This document shows, piece after piece, positions 1 to 64,000 of a stretch of 64,000 bases of DNA (positions are counted from its first letter, which is position 1; each line of letters starts with the position of its first letter). The translations under genes were made by a program, and so were the position numbers. The notes beneath the pieces are model-generated. The model saw nothing but the letters and a program-made list of their open reading frames with translations. It was not told where the DNA came from and made no database searches. The stretch is from Mobula birostris (lineage: Eukaryota): positions 85,770,198 to 85,834,197 of the forward strand of contig NC_092382.1 in assembly GCF_030028105.1 (NCBI RefSeq), in the 5' to 3' direction.

Positions 1-639
1 TTCTGAGCAGGTGAATGGCCACACTCCAGTGTGAACTGATTGGTGTGTCTTTAGGCCAGATGACCTAGTGAATCCTTTCCCACAGTCTGAGCAGGTGTAC
101 GGCCATTTCCCAGTGTGAACTGACTGGTGTGCCTGTAGGTGGGGTGACTGAGTGAATCCTTTCCCACACTCTGAGCAGGTGAAAGGCTTCTCCCCAGTGT
201 GAATGCGCTGATGTACCTTCAGTTGACATGACCGAGTGAATCCCTTCCCACAGTCTGAGCAGGTGAACAGTCTGTCCGCAGTGTGAATTTGCCGATGCAC
301 CTTCAGTTGAGATGACAGAATGAATCCCTTCCCACAGTCTGAGCAGGTGAATGGCCTCTCCCCAGTGTGAACTCGCTGATGTACCTTCAGTTGAGATGAC
401 AGAATAAATCCTTTCCCACAGTCTGAGCAGGTAAACGGCCTCTCCGCTGTGTGAACTGCCTGGTGTGCCTGCAGGTTGGATGAGCGAGCGAATCCCTTCC
501 CACATTCTGAGCAGGTGAACGGCCTCTCCCCAGTGTGAACTGTTTGGTGAGCTAGTAGGTTTGATGAGCGAGTGAATCCCTTCCCACAGTCCGAGCAGGT
601 GAATAGCCGTTCCCCGGTGTGAATTCGCTGATGAGCCGT
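1..639 (-). CDS. C2H2 zinc-finger array ZNF-A (7 complete fingers plus a partial one, 3' end beyond window; start codon is ACG rather than ATG)
   Basis: Manual minus-strand translation from 639 gives [35 protein letters not shown]...[10 protein letters not shown], with 84-bp periodicity and no stop down to base 1. The ORF track shows only the off-frame 65..505 ORF. Confidence 0.85.
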
Positions 640-1050
640 TAGGTCAGATGATCGAGTGAATCCTTCCCCACAAATTCAGCAGGTGGCCAGCCTCTGCCCA
701 GTGTGAACTGACTGATGTGTCCGCAGGTGGGATGACTGACTAATTCCCTTCCCACATACAGAACAGTGAGTGGCCGTGTCCCAGTGTGGAATTGCTGATG
801 GACTTTCAGTTCAGATGAGTGAGTGAATCCATTCCAACAGTGTGAGCAGGAAGGATGATTGAGTGAATCCCTCGATCCACTTCTTAATGGACAAGAAGGG
901 CAACACTGGTGTGTTGTCTCTGAGATTCTGGGAGACAAATTCCTTGCCGTTCTTAACCTGTGAAAAGATTTACAAAATACATCAGTGGGTGAAGGCAACA
1001 TTTCAGATGAGATCACTTTAGTCACCAAGATGTGATCTGACATCACACTG
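640..1050 (-). other. 5' part of the ZNF-A terminal exon: splice acceptor at 958-959 plus degenerate (fossil) fingers
   Basis: ttttgtaaatcttttcacag|gttaag acceptor matches paralogues at 25505 and 51528. Decayed fingers follow, with in-frame TGA at 676-678. Confidence 0.65.
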
Positions 1051-2290
1051 TGCTTGGGCCCTGACGATTTCTGCACTTGTCTTCCGCAGGGTCCTAGGGA
1101 ACAACTTGTCAGGCCCTGGGGATTTATCCACGGTAATTTGCCTTAAGACAGGAAACACCTCCACCTCTGTAATCTGTACAGGGTCCATGAAGTTGATGCT
1201 GCTTTGCCTCACTTCTATAGACTCTGTGTCCAACTCCTGAAAAATAGAGATGCAAAAAAAAAATTTTAAATCTCCCCCATCTATTTTGTCTCCTCATATA
1301 GATTACCGTTCTGATCGTCCAGAGTGGGCATGGTTCTGTATTGACATTCTCCATGTTTCTGTGGCAGAGAAGCTGGCCAAACTTGTTTGGAAGGGATATG
1401 GTAGGAGTGACAATGGAGCAGCAATGGCTGCAGTTTCTGCGAGCAATTCAGGAGCTGAGTGATTGATACATCCCAAAGAAGTGGAACCATTGTAAAGGCA
1501 GGAGGACACAACCGAGGCTAAAATGAGAAGCCTAAGCCAACATAAGAACCAAAGAGAGGCCAAACAAAAGAGCAAAAACTGCTAGGAAGCTTTTAGAAAG
1601 CAACAGAAGATGACTAAAAAAAAAATGTCAGATGATCTCAGGGCGTGGAATTATGATTATTGTAGTCATTAATGAGTCTTTGTAGCACCCAACAGTCTGA
1701 GGCATTTAGAGGAACAAAATATCTGGGGCCTCGATATCTCTTGAAAACCAAGGTTCCCGGCACCAGCTACCTTTCAACTTTTACTTTGACAGGCACATAC
1801 AAACTCTACACCCTCAAAACTTCACTTCTGAAGGCCTCCCACTTACCAAGTACTCCCTTGTCAGAAAACAGCCTGTGCCAAACCACACTTGTCAGATCCT
1901 TTCTGATACCATCAAAATTGACCTTTCTCCAATTGAGAATTGAACCCATGGTTCAGTCCTCACTTTTTCTATATTAACTTGGAATCTCATGACATTATGA
2001 TCACTACATACAAAGTGTTCCGATACACTAATTTCTGTTACTAACCCTGGATTATTTTCTAATAGCTTATTACACACTTCTATGTCGGGAATTCTACATG
2101 CTGACTTCGGACACATTTGACAAACTCTACCCATCCAGTCCTTTTATATATGGGAGCCCCAGTAATCTTTGGGAATTTAAAATCGTTCACTATATGAAGC
2201 ATTCTTTCTTGGCATAGTCTGTGATCTCTCCACAAATTTATTTCTCTGAATTCCTCAGATTGTTGGGTGCAAACAAGTCCCAGCAATAGC
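1051..2290. mobile_element. Degraded CR1 LINE ORF2 fragments in mixed orientation (intronic)
   Basis: Peptides VDKSPGPDKLFPRTL and SDHNVMRF. Paralogous to 52503-52770, 54905-55490 and 56207-56570. Confidence 0.7.
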
Positions 2291-2329
2291 TACAATATCA
2301 CATTCCATGCCCTGAGGTCTCTGGTGCCA

Positions 2330-3043
2330 AGAAAACAACCTCTCTCTCATTGTCACAAAAACAAAGGAGCTGATTGTGGACTACAGGAAGAATGGAGACA
2401 GGCTAACCCATATTTGCACCAATGGATCTGGGGTTGAGAGGGTGAACAGCTTTAAGTTCCTCGTCAGACACATCACAGAGGATCTCATGTGGTCTGTACA
2501 ACAGTGCCTCTTTCACCTCAGACGGTTGTAAGAAGTTTGAAATGCAGCCCCAAATCCGAAGAACTTTCTGCAGGGACACAATTGAGAGCATCCTGACTGG
2601 CTGCATCACTGCCTGGCATGGGAACTGTACTTCCCTCAATCACAGACTTTGTAGAGTGGTGTGTAAAGCCCAGCACATCTGCAGTTGTGAACTTCCCATG
2701 ATTCAGGAAATTTACAAAGACAGGAGTGTAAAAAGGGCCCGAAGGATCATTGGGGACCCGAGTCACCCCAACCACAAACTGTTCCAGCTGCTACCATCTG
2801 GGAAACAGTACCGCAGCATTAAAGCCAGAACCAACAGGATCCGGGACAGCTTCTTCCACCAGGCCATCAGACTGCTTAATTCATGCTGATACAATTGCAT
2901 TTCTAAGTTATAGTGACTGTCGTGTTCTATTATAACTTACTAAAAATTGCACGTTGCACATTCAGACGGAGATGTGACATAAAGATTTTTACTCCTCATG
3001 TATGTGAAGGATGTAAGTAATAAAGTCAATTCAATTCAATTCA
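2330..3043 (+). mobile_element. Rex1/Babar-like LINE 3' fragment
   Basis: KTKELIVDYR, TIESILTGCITAW, LLPSGKQYRSI...SFFHQAIRLLN, followed by AATAAA and a (CAATT)n tail. Confidence 0.8.
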
Positions 3044-3261
3044 CCCTCCCCACTATCTGTTCTGTCATTCTGGCTCCCATTCCCACTACAACTTCAGTTT
3101 AACCCAGCCTGTCTTCACCACACTAGCACCAGCAACCCTTACCACTACGACATTAGTCCCCTTCTAGTTCTGGTACCCTAACTACTGAATCCACATCACC
3201 CCTTTGACTTTCCTCTGCCAGGTAACCCCCCCCCACCTCCTCCAACAGTTTCTAAAGTGGT

Positions 3262-3757
3262 AGAATATATAGACCACAGAAAACCTACAGCACAATACAG
3301 GCCCCTCTGCCCACAAAGCTGTGCTGAACATGACCCTGGCTTAGGACTACCTGGGCTTACCCATAGCCCTCTATTTTTCTAAGCTCCATGTAGCCATCCA
3401 GGAGTCTCTTAAAAGACCCTATTGTTTCTGCCTCCACCACCAACGCCAGCAGCCCATTCCATGCACTCACCACTCTCTGCATAAAAAAAAAACTTACCCC
3501 TGATGTCTCCTCTATACCCACTTCCAAGCACCTTAGAACTATGCCCTCTCGCGCTTGCCATTTCAGCACTGGGAAAAAGCATCTGACTATCCACATGATC
3601 AATGCCTCTCATTATCTCGTACACCTCCATCAGGTCACCTCTCATCCTCCATCGCTCCAAGGATAAAAGGCTGAGATCACTCAACTTATTCTCATAAACC
3701 ATGCTCCCTAATCGACACAAAGTCCTTGTAAATTTCCTCTGCACCCTTTCTATGGTC
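3262..3757 (-). mobile_element. CR1 LINE 3' end
   Basis: LSLLSLERWRMRGDLMEVYEIM and FFMQRVVSAWNGL, with a CR1-type tail. Absent from the paralogous intron at about 57630. Confidence 0.85.
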
Positions 3758-4462
3758 TACCTGTTGTTGTGGGGGATGGCCACAAGAGTACTGTACTCTG
3801 CGATGGCTATTTAACCTCATTCCCCTTCCTGACTCTCACCCAGTTTCATGTGTCCTACACCTTGGGTGTAACTCACCTCTGTTCAATGTCATATCAATCA
3901 CCCCTCCGACTCCTGATTAATCCAGAATTCATTCATTCCCAGCTCCAACTCCAATATCACTGTCAATAATAATTTTTATCTGCTCTGGGTTTGATTGACT
4001 TCATCTGCACTCTCACACAACCTATGTAGCAGGCCTGTAGTGGATAATGAAGGATTTTCTCGACAGAGCATTTGAACACCGTCCATACGTGACTTGCTTG
4101 CTAACTGATGCTATGAAAAGTCATTTTTTCAAATATCGCTCCACTTCTTCCCACTTGCAAATTCTCCAGCAACTTTTGCGTCACCACAATACACACAGGT
4201 AACACCAGTTTCTGTTTTGTACATAAATATTTCCCCTGAACCCTCCCCCAGGTGACTGACAGTGGTAAACTCATTGATGGCAATGTCAATGAATATGAAA
4301 GGAAGGGCAGTAGTCTGTACCATTGGAGTCTGGCACATTTGTGATGTGAAAGTTACTTGTTGCCCAGTGCAAAGGTGTTTGATATCATTATGTACCCAGA
4401 CAGAGTGGGTCAAAACATGTTCTCACGGGTGGAAAAGTCCAGAACAAGAGGAGGTAGAACAA

Positions 4463-4601
4463 GCAAAACACACAAAATGCTGGAGGAACTCAGCAGGGCA
4501 GGCAGCATCTATGGAAAAGAGTACTAACGCTGAGTTCCTCCAAAAATTTGTGTGCGTTGCTTGCATTTCCAGCATCTGCAGATTTTCTCTTGTTTGTGAT
4601 T
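4463..4601 (+). mobile_element. Penelope-derived fold-back element with ~13-bp TSD
   Basis: Inverted arms aagcaaaacacacaaaatgctggaggaactcagc / gctgagttcctcc...gttgctt. Flanks ggaggtagaacaa (4450) and ggaagtagaacaa (4602). Confidence 0.65.
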
Positions 4602-4739
4602 GGAAGTAGAACAAAGGTGATTTTCTCACCTGCTGATGTAAAAGATTTTGTTCCCTTTCCCCGAGTTCCCAATCCTTGCATTTAGATAGCTGGAGCTCAG
4701 CTCTGCCTGAGAGATCCAGCGGTTCCCATTCTCTCATCA

Positions 4740-5070
4740 GCCGGAAGCTCCCTGGGGCCCGTGTACAGATCGTGGGGCTGAGAGAGAGGGACGAGAGCAG
4801 GACTGTCCCGGGATTGCGGGTCACGGTATCCGCATCTCACATCAATTGTCCTGAAGTCGGTATTAAAATCCCGCCCGGAGATTCTCTCTTACCTCTTGCC
4901 GATCCTCCCGAGGCCTTTGTGTATTGCGCGCATGAGTGATATTCGGGAAAATGCGCAATCCTGACGGCTGCGAATGTGATCGGTGCTTCAGCGACGGCTA
5001 AATTTACAACTCCCGGCTTTATGGGTAACCAGGGCACCATTAAAAGTTTCCGCAAGCACCGCTTCCATGT
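4740..5070 (-). promoter_or_regulatory. CpG-rich promoter and first-exon region of ZNF-A
   Basis: CpG-dense. Minus-strand donor CAAGAG|GTAAGAG at 4892 is conserved in the paralogue at 58927. NRF1-like GCGCATG at about 4928. Confidence 0.55.
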
Positions 5071-5199
5071 CCATACCTCAGTTTTTTTTTGTGTGTATAG
5101 AAAACTCAGCAGCTATTTTAACACAGAAAGCGGCTCCCATAAACAACATACTCTATAGCAACTGGTATTCCGTGTATCTAATACCAAAGTACAACCCTC

Positions 5200-5800
5200 T
5201 TACAAAGGCAGAGGGGCGGGCAACTGGAGTCTCTCCCTGCGGTGGGAAACCCCACCAGTCACGTGATCTCATTTGCCCCTCCCATTTGACCGCGGATGGG
5301 CAGCATCTGCGCGTATGTTTCCGAGGCCCCGCCCTCTGGATAATGTAACACTGACGCCGCGCATGCTCACTGTATCCAGATGGGTGGTGTTTTCCTTTCG
5401 GCTCACTGCTGAAGCCGATTCATCTGCGGCAGCGGGATCGGGAAAGGTCGGGATCGCTGTCCGCGGGCCGAAGTTTTCACTTTCCCATCGGTGAGTATTG
5501 AGACGATCCCGAGCGGGGAGATCTGATGTGGGCCGTGATCCCCGAACTGAGGGCCAGTTACTCATTCAGTACCCAGTTATCTGGGCTCGTCAGAAATGTG
5601 TCGACTTCACTGAATCTGCATTGAACGATCCAAACCAGGATCCCAGGCTGTCTGTTTCCACAGAATTGCAATGGGAGTCCCGTCAGCCGGTCACGTGAGG
5701 CTGTTTACCGCAGATCTGCCCCGCCCTCCGCTTTGTGACGTATCATCACGTGGTGTGCCAGCCGTGGGGGTGGTGTGTGAGTGGCAGATTCAGCTGTTGA
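5200..5800 (+). promoter_or_regulatory. CpG-island promoter with GC boxes, E-boxes, CRE half-sites and two + strand splice donors
   Basis: GGGGCGGG (~5213), CACGTG (~5260, ~5692, ~5747), CCCCGCCC (~5327, ~5719), GCGCATG (~5359), TGACG, and GTGAGT donors at 5491 and 5777. Confidence 0.6.
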
Positions 5801-5946
5801 CTCTGTGAGGCTGGGTCCTGGTGTATCACAGTTTTTGATCCAAGTCAAATGGTCGAGCTGCCCGGGTTTATGAGGCGCTGAGTTCTGGGATCAGATCTTT
5901 GTTTCTGGAGTTCCTTTGGAAACAATGACTGCTGATCTGAGGAGAG

Positions 5947-6145
5947 ACTCGAGGAAATCTGCAGATGCTGGAATTTCAAGCAACACACGTAAAAGTTGCT
6001 GGTGAACACAGCAGGTCAGGCAGCATCTCTAGAAAGAGGTACAGTTAGGGCAAGGGTCTCGGCCTGAAACGTCGACTGTACCTCTTCCTAGAGATGCTGC
6101 CTGACCTGTTGCGTTCACCAGCAACTTTTATGTGTGTTGCTTGTA
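5947..6145. mobile_element. Penelope-derived fold-back element with 12-bp TSD and partial hammerhead motif in the loop
   Basis: ~68-bp inverted arms (about 5978-6046 and 6075-6142). TSD ATCTGAGGAGAG at 5935-5946 and 6146-6157. Arms match the Penelope end at 60270-60400. Confidence 0.8.
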
Positions 6146-6650
6146 ATCTGAGGAGAGGATGCGTTCCCATTCCATCCTCACAGGTAGTGGCTGCTCTGTG
6201 TTTGCATCAGTAGAAATAAAATAGACCAGTGTTCAAACTGTGTTTGGAAATTCCCCCTCACTGTCTATCAGGCAGTGGAAATTAAACATAAACACAAGAT
6301 GCAGGAGATCTGCACTAAAAACTGAAAATGTGTGAGGCCATTCTGATAAAACGTTATTAACCTGAATCGTTACGTTCGTTCCTCTCCCTACAGCTGTTCC
6401 TTACCTGCTGAGTGTTTCTGGTAATTCCAGTTTTTTTTAATGTCACTCACCCTGGTCTGGTTTATATTTCCTGAAATGAACCTGTTTTAACCTGGAAATG
6501 CAAATGGCTCGTTCTGTGATAGTAGAACATGAAAGAAAGCACAACTTTTCCCTGGTACCAACTTGTCTGTTATTTCTGGAAATGTGTCCTGTACATTTGT
6601 TGCTATCAAGGTTTACAAGAATAATCTCAGGAATGATCGGCTTTATGTAT

Positions 6651-7451
6651 TGTCACGTACCCCGTGACGGGTTAAAGAACCAGCAGAAATTGAAAACAGT
6701 TTGGAGTCCTGTATTGCTATTAACTAATACTATTTATTAGTAACTATGCAATACAGTAATATAAATGCAGATATATCAAACAGGTTAGCAGTGAATATGG
6801 AAATCAAGCTTCTTCAAGTCTAAGGGTAAATAGATAGTCTTACGATGATGAGTAAAGTTCAGTTCAGTTTGTGGTATTGAGTTGAGTAGTGATGGAGAGA
6901 GAGAGAGAGAGGGAGAGATTTGAGTCTTCAGGTGAGCTGATGCTGTCGATCTTCCCGTTGTCCTCTGAAATCCTTTTGAAGTCACTGACTGTGACCACAA
7001 CAAAGGGGACCATTCTTCTGTGGTGGAATTATCAACCCACGCTAGGGTTGGACACACAAATAGCTCCCCACCGGTCACACCCTTTTCACACTTCAAGAGC
7101 CGCTGATCGATTCTCCAAAACCCACCTTTTCTATGGGCACAACAAAGCTCATTCAGTGTCCAAAACCATTGTGTCTGTAGGTCTATCATCTGACCTTCTA
7201 TTTATCTCACCGCACTGAATACCAACTGCCTATCAAGTAGCTCCTCCCTTCTCTCTGTAAGAATACAGAAGCTGAGAGTGTCCCTGCAAAAGTGTAAACA
7301 TGCTGCTGAAAAACCATAACATCATCTCAAAGCAGTCTTTGTCTCTCTCTCCTTCTTTCTCTCTCTTTTAACAAGGTGTCTGGTGTTGAATACCCCTCTA
7401 TCTCTCTTTTCAAAAGCACAGTTCATAGGGGTAATTCACGACCCCTGTCAC
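6651..7451 (-). mobile_element. 3' LTR of a Gypsy (Gmr1-like) retrotransposon
   Basis: TGT...ACA termini. Polypurine tract (cccctttccttc on +) lies immediately adjacent at about 7452. Internal (GA)n run. Confidence 0.8.
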
Positions 7452-7575
7452 ACCCCTTTCCTTCAAAAAAAAATTGACACAGGCAAAACTTTTAGTTTAA
7501 ATGGAAATTACAGAGTTTAAAACAATACATGTATAATCTTCAGATAACAGAGCAAAAACGTGTACAATTTCTAAC

Positions 7576-10500
7576 TTAACATCTGGATAAATAATCAGCT
7601 ATAATATTGTCAGTACCTTTCACGTGTTTGATTTTCAGGTCATATTCTTGCAATATCAGACTCCAATTTAAGAACCATCTATTTTTATCCTTCATCTTAG
7701 TTAGAAACACCAATGGATTGTGATCCATGTAAACCACAAGTTGTCTCTGGGCAGGACAAATATAGACTTCAAAATATTGTAAAGCCAGAATAAGTGCTAG
7801 TAATTCCTTTTCAACAGTGGAATAAATTTTCTGGTGCCCATTAAATTTCTTGGAGAAATAAGCTACTGGGTGTTCAATGTCATCCACACCCTTCTGTAAC
7901 AGTACTGCCCCAGCAGCTTCGTCACTCGCGTCTGTTGCTATAGAAAATGGTTTGGAAAAATCAGATGCTTTGAGCACATGGTGATAACACAGGATGGTTT
8001 TTAGTTGTTCAAATGCCTCCTGGCAAAGGTCACTCCATACAAATCTTTCACTCTTCCCTAGGAGTTTTGTTAGGGGGAGCGCGATGTCAGGAAAGGTCTT
8101 ACAAAACTTACGATAATACCCAACCATTCCTAAAAATCTCCTCAAAGCTTTCTTGCCGGTTGGAACAGGAACCTCAGCAATAGCTTGAACCTTGGCCTGT
8201 ACAGGAGCCAGTTTGCCCTGGCCTACTACGGAGCCCAGATATGTAACTGTGGCATAGCCAAATTCACTCTTATCCAGGATCACAGTAAGATTGGCCTTGG
8301 AAAGTCTTTCAAACAGTTTTTCTAGACCTGCAATATGCTCTTCTTACATGTCATTCCAGACCACTAAATCATCAATATAAGCCCCCGTGTTTTCTAAACC
8401 TCTAATCACAGAATGGATCATTCTTTGAAATGTCCCTGGAGCATTTTTCATCCCGAAGAGTAAAACATTATACTCATACGTCCAGATGATGCCAAAAATG
8501 CTGATATTTCGTTAGCCCTCTCTGTTAAAGAAACACCCCAGTATCCTTTTAACAGGTCAATTTTTGTAAGGTATTTAGCCTTTCCCACTCTATCAGTATA
8601 GTCATCCACTCTCTTTCCTTGTTCCTTCTTGTTTCCAGTTTCTTGTTCAACCATTTTACTTTTCTCTAAATTCATTCCATAAGGATGCTCTTTGATCGGC
8701 TGGGCTGAATTTACAATGACGTCATGTCCTGCAGAGATACACTGTCTTAGAATGTCAGGAAATAAATCTTAATGCTTGCTAATTAATTCTTGCAATTGTT
8801 TTTGCAGTGTAGCTTCCAACTGATGGACCTTATCAGTAATATTTTTCAAAACAATGGAATTCTTAAATCTTGTTGATACTAGATTCAAGATTCAAAAAAC
8901 TTTATTGTCATTCTAACCATGCATCAGCTCTGCAGGGCAGAATGAGACAGCGTTTCTCAGGGGCAGTGTAATCATAACATAGCAAATGCAACACTAAATA
9001 ATAAACATAACAATAAATAGTAAAACACAACAGCCACATGTCAGTTAAAATCAATTATAAGTGTCCAGTGCAAGTTAAAAGTGTCCAAAGCAGAGTCAGG
9101 TGGAGCAGCTATTTAGCAGTCTGACTGCCTGTGGGAGAGAGCTGTTGTGGTTTTAGTTTTGATGCTCCTGTAACGTTTGCCTGATGGCAGAAAAACAAAC
9201 AGTTCATGGAGAGGGTGTGAGGGGTCTTTGATGATGTACCGTGTTTTCTGGAGGCATCGACTCTGAAAGAGGCCTTGGACAGAAGGTAGGGAAACCCCAA
9301 TAACTTTCTCTGCTCCCCTAACCACCCTCTGCAAGGCTTTTTTTGCAGCTGGAGTACCAGGTTGTGATGCAAAAGGTCAGCACACTCTCAACCACGCCTC
9401 TGTAGAATGTAGTTAAGATGTTAGTGGGGAGTGATGCTTGTTTAAGCTTCCTCAGAAAGTGCAATCTCTGCTGGGCCTGTTTCACAATCCCAGTGGTGTT
9501 CCTGGACCAGGTGAGATTGTCCGAGATCTGCACCCCAAGGAACTTGATGTTTTCCACTCTCTCCACTGCGGAGCCGCTGATGCTGAGGGGTGTGTGCTCA
9601 GTAGGTTAAAATGATTTTGCACCTCTTCCCCAGCCATCACAACTCCATTTGTTTTCATAACAGTACCCACAGGTGCTACCTTATCAAACAAGTGTTTTAT
9701 TTTAATTTGAACATTCTGCAAACTTTCCTTTGCAAGGTCACAGACCTTGTTAAGTCTCTCCCGCATATTGACCCATATTTCCAAATCAGACCATAGTTCT
9801 CTGAGTAGGGTCAAAGGTCATTTTGGCCTGTGACCGCACACAGGTTCAAATAGACTACACTCCAATGATTTTTGAATCGAATCTCCAACAAATAAGAGTA
9901 GGGGAACCCCCTCATGCTGTTTTTTTTTTCCATTTTCCACACAATATGTTTTAATCATGGCCTTAAGAGTGGAGTTGAACCATTCCAAGGCTCCCTCGGA
10001 CTCTGTGTGATATGCAGATGACCCAATGTCCCTAGCTCCCAATTCTACGACTATCCCCTGGAATGTTCTCGAAGTAAAGTTACTACCCTGGTCAAATTGA
10101 ATTTCTTTGGGGAGACCTACCAGTGTGAAAAACTTACTGAGTGCTTTTACCACAGTCTTGGCCTTGATGTTTCCAAGAGGAACGGCTTCAGGGAACCTAG
10201 ACACAGCACATATAATTGTTAACACATATTGATGACCAGCTGCAGTCTTTGGAAATGGGCCTACACAATCCACTATGAGCCTGGAAAAAGGCTCACCAAA
10301 GGCAGGTATTGGTCTAAGTGCTGCTACTTGAATAACCTGATTAGATTTCCCTCAACCTGACAGGTATGGCAAGTCCTGCAAAAATTCACAACATCCTTTC
10401 TTAAATTAGACCAGTAAAGTTCCTTCATAATCCTGTTTCCCCCGGCATTTTTAAAGTATGACTATTCACTGTCTTTCTCACTCCATGATGTCCACCTAAA

Positions 10501-11030
10501 GGCATACTGTGAGCCATGTTTAAAATTTCAGCCCTGTAAACTTTCGGAAGCACTACCTGATGCACAACAGCCCAATCCTCACTTGCAGGCACAGTGGCTG
10601 ATCTCCACTTCCTTATCAACACCCCATCTTTAAGATAATATCCTGCTGACTCTCTCTGAACCTCCTCTTCTGTGAGAGCTGTCTCCTTTAAAGCCATCAT
10701 TTCAGAATCTCGCTTCTGTTCCTCTATAAATTCCTCCCTCAATAAGGACAAACCTTTCCCATACACCTTACTCTCATCACCATCACTACCCTCCAAGTCC
10801 TGCTGGAATATGGAAGGTAGAAAAGTCTATCACACATCATCATCTTGGAGAGGTGTCAACCTCCCCCTCATTGTTTACTAAACTTAGCATGATCACCAGA
10901 CTTATAAAAACCATGTGTATATTGTGGAAGATCCACTTATCCAAACAATCCACTTATCTGATTTCTATGACCTCTTTTTTGACTTGTTTCCATAGCAACT
11001 CCTACAGATGGCTTTTTCTCAAAACCGTAA
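7576..11030 (-). mobile_element. Gmr1-like Ty3/Gypsy pol pseudogene with order INT-RT-RNaseH
   Basis: Integrase Zn-binding AH...GGH.G (10425-10796) and core DCVGP...DQGSNF...AYH (9818-10273). RT KIDLLKGYW, FGMKNAPGTFQ and YIDD (~8290-8675). RNaseH TDAS...YSTVEKELLA...DHNPL (7576-8283). Confidence 0.9.
8883..9600 (-). mobile_element. Rex1/Babar-like LINE 3' fragment nested in the Gypsy pol
   Basis: IKFLGVQISDNLTWS...QQRLHFLRKLK...ESVLTFCITTWY, with AATAAA and a (TTGAATC)n tail. Confidence 0.85.
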
Positions 11031-12980
11031 CTAATGCGTGGCTGAGGGATTGGAGCAGGGGGCAGGGATTCAAGTTTTTGGATCATTGGAACCTCTTTTG
11101 GCGCAGGCGTGACCTGTACAAAAAGGACGGGTTACACTTGAATCCTAGGGGGACCAATATCCTGGCAGGGAGATTAGCGAGGGTTACTGAGGTGACTTTA
11201 AACTAGAATGGTTGGGGGGTGGGAATCAAATTAAAGAGGCTAGGCGAGAGGAGGTTAGTTCACAACAGGGGGATGGGAACGAGTGCAGAGAGACAGAGGG
11301 GTGTAAAGTGAGGGTAGAAGCAAAACGTACTAAGGAGAAAAGTAAAAGTGGCAGGCCGACAAATCCAGGGCAAGCATTAAAAAGGGCCACTTTTCAACAT
11401 AATTGTATAAGGGCTAAGAGAGTTGTAAAAGAGCGCCTGAAGGCTTTGTGTGTCAATGCAAGGAGCATTCGTAACAAGGTGGATGAATTGAAAGTGCAGA
11501 TTGTTATTAATGATTATGATATAGTTGGGATCACAGAGACATGGCTCCAGGGTGACCAAGGATGGGAGCTCAACATTCAGGGATATTCAATATTCAGGAG
11601 GGATAGACATGAAAGAAAAGGAGGTGGGGTGGCGTTGCTGGTTAAAGAGGAGATTAACGCAATAGAAAGGAAGGACATAAGCCAGGAAGATGTGGAATCA
11701 ATATGGGTAGAGCTGCGTAACACTAAGGGGCAGAAAACGCTGGTGGGAGTTGCGTACAGGCCACCTAACAGTAGTAGTGAGGTCAGAGATGGTATTAAAC
11801 AGGAAATTAGAAATGTGTGCAATAAAGGAACAGCAGTTATAATGGGTGACTTCAATCTACATGTAGATTGGGTGAACCAAATTGGTAAAGGTGCTGAGGG
11901 AGAGGATTTCTTGGAATGTATGCGGGATGGTTTTTTGAACCAACATGTCGAGGAACCAACTAGAGAGCAGGCTATTCTGGACTGGGTTTTGAGCAATGAG
12001 GAAGGGTTAATTAGCAATCTTGTCGTGAGAGGCCCCTTGGGTAAGAGTGACCATAATATGGTGGAATCCTTCATTAAGATGGAGAGTGACATAGTTAATT
12101 CAGAAACAAAGTTTCTGAACTTAAAGAGGGGTAACTTTGAAGGTATGAGACATGAATTAGCTAAGATAGACTGGCAAATGACACTTAAAGGATTGACGGT
12201 GGATATGCAATGGGAAGCATTTAAAGGTTGCATGGATGAACCACAAGAATTGTTCATCCCAGTTTGGCAAAAGAATAAATCAAGGAAGGTAGTGCACCCA
12301 TGGCTGAGAAGAGAAATTAGGGATAGTATCAATTCCAAAGAAGAAGCATACAAATTAGCCAGAAAAAGTGGCTCACCTGAGGACTGGGAGAAATTCAGAG
12401 TTCAGCAGAGGAGGACAAAGGGCTTAATTAGGAAGGGGAAAAAAGATTATGAGAGAAAACTGGCAGGGGAACATAAAAACTGACTGTAAAAGCTTTTATA
12501 GATATGTAAAAAGGAAAAGACTGGTAAAGACAAATGTAGGTCCCCTACAGACAGAAACAGGTGAATTGATTATGGGGAGCAAGGACATGGCAGACCAATT
12601 GGATAATTACTTTGGTTCTGTCTTCACTAAGGAGGACATAAATAATCTTCCAGAAGTAGTAGGGGAGGAACTGAGCGAAATACATGTTAGTAGGGAAGTG
12701 GTGTTAGGTAAATTGAAGGGATTGAAGGCAGATAAATCCCCAGGGCCAGATGGTCTGCATCCCAGGGTGCTTAAGGAAGTAGCCCAAGAAATAGTGGATG
12801 CATTAGTGATAATTTTTCAAAACTCGTTAGATTCTGGACTAGTTCCTGAGGATTGGAGGGTGGCTAATGTAACCCCACTTTTTAAAAAAGGAGGGAGAGA
12901 GAAACCGGGGAATTATAGACCGGTTAGCCTAACGTCGGTGGTGGGGAAACCGCTGGAGTCAGTTATCAAAGATGTGATAA
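11030..12980 (+). mobile_element. CR1 LINE internal segment: ORF1 esterase C-terminus, ORF2 AP endonuclease and linker, truncated at both ends
   Basis: DGLHLNPRGTNILA (ORF1). NARSIRNK, GITETW, YRPP, GDFN and SDH (endonuclease). KSPGPDG and NYRPVSLTS. Frameshift at about 12470. Confidence 0.92.
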
Positions 12981-13096
12981 AGACGGAAATACTTATGTGC
13001 ATTCTCCTGCAGGGGTTTGAGATCCAGTTGTCAAAGGGAAGGCGGGTAAGAACTGCCACCATCTGACAAGTGGACTGCCTTAGTCAGGTTACAGCT

Positions 13097-13103
13097 ATAT
13101 GTG

Positions 13104-13147
<44 letters not shown>
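13097..13147. repeat. (TA)n microsatellite
   Basis: Direct reading of the sequence. Confidence 0.95.
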
Positions 13148-13150
<3 letters not shown>

Positions 13151-15509
13151 TAACCCCAGACATTACTATTGGAAGATGTTATTTGAACTGGTACGCCCAC
13201 CAAGTCTGTTGGTGCAAAACTTAATTACTTAGATAAGAGAGTTCGTTAAATCAAGGTTTTAATTACAGATGGATGCACTGTCCCAGCCTTATCAGTTATT
13301 CCCTTTGCAAGGCCCTGACTAAATTACAGACAGATGATCATTCCTGTGATTATTCCCATCACTTCGCTATCCAGCCCGATTAAAATTAGTTCCCAAAGAT
13401 TCAACTCCTCCTATTTTTCTGGACTCCAAAGCGGCATTGGACTATGTTAACTGTAGTTTGGTTGCAGCCGAGGTTTGAATGGTTTTAGGTCTGGTGAATT
13501 ATTGTTATTTCAGAAAGAAAAGAAGCTTTCAAGATTTCTGATTTACTTCAGATGTCCTTTGATCGATGGACCATTTAAAGAAGATGTGAACTTTTTGATG
13601 TGACTGATGAATGACATTTCCGAAATCTGTTTGGTTTACTGAGCGAATTAACACAGCGAACAGATTATTAACCAGTTTGATTATTTGGGCCTATCCTCTT
13701 TTTTCCATTAACTAAGTTACAGTGTTCATAGTTCATAAGGACTTTTTCTTATATATACATAGTTGGGAGTGCTTAGAAGATAGATAGTTAGTTTTCTCTT
13801 CTAAAAACAGATTTTCATTGGGTGCGTAAGTTAAATGGAAAATGGTGCTGATTTTTCTTCCTTAGAGATTACAAAGACATTCTTCTTTTTGTTTAACTTT
13901 ATGGTTTTGGCATTTTTGGAGATTGTTTCTGCATTCCCCAGCTTATTTTTAAGGATGAAGTATAAACATTTTTTTCCCTCTGCAGGGCTTTCCTATTTTA
14001 GGGCTGTGTGTTTTTTTTCTGTAACTGGGGGAGGAATTAAGGAAAGCTTTTAAAATCACCATTAAAATGGGCAGCTCGCAGAGTGTGTCTCTTTTTTTAC
14101 TTCTATGGGGACGCATTTTGGCTCTTTTTGTCCGAATTTCGGGCTTTTCAGTGTGATGGGAGGACTGGGGTTAGTTTTGAGTTATAAGATTAATTGTAGG
14201 ATTAATTTTAGTTTTCTTTATTGTATTGTTTTCCCATTACGGAGTTCCGGAGCGTGCGTGTTTTGTATATGGTTATACTTATCACCGCCAGTTTTGATTA
14301 GCCTGCGCTGGTATGCGTGTAATTATGTGTTAAATAATTTCTTTATTTCGTGGTAGCTAAACAGATAATCATTATAAGTTAGAACGTATGTGTTTGGAAT
14401 CATCCTATTAAGTGAAAGAAGACTTTTAAAATCATTAATCAATTCCAACCCAATATAATTTTTGTTCAACAAACACATATCAAAACGGGCGATCAAAATA
14501 GGTTTTTTTAAAATGTGGAAGGGCCTTCAATTTCACGCTACTTGGCAAAATAAAACAAAGGGAGTATATAATCTTATTAAATCTAATATTTTATTTATCC
14601 AAGAAGTCATTGTGTCAGATATTAATGGTAGACTTTTAATTGTTAAAGGAACAATTTGTAATAGAAAAATTGTCCTGGTTAATCTGTGTGGACATAATGT
14701 AGATGATCCTCCTTGTTTTTAAAAATGTATTTACTTTATTGCCGGATTTAAATGAATATAGGTTGTTAATGTTTGGTGATTTCAACTGTTGTTTAAGTCC
14801 TTTGATTGACAAGAGTTCAACCAATCAGTGGCTTCCGAGTTGTTCTGCATCACTTATTAACTCCTTTTTAATTGATTATTGCCTGGTTGAGGTTTGGAGA
14901 CATTGCATCCAAATGATAGAGATTATTCTTTTTTTTTTCACATGTTCATATAAAAAAAAATTGAGATTCGATTACTTTATAACTGATCTCCGATTTCTGT
15001 CCAAAGTCCAGAAATGTGAATATGATGCTATCATTTTCTCGGATAATGCGCCTTTAAACTTAGCTTTTGAATTGAATTATGTCGTTATAGCATATTTGCC
15101 TTGGCGTTTTCCAGAAAATTGATTACAAAGTTTGGACTTCGTCAAATTTATTGAGACTCAGGTAATTTTTTTTTCTTTTTAATAATATGGGAGATGTGTC
15201 AAAATTGATTATATGGGATATATTTAAAGCATACAGTGTTTTGCGTGTTCAGATATCTCCTATTTAGCTAAGCTTAAGAAACGGACAAAAACAGAGTTAG
15301 ATAAGATTTCAAAACAAATTAAAGACTTGCGGAATAATTATGCAATCTCTCCTAACAGTGATTTATTCAAACAAAGGGTTGAACTACCATCACAATATAA
15401 TTTATGATCAACTTATTCTAATGACAGAAATTTGCTTACATTGAAAAGTCAATTTTATGTGTTTGGAGATAAAAATAATAGGCTTTCTTTTTAAATCTTT
15501 CTATTGGAC

Positions 15510-15873
15510 AGAATGCAACTTGGACAGAAATTTTCAAGTTCTGTCCAAGTTGCATGCCATCTTGGACAATGTCTCCCATCCACTACATAATGTACTGGGT
15601 GGGCACAGGAGTACATTCAGCCAGAGACTCATTCCACCGAGATGCAGCACAGAGCGTCATAGGAAGTCATTCCTGCCTGTGGCCATCAAACCTTACAACT
15701 CCTTCCTTGGAGGGTCAGACACCCTGAGCCAGTAGGCTGGTCCTGGACTTATTTCCTGGCATAATTTACATATTACTATTTAACTATTTATGGTTTTATT
15801 ACTATTTATTATTTATGGTGCAACTGTAACGAAAAGCAATTTCCTCCGGGATCAATAAAGTATGACTATGACT
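15510..15873 (+). mobile_element. Rex1-like LINE 3' end nested in the L1
   Basis: ILDNVSHPLH...TERHRKSFLPVAI, with AATAAA and an (ATGACT)n tail. Confidence 0.75.
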
Positions 15874-15874
15874 A

Positions 15875-16910
15875 CCAAGTTCATAAACATAATAACAACA
15901 GTGATATGAAGAGATTGGAATTACCTTATTGTTAATAAACATATACAAAGTACTACAAATAGTACATGTGTAATAGACTTCCAAACTCTCAATATAGTTA
16001 ATCATGAAGAAAAAAATAAATAAAAAGAAAGGGATGTTGCAAAGAAGAACCCCAAAAATCAAAAGAGAGCTAAAAAATAGAACTAATTGCTAAACCCCCC
16101 AGAAAAGCAAACAGAACAAAACCAATATATTAGATTAGATCGAATACATTCATTAATGTCGTCAGCTCAGCTCCTCTATTCACATATTCTAAGTTAGTAA
16201 AAAGGATTCGGAAAAGGTCAAACTACATCATATGAAAATGTTGAATAAATAGCTTACAAGTCTCTTCAAATTTAACCGAAGGATCAAAAATTACACTTCT
16301 GATTTTTTCTAAATTGAAACATGATATAGTTTGGGAAAACCATTGAAATGTAGTCGGGGGGTTGGTCTCTTTCCAATTCAATAAAACGGACCTTCTGGCC
16401 ATTAATGTAACAAAGGCAACCATCTGACAGGCTGAAGAGGATAAAGGTCTATGTTCCATCATTGGCCAACAAAAAATTGCTGTAATAGGATGGGGTTGTA
16501 AATAAAAATGCAAAACTTTTGAAATAATATCAAAAATAGCTTTCCAGAATTTTTCCAAGAGAGGGCAGGACCATAACATATGATTCAAAGAAGCCACCTC
16601 AAAGTGACATCTGTCACAAATAGGATTTATATGGGAGTAAAAACGAGCTAGATTAACTTTAGATATGTGGGCCCTATGCACTGCCTTAAATTGTATCATA
16701 ATATAGTTAGCCCATATAGAGGAAGATATATAGGTAAGTGAAGTTGAAGTTCCCTTTCCCATTCATTTTTAAATTTATCAGATCTACCTGGCTGTATTTT
16801 CATAATTATGTCATAAATAGTTGCTATTAATCCCTTCTGATAAGGATTTAAACCAAAAATGTTGTCGGTGATATCAGTAGAGTGTGAAATCGGAAAGGTA
16901 GGCATCATTG
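15875..16910 (-). mobile_element. Second L1 3' fragment inserted antisense in the first L1
   Basis: IQFKAVHRAH...CDRC...HMLWSCP...LEKIR, followed by a T-rich 3' UTR. Confidence 0.85.
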
Positions 16911-18249
16911 CTAATAATAGTCATAATGAGATGCTAATAATCAGCTGTTAGCATCTCAGATAAAAGCAGCTACAGCCAAAAGACACACTTTAAAAATTCA
17001 GAAGAGAGATGGTAGTTTATCATGTAATTATGAAGACATTAATACAAATTTTCAAGACTTTTACATTGACGTTTATAAATCTCAGTTTTCAGTTGATCCT
17101 TCTAAAATGAATGCCTGTTTACAAAAGATCAATTTTTCTCAAATTTCTGTTGATGATCAACAAACTCTTGATGCTCCTATCACTGAAAATGAAATTCAGA
17201 AAGCTTTTTTTCCAGTGCAATCTGGTAAAGCTCCTGGACTGGATGGTTATTCTGTAGGATATTATATAAAAGAATGAAAAATTGCTTTCTCCATATTTGT
17301 TGGAAATGCTTAAAGCTTCTTTTTTGATAGGAGAGTTACCTCCCACATTTTATGAAGCTTCTATTTCTTTAATTCTTAAGAAAGATAAAGACCCTACACA
17401 CTGTGCTTCATATAGACCTATTTCATTATTAAATAAGGATGCTACAGTTCTTTCAAAAATAATGGCTAATAGGCTGGAGAATATACCAGCTAAAATGATC
17501 TCTTAGGACCAAACAGGTTTTGTAAAGGGCCGTTATTCCTTTCTCGGACACTCGGAGACTGTTAAATGTTATATATTCATCCTTTTCTAAGACTCCCCAA
17601 ATGCATTGTCTCTCTCGATGCTGAAAAGGCATTTGACAGAGTTGAATGGAAAACTTATTTAACGTTTTGGAGAAATACAGCTTTGGTATTAATTTTAATA
17701 AGTGGATTAGAATGATATCTGAAAGCTTTATTGCTACACTTATTACCAATAATTGCAGATCTCCTTTTTCTCGGCTTTCGCAGGGTACGAGGCAAGGATG
17801 TCCACTAAGTCCCCTGTTATTTAATTTGGTGCTGGAACCCTTGGCTATTGCACTTTGTGAAGCTAAAGATATCCATGGGATTTTCATAAATAGGACTATT
17901 CATAAGATCTCCCTTTATGCTGACAATCTCTTAGTTTATATGTCAAATCCTGAAGAATACATTCCTAGTTTATTGAAACTATTAAACGAATTTGGAAAGT
18001 TTTCGAGATATAAATTAAACCTTTATAAAAGTGAATTATTTCCTCTAAATGATTCTGCTTCTATATATGATGACACTCCTTTTAAAGTTTGTAGATGGAA
18101 TCCACTTACACTTTTGTTAGCCAGCCGAATTCATGCAGTTAAAATGATGATTTTACGAAAATTTTTATATGTATTTCAAAATATCCCTTTTTTTAACTAA
18201 GAAGCTTTTTGATCAGGTTAACTCTATTATTTCATCTTTTGTTTGGAAT

Positions 18250-19222
18250 TGTCATAAGGTGGTGGCTGGGAACGGACCCAAGTGCAAGACACAGACACTG
18301 AAGTACTAGGGACAGGACTAGGATACAGGGCAAGGGCTAGGACATTGACACAAAAACCAGGAACCCAGAACAGGACTGGACAAGAGAGCTAGGAGCCCGG
18401 GCTTGGACTCCGAGCCAGATACTGGAGAAGGATCCAGAACCTGGGTCTTGCCTCTGGCTCAGACCCCACAAGTAGGCAAGGACGTGACTTGGCTGGCAGG
18501 CAGGACGAGGCTGGAGTCTTCAGGCTTGAGGTGAGGCGAGGCTGGAGACTTGAGGCGAGGCTGGAGGCTGGAGACTTGAGGTGAGGCTGGAGGCTGGAGA
18601 CTTGAGGCGAGGCTGGAGGCTGGAGACTTGAGGTGAGGCTCAAGGCTTGGGGTCTTGAAGCTCCTCCTGGGCAGGGCGTGGATCACCACCCAACAGAGGC
18701 AAGGGATAGGAAGGGACAGAACCAACTGTAGGGTAATGGCAATATGGCCTGGCTTACCCGACGGAGGCAAGGGATAGGAAAGGATAGATCCAACCATAGG
18801 GTAATGACAATACAGCCTGGCTTACCCAACGGAGGCTAGGGACAGGAAGGGACAGAGCCAACCGCAGGGTAATGGCAAGACGGCCTTACTTACCCAGCAG
18901 AGGCAAGGGACAGGAAGGGAGCTAGGTACAGGGTGGCTCCAAGACTACAGGCGAGGCGAGGCGAGAGTTACCGGCAAGGCAAGGCAGGGCTTCAGGCGTG
19001 AAAACAGAAGGCAGGGGAAAGGGTACAAGGAGTAAGGACAAGAATATCTGGCAGCCATGCCCTGGTCTCTGGAGGTATTAATGTAGCCAGCCCCAACGAG
19101 AAATAGCTGCCTCAATTAGTGCTCAACAGGAACAGAAACAGGGTAGACAGGAAAACCTGGAGCAAGGGTTGATGGACCGGACCATTAACCGGAATGCAGA
19201 CTTCACGGTCCAGACCATGACA
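18250..19222 (-). mobile_element. Solo LTR (same family as 32039, 38901 and 43295) inserted in L1 ORF2
   Basis: TGTCAT...ATGACA termini. Flanks ggaat/ggaaa (5-bp TSD with 1 mismatch). Internal ~26-bp tandem repeat at about 18508-18640. Confidence 0.8.
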
Positions 19223-21576
19223 GGAAAAATAAAAGACTAAGAATTGATATATATCATTTACAAAAATTAAAAGAGGATGGAGGTCTTGCTCTGCCTAATT
19301 TAAGAATGTATTATTGGGCTGTTAATTTGGAATTGAAAGCTGTGAAACAGTTTCATTTAACCTCATTATTAGGACCTTCTATACCTGTACAACTGGCCAA
19401 AATTGCTGAATTAAATTTATATCCTGTGATTAAGCAGTCATTATGAATTTGGTTCCAGTTTCGTAATTTTTTTTGATCTCAAAAAATTTAAACTTTTTAG
19501 TTTATTGAAATTATTTATTTAAACCTTCATTAAGAGATCCTACCTTTCTTCTTTGGAGGAATAAAGGAGTTTATTGCTTCATTCATCTGTTCCAAGATGG
19601 CCGATTGATGTCTTTTGAGAGTTTAGCAACTAAATACTCTCTCTTGTATTCACATTTCCTGCAATATCTTTAGGTCTGTCTCTTTTACAAGAATATTTAA
19701 GTAATTTTCCATATATACAGGATTCTGTCCTGTTATATTTTATTTCAAAAATGAGCCCTTTTGTGAAAGGTTTTATTGGGAAAATTTATAATTTATTGTT
19801 ACAACAGCATAATTACCCTTCACTTTAGATTAAGCAAGATTGGAAGACAGAGCTTAACATGACCTTGATAACAGAGGATTGATTGCGGATTTTGAAGTTG
19901 GTTAACTCTTCTTCGATCTGTGCCAGTCACTCTTTAATTCAATTTAAAATTGTACATCATTACTATTTGACAAAGGAGAGACTGTCAAAAATGTTTCCGA
20001 ATGTTGATAGTCAGTGTGATAGATGTAAAACTGAGACAGCTATATTGACACACATGTCTTGGTCGTGTTCTATATTGAAACATTTTTGGAAATCTTTTTT
20101 CTCGACAATTTCTAAAGTTTTAAAAATTAATTTATAACCTCATAAATTGACAGTTTTGTTTGGTAAAATCCCTCAATGTATTCAGGGTATTTCTCTATCG
20201 GACCAACATGTGACATGATTGGCCAGAAGGGCTATTTTGTTGAAATGGAAAGATGCTTCTGCTCCTACTTTGATAAAATGGTTCTCTCAGGTGATGCTAT
20301 GTCTTAGTTTGGAGAAAATCAGAAGTCAAACTTTTGATCCTCGATCTTTAATAATAATTTTGTTGATCTTTAATAATAATTAATAAAAAAGATTTTAAAA
20401 ATGAAAATCAGTTATTCCCTTTGCAAGGCCCTGACTTAATTACAGGCAGATGTTCATTCCTGTCCTTATCAGCGAGTAGTCCTCTCTGTACTCAAACGAG
20501 GGTACAATGTACAATGTTATCAGCTCTCAGTCTGTCTCTCTGCAAGCCGCAGAGAAATGCTAATGAGCCTGTCTTAGCTAACCGCTGAAGACAGAGTTTA
20601 CTTCAGTTCAAACATTCCTATTCAGTCCCAATTATTCTTTTAACCAGAGGTTACATAGGTTCAAAATGATTTTTTATATATATCCTCAATTTCTCAGGAG
20701 GGTTCAGGAGAAATATTTATGTCCAATATAGAAACTGGTGTTACCTGTGTGTATTGTGGCGATGCAGAAGTTGCTGGAGAATTTGCAAGTGGGAAGAAGT
20801 GGAGTGACATTTGGAAATCTGACTTATAGAAGCGCAATTTAGCAAGCAAAGTACATGTGGAAAATGTGCAAAAGCTCTGGTGAGAAAATCCTTCATTACC
20901 CGTTACAGGCCTGCTACATAGGTTGTGTGAGAGCGCAGATGAACTCGATCGATCCCAGAGAAGATCAAAGTTCTTATCGACAGCTGTTAAAATTAATCTC
21001 TCTATATAAAATTCACTGTGCACATGTTATCGCTGGGTATAAAAATGCACAGTACAAGATTTAGGTGCACACTGGTCATTACAAATTAGAGAGGTCAATG
21101 GTGGGAAGGTGGGGAGACCTCCAGTGTCCCTGATGCCCTCACAAGCAGGATGTGCATCCAGCTGCAGCTTGTAACCCTGCACTTTAAGGAGTTGCAACAT
21201 GAAATGGATGAATTCCGGATCATCCAGGAGTTGGAGGGGGTGATAGATATGACATGAAGAGAGGTGAGTTACACCTAAGGTGCAGGTCACTGGAAACTGG
21301 GTGAGAGTCAGGAAGGGGAAAGAGTTTAAATAGCCATCACAGAGCACCCTTGTTGCTATCCCGCACAACAGCAGGTGGACCACTTAGGAAACTGTTGGGG
21401 GGATTACCTGGCAGAGGAAAGTCAAAGGGATGAGAGGGGATTTGTTCGTTAGGGGAACAGAACAAAAGGGGAATAATATCCTAGTGGTAAGGATTGCTAG
21501 TGCTAGTGTGGGGGGAAGGGTGATGTGGTTAAAATAAGTTGAAGTGGGAATGGCAGAACAGTTAGTGGAGAGGGTG

Positions 21577-23563
21577 AATTGAATTGACTTTATTACATAC
21601 ATCCTTCACATGCACAAGGAGTAGAAATCTTTATGTTACGTCTCCGTCTAAATGTGCATTATGTAATTTATACTACAAACCCCATTTCCAGAAAAGTTGG
21701 AATATTTTCCAAAATACAATAGAATCAAAAATCTGTGATATGTTAATTCATGTGAGCCTTTATTTAACTGACAAAAGTATAAAGAAAAGATTTTCAATAG
21801 TTTTACTGACCAACTTAATTGTATTTTGTAAACATACACAAATTTAGAATTTGATGGCTGCAACACACTCAACAAAAGTTGGGACAGAGGCATGTTTACC
21901 ATTGTGTTACATCACCTTTCCTTTTAATAACACTTTTTAATCGTTTTAGAAATGAGGATACTAATTGTAGTAGATTTGCAATTGGAAATTTTGTCCATTC
22001 TTGCTTGATATAAGACTTCAGCTGCTCAGCAGTCCGTGGTCTCTGTTGTCTGATTCTCCTCTTCATCATGTGCCATACATTTTCAATAGGAGATAGATCT
22101 GGACTGGCAGCAGGCCAGTCAAGCACACGCACTCTGTGTCTACAAAGCCACGCTGTTGTAGCCCGTGCAGAATGTGGTCTGGCATTGTCCTGCTGAAATA
22201 AGCATGGATGTCCCGGGAAGAGACGTCGCCTTGATGGCAACATATGTCTCTCTAAAATCCTAATATACGCCTCAGAGTCAATGGTACCTTCACATACATG
22301 CAACTCACCCATGCCGTGGGCACTGATGCACCCCCATACCATCACAGATGCTGGCTTTTGCACCTTTTGTTGATAACAATCCCAATGGTCATTTTCACCT
22401 TTGGCACGGAGAACTCGAAGCCCGTTTTTTTCTGAAAACTAGCTGAAATGTGGACTCATCTGACCACAGCAGACTGTTCCACAGTCTTTCGGTCCATCTG
22501 AGATGAGCTCGGGCCCAGAGAACTCGCCGGCGTTTCTGCATAGAGTTGATGTATGGCTTCCTCCTTGCGTAATACAGTTTCAAGTTGCATTTCTGGATGC
22601 AGCGACGGACTGTGTTGAGTGACAATGGTTTTCCGAAGTACTCCCGAGCCCAGGTGGCTATAATTGTCACAGTAGCATGACTTTTCTGTGCACTTTTCAA
22701 TCTTATTTTAACTCTGTCCCAACTTTTGTTGAGTGTGTTGCAGCCATCAAATTCTAAATTTGTGTATATTTACAAAATACAATTAAGTTGATCAGTAAAA
22801 CTATTGAAAATCTTTTCTTTGTACTTTTGTCAGTTAAATAAAGGTTCACATAAATTAACATATCACAGATTTTTGTTTTTATTGCATTTTGGAAAATATC
22901 CCAACTTTTCTGGAAATGGGGTTTGTAATTTATAATAAATTGTTTGTACATAGGACAGTCAATATGACATAGAAATGCAATTGTATCAGCATGGATTAAT
23001 CAGTCTGATGGCCTGGTAGAAGATGATGTCCCAGAGCCTGTTGGTCTTTTTGCTGTGGTACCGTTTCCTGGATGGTAGCAGCAGGAACAGTTCGTGGTTG
23101 TGGTGAATTGGGTCCCCAATAACCTTCGGGCCCTTTTAACACACCTGTCTCTAAAAATGCCCTGAATAGTGGGAAGTTCAACAAATGCGCTGGGCTATCT
23201 GCACCACTCTCTGCCAGGTCCTGCGATTAAGAGAAGTACAGTTCCCATAAAAGGCAGTGATGCAGCCAGTCAGGATGCTGTCAATTGTGTTCCTGTAGAA
23301 AGTCCTTAGGATTTGGGGCACCATCCCAAACTTCAACTGTCTGAGGTGAAAGAGGTGCTGTTGTGTTTCTTTCACAACTCAACTGGTATGTACAGACCAT
23401 GTGATATCCTTGTTGATGTTTATGCCGAGGAACTTAAAGCTGTTCATACTCTCAACCCCAGATCCAGCGATGTCAATAGGAGTTAGCCTGTCTCCATTCC
23501 TCCGTCCACAATCAGCTCCTTTGTTTTTGTGACAATGAGGGAGACGTTGTTTTCTTGACACCA
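21577..23563 (-). mobile_element. Rex1-like LINE fragment (orthologue of 2330-3043 and 56705-57415), split by Tc1
   Basis: Same peptides (TIDSILTGCITAFYGNC) and the same tail. Confidence 0.8.
21676..22925 (-). mobile_element. Tc1-family DD34E transposon, IR/DR type, internally deleted
   Basis: TA TSD. ~210-bp TIRs (CAAACCCCATTTCCAG...) with inner and outer AAAAGTTGG repeats. WSDES, QQDNARPH and SPDLSPIE with 34 residues between D and E. N-terminus missing, frameshift at about 22400. Confidence 0.93.
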
Positions 23564-23564
23564 G

Positions 23565-25170
23565 TCAGATGTTGTTCAGACCTCAGATAGAGTCAGCAAT
23601 CAAATGTTTGAGCATGGTGCGATGAATGTGCTGAGCTGTGTATATCACAATGCAAGAAGCATCGTAAGAAAGCTAGATGAGCTCAGGACAGGGAATTATG
23701 ATATTGTAGCCATTATTGGAACTTGATTGCACCCAACAATCTGAGGGATGTAGAGGAACATGTTTGTAGAGAGATCGCAGACCATGCCAAGAAACAAAGA
23801 TTAATTCAGAAAGTGATTTTAACTTTCCATATATTGACTGAGCCTCCCATTCTGTAAAAGGACTAGATGGGGTAGAGTTTGTCAAGTGTGCCCTTAATCA
23901 ATACGTAGAATTCCTGACGTAGAAGTGTGCAATAAGCTATTAGGGAATGATCCAGGGCTGGTGACAGAAATTAGCGATAATAATGTCATGAAATTTAAAG
24001 TAAATAAGGAAAAAGAGAAGTCTGGTCCATGGGGTGAGATTCTAAATCGGAGAAAGGTCAATTTTGATGGTATCAGATTGTTTTGGACAGGCTGTTTTCT
24101 GCAAAGAAGCACTTGGTAAGTGGGAGGCCTTCACCAGGGAAATTTTGAATGTGTAGAGATTGTATGTGCCTGCCAAAATAAAAGTTGAAAGGTGACTGGT
24201 GCAGGGGACCTTGGTTTTCAAGAGATAATGAGGCCTGGGACATTTCTTTCCCAATGCCTCAGACTTTTGGGTACCCAGACTCATTAATGACTACAATATC
24301 ATAATTCCACGCCCTGAGCTCATATGACTTTTTTTTTAGTCATCTTCTATTAGCTTCTAAAAAATTCCCAATAGTTTTTGCTCTTTTGTTTCCCCTCTCT
24401 TTGGCTTTTATGTTGATGTTGGCTTCTCATTTCAGCCACGGTTGTGTCCTCCTGCCTTTCCAATGCTTCCACTTCTTTGGGATGTATCTATCACTCAGCT
24501 CCAGAATTGCTCCCAGAAACTCCAGCCACTGCTGCTCCTTTGTCACTCCGACCGTATCCCTTCCAAACAAGTTTGACCAGCTTCTCTGTCATAGAAACAT
24601 GGAGTAGTTCAGTACGGAAACAGCCTATTTGGCCCATCTAGTCAATGCCGAAAAACATTTAAGCTGTCTAATGCAACCACCTGCACCTGGACCATTGCCC
24701 TCCATACCCCTACCATCCAGGATCCCATCCAAACTTCTTCTAAATGGTGAAACCGAGCTCATATTCAACTCTTGTGCTGTCATCTCATTCCACACTCTCA
24801 CGACAATTTCAGTAAAGAGCTTTGCCAAATGTTCCCGTTAAATTTTCCCCTTCCCCACTTACGCATGACTTCTGGTTGTCATCCCACCCAAACTCAGTGG
24901 AAAAAGCTGCTTGCATTTACCCTATCTATACCCTCATAATTTTGTAGACTTCTAACAAATCCTCAAAATAATGTGTAATTTCCTTTTTTAGGTGTATAAG
25001 ATGATGAGGGGCATTGATCGTGTGGATAGCAAGAGGTTTTTTTCCCAGGGCTGAAATGGCTAACATGAGGGGGCATAGTTTTAAGGTGTTTGGAAATAGA
25101 TACCGAGGGGATGTCAGGGGTAAGTTTTTTACCCAGAGAGTGGTGGGTACATGCAATACACTGCCGGCTA
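23565..25170. mobile_element. Degraded CR1 fragments in the ZNF-B intron
   Basis: CR1 ORF2 and 3'-end peptides (FFTQRVVG, VRVWNEM). Inverted paralogue of 54330-56700. Confidence 0.7.
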
Positions 25171-25505
25171 TTTGTGTGTGTGTGTTTCAGTTACTGTGGG
25201 GCCAGGCACCCATGCAGCTCAGTGGGAACAGGGAATAATACCAATGGAGAGAGTCAAACTGAGCCAGGTCACAGATTGGAGATGGCAGAAATACCCCATT
25301 CCTAATGAGACAGGGAGACTATCAGAGAATTTGATGCTCATTCCAGATACCAGCACTGTGCCCAGTTAGAAGATGATTTCTCTCTCCAACTTGGGTTGAA
25401 CTTCACTGTAACAGTGTGATGTCAGATCACGCCTTAGCAACTGAAGTGATCTCATCTGAAATGTTGTTCTTCACCCATTGATGGATTTTGTAAATCTTTT
25501 CATAG

Positions 25506-25913
25506 GTTAAAAATGGCAAGGAATTTGTCTACGGGAATCTTGAGAACAACACGCCAGTTTTGCTGTCTCAGCCCAGATATTTAAGAAGTGGAGCAAGGGA
25601 TTCATTCAATCATCCTTCCTGCTCAGACTGTGGGGAGGGATTCACTCGATCATCTGACGGACTGGCACGCCCGTCATTTTACACATGGGGAGAGGCCGTT
25701 CATCTACTCAGACAGCAGGAATGGATTCACTCAGTCATCTCAACTGAAGGTACGTCAGCAAGTTCACACTGGATAAGGCCATTCCTCTGTTCTGTGTGTG
25801 AGAAGGGATTCAGTTGGTCATCCCGCCCATGGACACACCAGTCAGTTCACACTGGACAAAGGCTGGTCATCTGCTGAATTTGTGGGGAAGGATTCACTCG
25901 GTCATCCACCCTA
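25506..25913 (+). other. 5' part of the ZNF-B terminal exon with fossil fingers (probably 5' UTR)
   Basis: Acceptor cttttcatag|g at 25505. Three decayed fingers, frameshifts, and in-frame TGA at 25875-25877. Confidence 0.65.
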
Positions 25914-26717
25914 ATGGCTCACCAGCGAGTTCACACCGGGGAGCGGCCTTTCACCTGTTCAGACTGTGGTAAAGGATTCACTCGGTCATCCACCCTAATG
26001 GCACACCAGCGAGTTCACACCGGGGAGCGGCCGTTCATCTGTTCAGACTGTGGGAAAGGATTCACTCGGTCATCTGACCTAATGGCACACCAGCGAGTTC
26101 ACACCGGAGAGCGGCCGTTCACCTGCTCAGACTGTGGGAAGGGATTCACTCAGTCATCTACACTGAAGGAACATCAGCGAGTTCACACTGGAGAGAGGCC
26201 GTTCACTTGTTCAGACTGTGGGAAGGGATTCACTAGGTCATCTAAACTGAAGGTACATCAGAGACTTCACACCGGAGAGAGGCCATTCACCTGCTCAGAC
26301 TGCGGGAAGGGATTCACTCAGTCATCCGACGTACTGGTACACCAGTCAGTTCACACTGAGGAGAGGCCGTTCACCTGCTCAGACTGTGGGAAGGGATTCA
26401 CTCGGTCATCCGAACTACTGGTACACCAGTCAGTTCACTCTGGGGAGAAGCCATTCAACTGCTCAGTCTGTGGGAAGAGATTCAGTCGGTCATCCACTCT
26501 TCAGAGACACCAGCGAGTTCACACTGGGGAGAAGCCATTCAACTGCTCAGCCTGTGGGAAGAGATTCACTCAGTCATCCCATCTACTGAGTCATCAGCGA
26601 GTTCACACTGGGGAGAAACCGTTCACCTGCTCAGAATGTGGGAAGGGGTTCACTCGGTCATCCCAACTACTGGCACACCAGTCAGTTCATACGGGAGCAG
26701 CCGTTCACCTGCTGTGA
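25914..26717 (+). CDS. C2H2 zinc-finger protein ZNF-B (9 intact fingers, no effector domain)
   Basis: 267-aa ORF made of C-x2-C-x12-H-x3-H fingers with TGERPF linkers. Confidence 0.9.
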
Positions 26718-27156
26718 ATGTGGGAAAGGATTCATGTGGTCATCTCATCTGCAGAGACACCAGTGAGTTTACACCGGGACGAGGCCGTTCAGCTGTTCAG
26801 ACATTGGGAAGAGTTTCTCTCAGCCTTCTCAATCAAACGTGCATCATTGAGTTCACACTGGGAGAGACGGTTCACCTGCTGTGAATGTGGGAAGGGATTC
26901 CCTCAGTAATCTAACCTTGTGACACACTACCGGGTTCACACTGGGGAGAAAGTTTCAATAAGCTGCATGCTGGATATTTATCCATCACCGTTGCTGAATG
27001 CAATTTCGAGAGTGACTGTCGGTGCTGAACTCTGCAATTATTGCTGCTGCTCACCACACCCAGTTCTGCACCCTGGTCACTGGACATGGGAGGAGTTTCT
27101 TCTGCTGCACATTCACCTTTAATGGGACTGGAGTTTAATATTCTGGATCTGAGACA

Positions 27157-27162
27157 AATAAA
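27157..27162 (+). promoter_or_regulatory. Putative poly(A) signal of ZNF-B
   Basis: AATAAA downstream of the decayed 3' fingers, conserved at 49621-49626 in ZNF-C. Confidence 0.55.
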
Positions 27163-27534
27163 TCAGTTCTATTTTGAACTCTGTCTCCGGTACTTAGTGA
27201 ATTTATAACACACCTAGTGTACAGTAGACAGTCAACTCAGGCCGGCTGGACCCTACCAGTGATTCTGTTCCATGACAGTCCTTTTGAATTCTCCCCTGTT
27301 GTTCACCTCTCGCTCTGCCTGTGGTGATGGGTTCCAAATAGTCTCCACTCTGTGGGTGAAGAGGTTTCCCTTGAATTCTCTGCAGACTGAAGAAGTCAAG
27401 TTGACTGCAATTCTATCTGACATGCCCTTCTCCCCTGAAATCTCTGGGCTGAGGAAGAATGACATTGGTAGTTAACCTCCTCATTCATGGCTGATTTCCA
27501 CATTATGGGTCATGTTCCCTGCTTCTGAAGAGTT

Positions 27535-28545
27535 AACATAGAAGCATAGAAAACCTACAGCAGAATAGAGTCCCTTCAGCCCACAAAGTTGTGCTGAACA
27601 TGTCCCTACCTCAGAAATTACTCGGGTTATCTATAGCCCTCTATTTTTTCTGAGCTCCATGTACCGATCCAAAAGTCTCTTAAGTTATCCTGCCCCACTG
27701 TTGACGGCAGCCAATTCCACTCGCTCACCACTCTCTGTGGAAAACACTTACCCCTGACATCTCTGCTGCACCTTCTCCCCAGCACCTTAAACCTGTGCCC
27801 TGTTGTGGCAGCCATTTCAGCCCTGGGAAAAAGCCTCTGACTATCCACACGATCAATGCCTCTCATCATCTTATACACCTCTATCAGGTCACCTCTCATC
27901 CTCCGTCTCTCCAAGGAGAAAAGGCCAAGTTCACTCAACCTGTTTTCATAGGCATGCTCCCCAATCCAGGCAACATCCTTGTAAATCTCCTCTGCACTCT
28001 TTCTATGGTTTCCACACCCTTCCTGTAGTGAGGCGACCAGAACTGAGCACAGTACTCCAAGTGGGTTCTGAATAGGGTCCTATATATCTGCAACATTCCC
28101 TCCCGGCTCGTAACTTCAATTCCACAATTGATGATGGTCAATACACCGTACACCTTCTTAACCACAGGGTCAACCTGCGCAGCTGCTTTGAGTGTTCTAT
28201 CGACTCAGACCCCAAGATTCCTCTGATCCTCCACACTGCCAGGAGTCTTAAATTAATGCTACATTCTGCCATCATATTTGACCTACCAAAAGGAACCACT
28301 TCACATTTATCTGGGTTGAACTCCATCTGCCACTTCTCAGCCCAGTTTTGCATCCTATCAATGTCCTGCTGTAACCTCTGACAGCCGTCCACACTATCCA
28401 CAACACCCCCAACCTTTGTGTCATCAGCAAACTTACTAACCCATCCCTCTACTTCCTCATCTAGGAAATTTATAAAAAAAGTCACTAAGAGTAAGGGTCC
28501 CAGAACAGATCCCTGTGGCCCACCACTGGTCACCAGCCTCCTGGT
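27535..28545 (-). mobile_element. CR1 LINE RT and 3' end
   Basis: PQGSVLGPLL, FADD, LEYCAQFWSP, RGDLIEVYK, and tail. Confidence 0.88.
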
Positions 28546-29865
28546 TGTGCCTAGCTGGGAATCAGCTATTTTGGATTTGGTGTTGTGCAATGAACCGATT
28601 TAGAGCACTTAAGGTAAAAGAACTCTGAGGGGCAAGCGATCTTAATGTAATTGAATTCACCCTGAAATTTGAGATGGAGAAGCTAAAGTGAGACGTATCA
28701 GTATAACCATGGAATAAGGACAGCTGCAGAGGCATGAGAAAGGAACTGGTCAAATTTGATAGGGGAAAAAAACACTGGCAGGGATGATGGCTAAGCATCA
28801 GTGGCTGTAATTACGGGAAGCAATTCGGAAGACACGGGATATATACATTCTGAAAAGGAAGAACTATTCTAAAGACAACATCACACAACCTCAGCGAATG
28901 AGAAGGCAAAGCCAACATAAAAGCCAAAGAGAGGGTAGATCACAGAGCAAAAATTGATGGGAAGTTAGATGATTGGGAAACTTTTCTGAACAAACAAGAG
29001 GCAATTAAAAAAGTAATTAAGAAAGAAAAGATGGAATATGAAGCTAGCTAATTACATTAAAGATGATACCAAATGTTTCTTCAGATACATAAAGTGTAAA
29101 AGAGAGGCAAGAGTGATATTGGACCAGAGGAAAACGATGTCTGGTGAGAGTGGGGTGGGTAGTAATGGCGAACAAGGAGATGGCAGGTGAACTGATTTAG
29201 TATTTTGTTTCAGTCTTCATTCTGGAAGCAACCAACGGGAAGGTGGAAGTCCAGATGTCAGTGTCAGAAGTGTGTGAAGTTGCTGATACTCGAGAGAAAT
29301 TTCCTGTGAAACAGAAAGGTCTGAAGGTAAATAGATCACCTGGACCAGATGGTGTAAATCCCAGAGTTCTGGAAGAGGTGGCCGAAGAGATTGTGGAGGT
29401 ATTAGTAATGATGTTTCAAGAATCAATAAAGTCTGATATGGTTGCAGAAGACTCCAAATTTGGAAATATCACTCTGCTATTCAAGAAGGGAGAGAGATAG
29501 AAGAACGTAAGTTTTAGGATAGTTAGTCTGACCTCATTGGTTGGGTAGGTATTAGTGTCGGTTGTTCGGGATGTGTTCTCAGGGCACTTTGAGGCACATA
29601 ATAAAATCGGCCTTCAGCATGTTTGCCTCCAGGGAAAATCTTGCCTGAACAGTGTGTTGAAATTCTTTGAATTTATTGAAGTGGTAATAGCAAGATAGTC
29701 AAAGGAGAATCGGTTGATGATGTCCACCTGCACTTTCAGAGGGTGTTTCACAAGGTGCCACACATGAGGCTGGTTAACAAGTTATGAGCCCATGATATTA
29801 CAGGTGTTCCAAACTTCATGGGTATCTTGTGACTGTCTTATGACCATGATGATACAATGATACAA

Positions 29866-30768
29866 AGATTGGAGGTGTAGTAGACAGTGAGGAAGGTTTT
29901 CAGAGCCTGCAGAGGGACTTGGACCAGCTGGGAAAATGGGCTGAAAAATGGCAGATGGAGTTTAATACAGACAAGTGTGAGGTATTGCACGTTGGAAGGA
30001 CAAACCAACGTAGAACATACAAGGTAAATGGTAGGGCACTGAGGAGTGCAGTAGAACAGAGGGATCTGGGAATACAGATACAAAATTCCCTAAAAGTGGC
30101 GTCACAAGTAGATAGGGTCGTAAAGAGAGCTTTTGGTACATTGGCCTTTATTAATCAAAGTATTGAGTATAAGAGCTGGAATGTTATGATGAGGTTGTAT
30201 AAGGCATTGGTGAGGCTGAATCTGAAGTATTGTGTTCAGTTTTGGTCACCAAATTACAGGAAGGATATAAGTAAGGTTGAAAGAGTGCAGAGAAGGTCTA
30301 CAAGCATGTTGTCAGGACTTGAGAAACTCAGTTACAGAGAAAGGTTGAATAGGTTAGGACTTTATTCCCTGGAGCGTAGAAGAATGAGGGGAGATTTGAA
30401 AAAGGTATATAAAATTATGATGGGTATAGATAGAGTGAATGCAAGCAGGCTTTTTCCACTGAGGCAAGGGGAGAGAAAAAAACAGAGGACATGGGTTAAG
30501 GGTGAGGGGGGGAAAGATTAAAGGGAACATTAGGGGGGGATTCTTCACACAGAGAGTGGTGGGAGTATGGAATGAGCTGCCAGATGAGGTGGTAAATGCG
30601 GGTTCTTTTTTAACATTTAAGAATAAATTGGACAGATACATGGATGGGAGGTGTATGGAGGGATATGGTCCATGTGCAGGTCAGTGGGACTAGGCAGAAA
30701 ATGGTTCGGCACAGCCAAGAAGGGCCAAAAGGCCTGTTTCTGTGATGTAGTTTCTATGGTTTCTATGA
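29866..30768 (+). mobile_element. Younger 5'-truncated CR1 LINE
   Basis: 200-aa RT C-terminal ORF (29919-30521) and (TTTCTATG)n tail. Confidence 0.9.
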
Positions 30769-31583
30769 TGTAATTAAGTATGTGATGAGCATGATGTAAT
30801 CGTCTTGTGGAGGTCACATGATGTAATTTTCCCACCGATGTGAGGTCACGTGATGACATGTTCTCACCAGGTATATAAAGGGAGACCTCTGGTGCGATGT
30901 AATTAGTTTTTCCAGTTGAGTTTTAAGTTTAGTTTGTTATTTAATTCGTCAGATATTCTGTTATGCTGCATATTTCTTTAGTTTCCCTCTAAAGTGGAGG
31001 TCTATTTTCTATTGTAAGTAGTATTGCAGAGTGAAGACCTTACTAAAGTACAGGAACTCACAGAGTCAAGTAAAGCTGATGTCGTTCGGCTGTATTGGAG
31101 AGGATCGACATTTATTGAATCTTCGTTCAAGAAATAGTGACCTGCGTCTGACATATCCTCTGCTAAAGCAGGAAGGATTGTGGAGTATCTATTTTCCAAA
31201 GGAAAAGATCAGTTCCTTTAAACCGTTTTATTTCCGTCGTTGTGAATCCTGCGGACAAGGGAGGGTTCGGCTGGGATCAGCAGCAATGTCACGTCTTCGA
31301 GGAATTCATTACTTTAGGAAAGTCTCTCCTAATTGGCTGTATAAATGTCTTGGACTTTCGAATTTACCATTCGAAGAACTGTGTTCGGATTTACCACTTT
31401 AAGAACAGTTTTCACATTTACCATTTTAAGAACTGTTTCAGAGTTGCCATAGAGCAGTTAACTTCCGGTTAGGTTAGTCATTTAAATACATTTCGCTACT
31501 TTTGAGCAGAGTTTAATAAAATGTTTGTTTGTTTTTATAAAACCTGACTCAATTCTGTAGTCATTGTTATCGGTCACTTGACA
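30769..31583 (+). mobile_element. Solo LTR (~815 bp) with TATA box and poly(A) signal
   Basis: TG...CA ends, TATATAAA at about 30872, AATAAA at about 31515. Inverted copy at 45201-46014. Confidence 0.75.
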
Positions 31584-32038
31584 TCGGAAAGATTATTGCA
31601 TGGATAAAACAGTGGCTGATTGGCAGATGCAAAGGATAGTAATAACGGGGATGTTTTCTGGTTGGCTGCCGGTGACTAGTGATGTTCCACAGGACATGGA
31701 TGACAAAATTAATAGCTTTATTGCAAAGTTTGCCGATCATATCAAGAGAGCTGAAGGGCCAGGTAGTTTTGAGGAAGCAGAAAGGCTAGAAAAGGACTTT
31801 GGCGCTTAGAGGAATGGGCGTAAATGAAGCAGATGGAATACCATGTCCCGAAGTGTATAGCCATGCACATTGGGGAACGAAATACCGAATACACTATTTT
31901 CCAAATAGTCTAAATTTGGGAGCACTTGTGCAGGATTCCTTCAACGATAATTTGTAGTTTAAGTCGGTGGTGAGGAAGACACCGAGTCCTAGCCCAGACC
32001 CTGAGTCCCAGCCTAGTCCAGGGCCTGAGTCCTTGTGT

Positions 32039-33508
32039 TGTCATGGTCCGGTCCGTGAAGTCCGCATTCCGGTTCACGGTCTGGTCTGTGGACCCAGGAC
32101 TCTGGGTCTTCTAGCTGTCCCTCATTTGGTTGAGTTAATCATAGGCACCTGATTCCCATCTTTAGGCTTGGAAAATAAGTAGCCTTGGGGTTGAGTGTGG
32201 TCTGCTGGTTTGTCTCGTTAGTCCCCTTTGGAGCAACCTGCTGATGGAAGGCTAGTGAAACCATCCGTGATCTCTAGGCCTGGTTGGAGGACCAACGCTT
32301 CATTGAGCGTTGTTGCCACTCGTCAGAGCAGTCATCGTGGTATGGAGTTGGCCGTTTCTGTAGCCAGCCAAGGTTGCTGACTGCCACGAGACTCAGAGAC
32401 ACCCCCGGATTGAGCTGCTTTCCTGTCCTTGCCTCTGTTGGGTAAGCCAGGCTGTAATTGCCGTTACCCTGCGGTTGGTTCTGTCCCTTCCTGTACCTTG
32501 TCTCCGTCAGGTAAGCAGGCCATTTGCCGTTACCCTGCGGTTGGTTCTGTCCCTTCCTGTACCTTGTCTCCATCGGGTAAGCAGGCCGTTTGCCATTACC
32601 CTGCGGTTGGGTCGGTCCCTTCCTGTCCTTGCCTCCGTGGGGGGAAGTTCTGCGTCCTGCCCAGGAGAAACTCCAAGAACACAAGCCTCGAAGATCACAA
32701 CCCAAGATTCAAGAACACAAGCCTCGAAGACCTAAGACCCCAGCCTGCATCCAAGCTCAGGATCCAGGATCCCAGCCTGCAGCCAAGCCCAAGGCCCAGG
32801 ACCCCAGCCTGCAGCCACGCCCGAGGCCCAGGACCCCAGCCTGCAGCCACGCCCGAGGCCCAGGACCCCAGCCTGCAGCCACGCCCGAGGCCCAGGACCC
32901 CAGCCTGCAGCCACGCCCGAGGCCCAGGACCCCAGCCAGCAGCCACGCCCGAGGCCCAGGACCCCAGCCTGCAGCCACGCCCGAGGCCCAGGACCCCAGT
33001 CTGCAGCCACTTCCGAAGCCCAGGACCCCAGCCTGCAGCCACGCTCGAGGCCCAGGACCCCAGCCTGCAGCCACGCCCGAGGCCCAGGACCCCAGCCTGC
33101 AGCCACGCCCGAGGCCCAGGACCCCAGCCTGCAGCCACGCTCAAGGCCCAGGACGCTAGCTTCAAGCCTCAAGAGCAAAGACCCCAGCCTGTCTCCAGGC
33201 TCAGGCCTCTAGACCCCAGCCTCGTCCTGCTCTGAAGCCATGTCATGTCCTTGCCTGGTTCTGGAGTCCGAGCCCGAGGCAAGACCCAGGTTCTGGGTCT
33301 TTGTCCAGTCTCGGGCTCGGAGTCGAAGCCTTGTCTCCTAGTCCATGGTTTCTAGTATTGGTCCCGCTTTCCGAAGCCCAAGTCTGCATTCTTGTCCTTG
33401 CTTCTTGCCTGTATCCTGTCACGTCCTTACTCTAATCAAGTCCTGTTCCTTGTACTTCAGTGTCTGTGTCTTCCATTTGGGTCCGTTCCCAACGCCCCCG
33501 TTGTGACA
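32039..33508 (+). mobile_element. Solo LTR nested in a related LTR fragment (31976-33636)
   Basis: TGTCATGG...TGTGACA termini, flanks tgtgt/tgtgc. Shares sequence with 18250, 38901 and 43295. Confidence 0.8.
32737..33152 (+). repeat. 32-bp GC-rich minisatellite (~13 units)
   Basis: Unit ggaccccagcctgcagccacgcccgaggccca, period 32 (for example 32831 and 32863). Confidence 0.95.
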
Positions 33509-33719
33509 TGTGCAGTACGCTTATTCCCGCTTCCGTTTTGCTCTTCCTATAATGAATAATAAAATCAATTTAGTTAATCCTACAAAACGTGTTTGTGACC
33601 TGTATTTGGGTCCACCCCAGTGCCCCCATTATGACAGAAGGTTGGTAAGTTTTCCGGACAGATGGTGTACATTCAAGGGTTTAGAAACAATTAGCTGAAG
33701 AGTTTGTGCAGACATTCGG

Positions 33720-34620
33720 GTCATAGAGCAGTACAGCACAGAATAATGCCATACGGCCAGTCTAATCTGTGCCAACCCATCAATCTGCCTCATTCCAGCA
33801 ACCTCCAACGTGACCATATTCCCCATACCCCTCTCATCCATGAACCCATCCAAACTTCTCTTAAATGTTGAAATCCAACCGGCCACTTGCTCTGGCAGCC
33901 CATTCCACAATATCACCACCTCTGAGCGAAGAAGCTCCCCCTCATTTTCCTCTTAAAGAATGAGCCATGATATTTGAAGAATCACTAGATTTGGGAATGG
34001 TTATGGCGGACTAGAAAGTTGCAAATGCCACTCCATTCTTTAAGAGGGGATGGAAGCATAAGAAATGAAATTACAGGACAGTTAGTCTGACCTCAGTAGT
34101 TGGGAAGATGTTGGAGTCCATTAACGATGAGGTTTCAGGGTACTTGGAGCGGATGATAAAGTACAGCCAAAGTCGGCATGGTTTTCCTCGGGAGAAATAT
34201 TCCCAGATAAATCTGTTGGAATTCTGTGGTGAAATAAGAACAGCGGTGAATGTTGTTTGTTTGGATTTTCAGACAAGGTGCTGCACCTGAGGCTGATTAA
34301 CAAGGCCACAGCTCATGGTATTTGGCGTTTTTGTGCCTGTTCCCGCTGGAGCTTAGAGGGGGAGTTCCCGAATACTGAAAAGCCCAGATAGGGAGGATGT
34401 GGACAGGATGTTTCCCTTAAGGCAGAGCCCAGGACCGGGGGCACACCCCCAGACTACAGGGAAATCAATTCAGAAGGGAGATGAGGAGGAAGTCTTGTGG
34501 TAATATGTTTATTCAACACGGCCGTGTCTGATCTATGCTTCTGTGCCCATTCCCTTCTATCTCCACCTCAAATGTACCCAGACACCCGCCTTCACGCCCT
34601 CGGGGCAGCGAATCTTAAGA
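33720..34620. mobile_element. Degraded CR1 fragments
   Basis: VILWNGLPEQV...FKRSLDGFM (-) and NYRTVSLTSVVGKML...LDFQ (+). Mirrored at about 42170-43080. Confidence 0.7.
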
Positions 34621-34739
34621 AAAACGTACATTCAACTCAGTTAGATAGATAGATAGACACTTCACTGATCCTAAAATAAATTACAAGGAAGATTTAGAAT
34701 TCCAATAATTTCCATATGTCTCAATTTAAAATGAACGGC

Positions 34740-35650
34740 CCTTTCGATCCCTCTTCGTTTCTCTCCTACTGATCGACGGAGATATCTAATAGCCCGTCTC
34801 TTACCCTCGTTTATCTCCCACCATCTCAATCTGTAGTTTCCATCCCCGTTTAACTCCCACTGCCCATCTCTCTTCCCTCCCATATTCCCTCCAACCTCTC
34901 TCCTGCGTCAATCCCTCCAATGCCACTCTCTGCCCCCTCACTTGCTCCCCATTTATTTCTCACCCACGTCCATCTCACTTCCTGCCATTCTCTCCCCTCA
35001 CTGGTTGTCGCCGCCGTCTCTCTCCCCTCTGTTTCTCGCCTCGGACACTTCACTCCCATCTCTCCTCAGTCTGTCCCGCTCACTCTCCCTCAACCAGTCT
35101 CCCTCTTCCCCTTGGTTCTCTCTCCCTCAGTGTCTGCTTCATCCGACTCCGAATGTCAGTGAGTTCCGATGTCCAGACAGAACACCAAGGCTGGTTGCCT
35201 TGTCGACAATTGTGTCTCTGTCACCATCGCACATTGTGACGTGGGACGGGGTGCTATCCTGGTGTGAACACGGGCCGAGATTCAGTGTCAGTCTGTCATG
35301 GTTGGGGGGGGGGAGCGGGTGAGGACGGTGGTGGTTTGTAGACAGAAAGGGGAGAAGAGAAGTGAGAGTGGCAGAAAGTTCAGGTGAGCGGAGTAAGAGA
35401 GGGAGGTGAGGGAGACGGAATGGGTGTAAAAGTGTGAGCGGAGAGGAGGAGAGGAGGAAGGGGAGAGTAAGAGAAGATGGAGGAGAGAAACAGAGAGGAT
35501 GGTGTGCTGAGGAGTGAGAGGATGGTGAATGGTAGGGAGGAAAGGAGTGACAGATAAAGTGAGCGCACTATGGAGAGAGGAGGGAGCAAGATGTTGAGGA
35601 AGCTATGCACACTCAGTGTTGAGGGAGTTCCACTCCCTCTGTCCCACTCA
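34740..35650. repeat. Polypyrimidine tract, ~190-bp unique core, then polypurine tract
   Basis: C/T-rich 34740-35130 and G/A-rich 35340-35600. Mirrored at 41135-42050. Confidence 0.75.
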
Positions 35651-36591
35651 CAGTAACTCTTCTAAAGATGTATTTTCATCAATGTAACAGGATTCAGCAC
35701 GCTGCGATCATGTGCTATTCTGAACTGAAATGAAAGGCCAACCCAGAGAGATGAAGAAATCATCACAGTAGAACGGTGATTCCCTCTGGGGGCGGTTACG
35801 TGTCCTAAGATGGCTTTAGGAACAAATAACACTCGCCAGGGGGGCGTTCAAGATTCCTGATGGGGCGGTAATCTGTCTCGAACTTGAAGCACCAGACCTG
35901 ACCGACCGTTAGTAGAACAGGCACTTCCAAAAAAAGATGTGGCGCTGGGACACAGGAAGAAGCATAGCACTGCAGGCCTTGAGCATTCGTCATCACAACG
36001 CATCTGACACTCGGCAATCTCGTCCGACCATACAAATGTCACGGACGTTGTTGGGGATGCTTAAATTAGCAACGAGGGTGCTCGACAGTTCGCCTTGACT
36101 TGCGGCACTAGGGGTGAAATAGGTTGGGAAACACTGCTATTGAAAAAGAGTTAGCCAATAGATGAGTGTAATTGTCCATGGATGAGATTCCCACAATGTG
36201 AGCAAACGAGGAAAGCGTCCAACGTCAGGCTCAAACTGAAGACCTCTTCCCAGAAACTGAGTGGTTCCTTGTGTCAATACAGGACCAGGCAGTTGACACA
36301 AAAATAACAAAAATGCACATTAAAAGACTAACAAGTTCAAGACGAAGTATGCTGTGCCTCTCTCGGGCTCCAAAGCAGAATCTGTCAATTGAAACGAGAA
36401 ACATTGGAGTATCCAACAACAATTAATTTCAATCTGGTTACTTACACAGGCACCATCAAGTGGCAAGCATCATTCACCAGAATCTTGCTTTAGGAATCAA
36501 AGTCATGAAAGACCCTATAGTTTACTATAAACTCTTGCCTGATCCCGTTTTGGAGTTGGAGTCTGACAATTATATTACGACCAACCCATTA

Positions 36592-37941
36592 CACTGGACA
36601 ACAAAGATTTTGCTTCCTGAATACCTCTAGGTGTATCTTTTGAATTCTGGGCTACTGATCATGAAAATCATGATGAAATTTCCCTATCACACACCATTTT
36701 TAATAAACTTATGTTCATGATTTCAATTCATAATTCAAGTCAATTAAAATGTTGCCTACAATGTAAGCTGGAAAGTTTCTTATCTTGTCCAGGCATGCTT
36801 GGGCATGCTTAGGCAGCGTGGCAGCTGCATGGCAGGACAGGTTTTAGTAATAATTATTGGGTTCAGGACTGTAAGGATGGAATTTGCTCTCACCAGGCAC
36901 AAAAATTACTCTGAAGGATTTTGAAATTTGAGACAGATGCTTCCCAGAATAACTGATGCAAAGATTAAGGAAAGCCTTTTTGTTGGTCCACAATCAAACA
37001 GGTCATCAATAGAACATAGGACATAGAATAGTACAGCACACTACAGGCCCTTCGGCCCACAATGTTGTGCCGACCTTCAAACCCTGCCTCCCATATAAGC
37101 CCCCACCTTAGATTCCTCCATATACCTGTCTAGTAGTCTCTTAAACTTCACTAGTGTATCTGCCTCCACCACTGACTCAGACAGTGCATTCCACACACTA
37201 ACCACTCTCTGAGTAAAAAACCTTCCTCTAATATTCCCCTTGAACTTCCCACCTCTTACCTTAAAGCCATGTCCTCTTGTATTGAGCAGTGGTGCCCTGG
37301 GGAAGAGGCGCTGGCTATCCACTCTATCTATTCCTCTTATTATTTTGTATATCAATGACAGGCAATTTGAAGAATTTCTACTGGGACCGGAGAAAATCAT
37401 ATGGAAGGCATTCAAGGAAGTTGTTGATTTTTTTTCTCGGCATCTACAGAGCACCATGCTACATGCAGCTGGTTGAAAGCATGCTTCGAGCATATGAAAC
37501 CATGAAATGCAACATGTCACTAAAGGTTCATTTTCTGCATTCCCATTTAGACTTCTTCCCTGCAAATCTCAGTGCTGTTCGTGACGAACATGGTGAAAGG
37601 TTTCACCAGGACATCGCGGTCATGGAGAAAAGTTGCCAGGGCAACTGGAATCCATCAATGCTGGCGAATTATTGTTGGATACTTAAGCGAGAAGCCTCAG
37701 ACACTGAGTACAAATGAAAATCATAAACAAAATATGTTTAACTTAGTTGAACTATTGCAAAGCATCAGCACCATTAAGCAATTAAACATATTATAGTCGA
37801 TAAAAGTTAATTTGTTATTTCTCCAAATTCCTACGTGATACAAGTAGTCTGAATTTATATTTGTGTTAATCTTCAAGCAGTCTATCATAAATAAAAAAAA
37901 ATCTGAGGAAGCAACACTTTTGAAAGATTTGTTGTCCAGAT
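36592..37941 (+). mobile_element. Chapaev3-like (CMC superfamily) DNA transposon, internally deleted
   Basis: TIR CACTGGACAACAA...TTGTTGTCCAG, left flank TTA. Transposase C-terminus KIKE..FVGPQ...MSLKVHFLHSHLDFFP.NL.AV.DEHGERFHQDI...MLANYCW. Confidence 0.75.
37011..37350 (-). mobile_element. CR1 3' end inserted in the Chapaev transposase
   Basis: FFTQRVVSVWNAL, with TSD ATCAAT at 37005-37010 and 37351-37356. Confidence 0.88.
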
Positions 37942-38137
37942 AGGGCGATACATGATCCCCATCCGGATATCACAGGGTAAACATGCAAAGACAATTTACT
38001 TGATAGGTACAGCAACTCCTACACACAACACACAGAAATCAGTATGAGAAAATCACCAGGAATATGCTGAATTGATAGAGGAAAATGAAAGTCTGCGATT
38101 CATGAGCAGGGTAAACATTGTCCCAATTGTAGTGTAT

Positions 38138-38470
38138 GCATTGATCGTGTGGATATTCAGAGGCTTTTTCCCGGGGCTGAAATGGTTGCCACAAGAGGAC
38201 ACAGGTTTAAGGTGCTGGGGAGAAGGTACAGAGGAGATGTCAGGGGTAGGTTTTTTTATGCAGAGCAGTGAGTGGGTGGAATGGGCTGCCAGCAACGGTG
38301 GTGGAGGCGGATAAGATAGGGTCTTTTAAGAGACTTTTGGATAGGTACATGGAGCTTAGAAAAATAGAGGGCTATGGGTAAGGCGAGTAATTTCTAAAGT
38401 AAGGACATGTTCGGCATAAATTTGTGGGCCGAAGGGCCTGTATTGTGCTGTAGGTTTTCTATGTTTCTAT
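38138..38470 (+). mobile_element. CR1 3' end
   Basis: CR1 3' UTR and TTTCTATG tail. Confidence 0.85.
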
Positions 38471-38900
38471 ACGACTGGTGTCATCCCAAAATCACTACAC
38501 AATAACGTTAAACAATTGGACCTGCCGGAAAATAATAAACACTGCTAGAAAAGGCTGAACATTCATCGGAACTGAGAAATGAGTTCCTTGTCTATGTCTA
38601 TTTCTCAGTTTTAACTGAGAAAAAATAAAAACAACGTTAAACATGCGATTGTACTGTGGTGAATACAGGGCAGCTTCAACGTGCAGTTTGCACGGGTGGA
38701 AATTTATGAAAAAATCAGGAAGCGATGTGACATTTTTCCTTGAAGCAGAGTAAGCATTTATTTGCTCTATGGAGATTTGTCCAATTATGAACCAAATCCA
38801 GGAGTTCAGTAGTGTTAATCATTTCTCCTTGACAGGTTTATCTAATATGAAGGACAAGTACTGTAAGTTCGTGCAGACTGTTGACTTTCTTTTTCATTTC

Positions 38901-40030
38901 TGTCATGGTCCGGTTTGTGAAGTCTGCATTCCGGTTCACGGTCCGGTCCATCGATCCTTGTTCCAGGTTTCCTGTTTCCCCCCTTGTTCGGTTGGTGCCT
39001 TAATTGAGGCACCTGATTCTCATTTCGGTCTGGCACGCAAGTAGCTCTGCGAACCAGGGATTGTTTGCTGGACTGTTCCCTTCCCTCTTCCTGCCGCCTG
39101 AAACTTTCGCCTACAACCTCGTCAGTATGCCCGTCAAGTTCAACAGCTGCAGTGAGACCAGAGCCTTGCCACGCCAAGATAAGGAAGTTGAGTTTGGAAT
39201 GGTCTCTTCTTGCCTCCGTGTTTAGCGTCCGTGTCTAAGACGAGTCCCGGCCCTATGACCTGTTCCCAAGGAGGGGTCCTGGTTCTGTGTTCTCTGTTCC
39301 TGTGTTTCAAGTCCCAGGCTCTGTGGTCCTGTGCTTCAAGACCAAGTCCAGGATCTGTGTTCCAGCCCTGTCCATATCTGCGCTTCGTGTCCTCACCCAG
39401 TTCTGGTGCCTCGTCCAGCCCAGGAGTACTTCGCCACCTCGGTGCTGGAGATTCCTCGTCCTGTGCTGGATCGCCCGCATCCGAATCCTCGGCAGTCATC
39501 TCGGCGCTGCGTCCAAGAAAGGGTCCCGGTCCTGCGCTCCAAGTAGGGGTCCCGGCTCCGTACCCAAGAGCCTCACTAAGCCGAGTCCAAGAGCCGAGAC
39601 AAAACTAGTCCAAGAGCCTCGTCCTTCCCTGGAGTACCTCGTCTAGTCCAAGAACCTCGTCCTGTCCAAGTCAAGACTTTGTGTTCTCGTCTTGTCCATG
39701 TGCCTCGTCCTGTGCAAGAGTTCCACGTCCAGTCCTGTAGCCACGTCTCGTCCTCGCCGAGATCCGGGGTCCAAGCCCGATTCAAGACCTAGGTTCCTTG
39801 TCCCTGGCCAGTCTCTGGCTCGGGAGTCCTAGCCCAGGCTCCTAGTTCCAAGTTCCTTGTCCTGGTCCCGCTTTCCTAGTCTTAGTCCTAGCCCAGGCGC
39901 GGTGTCCTTGCCTCGTCCAGGGTCTGTGTCCATGTCCTGCTTCGTTCCTTCCTGACTCCCCTAGCTTTCTTGACAAACCTAGTCCTATTCCTAGAACTGC
40001 AGTGTCTGTGTCTTGCATTTGGGTCCGCTG
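38901..40030 (+). mobile_element. LTR of the same family, 3' terminus missing (in the palindrome spacer)
   Basis: Starts TGTCATGGTCCGG. Matches the family end gtgtctgtgtcttgcatttgggtccg, then stops short of TGACA. Confidence 0.72.
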
Positions 40031-43000
40031 CCAGGTGCAATTTTGCCGATTAGGACTTGAATGTCCCCGGATCCTCTCCCGCTTTATCATTACCGAAAGG
40101 GTTGTGGCTGTTACAGGAGCCGGAATATGGTGGGGAAATAAACATAAAAGGTAGGGTGAGTTCAATAATTGGTTGGAAGTGGATGTCGCGGTCTGAAGGT
40201 GTGAATGTGTATTTTCCTGTGTTTTGCCTCTCTCGGGCTTTAAAACAGTTTTACTCTCCCCGCTACCATATTCTCCCGTGTCAGTTCTGCAGTGTCAAGA
40301 TGGAAATCACCACAACCCCCTCTGAGAAGATCAGTTCTTTTGTTTATTAAGTAGTTGAATAATTGACGTGAGTGGGTATTTCGCCGCGCTAATGAGCTGC
40401 TCTCTGAACTTGGACTGAGTTACCCCATAAATAAGCGTTTGTGAGAGAGGCACAACACACTTCGTCTTGAACTTGTTAGACTTTTAATGTGCAGTTTTGT
40501 TATTTTTGTGTCATCTGCCCGGTCCTGTATTGACACAAGGAACCACTCAGTTTCTGGGAAGAGGACTCCAGCTTTCAGCCTGACGTTGGACGCTTTTCTC
40601 GTTTGCTCACATCGTGGGGATCTCATCCACGGACGTTTATGCTCATCTATTGTCTAACTCTTCCTTCTGTAGCAGTGTTTCCCAGCCTATTTCACCCCTA
40701 GTGCCGCGAGTCAAGGGGAACCGTCGAGCACCCTCGTTTCTGTGAGGTTGGTAAGGTCGGCCGAGATTGAAGAGAGGTTGCCGATGACTGCTCAAGGCCT
40801 GCAGTGCTTTGCTTCTTCCTGTGTCCCAGCGCCACATCCTGTTTTGGAAGTGCCTGCTCTGCTAAAGGTCGGTCAGGTCTGATGCCTCAAGTTGGGGGGG
40901 GGGGGGTCGCTGACCGCTCCACCAATAATCCTGAACGCCCGCCCCCCGCCCGGTGATCGTTATTTGATCCTAAAGGCATCTTCGGACACGTCACCGTCCC
41001 CAGAGGTAATCACTGTTTTATTGTGATAGTTTCTTCATATTTCTGGTTTAAGCTTTCATTTCAGTTCAGAATAGCACATGCTCGCACCGTGTTGGATCCT
41101 GCTTTCGTTGATGGATATATATCCTTAGATGATTGACTGTGAGTGGGACAGAGGGAGTGGAACTCCCCCAACACTGTGTCTGAGTGTCCTCAGCTCCCTC
41201 AACATCTCGCTACCTCCTCTCTCCATAGTGAGCTCACTTTATCTGTCACTCCTTTCCTCCCTACCCTTCACCCTCCTCTCACTCCTCAGCACACCATCCT
41301 GTTTCTCTCCTCCATCTTCTCTTACTCTCCCCTTCCTCCTCTCCTCCTCTCCGCTCACACTTTTACACCCATTCCGTCTCCCTCACCTCCCTCTCTTACT
41401 CCGCTCACCTTAACTTTCTATCACTCTCACTTCTCCCCTTTCTGTCTCCAAAGCACCACCATCATCACCCGCTGCCCCCCGCCCCCCAACCATGACAGAC
41501 TGACACTGAATCTCGGCCCGTGTTCACACCAGGATAGCACCCCGTCCTACGTCACAATGTGCGATGGTGACAGAGACACAATTGTCGACAAGGCAACCAG
41601 CCTTGGTGTTCTGTCTGGACATCGGAACTCACTGACATTCGGAGTCGGATGAAGCAGACACTGAGGGAGAGAGAACCAAGAGGAAGAGGGAGACTGGTGG
41701 AGGGAGAGTGAACGGGACAGACTGAGGAGAGTTGGGAGGGAAGTGTCCGAGGCGAGAAACAGAGGGGAGAGAGACGGCGGAAACAACCAGTGAGCGGAGA
41801 GAATGGCGGGAAGTGAAATGGACGTGGGTGAGAAATACATGGGGAGCGAGTGAGGGGGCAGAGAGTGGCGTTGGAGGGAATGGCAGAGGAGAGAGATTGG
41901 AGGGAATATGGGATGGAAGGAAGATGGGGAGTTAAACTGAGATAGAAACCAGGGATTGAGACGGTGGAGATAAGCGAAGTAAAGAGACGGGCGATTTGAT
42001 ACCTCTGTTGATCAGTGGGAGAGAAGCGGACAGGAATCGAAAAGGGCTGCTCATTTTAAATTGAGATGTATGGAAATTATTGGAATTCTAAATCTTCCTT
42101 GTAATTTCTTTTAGGATCAGTGACGTGTTTATCTATCTACCTAGCTGAGTTGAGTGTAGGTTTTTCTTAAGATTCGCTGCCCCGAGGGCGTGAAGGCAGG
42201 TGTCTGGGTACATTTGAGGTGGAGATAGAGGGGGAATGGGCACAGAAGCATAGATCAGTCACGGCCGTGTTGAATAAACATATTACCACAAGACTTCCTC
42301 CTCATCTCCCTTCTGAATTGACTTCCCTGTAGTTTGGGGGTGTGCCCCCGGTCCTGGGCTCTGCCTTAAGGGAAACATCCTGTCCACATCCTCCCTATCT
42401 CGGCTTTTCAGTATTCGGGAACTCCCCCTCTAAGCTCCAGCGGGAACAGGCACAAAAACACCAAATACCATGAGCTGTGGCCTTGTTAATCAGCCTCAGG
42501 TGCAGCACCTTGTTTGTTAAAGACCATCTGAAAATCCAAACAAACAACATTCACCGCTGTTCTTATTTCACCACAGAATTCCAACAGATTTATCTGGGAA
42601 TATTTCTCCCGAGGAAAACCATGCCGACTTTGGCTGTACTTTATCATCCGCTCCAAGTACCCTGAAACCTCATCATTAATGGACTCCAACATCTTCCCAA
42701 CTACTGAGGTCAGACTAACTGTCCTGTAATTTCATTTCTTATGCCTCCCTCCCCTCTTAAAGAATGGAGTGGCATTTGCAACTTTCTAGTCCGCCATAAC
42801 CATTCCCAAATCTAGTGATTCTTCAAATATCATGGCTCATTCTTTAAGAGGAAAATGAGGGGGAGCTTCTTCGCTCAGAGGTGGTGATATTGTGGAATGG
42901 GCTGCCAGAGCAAGTGGCCGGTTGGATTTCAACATTTAAGAGAAGTTTGGATGGGTTCATGGATGAGAGGGGTATGGGGGATATGGTCACGGCGGAAGTT

Positions 43001-43294
43001 GCTGGAATTTGGCAGATTGATGGGTTGGCACAGATTAGACTGGCCGTATGGCTTTACTCTGTGCTGTACTGCTCTATGACCCGAATGTCTGCACAAACTC
43101 TTCAGCTAATTGTTTCTAAACCCTTGAATGTACACCATCTGTCCGGGAGACTTGCCTGCCTTCTGTCATAATGGGGGAACCGGGGCGGACCCAAATACAG
43201 GTCACAAACACGTTTTGTAGTAGGGTTAACAAAATTGACTTCATTACTCGTTACAGGAAGAGCAAAACGGAAGCGGGAATAAGCGTACTGGACA

Positions 43295-44745
43295 TGTCAC
43301 AACGGGGGCGTTCGGAACGGACGTAAATGGAAGACACAGACACTGAAGTACAAGGAACAGGACTCAATTAGATTAGGGACGTGACAGGATACAGGCAAGA
43401 AGCAGGGACAAGAATGCAGACTTGGGTTTAAGAAAGTGGGACCAGGACTAGAAACCATGGACTAGGAGACAAGGCTTCGATTCCGAGCCCAAGACTGGAC
43501 AAAGACCCAGAACCTAGGTCTTGCCTTGGGCTCGGACTCCAGAACCAGGCAAGGACATGACATGGCTTCAGAGCAAGACGAGGCTGGGGTCTACAGGCCT
43601 GAGCTGGGAGACAGGCTGGGGTCCTGGGCCTTGAGCTTGGCTGCAGGCTGGGGTCCTGGACCTTGAGCTTAGCTGCAGGCTGGGGCCCTGGGCCCTGAGC
43701 TTGGCTGCAGGCTGGGGCCCTGGGCCCTGAGCTTGGCTGCAGGCTGGGGCCCTGGGCCCTGAGCTTGGCTGCAGGCTGGGGCCCTGGGCCCTGAGCTTGG
43801 CAGCAGGTTGGGGCCCTGGGCCCTGAGCTTGGCTGCAGTCTGGGGTCCTGGGCCCTGAGCTTGGCTGCAGGCTGGAGTCCTGGGCCCTGAGCTTGGCTGT
43901 AGGCTGGGGTCCTGGGCCTTGAGCTTGGATGCAGGCTGGGGTCCTGGGCCTTGAGCTTGGTTGCAGGCTGGGGTCCTGGGTCTTGAGCTTGGCTGCAGGC
44001 TGGGGTCCTGGGTCCTGAGCTTTGATGCAGGCTGGGGTCCTGGGTCTTGAGCATGGCTGCAGGTTGGGGTCTTGAGCTTGGCTGCAGGCTGGGGTCTTAG
44101 ATCTTCGAGGCTTGTGTTCTTGGAGCTTGGGTTGTGATCTTCAAGGCCTGGATTCTTGGACCTTCTCCTGGGCAGGACATGGAACTCCTGGGCAGGACAG
44201 GATACTTCACCCCACGGAGGTAAGGACAGGAAGGGGCCGACCCAACCACAGGGTAACGGCAAATGGCCTGCTTACCCGATGGAGACAAGGTACAGGAAGG
44301 GACAGAACCAACCACAGGGTTACGGCAATTACGGCCTGGCTTACCCAACAGAGGCAAAGACAGGAAAAGAGCTCAATCTGGGGTGGCTCTGAGTCTTGTG
44401 GCAGTCAGCAACCTTGGCTGGCTACAGAAACAGCCAATCCATACCACGATGACTGCTCTGACGAGTGGCAACAAGGCTCAATGAAGCGTTGGTCCTCCAA
44501 CCAGGCCGAGAGATCACGGATGGTTTCACTAGCCTTCCATCAGCAGGTTGCTCCAAAGGGGACTAACGAGACAAACCAGCAGCTCATACTCAACCCCAAG
44601 ACTACTTATATTCCAAGCTGAAAGATGGGAATCAGGTGCCCATGATTAACTCAACCAAACAAGGGACAGCTGGAAGACCCAGAGTCCTGAGTCCACGGAC
44701 CGGACCGTGAACCGGAATGCGGACTTCACGGACCAGACCATGACA
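43295..44745 (-). mobile_element. Solo LTR (inverted copy of 32039-33508)
   Basis: Same termini and flanks. Confidence 0.85.
43612..44097 (-). repeat. 32-bp minisatellite, CpG-free variant
   Basis: Unit ggctgcaggctggggccctgggccctgagctt on the + strand. Confidence 0.95.
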
Positions 44746-45200
44746 ACACAAGGACTCAGGCCCTGGACTAGGCTGGGACTCAGGGTCTGGGCTAGGACTC
44801 GGTGTCTTCCTCACCGCCGACTCAACCTACAAATTATCCTTTAAGGAATCCTGCACAAGTGCCGCCAAGTTTAGACTATTTGGAAAATAGTGTATTCGGT
44901 ACTTCGTTCCCCAATGTGCATGGCTATACACTTCGGGACACGGTATTCCATCTGCTTCATTTACGCCCTTTCCTCTAAACGCCAAAGTCCTTTTATAGCC
45001 TCTCTGATTCCTCAAAACTACCTGGCCCTTCAGCTCTCTTGATATGATCGGCAAACTTTGCAATACAGCTATTAATTCTGTCATCCAAGTCCTGTGGAAC
45101 ATCACTAGTCACCGGCAGCCAACCAGAAAACATCCCCGTTATTACTATCCTTTGCATCTGCCAATCAGCCACTGTTTTATCCATGCAATAATCTTTCCCA

Positions 45201-46014
45201 TGTCAAGTGACCGGTAACAATGAATATAGAATTGAGTCAGGTTTTATAAAAACAAACAAACATTTATTAATCTCTGCTCAAAAGTAGCAAAATGTATTTA
45301 AACGACTAACTTAATCAGAAGTTAACTGATCTACGGCAACTCTGAAACAGTTCTTAAAAGGGTAAATGCGAAAACAGTTCTTAAAGTGGTAAATTCGAAC
45401 CCAGTTCTTAGAATGGTAAATTCAAAAGTCCGAGAGATTTATACAGTCAGTTAGGAGAGACTTTCCTAAAGTAAAGAATTCCTCGAGGACGTGACATTAC
45501 TGCTGACCCCAGCCGGAACCTGCCTTGTCCGCAGGATTCACGGCGACGGAAATAAAATAGTTTAAAGGAACTGACCTTTTCCTCTGGAGAATAGTTACTG
45601 CACAATTCTTCCTGCTTTAGCAGAGGATATGTCAGATGCAGGTCACTATTTCTTGAACGAAGATTCAATAAAGGTCGATCCTCTCCAATATAGCTGAACG
45701 ACATCAGCTTTACTTGACTCTGTGAGTTCCTGTACTTTAGTAAGGTCTTCACTCTCCAATACTACTTACAGTAGAAAATAGACCTCCACTTTAGAGGGAA
45801 ACTAAACGAATATGCAGCATAACGGAGTATCTGACGAATTAAATAACAAACTAAACTTAAAACTCAACTGGAAAAACTAACTACATCGCACCAGAGGTCT
45901 CTCTTTATATACCTGGTGAGAACATGTCATCACGTGACCTCACATCGGTGGGAAAATTACATCATGTGACCTCCACAAGACGATTACATCATGCTCATCA
46001 CATACTTAATTACA
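45201..46014 (-). mobile_element. Solo LTR (inverted copy of 30769-31583)
   Basis: Reverse-complement similarity and TG...CA ends. Confidence 0.75.
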
Positions 46015-46920
46015 TCATAGAAACCATAGAAACTACAGCACAGAAACAGGCCTTTTGGCCCTTCTTGGCTGTGCCGAACCATTTTCTGCCTAGTCCCACT
46101 GACCTGCACACGGACCATATCCCTCCATACACCTCCCATCCATGTATCTGTCCAATTTATTCTTAAATGTTAAAAAAGAACCCGCATTTACCACCTCATC
46201 TGGTAGCTCATTCCATACTCCCACCACTCTCTGTGTGAAGAATCCCCTCCTAATGTTCCCTTTAATCTTTCCCCCCCTCACCCTTAACCCATGTCCTCTG
46301 TTTTTTTTCTCTCCCCTTGCCTCAGTGGAAAAAGCCTGCTTGCATTCACTCTATCTATACCCATCATAATTTTATATACCTTTATCAAATCTCCCCTCAT
46401 TCTTCTACGCTCCAGGGAATAAAGTCCTAACCTATTCAACCTTTCTCTGTAACTGAGTTTCTCAAGTCCTGACAACATGCTTGTAGACCTTCTCTGCACT
46501 CTTTCAACCTTATTTATATCCTTCCTGTAATTTGGTGACCAAAACTGAACACAATACTTCAGATTCGGCCTAACCAATGCCTTATACAACCTCATCATAA
46601 CATTCCAGCTCTTATACACAATACTTTGATTAATAAAGGCCAATGTACCAAAAGCTCTCTTTACGACCCTATCTATTTGTGACACCACTTTTAGGGAATT
46701 TTGTATCTGTATTCCCAGATCCCTCTGTTCTACTGCACTCCTCAGTGCCTTACCATTAACCCTGTATGTTCTACCTTGGCTTGTCCTTCCAAAGTGCAAT
46801 ACCTCACACTTGTCTGTATTAAACTCCATCTGCCATTTTTCAGCCCATTTTTCCATCTGGTCCAAGTCCCTCTGCAGGCTCTGAAAACCTTCCTCACTGT
46901 CTACTACACCTCCAATCTTT
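46015..46920 (-). mobile_element. Younger CR1 (inverted copy of 29866-30768)
   Basis: 193-aa ORF sharing idiosyncratic substitutions (RRSTSMLSG, RQGERKK) with the left copy. Confidence 0.9.
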
Positions 46921-46979
46921 GTATCATTGTATCATCATGGTCATAAGACAGTCACAAGATACCCATGAAGTATGTAACC

Positions 46980-49250
46980 CCTGTAATATCATGGGCTCAT
47001 AACTTGTTAACCAGCCTCATGTGTGGCACCTTGTCAAACACCCTCTGAAAGTGCAGGTGGACATCATCAACCGATTCTCCTTTGTCTATCTTGCTATTAC
47101 CACTTCAATAAATTCAAAGAATTTCAACACACTGTTCAGGCAAGATTTTCCCTTGAGGCAAACATGCTGAAGGCCGATTTTATTATGTGCCTCAAAGTGC
47201 CCTGAGAACACATCCCGAACAACCGACACTAATACCTACCCAACCAATGAGGTCAGACTAACTGTCCTAAAACTTCCGTTCTTCTATTTCTCTCCCTTCT
47301 TGAATAGCAGAGTGATATTTCCAAATTTGGAGTCTTCCGCAACCATATCAGACTTCATGGATTCTGAAACATCATTACTAATAGCTCCACAATCTCTTCG
47401 GCCGCCTCTTGCAAAAATCTGGGATGTACACCATCTGGTCCAGGTATCTATTTACCTTCAGACCTTTTCTGTTTCCCAGGAACCTTCTCTCGAGTAATGG
47501 CAACTTCACACACTTCTGACCATAGACATCTGGACTTCCACCTTTCCGTTGGTTGCTTCCACAATGAAGACTGATATGAAATACTTATTCAGTGCACCAG
47601 CCATCTCCTTGTCCCCTATTACTACTCACCCCACCCTCCCCAGGCATCGGTTCCCCTGGTTCGATATCCACTCTTGCCTCTCTTTTACACTTTATGTATC
47701 TGAAGAAACATTTGGTATCATCTTTGATGTAATTAGCTAGCTTCATGTTCCATCCTTCATTTCTTAATTACTTTTTTAGTTGTCTCTTGTTGGTATAGAA
47801 AAGTTTCCCAATCATCTAACTTCCCACCAGTTTTTGCTCTGTTATCTGCCCTCCCTTTAGCTTTTACGTTGGCTTTGCCTTCTCATCAGCCGTGGTTGTG
47901 TGATGATGTCTTTAGAATAGTTCTTCCTTTTTGGAACGTATATATCCTGTGTCTTCAGAATTGCTTCCCGTAATTACAGCCATTGATGCTTTGTCGTCAT
48001 CCCTGCCAGTGTTTTTCTCCCTATCAAATTTGGCCAGTTCCTCTCTCATGCCTCTGTAATTGTCCTTATTCCACAGTTGTACTGATACATCTCACTTTAG
48101 CTTCTCCCTCTCAAATTTCAGGATGAATTCAATTATATTATGATCGCTTTCCCCTCAGGGTTCTTTTACCTTAGGTGATCTCATTCCGTTCATTGCACAA
48201 CACCAAATCCAGAAATGCTGATTCCCAGCTGGGCACAACCAGGAGGTCGTTGCCCAGCTGTGTGCCTCAGTTATCTGTTCGAACCCTTACTCTTCGTGAT
48301 TTTTAGAAGTAACCTGGATGAGGAATTGAAGGGATGGGTTAGTAAGTTTGCTGATGACACAGAGGTTGGGGGTGTTGTGGAGAGTGTGGAGGCCTGTCAA
48401 AGGTTACAGTGGGACATTGATAGGATGCAAAACTGGGCTGAGAAGTGGCAGATGGAGTTCAACCCAGACAAGTGTGAAATGGTTCATTTTGGTAGGTCAA
48501 ATATGATGACAGAATGTAGTATCAATGGTAAGACTCTTGGCATTGTGGAGGATCAGAGGGATCTTGGGGTCCAAGTCAATAGGACGCTCAAAGCAGCTGC
48601 ACAGGTGGACTCTGTGGTTAAGAAGGCATACGGTGTATTGGCCTTCATCAATCGTGGAATTGAATTTCAGAGCCGAGAGGTAATGTTGCAGCTATATTGG
48701 ACCTTGGTCAAAACCCACTTGGAGTACTGTGCTCAGTTCTGGTCACCTCACTACAGGAAGGATGTGGAAACAAAAGAAAGGGTGCTGAGGAGATTTACAG
48801 GGATGTCGCCTGGATTGGGGAGCATGCCTTATGAAAACAGGTTGACTGAGCTCGGCCTTTTCTCCTCAGAGTGAAGGAAGATGAGAGGTGACCTGATAGA
48901 GGTGTAAAAGATGATGAGAGCCATTGATTGTGTGGATAGTCATGGGCTTTTCCCCAGGCCTGAAATGGCTGCCACAAGAGGGCACAGGGAGTAGGTACAA
49001 AGCTTGGGAGTCAGTACAGAGGAGACGTTGGGGGTAAGGTTTGTACGCAGAGAGTGGTGAGTGCATGAAATGGGCTGCCGGCAACAGTGGGGGAGGCTGA
49101 CACTATAGGGTATTTTAAGAGACTTTTGGATTGGTACATGGAGCTTAGAAACAGTTATGGGTAACCCTAGTAATTTCTAAGGTAGGGGTATGTTTGGCAC
49201 AACTTTGTAGGCTGAAGGGCCTGTATTGTGCTGTACGTTATTCTATGTAA
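46980..49250. mobile_element. CR1 fragments (mirror of 27535-29805)
   Basis: 48215-48874 RT peptide FADD...LEYCAQFWSP. Confidence 0.85.
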
Positions 49251-49697
49251 ACACTTCAGAAGCAGGGAAAATGACCCATAATGTGGAAATGAGCCATGAA
49301 TAAGGAGGTTAACTACCAATGTCATTCTTCCTCAGTCCAGAGATTAGAGGGGTGAAGAACATCTCAGACAGAACTGCAGTCAACTTGACTTCTTCAGTCT
49401 GCAGAAAATTCAAGGGGAACCTCTTCACCCACAGAGTGGAGACTTTTGGAACCCATCACCACAGGGAGAGCGAGAGGGGAACAACAGGGGAGGATTGAAA
49501 AGGACTGTCATGGAACAGAATCACTGGCAGGGTCCAGCCGGCCTGAGTTGACTCTTTACTGTACACAGGGTGTGTTATAAATTCACTAAGTACCAGAGAC
49601 AGAGTTTACAATAGAACTGATTTATTTGTCTCAGATCCAGAATATTAAACTCCAGTGTGTAGCAGAAGAAACTCCTCCCATGCCCAGTGACCAGGGT

Positions 49698-50042
49698 TTC
49701 AGGTTTCAGGTTTATTATCACCGGCATTTTAAGTGAAATTTGTTGATTTAGCAGCAGCAGTTCAATGCAATACATATTTTGGCATAGATAATAATATAAT
49801 ACATAAATTAAAACATAGTAAATAAACAAGTAAATCAATTATGCATAATGAATACATTATTAAAATGTGTAAAAACACAAATGCTGCATATTAAAAAAGT
49901 GTCCAAAGCTTTCAAAGTCCATTCAGGAATCGGATGGCAGAAGGGAAGAAGCTGTTCCTGAATCGCTGAGTGTGTGCCTTCAGGCTTCTGTATCTCCCAC
50001 CTGATGGCAACAGTGAGAAAAGGGCATGTCCTGGTTGCTGAT
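49698..50042 (-). mobile_element. Rex1-like LINE 3' end inserted in the ZNF-C 3' UTR
   Basis: PGHALFSLLPSGGRYRSL...SFFPSAIRFLN, with AATAAA and a (CCTGAAA)n tail. The empty site is seen in ZNF-B at about 27070. Confidence 0.85.
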
Positions 50043-50264
50043 GGTGCAGAACTGGGTGTGGTGACCAGCAGCAATAATTGCAGAGTTCAGCACCAACAGT
50101 CACTCTCGAAATTGCATTCAGCAACGGTGATGGACAAATATACGGTATGCAGCTTATTGAAACTTCCTCCCCAGTGTGAACCCTGTAGTGTGTCACAAGT
50201 TTAGTTTACTGAGCAAATCCCTTCCAACATTCACAGCAGTGTATGGCCTTTCCCCAGTGAGAAC

Positions 50265-51119
50265 TCAATGATGCACATTTGGTGGAGATGGCTGAGAGAA
50301 TCTCTTCCCAATATCTGAGCAGGTGAACGTCCTCGACCCGGTGTGAACTCGCTGGTGTCTCTGTAGGCTGGATGACCGAGAGAATCTCTTCCCACAGACT
50401 GAGCAGGTGAACGGCTTCTCCCCAGTGTGAACTCGCTGGTGTCTCTGTAGGTGGGATGATTGAGTGAATCCCTCCCCACAGTCTGAGCATGTGAACGGCC
50501 TCTCCCCAGTGTGAACTCGCTGATGTACCTTCAGTTGAGATGACTGAGTGAATCCCTTCCCACAGTGTGAGCAGGTGAACAGCCTCTCTCCGGTGTGAAC
50601 TCTCTGATGTACCTTCAGTTCATATGAGCAAGTGAATCCCTTCCCACAGTCTGAGCAGGTGAACAGCTTCTCCCCAGTGTGAACTCGCTGATGACTCTGT
50701 AGGTGTGATGACCGAGTGAATCTCTTCCCACAGTCTGAGCAGGTGAACGGCTTCTCCCCAGTGTGAACTCGCTGATGACTCTGTAGCTGGGATGATCGAG
50801 TGAATCCCTTCCCACAGTTTGAGCAGGTGAACGGCCTCTCTCCAGTGTGAACTCGCTGATGTACCTTCAGATTAGATGAGCAAAAGAATCCCTTCCCACA
50901 TTCTAAGCAGGTGAACGGCCACTCCCCTGTGTGAACTGACTTGTGTACCAGTAGTTTGGATGACCGAGTGAATCCCTTCCCACAGTCTGAGCAGGTGAAC
51001 GGCCTCTCTCCGGTGTGAACTCTCTGATGTCCCTTCAGTTTAGATGAGTACCTGAATCCCTTCCCGCAGTCTGGGCAGGTGAACGGCCGCTCCTCGGTGT
51101 GAACTGACTGGTGAGCCAT
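50265..51119 (-). CDS. C2H2 zinc-finger protein ZNF-C (9 intact fingers plus 1 degenerate, no effector domain)
   Basis: 284-aa ORF of canonical fingers. Confidence 0.9.
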
Positions 51120-51527
51120 CAGGTCAGATGACCGAGTGAATCCTTCCCCACAAATTCAGCAGATGACCAGCCTCTGCCCAGTGTGAACTGACTGGTGTGT
51201 CCACAGGTGGGAAGACCGACTGAATCCCTTCTCACACACAGAACAGGTGAATGGCCTTGTCCCAGTGTGAACTTGCTGATATTCCGTCAGTTGAGATGAG
51301 GGACTGAATCCATGCCCAGTGTCTGAGCAGATGAATGGGATCTCTCCTGTGTGAGGTGACAGGCGTGCCAGTCAGTCAGATGAGCGAGTGAATCCCTCCC
51401 CACAGTCTGAGTAGGAAGGATGATCGAGTGAATCTCTTACTCCAGTTCTTAAATATCTGGACAGAGACAGAAAAACTGGCGTGTTGTGTTCGAGATTCCT
51501 GTAGATAGATTCCTTGTCGTTTTTAAC
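51120..51527 (-). other. 5' part of the ZNF-C terminal exon with fossil fingers
   Basis: Acceptor at 51528-51529. In-frame decayed fingers with two TGA stops (one at 51156-51158). Confidence 0.65.
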
Positions 51528-51689
51528 CTGTAAAAACATTTACAAAATCCATCAGTGGGTGAAGGACAACTTTCACACCAGATCACTTTAGTCACCAAGG
51601 TGTGATCTGACATCACACTGTCACAGTGAGGGTCAACGCAAGTTGGAGAAATCATCTTCTAACTTCTGTCCCTATCTAACTGTGATACT

Positions 51690-52905
51690 ACGTTCAGTGA
51701 AATATAGACCTGTATTCCCAGATCCCCTTTCTTCTGCAACACTCCTCAGTGCCCTACCAGTCACTGAGTACAGCCTATGTCCTATCAAAAAGCAACGCCC
51801 CACACTTGCCTGCATTAAATTCCATTTTTTGGTTTCACAACCCATTTTTGCAGCAGGTCTAGATTGCACTACAAGCCATGATAGTCTTCCTCGCTGTCCA
51901 CTACACCACCAATCTTGGTGCCATCCACAAATTTGCTGATCCAGTGAACCACACTGTCATCCAGATTACTGATATAGATGACAAACAACAACAGACCCAA
52001 CACTGATCCCTGTGGCACACTACTAGTCACAGGCTTCCAGTCAGAGAGGCAACCATCTGCTACCACAGTCTGGCTTCTCCCAAAGACAGTGTCTCATCCA
52101 ATTTACTATCTCATCTTGAATGCTGAGTGACTGAACCTTCTTGACCAACCTTCCATATGAGACTCTGTCAAGTGCCTTGCTAAAGTCCATGTAGACAACA
52201 TCCACTGCCTTGCCTTCATCCACTTTCCTGATAACTTCCTTGAGAGACTCTATAAGATTGGTTAGCCATGACCTACCATGCACAAAGCCATGCTGTCTAT
52301 CCTTAATCAGTCCACATCTATCCAAATACTTATATATCTGGTTCCTGCACATACATTCCAATAACTTTCCCAGTACTGATGTCAAGCGCACCAACATACA
52401 ATTTCTTAGTTTACTTTCAGAGCCTGCCTTGAACAGCGGAACAACATTGGCTGTCCTCCAATCCTCCAGTATGTCACCTGTCACTGAGGATGATTTATAT
52501 ATCTGTGCTTGGGCCCCGACAATTTCTTCACTTGTCTTCCACAGGGTCCCAGGGAACAACTTGTCAGGCCCTGGGGATTTATCCATGGTAATTTGCCTTA
52601 AGACAGGAAACACCTCCACCTCTGTAATCTGTACAGGGTCCATGAAGTTGATGCTGCTTTGCCTCACTTCTATAGACTGTGTCCATCTCCGGTGTAAATA
52701 CGGATGCAAAAAAAATCTCCCCCATCTATTTTGTCTCCTCATATGGATTACCATTCTGATCTTCCAGAGGATTATTTTTTTCCCTTGCAACGTTTTTGCT
52801 CTTAACATGTCTGCAGAATCCCTGAGGAGTCTCCTTCACCTTGTCTGCTGGGGCAACCTCATGCCATCTTTTATTTCTTTCATAAGGGTTCACTTGAATT
52901 TCCTG
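51690..52905 (-). mobile_element. CR1 ORF2 (RT) fragment
   Basis: KSPGPDK, QHGFVHGRS, DVVYMDFSKALDRV, VPQGSVLG. Confidence 0.88.
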
Positions 52906-52914
52906 TACTTCATA

Positions 52915-53093
52915 GGAAGGAAGGAAGGAACGTCGACTCAGACCATGAGAGGCTTGCATCAGGCATTTTCATGCCTTACAAGGTGCAGGTTGGAAGTCTG
53001 TGTGGGGCGCCACTCCTCGCACAGACACTGGAGCAATGTGTGGTTAAGTGCCTTGCTCAAGGACACAAACACGCTGCCACAGCTGAGGCTCAA
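52915..53093 (-). mobile_element. SINE fragment (CORE/Meta-like central block, (TTCC)n tail)
   Basis: Minus-strand GTGTCCTTGAGCAAGGCACTTAACC block. TSD-like acttcata at 52907 and 53094. Confidence 0.6.
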
Positions 53094-53169
53094 ACTTCAT
53101 AAGTATCCCATTTATTCCTATTTTCCTGTACCTGGTATGCACCTCCTTTTTATTGATCGGGGAGATGAA

Positions 53170-55495
53170 AGCCAAAGGGGTGATAGAGCTGCATGGTGGG
53201 AGGTGGGGGAAGGGGGTTAAACTAAAGTTGCAGGGGGAATGGGAACCTGAATAACAGAACAGATAGTGGAGGGGTTGTGGAGACAGCTGTTGTTCTGTCC
53301 TCAGACAAAGTCAGGAATGAAAACGTTGAGCATGGTGCAGTGAATATGCTCAATCCTGTATATTTCAATACAAGGAGCAGTGTAGGAAAGGCGGATGTGT
53401 TCAGGGCATGGATCAACACCTGGAGTTATGACACTAGGATCTGGCAACTGTGGTCTGGGACAGGCTGCTTTGTGGCAAAGGTGTGCTTGGTAAGTGAGAA
53501 GCCTTCAAAGTGAAATTTTGAAAGTACAAAGGGGGTATGTGCTTGTCAGAATAAAAGGTAAAGATCGAAACTGTAGGGAATCTTGGTTTTCAAGAGATAT
53601 TAAGACCCTGGTGAAGCACAAAACAGAGTTGCATAACAGGGATAGGCAGGTAGGTTCTTATGGAGTATAAGAAAAGCAAGAGAACACATAAGAAATAAAT
53701 CAAAATGTCTAAAAGAAGGCATGAGTTTGCCCTCACAAAAAAGATGTAGGATAATCCTAAGGGGTTCTAGAGATACATTAAGATCAAAAGTATTGCAAGG
53801 GACAAAGTTGGTCCTCTGGAAGACCAGAATGGCAATCCGTGTTTGGAACCAAAGTAGATGCGGAAGATCATCTCTATTTACTCAGGAGATGGGCACAGCA
53901 TGTATCGAAGTGTGGGAAAGCGGCATTAACATCGTGGACCCTGTACAGATTAAAGAAGAGGGGATGTTCGCTATCCTGAGGCAGATTAGGGTGGATAAAT
54001 CTCCAGGGCATGACAAGGCGCTCCCTTGGACCCTACGGGAGGTAAGTACAGAAATTGTCGGGGCCCCGAGCAGAGATAATTAAATCATCCTTGGTGACAG
54101 GTGGAGGAACCAGAGGACTGGAGGACAGCCAATGTTGTTTCGCTGTTTAACGTAGAACATAGAAATCTACAACATATTACAGAGTCTTCAGGCCACAAAG
54201 TTGTGCCGACCATGTAACCTACTCTAGAAACTGCCTAGAATTTCCCTAACGCAAAGCCCTCTGTTTTCCTAAGCTCCATGTACCTATCGAAGAGTCTCTT
54301 AAAAGACCCTATTGTATCCGTCTCTACCACCATTGCTGGCAGTGCATTCCACTTACCCACTACTCTCTGTGTGAAAAACTTACCTCTGACATCCCCTTGG
54401 TACACATTTTCAAGCACCTTAAAACTGTGCCCCCTCGCGTTAGCCATTTCAGCCCTGGGAAAAAAGTCTCTGGCTATCCACATGATCAATGCCCCTCATC
54501 ATCTTATACACGTAAAAAAGGCTCTGAACATAAACAAGGAAATTATACATTGCTTTGAGTGTTTGTTCAAAGTATACAGAATTGCGAGGGTAAATGCAAG
54601 CAGGCTTTTTCCACTGCGGTTGGGTGGGACTATAACCAGTGGTCATGGGTAAGTGGTGAAGGTGAAAATTTAAGGGGAATATGTGGGAAAACTCTTCACT
54701 GAAATGGTTGTGACAGTGTGGAATGAGATGCCAGCACAAGTGGTTCATGCCAGATCAATTTCATCATTTAAGAAAAGCTGGGATAAGTACCTTGATGGTA
54801 GGGGTATGGAGGGTGATGGTTCCGGTGCAGGTGGTTGCATTAGACAGCTTAAATGTTTTCATCATTGTCTAGAGGGGACAAATGGCCTGTTTCTGCACAG
54901 AATTTCTCCATGTTTCTATGACAGAGAAGCTGGCCAAACTTGACTGGAAGGGGAAATTGGTAGGAATAATGATGGAGCAGCAATAGCTGGAGTTTCTGGG
55001 AGCAACTCGGGAGCTGAGTGATAGATACATCCCAAAGAAGTGGAAGCATTGGAAAGGCAGGAGGACACAACCGTGGCTGAAATGAGAAGACAAAGCCAAC
55101 GTCAACATAAAAGCCAAAGAGAGGGCAAATATTACAACAAAAACTACTGGAAAGTTTTTAAAACCAACAGAAGACAACTGAAAAAAAAATCAGATATGCT
55201 CGGGGCATTGATTTATGATTTGCAGTCATTAATGAGTCTTGGTAGCACCCAACAGTCCGAGGCATTTAGAGGAACAAGATCTCCGGGGCCTCAATATCTC
55301 TTGAAAACCAAGGATCCCTGCACCAGTTACCTTTCAACTTTTAATTTGGCACGCTCATATAAACTCTACACATTCAATATTCGACTTCTGAAGGCCTCCC
55401 ACTTACCAAGTACACCTTTGACAGAAAACAGCCTGTCCCAAACCACACTTGTCAGATCCTTTCTGATAACATCAAAATTGACCTTTGTGCAATTT
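53170..55495. mobile_element. Nested degraded CR1 fragments
   Basis: CR1 ORF1/ORF2 junction, linker and 3'-end peptides in both orientations. Confidence 0.7.
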
Positions 55496-56207
55496 AGACC
55501 ATAAGACAAAGGAGCAGAAGTCGGCCATTCGGCCCATCGAGTCTGCTCCGCCATTTTATCATGAGTTGATCCATTCTCCTATTTAGTCCCACTCCCCTGC
55601 CTTCTCACCATAACCTTTGATGCCCTGGCTACTCAGATACCTATCAATCTCTGCCTTAAATACACCCAATGACTTGGCCTCCCCTGCTGCCCGTGGCAAC
55701 AAATTCCATAGATTCACCACCCTCTGACTAAAAAAATTTCTTCGCATTTCTGTTCTGAAAGGGCACCCTTCAATCCTTAAGTCATGCCCTCTCATACTAG
55801 ACTCCCCCATCATGGGAAACAACTTTGCCACATCCACTCTGTCCATGCCTTTTAACATTTGAAATATTTCTATGAGGCCTCCCCTCATTCTTCTAAACTC
55901 CAAGGAATACAGTCCAAGAGCGGACAAACGTTCCTCATATGTTAACCCTCTCATTCCCGGAATCATTCTAGTGAATCTTCTCTGTACTCTCTCCAATGTC
56001 AGCACATCCTTTCTTAAATAAGGAGACCCAAACTGCCCACAATACTCCAAGTGAGGTCTCACCAGCGCCTTATAGAGCCTCAACATCACATCCCTGCTCC
56101 TATACTCTATTCCTCTAGAAATGAATGCCAACATTGCATTCGCCTTCTTCACTACTGACTCAACCTGCAGGTTAACTTTAAGGGAATCCTGTACGAGGAC
56201 TCCCAAG
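55496..56207 (-). mobile_element. CR1 3' fragment of another subfamily, private to this copy
   Basis: Intact 207-aa RT C-terminus (55583-56206). Empty site at about 1935 and about 24045. Confidence 0.88.
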
Positions 56208-56704
56208 AATCTCAGCCTGTGGTCCAGACCTCTCTTTTTCCATATTGACTTGGAATCTCATGGCATTATGATCACCAGATACAAAGTGTTCCCATACACT
56301 AATTTTTGTCACTAGCCCTGGATCATTTCCTAATAGCTTTTTGCACACATCTACATTGGGAATTCTACATGTTGATTAAGGACACATTTGACAAACTCTA
56401 CCCCAGATAGTCCTTTTCCAGTATGGTCGACCCAGTCAATATTTGGAAAGTTAAAATCACTTACTATATCAACATATGTTTCTTGGCATAGTCTGCAATC
56501 TCTCTACAAATTTGTTCCTCTAAATCCCTCAGACTGTTAGATGCAACCAAGTCCCAGTAAGGGCTACAATATCATGATTCCATGTCCTGAGCTCATCTGC
56601 CTTTCCTACGATGCTTCTTGCATTCTGAAAAACACAGCTCTGCACATTCATCACACCATGCTCAACCTTTTGATTGCTGACTTTGTCTGAACAACATCTG
56701 TCTG

Positions 56705-57415
56705 GGTGTCAAGAAAGCAACCTCTCCCTCAATGTCACAAAAAAATAAGGAACTGGTTGTGGACTACAGAAGGAATGGAGACATCAATGGATCTGGAGTT
56801 GAGAGAGGAAACAGCTTTAAGTTCCTCGGCATGAACATCACCAAGGATCTCATCTGGTCTGTGCACACCGGCTGTGTGGTATGTGGCTGTGTACCTCTTC
56901 CACCTCAGAAGCTTGAAGAAGTTTGGGATGGGGTCCCAAATCCTAAGAATTTTCCACAGGGACACAATTGAGAGCATCCTGACTGGTTGCATCACTGCCT
57001 GGTATGGGATCTGTACTTCCCTCAATCGCAGGACTCTGAAGAGAGTGGTGCAGGCAGCCCAGCGCATCTGTAGATGCGAACTTTCCACTCTTTAGGACAT
57101 TTACAAAGACAGGTGCATATAAAGGCCCGAAAGATCATTGGGGATCCGAGTCACCCCAACCACAAACTGTTCCAGCTGCTACCCTCAGGAAATGGTACTG
57201 CAGCATGAAAGCCAGGCCCAACAGGCTCCTGGACAGCTACTTCCACCAGGCCATCAGACTGATTAATTCCTACTGATGCAATTGTATTTCTATGTTATAA
57301 TGACTGTACTATTTATAATAGATTACTAGAAATTACACATTGCACATTTAGATGGAGAATTAATGTAAAGATTTTTACTCCTCGTGTATATTAAGGATAT
57401 TAGTCATTTCAATTC
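56705..57415 (+). mobile_element. Rex1-like LINE fragment (paralogue of 2330-3043)
   Basis: TIESILTGCITAWYG and the same tail. Confidence 0.8.
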
Positions 57416-58513
57416 ACCCTCTCCACCCATCTGTTCTGCCATTCTGGCTCCAATCCCGCCTGCAACTTTAATTTAACCACCACCCCCTGCCACACACTAG
57501 CACTAGCTAGCAAGCCTCACCACTAGTATATTAGATCTCTGCTAGTTTTAATTCCCTAACTAACAAATCCTCTATCAGCCCTTTGAAATTCCTCTGCTGG
57601 GTAATCCCCCCTAACAGTTCCGAAAGTGGTCCACCTGTTGTTGTGTGGGATAGCAACAAGAGTACTCAGTGATGGCTATTTAACCTCATTCCCCTTCCTG
57701 ACTCTCTCTCACCCAGTTTCCTGTGTCCTGCACCTTTGGTGTAACTCAGTTCTCTTCATGTCATATCCATCACCCCCTCCAACTCCCAAATGATCTGGAA
57801 TTCATCCATTTCCAGCTCCAACTCCCTAACGTGCAGGATTACAAGCTGCAGCTGGATGCACACCTAGCAGGTGAGGGTGTCATGGACACTTGAAGTCTCC
57901 CCACCTTCCCACCAATGTCCCATCTAATTTGTAATGAGCCGTGTGCCAAAAAATCTTGTGCTGTGCAATTTTTACCCAGTGACAACAATATGTGCACACT
58001 GAACTTTAAATAGAGGTACTCATTTTAACAGCTAGTAAATCACTGTCAATAAGAACTTTGATATCCTCTGGGTTTGATCAAGTTCATCTGCATTCTCACA
58101 CAACCTACCTGTAGAGGGTTAGGAAGAATTTTCTCACTCCAGCTTTTGCACACCATCCATATCTGATTTGCTTGCTAAATGACACTTTTAAAAGTCAGAT
58201 TTCCAAATATCACTCCACTTCCTCCCACTTGCAAACTCTCCAGCAACTTTTGCATCGCCACAATAAACACAGTTTCTGTATCGTACATAAATATTTCCCC
58301 TGAACCCTCCCCCCAGGTGACTGACGGTGCTGAGCTTATTGATGGCAATGCCAATGAATATGAAGGGAAAGGCAGTAGTCTGTCCGGCACATTTGTGATG
58401 TGAAAGCTACTTGTTGCCCAGGACAAAAGTGTTTGTCATAATTATGTACCCAGAGAGAGTGGGTCAAAACGTGTTCTCACGAGTAGAAAAGTCCAGAACA
58501 AGAGCAGGTAGAA

Positions 58514-58650
58514 GAAGCAACACACACAAAATGCTGGAGGAACTCAGCAGGCCAGGCAGCATCTAAGGAAGAGTACTAATGCTGAATTCCTCCAGCAATT
58601 CGTGTGTGTTGCTTGGATTCCCAGCATCTTCAGATTTTCTCTCGTTTGTG
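58514..58650 (+). mobile_element. Penelope-derived fold-back element (paralogue of 4463-4601)
   Basis: Same arms and flanks. Confidence 0.65.
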
Positions 58651-58779
58651 ATAGCAGGTAGACAAAGGTGATTTAAAAGATTTGATCCCTTTCTCCGAGT
58701 TCCCAATCTTTGCATTTAGACAGCTGGAGCTCAGCTCTGTCTGAGAGATTCATCGGTTCCCATTCCCTCATCACTGGGA

Positions 58780-59110
58780 AGCTCCCCGGGGCCCGTGTAC
58801 AGATCGTGGGGCTGAGAGAGAGGGAAGAGAGCAGGACTGTCCCGGGATTACGGGTCACGGTGTCCGGAGCTCACAGTACTTATCCCGAATTCGGTGTTGA
58901 AAACCCCACCAGCAAACTATCTCTTACCTGGAGCCGATTTTCCGAGGCCTTTACTGTACTGCGCGCATGCGCGATATTCGGGAACAAACATCAACCCTGA
59001 CGCCTGCGCATTTGATCGGTGCTTCGGCGAAGGCGAAAATTGTTATGCCGAGCTTTCTAGGTAATCACGGTGCCATTAAAAGTTCCGGCAAGCTTCGGTT
59101 CCATGTCCAG
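58780..59110 (-). promoter_or_regulatory. CpG-rich promoter and first exon of ZNF-C
   Basis: NRF1 core GCGCATGCGC at 58963-58972. Donor CCAG|GTAAGAG at 58927. Paralogous to 4740-5070. Confidence 0.6.
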
Positions 59111-59287
59111 ACGCATTGCAACAATCCAGCTGTCTGAAGGTCCTTTGAAATTAGTGAAAATGACACAGAACGTTGGAAAGAGCGGGGAAGGAGTTTAACC
59201 AACTTCGTCCGGAGCCTTGAAGAACGTCAAAACCACAGCGAGCTCATCGTCTTATTCAGCCTGGAGACAATCATGCAGGAGATTCAT

Positions 59288-59630
59288 GCAGGTGTATAGG
59301 ATGATGAGAGGCATTGGTTGTGTGGATAGCCACAGGCTTTTTCCCAGGGCTGAAACGGCTAACACGAGGGGGCATATGTTTAAGCTGCTTGAAAGTAGGC
59401 ACAGAGGAGATGTCAGAGCTACATTTTTTTTTAAACAAGGAGTAGTGTGTGTGTGGAATGCACTGCCAGCGGCGGTGGTAATAGGGTCTTTTAAGAGACT
59501 AGGTACATGGAGCTCGGGAAAATAGAGGGCTATGCAGTAGGGTAATTCTAGGCAGTTTCTAGAGTAAGTTACATGGTCGTCACAACGCTGTGGGTCAAAG
59601 TGTCTGTAATGTGCTGTAGATTTCTATGAT
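59288..59630 (+). mobile_element. CR1 3' end
   Basis: VYRMMRGI...VCVWNALP, and tail. Confidence 0.82.
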
Positions 59631-60262
59631 TCTCTGAAATTCAAGGGAAATCTCTTCTCCCACGGAGTGGTGACTGGTTGCAACCTGTCATCGCAGGGAG
59701 AGTGAGAGGGGAACGGCAGGGATAGACTGATATGGAACAGAAACATAGGCAGGGATCAGATAGTCTGAGTGGCCTCCCTAGTTTACATTGTGAGTGTGGC
59801 AGAGACAGCAAGTATCTGAGACACGGGATTTGATACAGAACTGATTTATCTTTCACAGATCCAGAATATTAAACATCAGTCTAGTTTAAGGCTAACATCA
59901 GCAGAACAGACTCCTCCAATGTTCTGTGACCAGGGTTCAGTCCTGGGTGCGATGAGCAGCCGCAAGAACAGCAGAATCTGACAGTAACAGTCCCTCATGA
60001 ACCTGCAGCTGCCTTCAGTCACCGTGATGGTCAAACATTTAACACGGAGCTGATTTGAACTTCTTCTCTGATGTGAAGTTGCTGGTGTTGCAGCAGCTGG
60101 GATGATTCAGTAAAACTCTTCGCTCACACCGGACAGAAATTTGGCCTCTGCTTATATTGAACTCACTGGAGCATCACAAGGTGAGTTAACTGAATGAGTC
60201 TCTTCGTTCACACGGAGCTGGTGAACGGCCGCTTCCCAGTGCGAAGCTGTTGGTGTATCTGC

Positions 60263-61354
60263 AAACACGAAGAAATTTGCAGATGCTGGAATTTCAAGCA
60301 ACACACATAAAAGTTGCTGGTGAACGCAATAGGCCAGACAGCACCTCTAGGAAGAGGTACAGTCGACGTTTCGGGCCGAGACCCTTCATCATGACTAACT
60401 GAAAGAAGAGCTAATAAGAGATTTGGAAGTGGGAGGGGGAGGGGGAGATCAGAAATGATAGAAGAAGACAGGAAGGGGAGGGATGGAGTCAAGAGCTGGA
60501 CAGTTCATTGGCAAAAGGGATATGAGAGGATCATGGGACAGGAGTCACAGGGAGAAAGAAAGGGGGACGGGGGGGGGGGTTGGAACCAGGAGGATGGGGA
60601 AGGAGTATAGTCAGAGGAACAGAGGGAGAAAAAGTAGAGAGAGAAAAAGAATGTGAGTATACAAATAAATAAATAACGGATGGGGTACGGGGAGGGGAGG
60701 TGGGGCATTAGCGGAAGTTAGAGAAGTCAATGTTCATGCCATCAGATTGGAGGCTATCCAGACGGAATATAAGGTGTTGTTCCTCCAACCTGAGTGTGGC
60801 TTCGTCTTGACAGTAGAGGAGACCGTGGATAGACATATCAGAATGGGAATGGGACATGGAATTAAAATGTGTGGCCACTGGGTGATCCTGCTTTCTCTGG
60901 GGGACAGTGGGTAGGTGTTCATTGAAACGGTCTTCCAGTCTGCGTCGGGTCTCGCCAATATATAGAAGGCTGTATCGGGAGCACCGGACGCAGTATATCA
61001 TCCCAGCCGACTCACAGGTGAAGTGTTGCCTGACCTGGAAGGACTGTCTGGGGCCCTGAATGGCGGTAAGGGAGGAAGTGTAAGGGCATGTGTAGCACTT
61101 GTTCCGCTTACAAGGATAAGTGCCAGGAGGGAGATCAGTGGGGAGGGATGGGGGGTACGAATGGACAAGGAAGTCGCGTAGGGAGCGATCCCTGCGGAAA
61201 GCAGAGAGAGGGGGGAGGGAAAGATGCACTTAGTGGTGGGATCCCGTTGGAGGTGGCGGAACTTACGGAGAATTATATTTTGGACCCGGAGGCTGGTGGG
61301 GTGGTAGGTAAAGACCAGGGGAGTCCTATTCCTAGTGAGGTGGCGGGAGGATGG
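60263..61354 (-). mobile_element. Penelope-like element 3' part (GIY-YIG endonuclease and terminal repeat)
   Basis: FTCESAGMIYCVRCSR...LYIGETRRRLEDRFNEH...RLEEQHLIFRL. ATCTGC duplicated at 60257-60262 and 61355-61360. Confidence 0.9.
60361..60396 (-). ncRNA. Minimal type-I hammerhead ribozyme motif (core C3 changed to A)
   Basis: Minus strand reads agtc-ATGATGA-a-gggtctcggccc-GAAA-cGTC-gact, with stems I and II and a palindromic ACGT stem III. Confidence 0.65.
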
Positions 61355-62249
61355 ATCTGCGATGGCCGACTGAATCCCTTCCAAAGTGAGAGCCAGTGAA
61401 TGACGTCTCGCTGCTATCAACGTCATGGCAATGTATCCAATCAGATCACGGACATGGACACGTGATCGGGCTCTCCTTGTAGCGAGTGGGGCGCTGTCTT
61501 CTCCAGCATCTCCGCCTCCACATTCAAGGATCGGCGGCATTCAAGCGCTGGTGAACTGACAGATACAGCGGAACGAACGTGCTGTTGTGTTTGAGATTCC
61601 TATACACAAATCCTTTGACTCTTACACTGTTAAATGTTTACAAAGCACGTCAGTGGGTGAAGGACAACATTTCAACTCCGACAATTTTAGCCTCCATGGT
61701 TTCTTGTGATAGAAACACTGTCAGAGTTCAAAACAATTTTGAGGAACAAGACTTCATCTTCTAAGTGGCTTCAGTTCCGGCATCAGGCACAATATCAAAC
61801 TCTCTGCTTCCCTCTCTGTATCAAAATGGGTCATTCCTCCCCTTCATCAGTCTGTGACTTGGCTCAGTTTGTCTGTCTCCTTCGCATTCTGAGCATGCGC
61901 CACACACCCACTACGATCACGTTTTATTGACATGGCTGCGACTAGAGACTTTCTGATTATTATGTCCCTCCTGGCATTTGACGGTAGTGATGGGTTTCAT
62001 TGCTGGGATCAGCATACCGTCACTGTGGTCTGTGAGGATTTTGTGAATAAAGCGTCATTCTCCAATTTAGAATCTCAAGCCGTGGCGAAAGCCTATCGTT
62101 TGTATATGTAAATTGTATTTATGGCATTGTGATAACCAGATCCTATCGCCCTCCACGACCTCTCTATCTAGTCCTTTCAATATTCCACTTCTAAGAAACG
62201 TTGCCAACACAGACCCGTAAGGAAAGGCAGGAGATGAGGTTTAATCACA

Positions 62250-64000
62250 GCCAGTGGGATGATTTACAGGGTAATAGAGGCGTGGTGCGGATAATACAGT
62301 AAATACTGGACTGAGAGTGTTGGATTTGAATGCACGCTGCATAACTAATAAAATGGACGATCTTGAAATTCAGCTACAGGTTGGCAAATATGACGTTCTG
62401 ACCCACTCTGAAACTTGTCTAAAGGATAGCTGCCACTGCGAGCTGAACGCCCAAGGATATACGGTATATCAGAAAGGTAGGTTAGTAGACAAATAATGCT
62501 GCAAGGCCCTGTGTACAAGGTAGGTAGGTGGTTGGCTCTCGGGGTCCGAGGAAGACAAGACATTGTGCAGTCATCTATGGATATTCATGTGGCTTCGGAG
62601 GCGGAAGGCCGAAGCACACCTGCGGTTGCAGGTTGGGCATGGAATGGCGGTTGTTGAACGGGTGCAGACACAGCTTTGTGGCGTCGGTCTCCTGCTGCTG
62701 CAAGGCGCTGATTTCGGTCATCCTCAAAGTCAAATGCAGCCTTTCTGGTCAGGGTGCGCCACGCAGCCCTGTCGGCAGCGGACTCCTCAAATTGTCGAGT
62801 TGTCGTTGTACGATTTAATCTTAAATCATTGGAAATAGATGATATCGGATCGGAAGGAGTAGAGCCTCTATGGGTTGAATTAAGAAATGGCAAGGGTAAA
62901 AGGACACTAATGACAGTTGTGTACAGGCCTACTAACAGCAGCCGGGATGTGGATTACAAATTTGGCAAGAGATAGAAAAGGCGTGTCAGAAAAATAATGT
63001 CATGATAATCTTTGGGGATGTTAACAAGAAAGTGGATTGGGAAAACAAGGTCAGTACTGGACCTGAAGAGACAGAATTTCTTGACTGTCTAAAGGATGTT
63101 TTTTTTAGCATTGTCTGTTGTTGAACCCACCAGGAGATCGGCTCTGTTGGATTGGGTGTTGTACAATGATCTGGAGGTGATGAGAGCGTAAGGTCAACGA
63201 ACACTTGGGGAACAGTGATCACAATATGATCGAGTTCACATTGAAATTTGAGAGGGAAAAATAAAATCCAATGTCTCGGTATTTCAGTGGAATAAAGGAA
63301 ATTACAATGGCATGAGAGGGGAACTGGACGAAGTTGACTGGAAAGGGACATTTGCAGGAAGAACAACAGTGCAGCAATGGCTGGAGATTCTGCAAAAAAT
63401 GAGTGAAATGCAAGTCAGATTTTTTTTCCAAATAAGAAGAAATTTTCAAAGGGAAGAAGGACACTACCGTGGCTGACAAGTGAAGTCAGAGCCAAAGTAA
63501 AAGCAAAAGAGATGGCATACAAGGAAGCCAGAGCTAGTGGAAAGATAGAGGATTGGAGAGCTTTTAAAAACTTGCAGAAGAAATCTAGGAAGGTCATTTG
63601 GAAGGAAAAGAAGAATTGTGAGAGGAAACATCAAAGAAGATACTGAAATCTTTTTTAAGTATATAAAGAGTAAAAAAAAAAGAGTCAAGGTTAGATATAG
63701 GACCAATACAAAATGACGCTGGAGATATTGTAATGAGAGATGCAGAGATGGCAGTGGAACTGAATGAGTTGTTTGCATCAGTCTTCACAGTGGAAGACAT
63801 CTGCAGTATATCAGTCATTCAAGAGTGTCAGGGAAGTGAAGTTTGTGCAGTGAAAATTACGACTTAGAGGATGCTCAGGAAGCTTAATGGTCTGAATGCG
63901 TATCAATCTCCTGGACCTGATGGAATGCACCCTCGGGTTCTGAAGGAAGTAACTGGGGAGATAGTGGAGGCATTAGCGATGATCTTTCAAGACACGATAG
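62250..64000 (+). mobile_element. Degraded CR1 ORF2 (EN and linker), continues past the window
   Basis: LWVELRNGKG...VYRP, SDHNMI, SPGPDGMHPRVL. Confidence 0.85.
62540..62790 (-). mobile_element. RTE-like LINE 3' fragment nested in CR1
   Basis: AADRAAWRTLTRKAAFDFEDDR...RRHK, followed by a Cys/His terminal remnant. Confidence 0.6.

Follow-up and report, generated by a model that had tools for sequence, protein, structure and literature searches.

Clusters of zinc finger (ZNF) genes in mouse, those of the KRAB zinc finger proteins, are described as growing by segmental duplication that carries transposable elements (TEs) along (PMC12575710), and gene conversion between segmental duplications has precedent (PMC10172114). 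In cartilaginous fishes the KRAB families have reportedly been lost (PMC8455134). In a search at title and abstract level, with thin coverage of the subscription literature, we found, among the papers listed, no description of ray ZNF clusters or of their small RNAs. Here, we analyse one window, a stretch of 64,000 nucleotides from Mobula birostris. It is probably part of a TE-rich tandem C2H2 ZNF cluster in which one gene unit occurs four times. The inverted pair in its middle would be an old duplicate whose arms were likely converted in patches, and the palindrome would most likely be a by-product of cluster turnover and not an RNA-producing device.

Four gene units and an old inverted duplicate

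The gene unit is present four times in the 64 kb. Units A, C and D lie on the minus strand and unit B on the plus strand. The units, the two arms and the spacer are:

1..5076, minus strand: ZNF-A, which repeats the C unit in direct orientation (donor of the predicted exon 1 at 4892, acceptor 958, ORF 675-1)
20697..36364, plus strand: left arm, comprising intron and coding exon of ZNF-B and 9.2 kb of TE-rich downstream DNA (self-BLAST and global alignment)
25506..27162, plus strand: ZNF-B terminal exon, with AG acceptor 25505, decayed fingers and an in-frame TGA (limits predicted from sequence)
36365..40442, no strand: spacer, mostly TE remnants
40443..58310, minus strand: right arm, with the ZNF-C intron, coding exon and downstream DNA (alignment)
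49621..51527, minus strand: ZNF-C terminal exon, with AG acceptor 51528 and the same in-frame TGA as B (limits predicted from sequence)
59638..60263, minus strand: ZNF-D, a fourth, decayed unit consisting of a 3' end with broken fingers (identity to the other units 65-71%), absent from the first-pass annotation

Both self-BLAST and global alignment show that the arms are colinear as reverse complements, 20697-36364 against 58310-40443, with an identity of 89.2% (12,576 of 14,106 aligned columns). The left arm is 15,668 bp long, the right arm 17,868 bp, the spacer 4,078 bp and the whole span 37,614 bp, which bears out the earlier description of colinear reverse-complement paralogues around a spacer of about 4 kb. 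The best inner-arm match scores 12,706 bits, while shuffled right arms gave at most 26.5-32.8 bits in five of five shuffles. The extra length of the right arm consists of blocks without a left-arm counterpart (49698-50043, 51665-54331 and 55499-56206). With arms of 15.7 and 17.9 kb around 4.1 kb, the structure resembles the conversion-maintained palindromes of sex chromosomes, which have arms above 10 kb, but their identity of >99% is not reached, neither overall (89.2%) nor in the best segment (98.8%). In the outer parts the arms are only about 83-85% identical, and there the match between B and C is no better than that of either with the direct copy A, so that the word palindrome, used earlier, is too strong. 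The B/C pair is a genuine but old inverted duplicate, not a young palindrome.

Over the gene bodies, the three pairwise divergences among A, B and C are similar (15-17%). In 3,200 of 3,318 ungapped columns of a three-way alignment, covering 16 windows, A and B differ at 536 positions (16.8%), A and C at 503 (15.7%) and B and C at 486 (15.2%). The 5' end of the window had been read as a direct copy of about 50.5-59.1 kb, and positions 1-5076 indeed match it in seven colinear blocks of 77-90% identity. Copies, orientation and shared TEs thus support the proposal that the family grows here by inverted and tandem segmental duplication together with its TEs; the clustered paralogues have both shared and private TE pieces. 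The co-copying of intronic TEs stands for several pieces, while several others are private and the inner 9.3 kb is not intronic. A private insertion of the left arm is the following:

21661..22940, minus strand: Tc1-type DNA transposon (Pfam DDE_3, HTH_Tnp_Tc3_2), with 229-bp terminal inverted repeats that are 93.9% identical and a TA at each end

The spacer contains a terminal-inverted-repeat element (36592-37941), what we take to be two LINE 3' ends (37013-37351 and 38138-38470) and a presumably LTR-like repeat (about 38901-40100); these family labels are not drawn from a repeat library.

As the first-pass annotation had it, B and C form two convergent C2H2 arrays, each with nine intact fingers. 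The ZNF-B ORF (25878-26717) has its first Met at 25914 (267 aa), and the first AATAAA follows at 27157. The ZNF-C ORF (51155-50265) has its first Met at 51119 (284 aa), an AATAAA at 49626-49621 and a second one at 49711, inside a private insertion. ZNF-A has seven intact fingers, an ORF running past the window edge, and ACG where B and C carry the first ATG. An in-frame TGA upstream of the main ORF is common to A, B and C, and the main ORF begins within the finger array. Pfam zf-C2H2 and zf-H2C2_2 are above cut-off in all three ORFs (7, 9 and 9 fingers), and the fingers follow an 84-bp period, i.e., a 28-aa spacing with TGE(K/R)P-type linkers as in tandem C2H2 clusters. The finger order is shuffled: the best match is the positional partner for one of nine fingers between B and C, one of seven between A and C and one of seven between A and B. 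dN/dS is 0.35-0.48 in the finger frame and 0.62-0.95 at positions -1, 2, 3 and 6, calculated from positional pairs that, given the shuffling, are not true counterparts.

No KRAB domain is found among the best 25 families per ORF (of 34, 40 and 26). In the spliced model of ZNF-C no ORF longer than 22 aa precedes the finger ORF, and the predicted exon 1 has short ORFs only, although an unseen exon is possible. The genes are predicted to join a non-coding exon 1 to a single coding exon and to encode finger-only proteins of 267-284 aa. Among the 120 hits listed, the highest identity (76%) is to P0054 from the stingray Hemitrygon akajei, with the same starting Met. Transcripts likely end a few hundred bases beyond the finger array; the ZNF-C terminal exon has RNA-like contig signal, at the level of the family only.

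Two CpG-rich regions bear on the first exons:

58750..59150, minus strand: CpG island of ZNF-C with its predicted non-coding exon 1 (donor GTAAGA at 58927), outside the arm
5350..5490, plus strand: CpG-island first-exon-like unit (GTGAGT donor 5491; CpG o/e 0.87), head-to-head with ZNF-A

CpG o/e is 0.97 in the ZNF-C island against 0.39 for the window. The exon-1 regions of A and C align with a local score of 184. The homology of B breaks off at 20697 (corresponding to 4246 in A and 58310 in C), and a search of 5101-20700 for a homologue of exon 1 or the island gave local scores of 22-26 against shuffled maxima of 26-33. ZNF-B has lost the first exon and CpG island common to A and C, and the claim that whole gene units were copied does not hold for it. 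Judging from its sequence, the unit at 5350..5490 is a candidate replacement promoter for ZNF-B.

The identity mosaic of the inner arms

The inner arms (9.3 kb) are situated 3' of the first AATAAA of both finger arrays (27157 in B, 49621-49626 in C). Their identity is a mosaic, a feature which the earlier annotation does not mention. The 718 mismatches in 9,147 columns have a dispersion of 7.1, whereas 2,000 permutations did not exceed 1.6, and the longest identical run is 230, against a permutation maximum of 177. An HMM divides the inner arm into 11 segments, five at 12.3-17.4% and six at 1.2-7.1% divergence. The low-divergence segments are:

29429..30955, plus strand: high-identity patch 1, paired with 47355-45828 (31 differences in 1,527 columns, 2.0%)
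33821..34625, plus strand: high-identity patch 2, paired with 42979-42160 (10 of 805, 1.2%), on a decayed LINE fragment
34922..35583, plus strand: high-identity patch 3, paired with 41869-41213 (24 of 653, 3.7%), containing an exon-like 190-bp stretch at 35131-35320
26916..27409, plus strand: intermediate patch in the predicted 3' UTR, paired with 50199-49375 (24 of 477, 5.0%)
30956..33820, plus strand: intermediate patches in an LTR-like repeat (6.1% and 7.1%), on either side of a 32-bp tandem array with 17.4% divergence

Non-CpG divergence and indel density drop together with the low-divergence segments, so CpG decay does not explain the mosaic. The left edge of patch 1 lies within one LINE tblastn match (29153-29635), where divergence changes from 12.3% to 2.0% (Fisher p 2e-33). 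Patch 1 is thus not a newer shared insertion, and the edge points to gene conversion. Protein selection is implausible for patches 1 and 2, as they are frameshifted LINE remnants. The low-divergence tracts are clustered beyond what mutation rate or selection explains, as in interlocus gene conversion. A metagenome scan for outgroup copies returned 0 matches.

We suggest that the downstream arms of B and C were likely re-homogenised patchwise by gene conversion. Non-allelic recombination between the nearby homologous arms would have copied tracts of 0.5-1.6 kb, at several different times. A crossover between inverted arms flips the middle and causes no deletion, and for this reason the inverted orientation would allow the pair to persist. 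The least-converted inner segment (12.3%) is less divergent than the outer non-coding sequence (15.9%; p 0.0005), so part of the inner arm may be a younger duplication. The conversion donor could be a third copy elsewhere.

The mosaic might instead stem from exchange with, or replacement by, other genomic copies, or from a younger nested inner duplication, and the lower inner baseline fits this. Sequencing depth also hints at further copies: contigs lacking the C-private insertion at 49.7 kb reach 3,232, a hint of many more paralogues, and three listed right-arm pieces of the public DNA contigs X1 reach 701-1,124, where five listed pieces from the left tip and the spacer have 294-435; in the contigs X6, piece 35046-35311 has 220 against 18-114 for the other seven listed. 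In addition, human conversion hotspots favour high-copy duplications (PMC10172114), and a mouse palindrome with blocks of 97-99% is read, in the available text, as recent local duplication and not as conversion (PMC13688818). However, the patches occupy exactly syntenic positions in both arms, and at least four divergence levels alternate over 9 kb. A single nested duplication is insufficient for this, and third-party donors would have to hit both arms each time, which makes this origin unlikely compared with conversion from arm to arm. There is a slimmer chance that the inversion or the near-identical patches are artefacts of assembly or polishing, as reads from one arm could have polished the other in the 1-2% patches, and no contig bridges the right junction (40442/40443) among the 32 pieces listed of about 400,000. 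Against this, the arms differ at 1,530 of 14,106 columns, the best patch still has 10 differences in 805 columns, and kb-sized private insertions, one with intact Tc1 ends, separate the arms, an argument against mis-assembly that had already been raised and that stands. Moreover, X1 (records 1-3 and 6-8), which is possibly the source of the assembly and then not independent, contains arm-specific versions of both arms: its contigs show 0-2 other letters against the right arm where the arms differ at 5-20 sites, and 2-4 against the left arm where they differ at 30-66, and record 3 (36258-36613, 2 other letters) spans the left junction between arm and spacer. It is barely plausible that purifying selection maintains the patches, either as non-coding elements with a function or as exons of a transcript that is not annotated. 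The exon-like stretch of patch 3 has 4 other letters in 266 in X6, which carries a second species label, and an exon-like RNA/DNA ratio in X17 (below), and the 3' UTR patch could also be constrained; but the most similar patches, 1 and 2, are decayed LINE fragments with identity above that of the ZNF coding exons (85%), and the exon-like stretch, read in its plus-strand frame, meets a stop in the right arm and gave no more than two weak matches in 1.84 billion proteins, one to a PAS histidine kinase and one to an unnamed repetitive protein.

Transcription and the hairpin-RNA proposal

Conversion between old arms is our preferred reading of the DNA, and a further proposal concerns its RNA. It states that a transcript reading through from B or C crosses the spacer and forms a hairpin several kb long, built of LINE, LTR-like and ZNF sequence, from which small RNAs would arise against the TEs that the ZNF proteins would bind. 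The conditional part is sound, as a transcript across the spacer would fold into dsRNA: within the inner arms, 99 runs of at least 21 nt (4,806 bases) are perfectly complementary, nine of them over at least 100 nt, which is the extended complementarity of a hairpin endo-siRNA or piRNA source. In mouse, an LTR inverted repeat in a lncRNA intron yields 21-23-nt RNAs (PMC6944382). Both RNA-like runs contain near-identical contig pieces of depth 2-14 from the spacer and the arms; they are short and unstranded, and none spans the stretch. In run X17 the RNA/DNA depth ratio reaches an exon-like 0.08-0.11 in the two bins with the exon-like stretch; two further non-repeat places have 0.02-0.05 and the intron has 0.0045, all of these being family-wide and unstranded ratios. 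Some transcription within the arms and spacer is possible.

Read-through, however, would have to extend at least 13.3 kb beyond the first poly(A) hexamer before the arms begin to pair, past 12 (B) or 7 (C) putative AATAAA hexamers, counts close to chance, and B is without first exon and CpG island. ZNF coding sequence would join the duplex only about 23 kb beyond the hexamer, where the arms are about 85% alike with the fingers out of register, and the outer arms holding it contain only 21 runs of at least 21 nt (649 bases). Being copies of the same sense, the mRNAs of B and C do not form a duplex together. Two weak hints come from sums that are family-wide and unstranded, in contigs that drop rare variants: the RNA/DNA ratio is 0.05-0.42 up to 204 nt beyond the AATAAA of C and at most 0.01, intron-like, at five listed repeat sites deeper in the arm, and the ratio (A>G+T>C)/(G>A+C>T) shows no clear excess, with 0.91 and 1.06 for the RNA-like runs and 0.85 and 0.88 for DNA runs. 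We regard the read-through hairpin as very unlikely. If anything less probable is a combined scenario, in which conversion keeps the TE-filled arms similar and a tissue-restricted transcript (C read-through or the X17 exon-like unit) crosses the spacer, giving hairpin small RNAs against CR1-like and LTR-like elements. If hairpin RNA were made, one locus would join protein- and RNA-based TE defence, which a recent review regards as two different kinds of system (PMC13709654).

Comparison with known systems

Read in this way, the locus brings together known processes in a little-studied lineage. The ZNF cluster grows through duplications in direct and in inverted orientation, its fingers are shuffled, and patchy conversion would even out the flanking DNA while leaving the arrays to diverge. 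The finger-only family with its common upstream stop codon may deserve a genome-wide description.

Young mouse KRAB-ZNF clusters likewise have tandem C2H2 genes with one finger-coding 3' exon, TE-carrying segmental duplications, later private insertions and partial duplicates, with an inversion reported in one strain (PMC12575710, PMC13709654). In those descriptions, as far as their available text goes, the copies are near-identical and kb-scale conversion patches are not described, while here divergence is 15-17%, such patches are likely, most of the TEs carried along are LINEs, KRAB is missing from the families listed for each of the three ORFs and exon 1 is predicted to be non-coding. The cyprinid FiNZ-ZNF genes on zebrafish chromosome 4q are also a KRAB-less fish expansion in TE-rich clusters with a two-exon layout, and their DNA-contact codons change more than the finger frame (PMC10547256), a pattern that may apply here too, where dN/dS comes from pairs of shuffled fingers. 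FiNZ itself, however, is a 28-aa acidic domain encoded by the first exon and reportedly restricted to cyprinids, whereas here the ORF starts inside the array after the shared TGA; TE repression is shown for FiNZ-ZNF (PMC10547256), and any such role of the genes here would be putative. TE-derived inverted repeats with potential dsRNA are shared with the endo-siRNA loci of mouse oocytes, but there both repeats lie in one transcribed intron and the small RNAs were sequenced (PMC6944382), while here the arms, known from DNA, lie 4 kb apart beyond the predicted gene ends.

The inverted arms around a spacer recall sex-chromosome palindromes (PMC8981503), whose identity exceeds 99%; here it is 89%, and the genes have escaped homogenisation. 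The kb-scale tracts of raised identity between paralogous blocks are like those of interlocus gene conversion in segmental duplications (PMC10172114). The mouse autosomal palindromic duplication SD12A1 is also a decayed inverted duplicate with a spacer and a few blocks of 97-99%. However, SD12A1 is of megabase scale and uniformly 93% identical, with no conversion inferred in the available account (PMC13688818), while the pair described here spans 38 kb and has sharp patch edges inside single elements.

Inverted and direct copies in the window

Self-BLAST of the window shows colinear reverse-complement blocks, 20697-36364 versus 58310-40443, as well as direct-orientation blocks, 1-5076 versus about 50.6-59.1 kb. 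The two arms measure 15,668 and 17,868 bp, are separated by a spacer of 4,078 bp and are 89.2% identical in a global alignment (12,576 of 14,106 aligned columns). The inner arms, i.e. the spacer-proximal 9.3 kb or so, match with 12,706 bits against a maximum of 32.8 bits in five shuffled right arms, and the window is free of N. Self-BLAST and the global alignment place the inverted repeat within a few bases of where the first-pass annotation had put it. The duplication structure described there thus stands with corrections, and its interpretation is supported in part. Its statement that whole gene units were copied has to be revised, as the homology of ZNF-B, the gene of the left arm, ends at 20697, before exon 1. 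Rfam gave no match and ARAGORN no gene in the window.

Contigs from four of the 24 listed public sequencing runs were compared with 32000-51990, a range that lies outside ZNF-A, ZNF-B and both first exons. In X1, a DNA run from organism A, a 356-base piece spans the left junction with two other letters. Over the right-arm pieces of X1 the two arms differ from each other at 5-20 sites, yet these pieces depart from the right arm by 0-2 letters; for the left-arm pieces the counts are 30-66 sites between the arms and 2-4 letters from the left arm. This supports that both arms are real, although X1 may itself be the source of the assembly. At the right junction (40442/40443) there is no bridging piece among the 32 listed of about 400,000.

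A 29-base direct repeat (24 of 29 alike, 15 exact) lies at 36350-36378, overlapping the end of the left arm, and at 40220-40248, some 200 bases ahead of the start of the right arm; this would be consistent with a local inversion of some 210 bases at the right junction. Five listed X1 pieces in 35636-38928 that do not look like repeats have depths of 294-435, versus 23-49 for three comparable pieces of X6, a DNA run from organism C. Either X1 was sequenced very deeply or organism A has the whole unit in multiple copies. The depths, which are uncalibrated, hint at additional copies elsewhere; an absolute copy number, which would take a single-copy control to scale by, was rejected. No outgroup copy turned up in a metagenome scan (0 matches).

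The zinc-finger gene units and their repeats

One gene unit is present in four copies: ZNF-A (minus strand, running off the left edge), ZNF-B (plus), ZNF-C (minus) and the decayed ZNF-D at 59638-60263. The first three have Pfam zf-C2H2 and zf-H2C2_2 matches and contain 7, 9 and 9 intact fingers, respectively. In ZNF-A and ZNF-C the layout, with limits predicted from the sequence, is a CpG island (observed/expected 0.91 and 0.97, versus 0.39 for the window) with a GTAAGA donor, a TE-filled intron and a single terminal exon. ZNF-B homology stops before this common first exon, and no homologue of it was found in 5101-20700. The features of the units are:

5350-5490, plus strand: first-exon-like CpG-island unit that has a GTGAGT donor and lies head-to-head with ZNF-A, to whose exon 1 it is unrelated
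678-676 (ZNF-A), 25875-25877 (ZNF-B) and 51158-51156 (ZNF-C): in-frame TGA inside a Cys-X-X-Cys pair

The unit at 5350-5490 faces ZNF-B and may be a candidate promoter for it, across a 20-kb intron of TE remnants. In ZNF-A, -B and -C, decayed fingers and the in-frame TGA precede the intact array. A Met follows 12 codons past the TGA in ZNF-B and ZNF-C, where ZNF-A has ACG, and there is no Met among the 225 visible codons of ZNF-A. The closest of 120 listed proteins (8,000 candidates scored) is Hemitrygon akajei P0054, at 76%, which points to a ray as the probable origin of the sequence. Because this stingray protein starts at the Met corresponding to that of ZNF-B and ZNF-C, the layout, in which old fingers would now be 5' UTR and the product finger-only, looks family-wide. 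The first AATAAA past the fingers is at 27157 in ZNF-B and 49626-49621 in ZNF-C, with another in the private insertion of ZNF-C. Therefore, the inner 9.3 kb of each arm lies downstream of the predicted genes.

Most of this inner part is made up of LINE remnants, which we take to be CR1, with pieces of reverse transcriptase and endonuclease; it also holds a repeat with a 32-bp tandem array, which we take to be LTR-like, and an exon-like stretch. Further features are:

35131-35320 and about 41480-41670: exon-like stretch of 190 bp flanked by a pyrimidine tract and a purine tract, with splice-like signals on both strands
7576-10826 (minus), 11191-13066 (plus), 14703-20341 and 60708-61229 (minus): other TE remnants with Pfam matches

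In organism C the piece over the exon-like stretch is of raised depth and differs at 4 of 266 letters. A protein search with one of its six frames gave no credible match; two weak ones were dismissed as chance. The LTR-like tandem arrays lie at 32736-33154 and 43598-44096 (32-bp units, 13.1 and 15.8 copies); a third copy at 18507-18920 has 26- and 68-bp units, and a fourth relative lies within the spacer. Decayed reading frames at 35640-36592 and 37941-38140 extend from the tip of the left arm into the spacer; in the right copy they end at 40443. They presumably resemble an R4/Dong-type LINE, a label that neither the protein searches, with 0 of 11 and 0 of 27 candidates, nor Atlas confirmed; if it holds, the breakpoint is the right junction. 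The element at 36592-37941, which we assume to resemble a Chapaev-type DNA transposon, has short terminal inverted repeats, a 143-aa frame (37286-37717) without a Pfam match and a LINE 3' end inserted at 37013-37351. The other remnants comprise broken LTR-retrotransposon pol (RNase H, integrase), a LINE with a 430-aa open endonuclease frame, L1-like remnants and a GIY-YIG (Penelope-like) remnant.

Divergence and the inner-arm mosaic

A three-way comparison of ZNF-A, -B and -C (3,200 of 3,318 ungapped columns) gives 536 differences for A-B (16.8%), 503 for A-C (15.7%) and 486 for B-C (15.2%). Thus, the two inverted copies are scarcely more alike than each of them and the direct copy. ZNF-A retains a 277-bp piece of a block that is present in ZNF-C and absent from ZNF-B. 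Among the private insertions is a Tc1-type element in ZNF-B with 229-bp inverted ends and TA flanks. The order of the fingers is shuffled, as only 1/9, 1/7 and 1/7 fingers match their positional partner best, and finger B6 matches C2 at 97%. Since the order is shuffled, dN/dS on positional pairs (0.35-0.48 for the finger frame, 0.62-0.95 for contact codons) is rough.

The first-pass annotation overlooked that the identity of the inner arm is a mosaic. Its 718 mismatches in 9,147 columns are strongly clustered (dispersion 7.1 versus a maximum of 1.6 in 2,000 permutations), and the longest identical run is 230, versus a permutation maximum of 177. A three-state HMM with rates set by hand divides both arms into 11 segments, five at 12.3-17.4% and six at 1.2-7.1% divergence. 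CpG decay was rejected as the source of the mosaic, as non-CpG divergence and indel density follow the segments. Two patches stand out, 29429-30955 versus 47355-45828 (2.0% over 1,527 columns) and 33821-34625 versus 42979-42160 (1.2% over 805), both on broken LINE fragments. One edge of the first cuts through a single LINE match, whose divergence is 12.3% outside the patch and 2.0% inside it (p 2e-33). A newer shared insertion is thereby ruled out and, on such broken LINEs, selection appears implausible as the cause. The multiple divergence levels point to multiple conversion events. However, the least-converted inner segment (12.3%) is less diverged than the outer non-coding sequence (15.9%, p 0.0005), which counts against a simple conversion story.

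We suggest, as the most likely history, that the ZNF unit was duplicated several times, in one case inverted, before its copies had diverged. Private TE insertions, loss of the ZNF-B 5' end and finger shuffling would have followed. Non-allelic recombination would have copied tracts of 0.5-1.6 kb, several times, between neighbouring downstream arms. The copies, their divergence and the mosaic are observed directly; conversion, its donor and the transcript ends are inferences.

Transcription, hairpin potential and known systems

Two further runs are labelled "RNA? (probably DNA)" (X12) and "RNA?" (X17), the RNA status being the tool's guess. We treated them as RNA-like because their depth relative to DNA is some 25-60 times higher at exon sites than at the single listed intron site. 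The depth ratios to DNA, which here and below are unstranded, family-wide sums with DNA carry-over possible, come to 0.08-0.26 for three exon sites, compared with 0.003-0.0045 for the intron site. Uncovered parts (X12 depth 0 at 41338-42004; X17 depth 0 at 35880 and 36406) were kept out of the evidence. A 194-base X17 piece of depth 41 is identical to the private 3' insertion of ZNF-C, a hint that ZNF-C itself is expressed. The ratio is 0.05-0.42 up to 204 nt past the ZNF-C AATAAA and does not exceed 0.01 at five repeat sites deeper in the arm. That RNA depth drops just beyond this hexamer was rejected as evidence of cleavage, as DNA depth falls at the same place. At the exon-like stretch the ratio is exon-like in X17, not so in X12.

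The first-pass annotation proposed that read-through across the spacer folds into a hairpin giving small RNAs against the TEs. The inner arms would pair well, with 99 perfect runs of at least 21 nt (4,806 bases), yet we consider this model very improbable. ZNF-B and ZNF-C transcripts are same-sense copies and do not pair with each other, and ZNF-B has lost its own first exon. A hairpin requires at least 13.3 kb beyond the first AATAAA, over 12 hexamers from ZNF-B or 7 from ZNF-C; for ZNF coding sequence to enter the duplex, some 23 kb would have to be transcribed past that hexamer, and the outer arms reached there have 21 runs of at least 21 nt. Inverted TE pieces already lie within the introns of ZNF-B and ZNF-C, and therefore dsRNA potential is not peculiar to this layout. 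Against our reading, near-identical pieces of the spacer and arms occur at depth 2-14 in X12 and X17, and the X17 ratio is 0.08-0.11 in the two bins that hold the exon-like stretch and also rises at 40671-41337 (0.021) and 38671 (0.046). A>G/T>C changes, a weak test, show no clear excess (0.91 and 1.06 in the RNA-like runs versus 0.85 and 0.88 in DNA runs). That arms kept alike by conversion and a tissue-restricted, spacer-crossing transcript yield hairpin small RNAs, joining protein and RNA defence against TEs in one locus, seems to us even a shade more remote.

Among the matches listed, the literature search showed no account of ZNF clusters in rays or of small RNAs from them. Mouse oocytes can produce 21-23-nt RNAs from TE inverted repeats (PMC6944382), and mouse KZFP clusters show segmental duplication of ZNF genes along with TEs (PMC12575710, PMC13709654), so that this mode of growth is already described. 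Fish KRAB-less clusters with a TE-repressing role are known (PMC10547256, PMC11753138), as are the loss of KRAB families reported for cartilaginous fishes (PMC8455134) and the common kb-scale interlocus conversion of human duplications (PMC10172114). Sex-chromosome palindromes exceed 99% identity (PMC8981503). The B/C pair falls short of this mark and resembles instead a decayed autosomal palindrome (PMC13688818). At avian IGH loci, too, one unit occurs in both direct and inverted copies, along with conversion (10.64898/2026.09.05.749481).

Follow-up and report, generated by a model that had tools for sequence, protein, structure and literature searches.

Known clustered and finger-only zinc-finger families

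To our knowledge, the known vertebrate zinc-finger (ZNF) expansions that track transposons carry a domain that recruits repressors (KRAB, KRAB-like or FiNZ). In the PRDM9 array, positions -1, +3 and +6 change fast. The ray genes described here share this pattern, but they are devoid of the PR/SET, KRAB and SSXRD domains of PRDM9, they are multi-copy, and their fingers are far less homogeneous.

Wells et al. 2023 (PMC10547256) report a correlation between ZNFs and retroelements across metazoans, positive selection at the base-contacting residues of zebrafish FiNZ-ZNFs, and ZNF ORF counts of 315-3586 for eight chondrichthyan assemblies. As described there, cyprinid FiNZ-ZNF genes resemble the ray genes in being KRAB-independent, in forming a lineage-specific clustered expansion, and in having one-exon arrays with selection at contact residues. 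However, a separate coding exon upstream supplies their proteins with an acidic N-terminal domain of 28 residues, whereas the ray genes have a neutral leader interrupted in frame by a stop, which leaves no such domain. Tetrapod KRAB clusters, in the available part of PMC4592553, likewise evolve by segmental duplication, by gain, loss and mutation of fingers, and by diversification of contact residues. KRAB families are reported to be missing from cartilaginous fish in the accessible sections of PMC8455134, and those of PMC11603059 name only PRDM9 for the whale shark.

ZNF146/OZF is described in PMC8896011 as a highly conserved protein of about ten C2H2 fingers with no other identifiable domain, and this finger-only protein binds LINE-1. 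Its loss in HEK293 cells leaves expression unchanged; thus, finger-only binding need not silence. The ORFs predicted here are also finger-only, but the ray genes exist in several copies, are shuffled and evolve under positive selection. Judged on these three properties, they are not conserved orthologues of ZNF146.

Organization of the locus

The window is a stretch of 64,000 nucleotides of Mobula birostris (contig NC_092382.1, positions 85,770,198 to 85,834,197). Its main features are as follows.

1..639, minus strand: ZNF-A array, 7 intact fingers, continuing beyond the window edge
640..957, minus strand: ZNF-A exon leader, 318 nt, acceptor as in ZNF-B and ZNF-C, shared TGA at 678-676
4630..4777, minus strand: candidate internal exon of ZNF-A, 148 nt, strong splice sites; an ATG (4737) opens 36 codons, phase 0
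within CpG island 4701..5700, minus strand: candidate exon 1 of ZNF-A, donor at 4893 homologous to the ZNF-C donor
within CpG island 4701..5700, plus strand: candidate exon divergent from ZNF-A exon 1, ending at donor G/GTGAGT (5490)
25506..25913, plus strand: ZNF-B exon leader, starting at the splice acceptor, 408 nt, a 38-codon spacer followed by four dead fingers
25875..25877, plus strand: ZNF-B copy of the shared in-frame TGA, inside a C*IC dead finger
25914-26717, plus strand: ZNF-B ORF, ATG to TGA, 267 aa, half finger MAHQ followed by 9 intact C2H2 fingers
26718..27180, plus strand: ZNF-B 3' UTR, dead fingers, AATAAA at 27157
27070..36364, plus strand: left arm of an inverted duplication, downstream of ZNF-B, 90% identical to 49697-40443
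40443..49697, minus strand: right arm of the inverted duplication, downstream of ZNF-C
49600..50264, minus strand: ZNF-C 3' UTR, dead fingers, AATAAA at 49626
51119-50265, minus strand: ZNF-C ORF, ATG to TGA, 284 aa, half finger MAHQ, 9 intact fingers and a broken tenth unit
51120..51527, minus strand: ZNF-C exon leader, 408 nt, same frame as the ORF, TGAs at 51374 and 51158
58701..59100, minus strand: candidate ZNF-C promoter, CpG-rich, with the palindrome GCGCATGCGC at 58963-58972
ending at donor AG/GTAAGA (58928), minus strand: candidate exon 1 of ZNF-C, short, non-coding, putatively used
59638..61880, minus strand: dead fourth paralogue D, acceptor region, 3' UTR remnants and decayed fingers

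The sequence-only reading had noted that the flanks of these genes align easily. Indeed, the leaders of ZNF-B and ZNF-C are 87% identical, and the arms downstream of the two genes are 90% identical across 9.4 kb. The 3' UTR of ZNF-C carries a 353-bp insertion (49698-50050) missing from ZNF-B. A contig joint at 49697-50051 corresponds to contigs devoid of this insertion, which represent paralogues or alleles. Among 24 data sets listed as containing the sequence, none is recorded as RNA, 18 are RNA by guess, and the best share is 0.29. The ZNF-C array is covered by contigs, but thousands of them match two places and hence are not gene-specific. The joint between exons 1 and 2 of ZNF-C (58928 to 51527) is not among the 15 contig joints listed, of 2,467, for the repeat-swamped interval 49500-62500. 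The leader of ZNF-C has a single short upstream ORF (51313).

Two features of ZNF-B speak against the explanation favoured below. Its leader contains four upstream AUGs, one of which (25829) overlaps the main start out of frame, and the first exon typical of the family is missing. The plus-strand candidate exon with its donor at 5490 is possibly its first exon. The reading frame is closed by a frameshift within the last linker, and the B0/B1/B2 unit is a recent internal duplication. A letter-for-letter copy of the ZNF-B protein is present in the ESM Atlas, where it resembles C2H2 clusters only; an exact look-up of the ZNF-B and ZNF-C proteins found no entry in the protein collection.

ZNF-A has ACG (639-637) where ZNF-B and ZNF-C have ATG, and there is no in-frame Met in the portion that lies within the window. 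However, its zinc ligands are intact, with 0 disruptive changes seen vs 6.7 expected under neutrality. This combination also speaks against the favoured explanation, which in its simple form needs a very recent loss of the start codon or a non-AUG start. In paralogue D, a GIY-YIG (Penelope-like) element breaks up the sequence.

A stop codon common to the three paralogues lies ahead of the array

In both ZNF-B and ZNF-C, a single exon holds the entire array. Its splice acceptor, located 408 nt before the ATG in these two genes, is kept in A, B and C. All three genes also have in common an in-frame TGA in the fourth leader finger. Thirteen codons past it, the ORFs of ZNF-B and ZNF-C open with the Met of a half finger, MAHQ, the start first read from the sequence. 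The acceptor, the dead-finger leader with its common stop, the candidate first exons and the ACG of ZNF-A are additions to that first reading. The leader before the shared TGA, i.e. the spacer and four dead fingers, is a neutrally evolving fossil, with pN/pS values of 1.06 for C vs B (122 codons) and 0.76 for C vs A (91 codons). An Rfam search gave no match.

An N-terminal module might nevertheless be hidden, if a short coding exon such as 4777-4630 in ZNF-A were joined to the array, either through read-through or through a cryptic acceptor past the TGA. In favour of this, the splice sites of that candidate exon are strong and its phase, 0, matches the acceptor; the leader length is divisible by three in A, B and C; and the ZNF-B leader is open for 123 codons. 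Moreover, the in-frame stops of the leaders are TGA in every case, and a 30-nt stretch around the shared TGA is identical across the three paralogues (p 0.026 by shuffle), although part of this stretch is invariant in all fingers anyway. We nonetheless consider a hidden module very improbable. The leader is neutral and has extra stops, a second TGA in ZNF-C and a stop within a frameshifted stretch in ZNF-A; any upstream sequence in frame with the array must cross one or two TGAs. A reading frame from the 4777-4630 exon cannot reach the ZNF-A array because the leader stops intervene. The exon itself is conserved much like its flanks (89% vs 85%, p 0.17), its donor is deleted in ZNF-C, and it is missing from ZNF-B. 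Read-through or selenocysteine insertion at the shared TGA was rejected on account of the neutral leader and the additional stops.

Search for effector domains and related proteins

We searched the 230 sense-strand intronic ORFs of 36 residues or more for KRAB, SCAN, BTB and SET domains and found none; the matches at or near the cut-off are transposon domains. In Pfam, the best five matching families listed (of 49 and of 34) are C2H2 types in every case. The two proteins consist of fingers from residue 13 onward with only short tails. As in lineage-specific expansions of tandem C2H2 genes, which have five or more linked fingers, each protein joins 9 fingers by TGEKP-type linkers, and the structural sites are under purifying selection (omega 0.025).

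The closest proteins are from Mobula, Hypanus and Hemitrygon (among the best 120 of 1154 matches, 8000 candidates having been scored), and six of those best 120 whole-protein matches are elasmobranch. In NCBI models, which are predictions, of Hypanus sabinus (P0121, P0122, P0128, P0129) and Mobula hypostoma (P0127), 8-84 residues precede the same VKN start. These added sequences, joined at the same acceptor, are mutually unrelated, which also argues against a hidden module; an ESM Atlas search with the P0121 N-terminus yielded no match of use. P0127 is identical to the ZNF-C leader at 102 of 123 positions and terminates exactly at the shared stop. Both Hemitrygon akajei proteins of the ZNF-B/ZNF-C finger type begin with MAHQ (P0002, P0124), and a Mustelus (shark) model, P0007, also opens directly with fingers. 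The ray models P0002, P0124, P0127 and P0128 have the MAHQ start or the leader in common with ZNF-B and ZNF-C; like P0007, they bear the automatic names 'zinc finger protein 239-like' or 'XlCOF-like'. The spacer matches only five proteins among 1.84 billion representatives, none of which combines it with a long array. P0130, a tandem-repeat protein without the spacer, was dropped as a relative.

The sequence-only reading had described finger-only, KRAB-independent genes without KRAB, SCAN or BTB domains, and this description is upheld by the ORFs themselves, the 230 domain-free intronic ORFs, the in-frame stop, the neutral leader and the unrelated upstream sequences of the relatives. With high probability, the predicted protein is thus a bare finger array, isolated by the shared stop from any domain encoded farther upstream.

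These genes accordingly share with KRAB-ZNF genes a tandem C2H2 array in one terminal exon and duplicated clusters, but no KRAB exon lies upstream and a TGA precedes the array. Without KRAB, they have no direct route to TRIM28, which transposon-binding KRAB proteins recruit together with SETDB1. As judged from the reading frames, the stops and the neutral leader leave no room for an acidic FiNZ domain fused in frame, and the closest proteins listed are from rays rather than cyprinids. Searches of the literature outside subscription journals found no account of the architecture of this ray family or of selection on it, and 'zinc finger' does not occur in the 20 papers listed, of 85, among them a manta and devil ray genome preprint. 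KRAB-less lineage-specific expansions (FiNZ) and finger-only proteins (ZNF146/OZF) were already known separately. We found no earlier description of an expanded, positively selected family that is effector-free and born by truncation.

Diversification of the fingers

The helix codes (-1, 2, 3, 6) initially read from the sequence were recovered in all 25 fingers (nine in B, nine in C, seven in A). They are as follows.

ZNF-B: RSTA, RSDA, QSTE, RSKV, QSDV, RSEV, RSTR, QSHS, RSQA
ZNF-C: YSKG, RSKV, CSNV, RSQS, RSHS, CYEV, QSQV, QSHR, RSSR
ZNF-A: RSNA, RSNA, LSQV, LSQV, RCQV, QPHA, RSGT

Variation is concentrated at -1, +3 and +6, Ser being found at +2 in 22 of the 25 fingers and at +1 in all of them. 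Finger-to-finger identity ranges from 70 to 94%. As had been proposed, the arrays are not colinear: mean identity between ZNF-B and ZNF-C fingers is 0.805 at the same position vs 0.810 off the diagonal, and the best partners are B3-C7 (0.94), B6-C2 (0.94), B8-C5 (0.92), B4-C6 (0.91) and B7-C9 (0.91). The notion of re-written recognition helices holds in part. Contact residues do vary, but B and C differ to a large extent through the re-ordering of related fingers and not only through point changes.

A codon model of the 25 fingers, the last six codons of the frameshifted B9 being taken as missing, gave omega values of 2.18 at contact sites, 0.025 at the six structural sites and 0.64 elsewhere. 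The contact value differs from 1 (p 5.5e-4) and stays within 2.15-2.20 once a CpG term is added, whichever of three frequency models is used. Recombination inflates codon-model tests of selection, and exchange between fingers breaks the tree assumption for these fingers from three genes. The contrast between contact and scaffold positions holds in a tree-free test of 12 disjoint closest pairs, with 21 of 48 contact codons changed vs 22 of 144 others (p 1e-4) and a contact pN of 0.279 vs a pS of 0.124 (p 0.0013). Positions -1, +3 and +6 are three of the top four among 22 non-structural sites (p 0.01). Omega is also 2.2 at -2 and 2.0 at +9, neither being significant alone, and +2 is slow (0.61). 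The diversification thus involves the positions that vary in KRAB-ZNF clusters, except that +2 contributes little. We are very confident that positive selection acts on the base-contacting residues, in keeping with the rapid diversification suggested at the outset.

Under largely non-adaptive turnover, unequal exchange would have shuffled the arrays of a duplication-prone family in a repeat-rich region, the high omega would be an artefact of conversion and of constraint on synonymous change, and numerous copies, perhaps B and A among them, would already be dead. The +1 codon is TCA in 25 of 25 fingers; such invariant synonymous sites may deflate dS. Exchange between fingers is evident, as is the recent B0/B1/B2 duplication, D is dead, A lacks its ATG, and B lacks the family exon 1 and has an overlapping upstream ORF. 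Still, the zinc ligands are intact in all 25 fingers, and the excess falls on three classical contact positions, also without a tree. We therefore regard this explanation as quite unlikely.

Possible targets and evolutionary history

We tentatively favour a bare-array, positively selected family, likely of a myliobatiform ray, that may bind fast-changing repeats, e.g. transposons, and act by occlusion or through partners recruited by the fingers. Given the architecture and the positive selection, the moving target is probably transposon or repeat DNA, by analogy with KZFPs and FiNZ-ZNFs; the TE surveillance suggested by the sequence-only reading has the same analogy as its basis.

Finger-only proteins under selection might instead recognize satellite or centromeric repeats, PRDM9-like recombination sites, viral nucleic acid or RNA, which seems unlikely. 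Fast -1, +3 and +6 positions on a homogeneous scaffold are also the PRDM9 pattern, and a direct silencing route is missing without an effector. Furthermore, C2H2 fingers can bind RNA and protein, according to the available text of PMC4592553. However, the ray proteins have no SET or KRAB domain for marking sites, their fingers are unlike a near-identical minisatellite, and multi-copy birth-and-death better suits clusters of the KZFP or FiNZ type. It is improbable that they are ordinary or dominant-negative regulators that compete with domain-bearing zinc-finger proteins at host promoters: the missing effector domain and the housekeeping type of the CpG promoter candidates agree with such a role, but targets of this kind do not normally drive contact omega above 1 or shuffling between young paralogues.

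The favoured explanation starts from an ancestral exon made of the spacer and fingers; all three paralogues carry the TGA in its fourth finger, and the part preceding it evolves neutrally. A CpG-island promoter would produce a short non-coding exon spliced to the array exon, and ribosomes would bypass the short upstream ORF and initiate at the half-finger Met. Units of 20-25 kb multiplied through inverted segmental duplication, their fingers being re-ordered and duplicated while zinc ligands were kept and -1, +3 and +6 outpaced synonymous sites. As in birth-and-death families, copies would die frequently, with D dead, A without ATG and B without the family exon 1. Repeat or transposon DNA would be the moving target. 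In a bolder scenario, which we consider doubtful, a nonsense mutation deprived one founder gene of its N-terminus, translation resumed from a Met within a broken finger, and the gene gave rise in rays to an expanded, positively selected, transposon-tracking family without any effector domain, whose bare arrays repress repeats by occlusion or through cofactor contacts made by the fingers.

As small ORFs confined to one exon, ZNF-B and ZNF-C lend themselves to direct tagging. Should their target be something other than repeats, the locus is a birth-and-death ZNF cluster that is ordinary except for its unusual origin by truncation. If selection in cartilaginous fish acts on the bare arrays as such, sequence recognition alone could drive an arms race, and the bare-array state would be a plausible stage preceding the addition of effector domains.

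Finger arrays and selection at their contacts

A six-frame scan of the window identified three C2H2 arrays, those of the paralogues ZNF-A, ZNF-B and ZNF-C:

Running off the window start, minus strand: ZNF-A array (six-frame scan)
ATG 25914 to TGA 26717, plus strand: ZNF-B ORF (sequence)
ATG 51119 to TGA 50265, minus strand: ZNF-C ORF (sequence)

B and C each contain nine intact fingers, and both ORFs open at a Met within a half finger. The helix codes of the sequence-only reading, which had described alignable flanks around rewritten arrays, are correct in 25 of 25 fingers of A, B and C. The flanks are 80-90% identical, and the fingers of B and C have been shuffled: same-position identity is 0.805 versus 0.810 off the diagonal, and the best-matching partners (0.91-0.94 identity) are out of order. 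The feature is real, with stronger support than that reading could give. Alternative frames of 137-192 aa are open across the arrays (26360-26884, plus; 50206-50619 and 65-643, minus), as expected given finger codon usage.

The excess of contact changes that the same reading had anticipated was found. In a codon model of the 25 live fingers, omega is 2.18 at -1/2/3/6 (p 5.5e-4 versus omega 1); six structural positions have an omega of 0.025 and the remaining ones 0.64. The structure is under purifying selection. Contact omega remains within 2.15-2.20 when a CpG term is added, under each of three frequency models. At single sites it is 3.6 (+3), 2.3 (-1), 2.2 (+6) and 0.6 (+2), and positions -2 and +9 are likewise near 2. 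In a tree-free test of 12 disjoint closest pairs, 21/48 contact codons changed versus 22/144 others, and contact pN is 2.25 times pS (p 0.0013), these tests covering only three genes, with inter-finger exchange and some synonymous sites that do not vary. Non-adaptive turnover with an inflated omega is an unlikely explanation. Zinc ligands are intact in every finger, including those of A, where neutrality predicts 6.7 hits.

A truncating stop upstream of the arrays

A, B and C share a splice acceptor missed by the sequence-only reading (957, 25506 and 51527, respectively), located 318 nt upstream of the start position in A and 408 nt in B and C. The leader in between opens with a 38-codon spacer and then runs through dead fingers; in all three copies the final dead finger is interrupted by a TGA (C*IC), 13 codons upstream of the Met. 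Leader pN/pS in the finger frame is 1.06 (C versus B) and 0.76 (C versus A); this neutral leader is therefore best read as a 5' UTR built of once-coding sequence. All three leaders also harbour an 8-codon upstream ORF (MDS..H.N*; 25721, plus; 51313 and 832, minus), arising out of frame inside a dead finger, and that of B has an overlapping one that begins at 25829, where the start context is strong. By analogy with ATF4, the layout in B could throttle translation; these ORFs may also be simple inheritance.

The start position is ATG in B and C versus ACG in ZNF-A (639-637, minus), which has no in-frame Met in the part of its array within the window. All seven of its fingers nevertheless keep their zinc ligands, indicating that A either died very recently or starts at a non-AUG codon.

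The closest proteins among the matches listed are from the myliobatiform rays Hemitrygon akajei, Hypanus sabinus and Mobula hypostoma, which points to this group as the source of the window. A predicted M. hypostoma protein (P0127) is identical to the C leader at 102/123 positions and terminates at the shared stop position, and both Hemitrygon proteins of the same finger type (2/2) start with MAHQ. Thus, the truncation likely predates the A/B/C paralogues and is common to myliobatiform rays. Two H. sabinus models (P0121, P0122) are spurious, from paralogues with frameshifts and a tandemly amplified first dead finger unit.

Search for a hidden effector exon

A spliced upstream effector exon would have contradicted the finger-only interpretation; none of the 230 intronic ORFs of 36 aa or more on the sense strand matched KRAB, SCAN, BTB or SET in Pfam, and whatever scored at or near the cut-off was a transposon domain. 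Searching 1.84 billion representative proteins with a spacer profile gave five matches. Four are ray models joining unrelated 8-84-aa sequences to the same VKN start, none with a long array after the spacer. A hidden N-terminal module, or read-through of the stop, is very improbable. A single finding points towards one: within A lies a well-formed candidate internal exon of 148 nt (36 codons, phase 0). Its conservation does not exceed that of its flanks (p 0.17), its donor is gone in C, B has no copy of it, and stops bar it from the array.

Candidate promoters, duplication and repeats

Homologous CpG-rich candidate promoters occur in A and C, each with a short candidate exon ending AG|GTAAGA (4893 and 58928). 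Homology of B to their introns breaks off at 20697, beside an L1-like element, which leaves B without that exon; a candidate first exon for B would end at a donor on the plus strand (5490) within the CpG island of A. This island (4701-5700), with divergent donors (4893, minus; 5490, plus), E-box and GCATGCGC motifs, is likely a bidirectional promoter.

Downstream of B and C lies an inverted segmental duplication (27070-49697; 9.4-kb arms, 4-kb spacer). The arms are 90% alike versus about 80% upstream of B and C, which suggests later homogenisation or a separate event. A fourth paralogue, D (61.9-59.6 kb), is dead and carries an inserted GIY-YIG element. The putative B intron contains a decayed Gypsy-type LTR retrotransposon pol with RNase H and integrase domains (7579-10826, minus), and a Tc1-like DNA transposon (21661-22940), whose 229-bp inverted ends match at 94%, is inserted only upstream of B. 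Another element, with internal tandem units of 66-68, 32 and 26 bp, recurs at 32420-33222, 43428-44316, 18507-18920 and 39140-39900.

Proposed function and relation to known systems

Transcripts from these candidate promoters would be spliced to the leader acceptor and translated from MAHQ, with copies probably undergoing birth-and-death turnover. In our leading, still tentative reading, drawn by analogy, the bare arrays would bind fast-changing repeat or transposon DNA, occluding it or recruiting partners via the fingers. Moving targets of another kind are a somewhat doubtful alternative, and competition at host promoters is improbable.

The family evolves like KZFP and FiNZ clusters but, lacking the domain that defines each, belongs to neither. 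Wells et al. (PMC10547256) already extended ZNF-transposon coevolution beyond KRAB, reporting contact-residue selection in 2/7 FiNZ clades and ZNF ORF counts of 315-3586 for eight chondrichthyan assemblies; the available main text mentions neither sharks nor skates. ZNF146/OZF, a LINE-1 binder whose loss in HEK293 left expression unchanged (PMC8896011), is finger-only like the ray ORFs, but conserved. A whale shark paper (PMC8455134) reports that the families which cartilaginous fish have lost are enriched in KRAB-domain ones, PRDM9 is the sole KRAB case named for whale shark in the available text of PMC11603059, and alternative repressor domains in non-KRAB vertebrates were speculated on earlier (PMC4592553). 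The literature searched contained no account of this ray finger-only family. Each ingredient is known already; the combination is new to that literature, i.e. an expanded, positively selected, effector-less family founded by a nonsense mutation.
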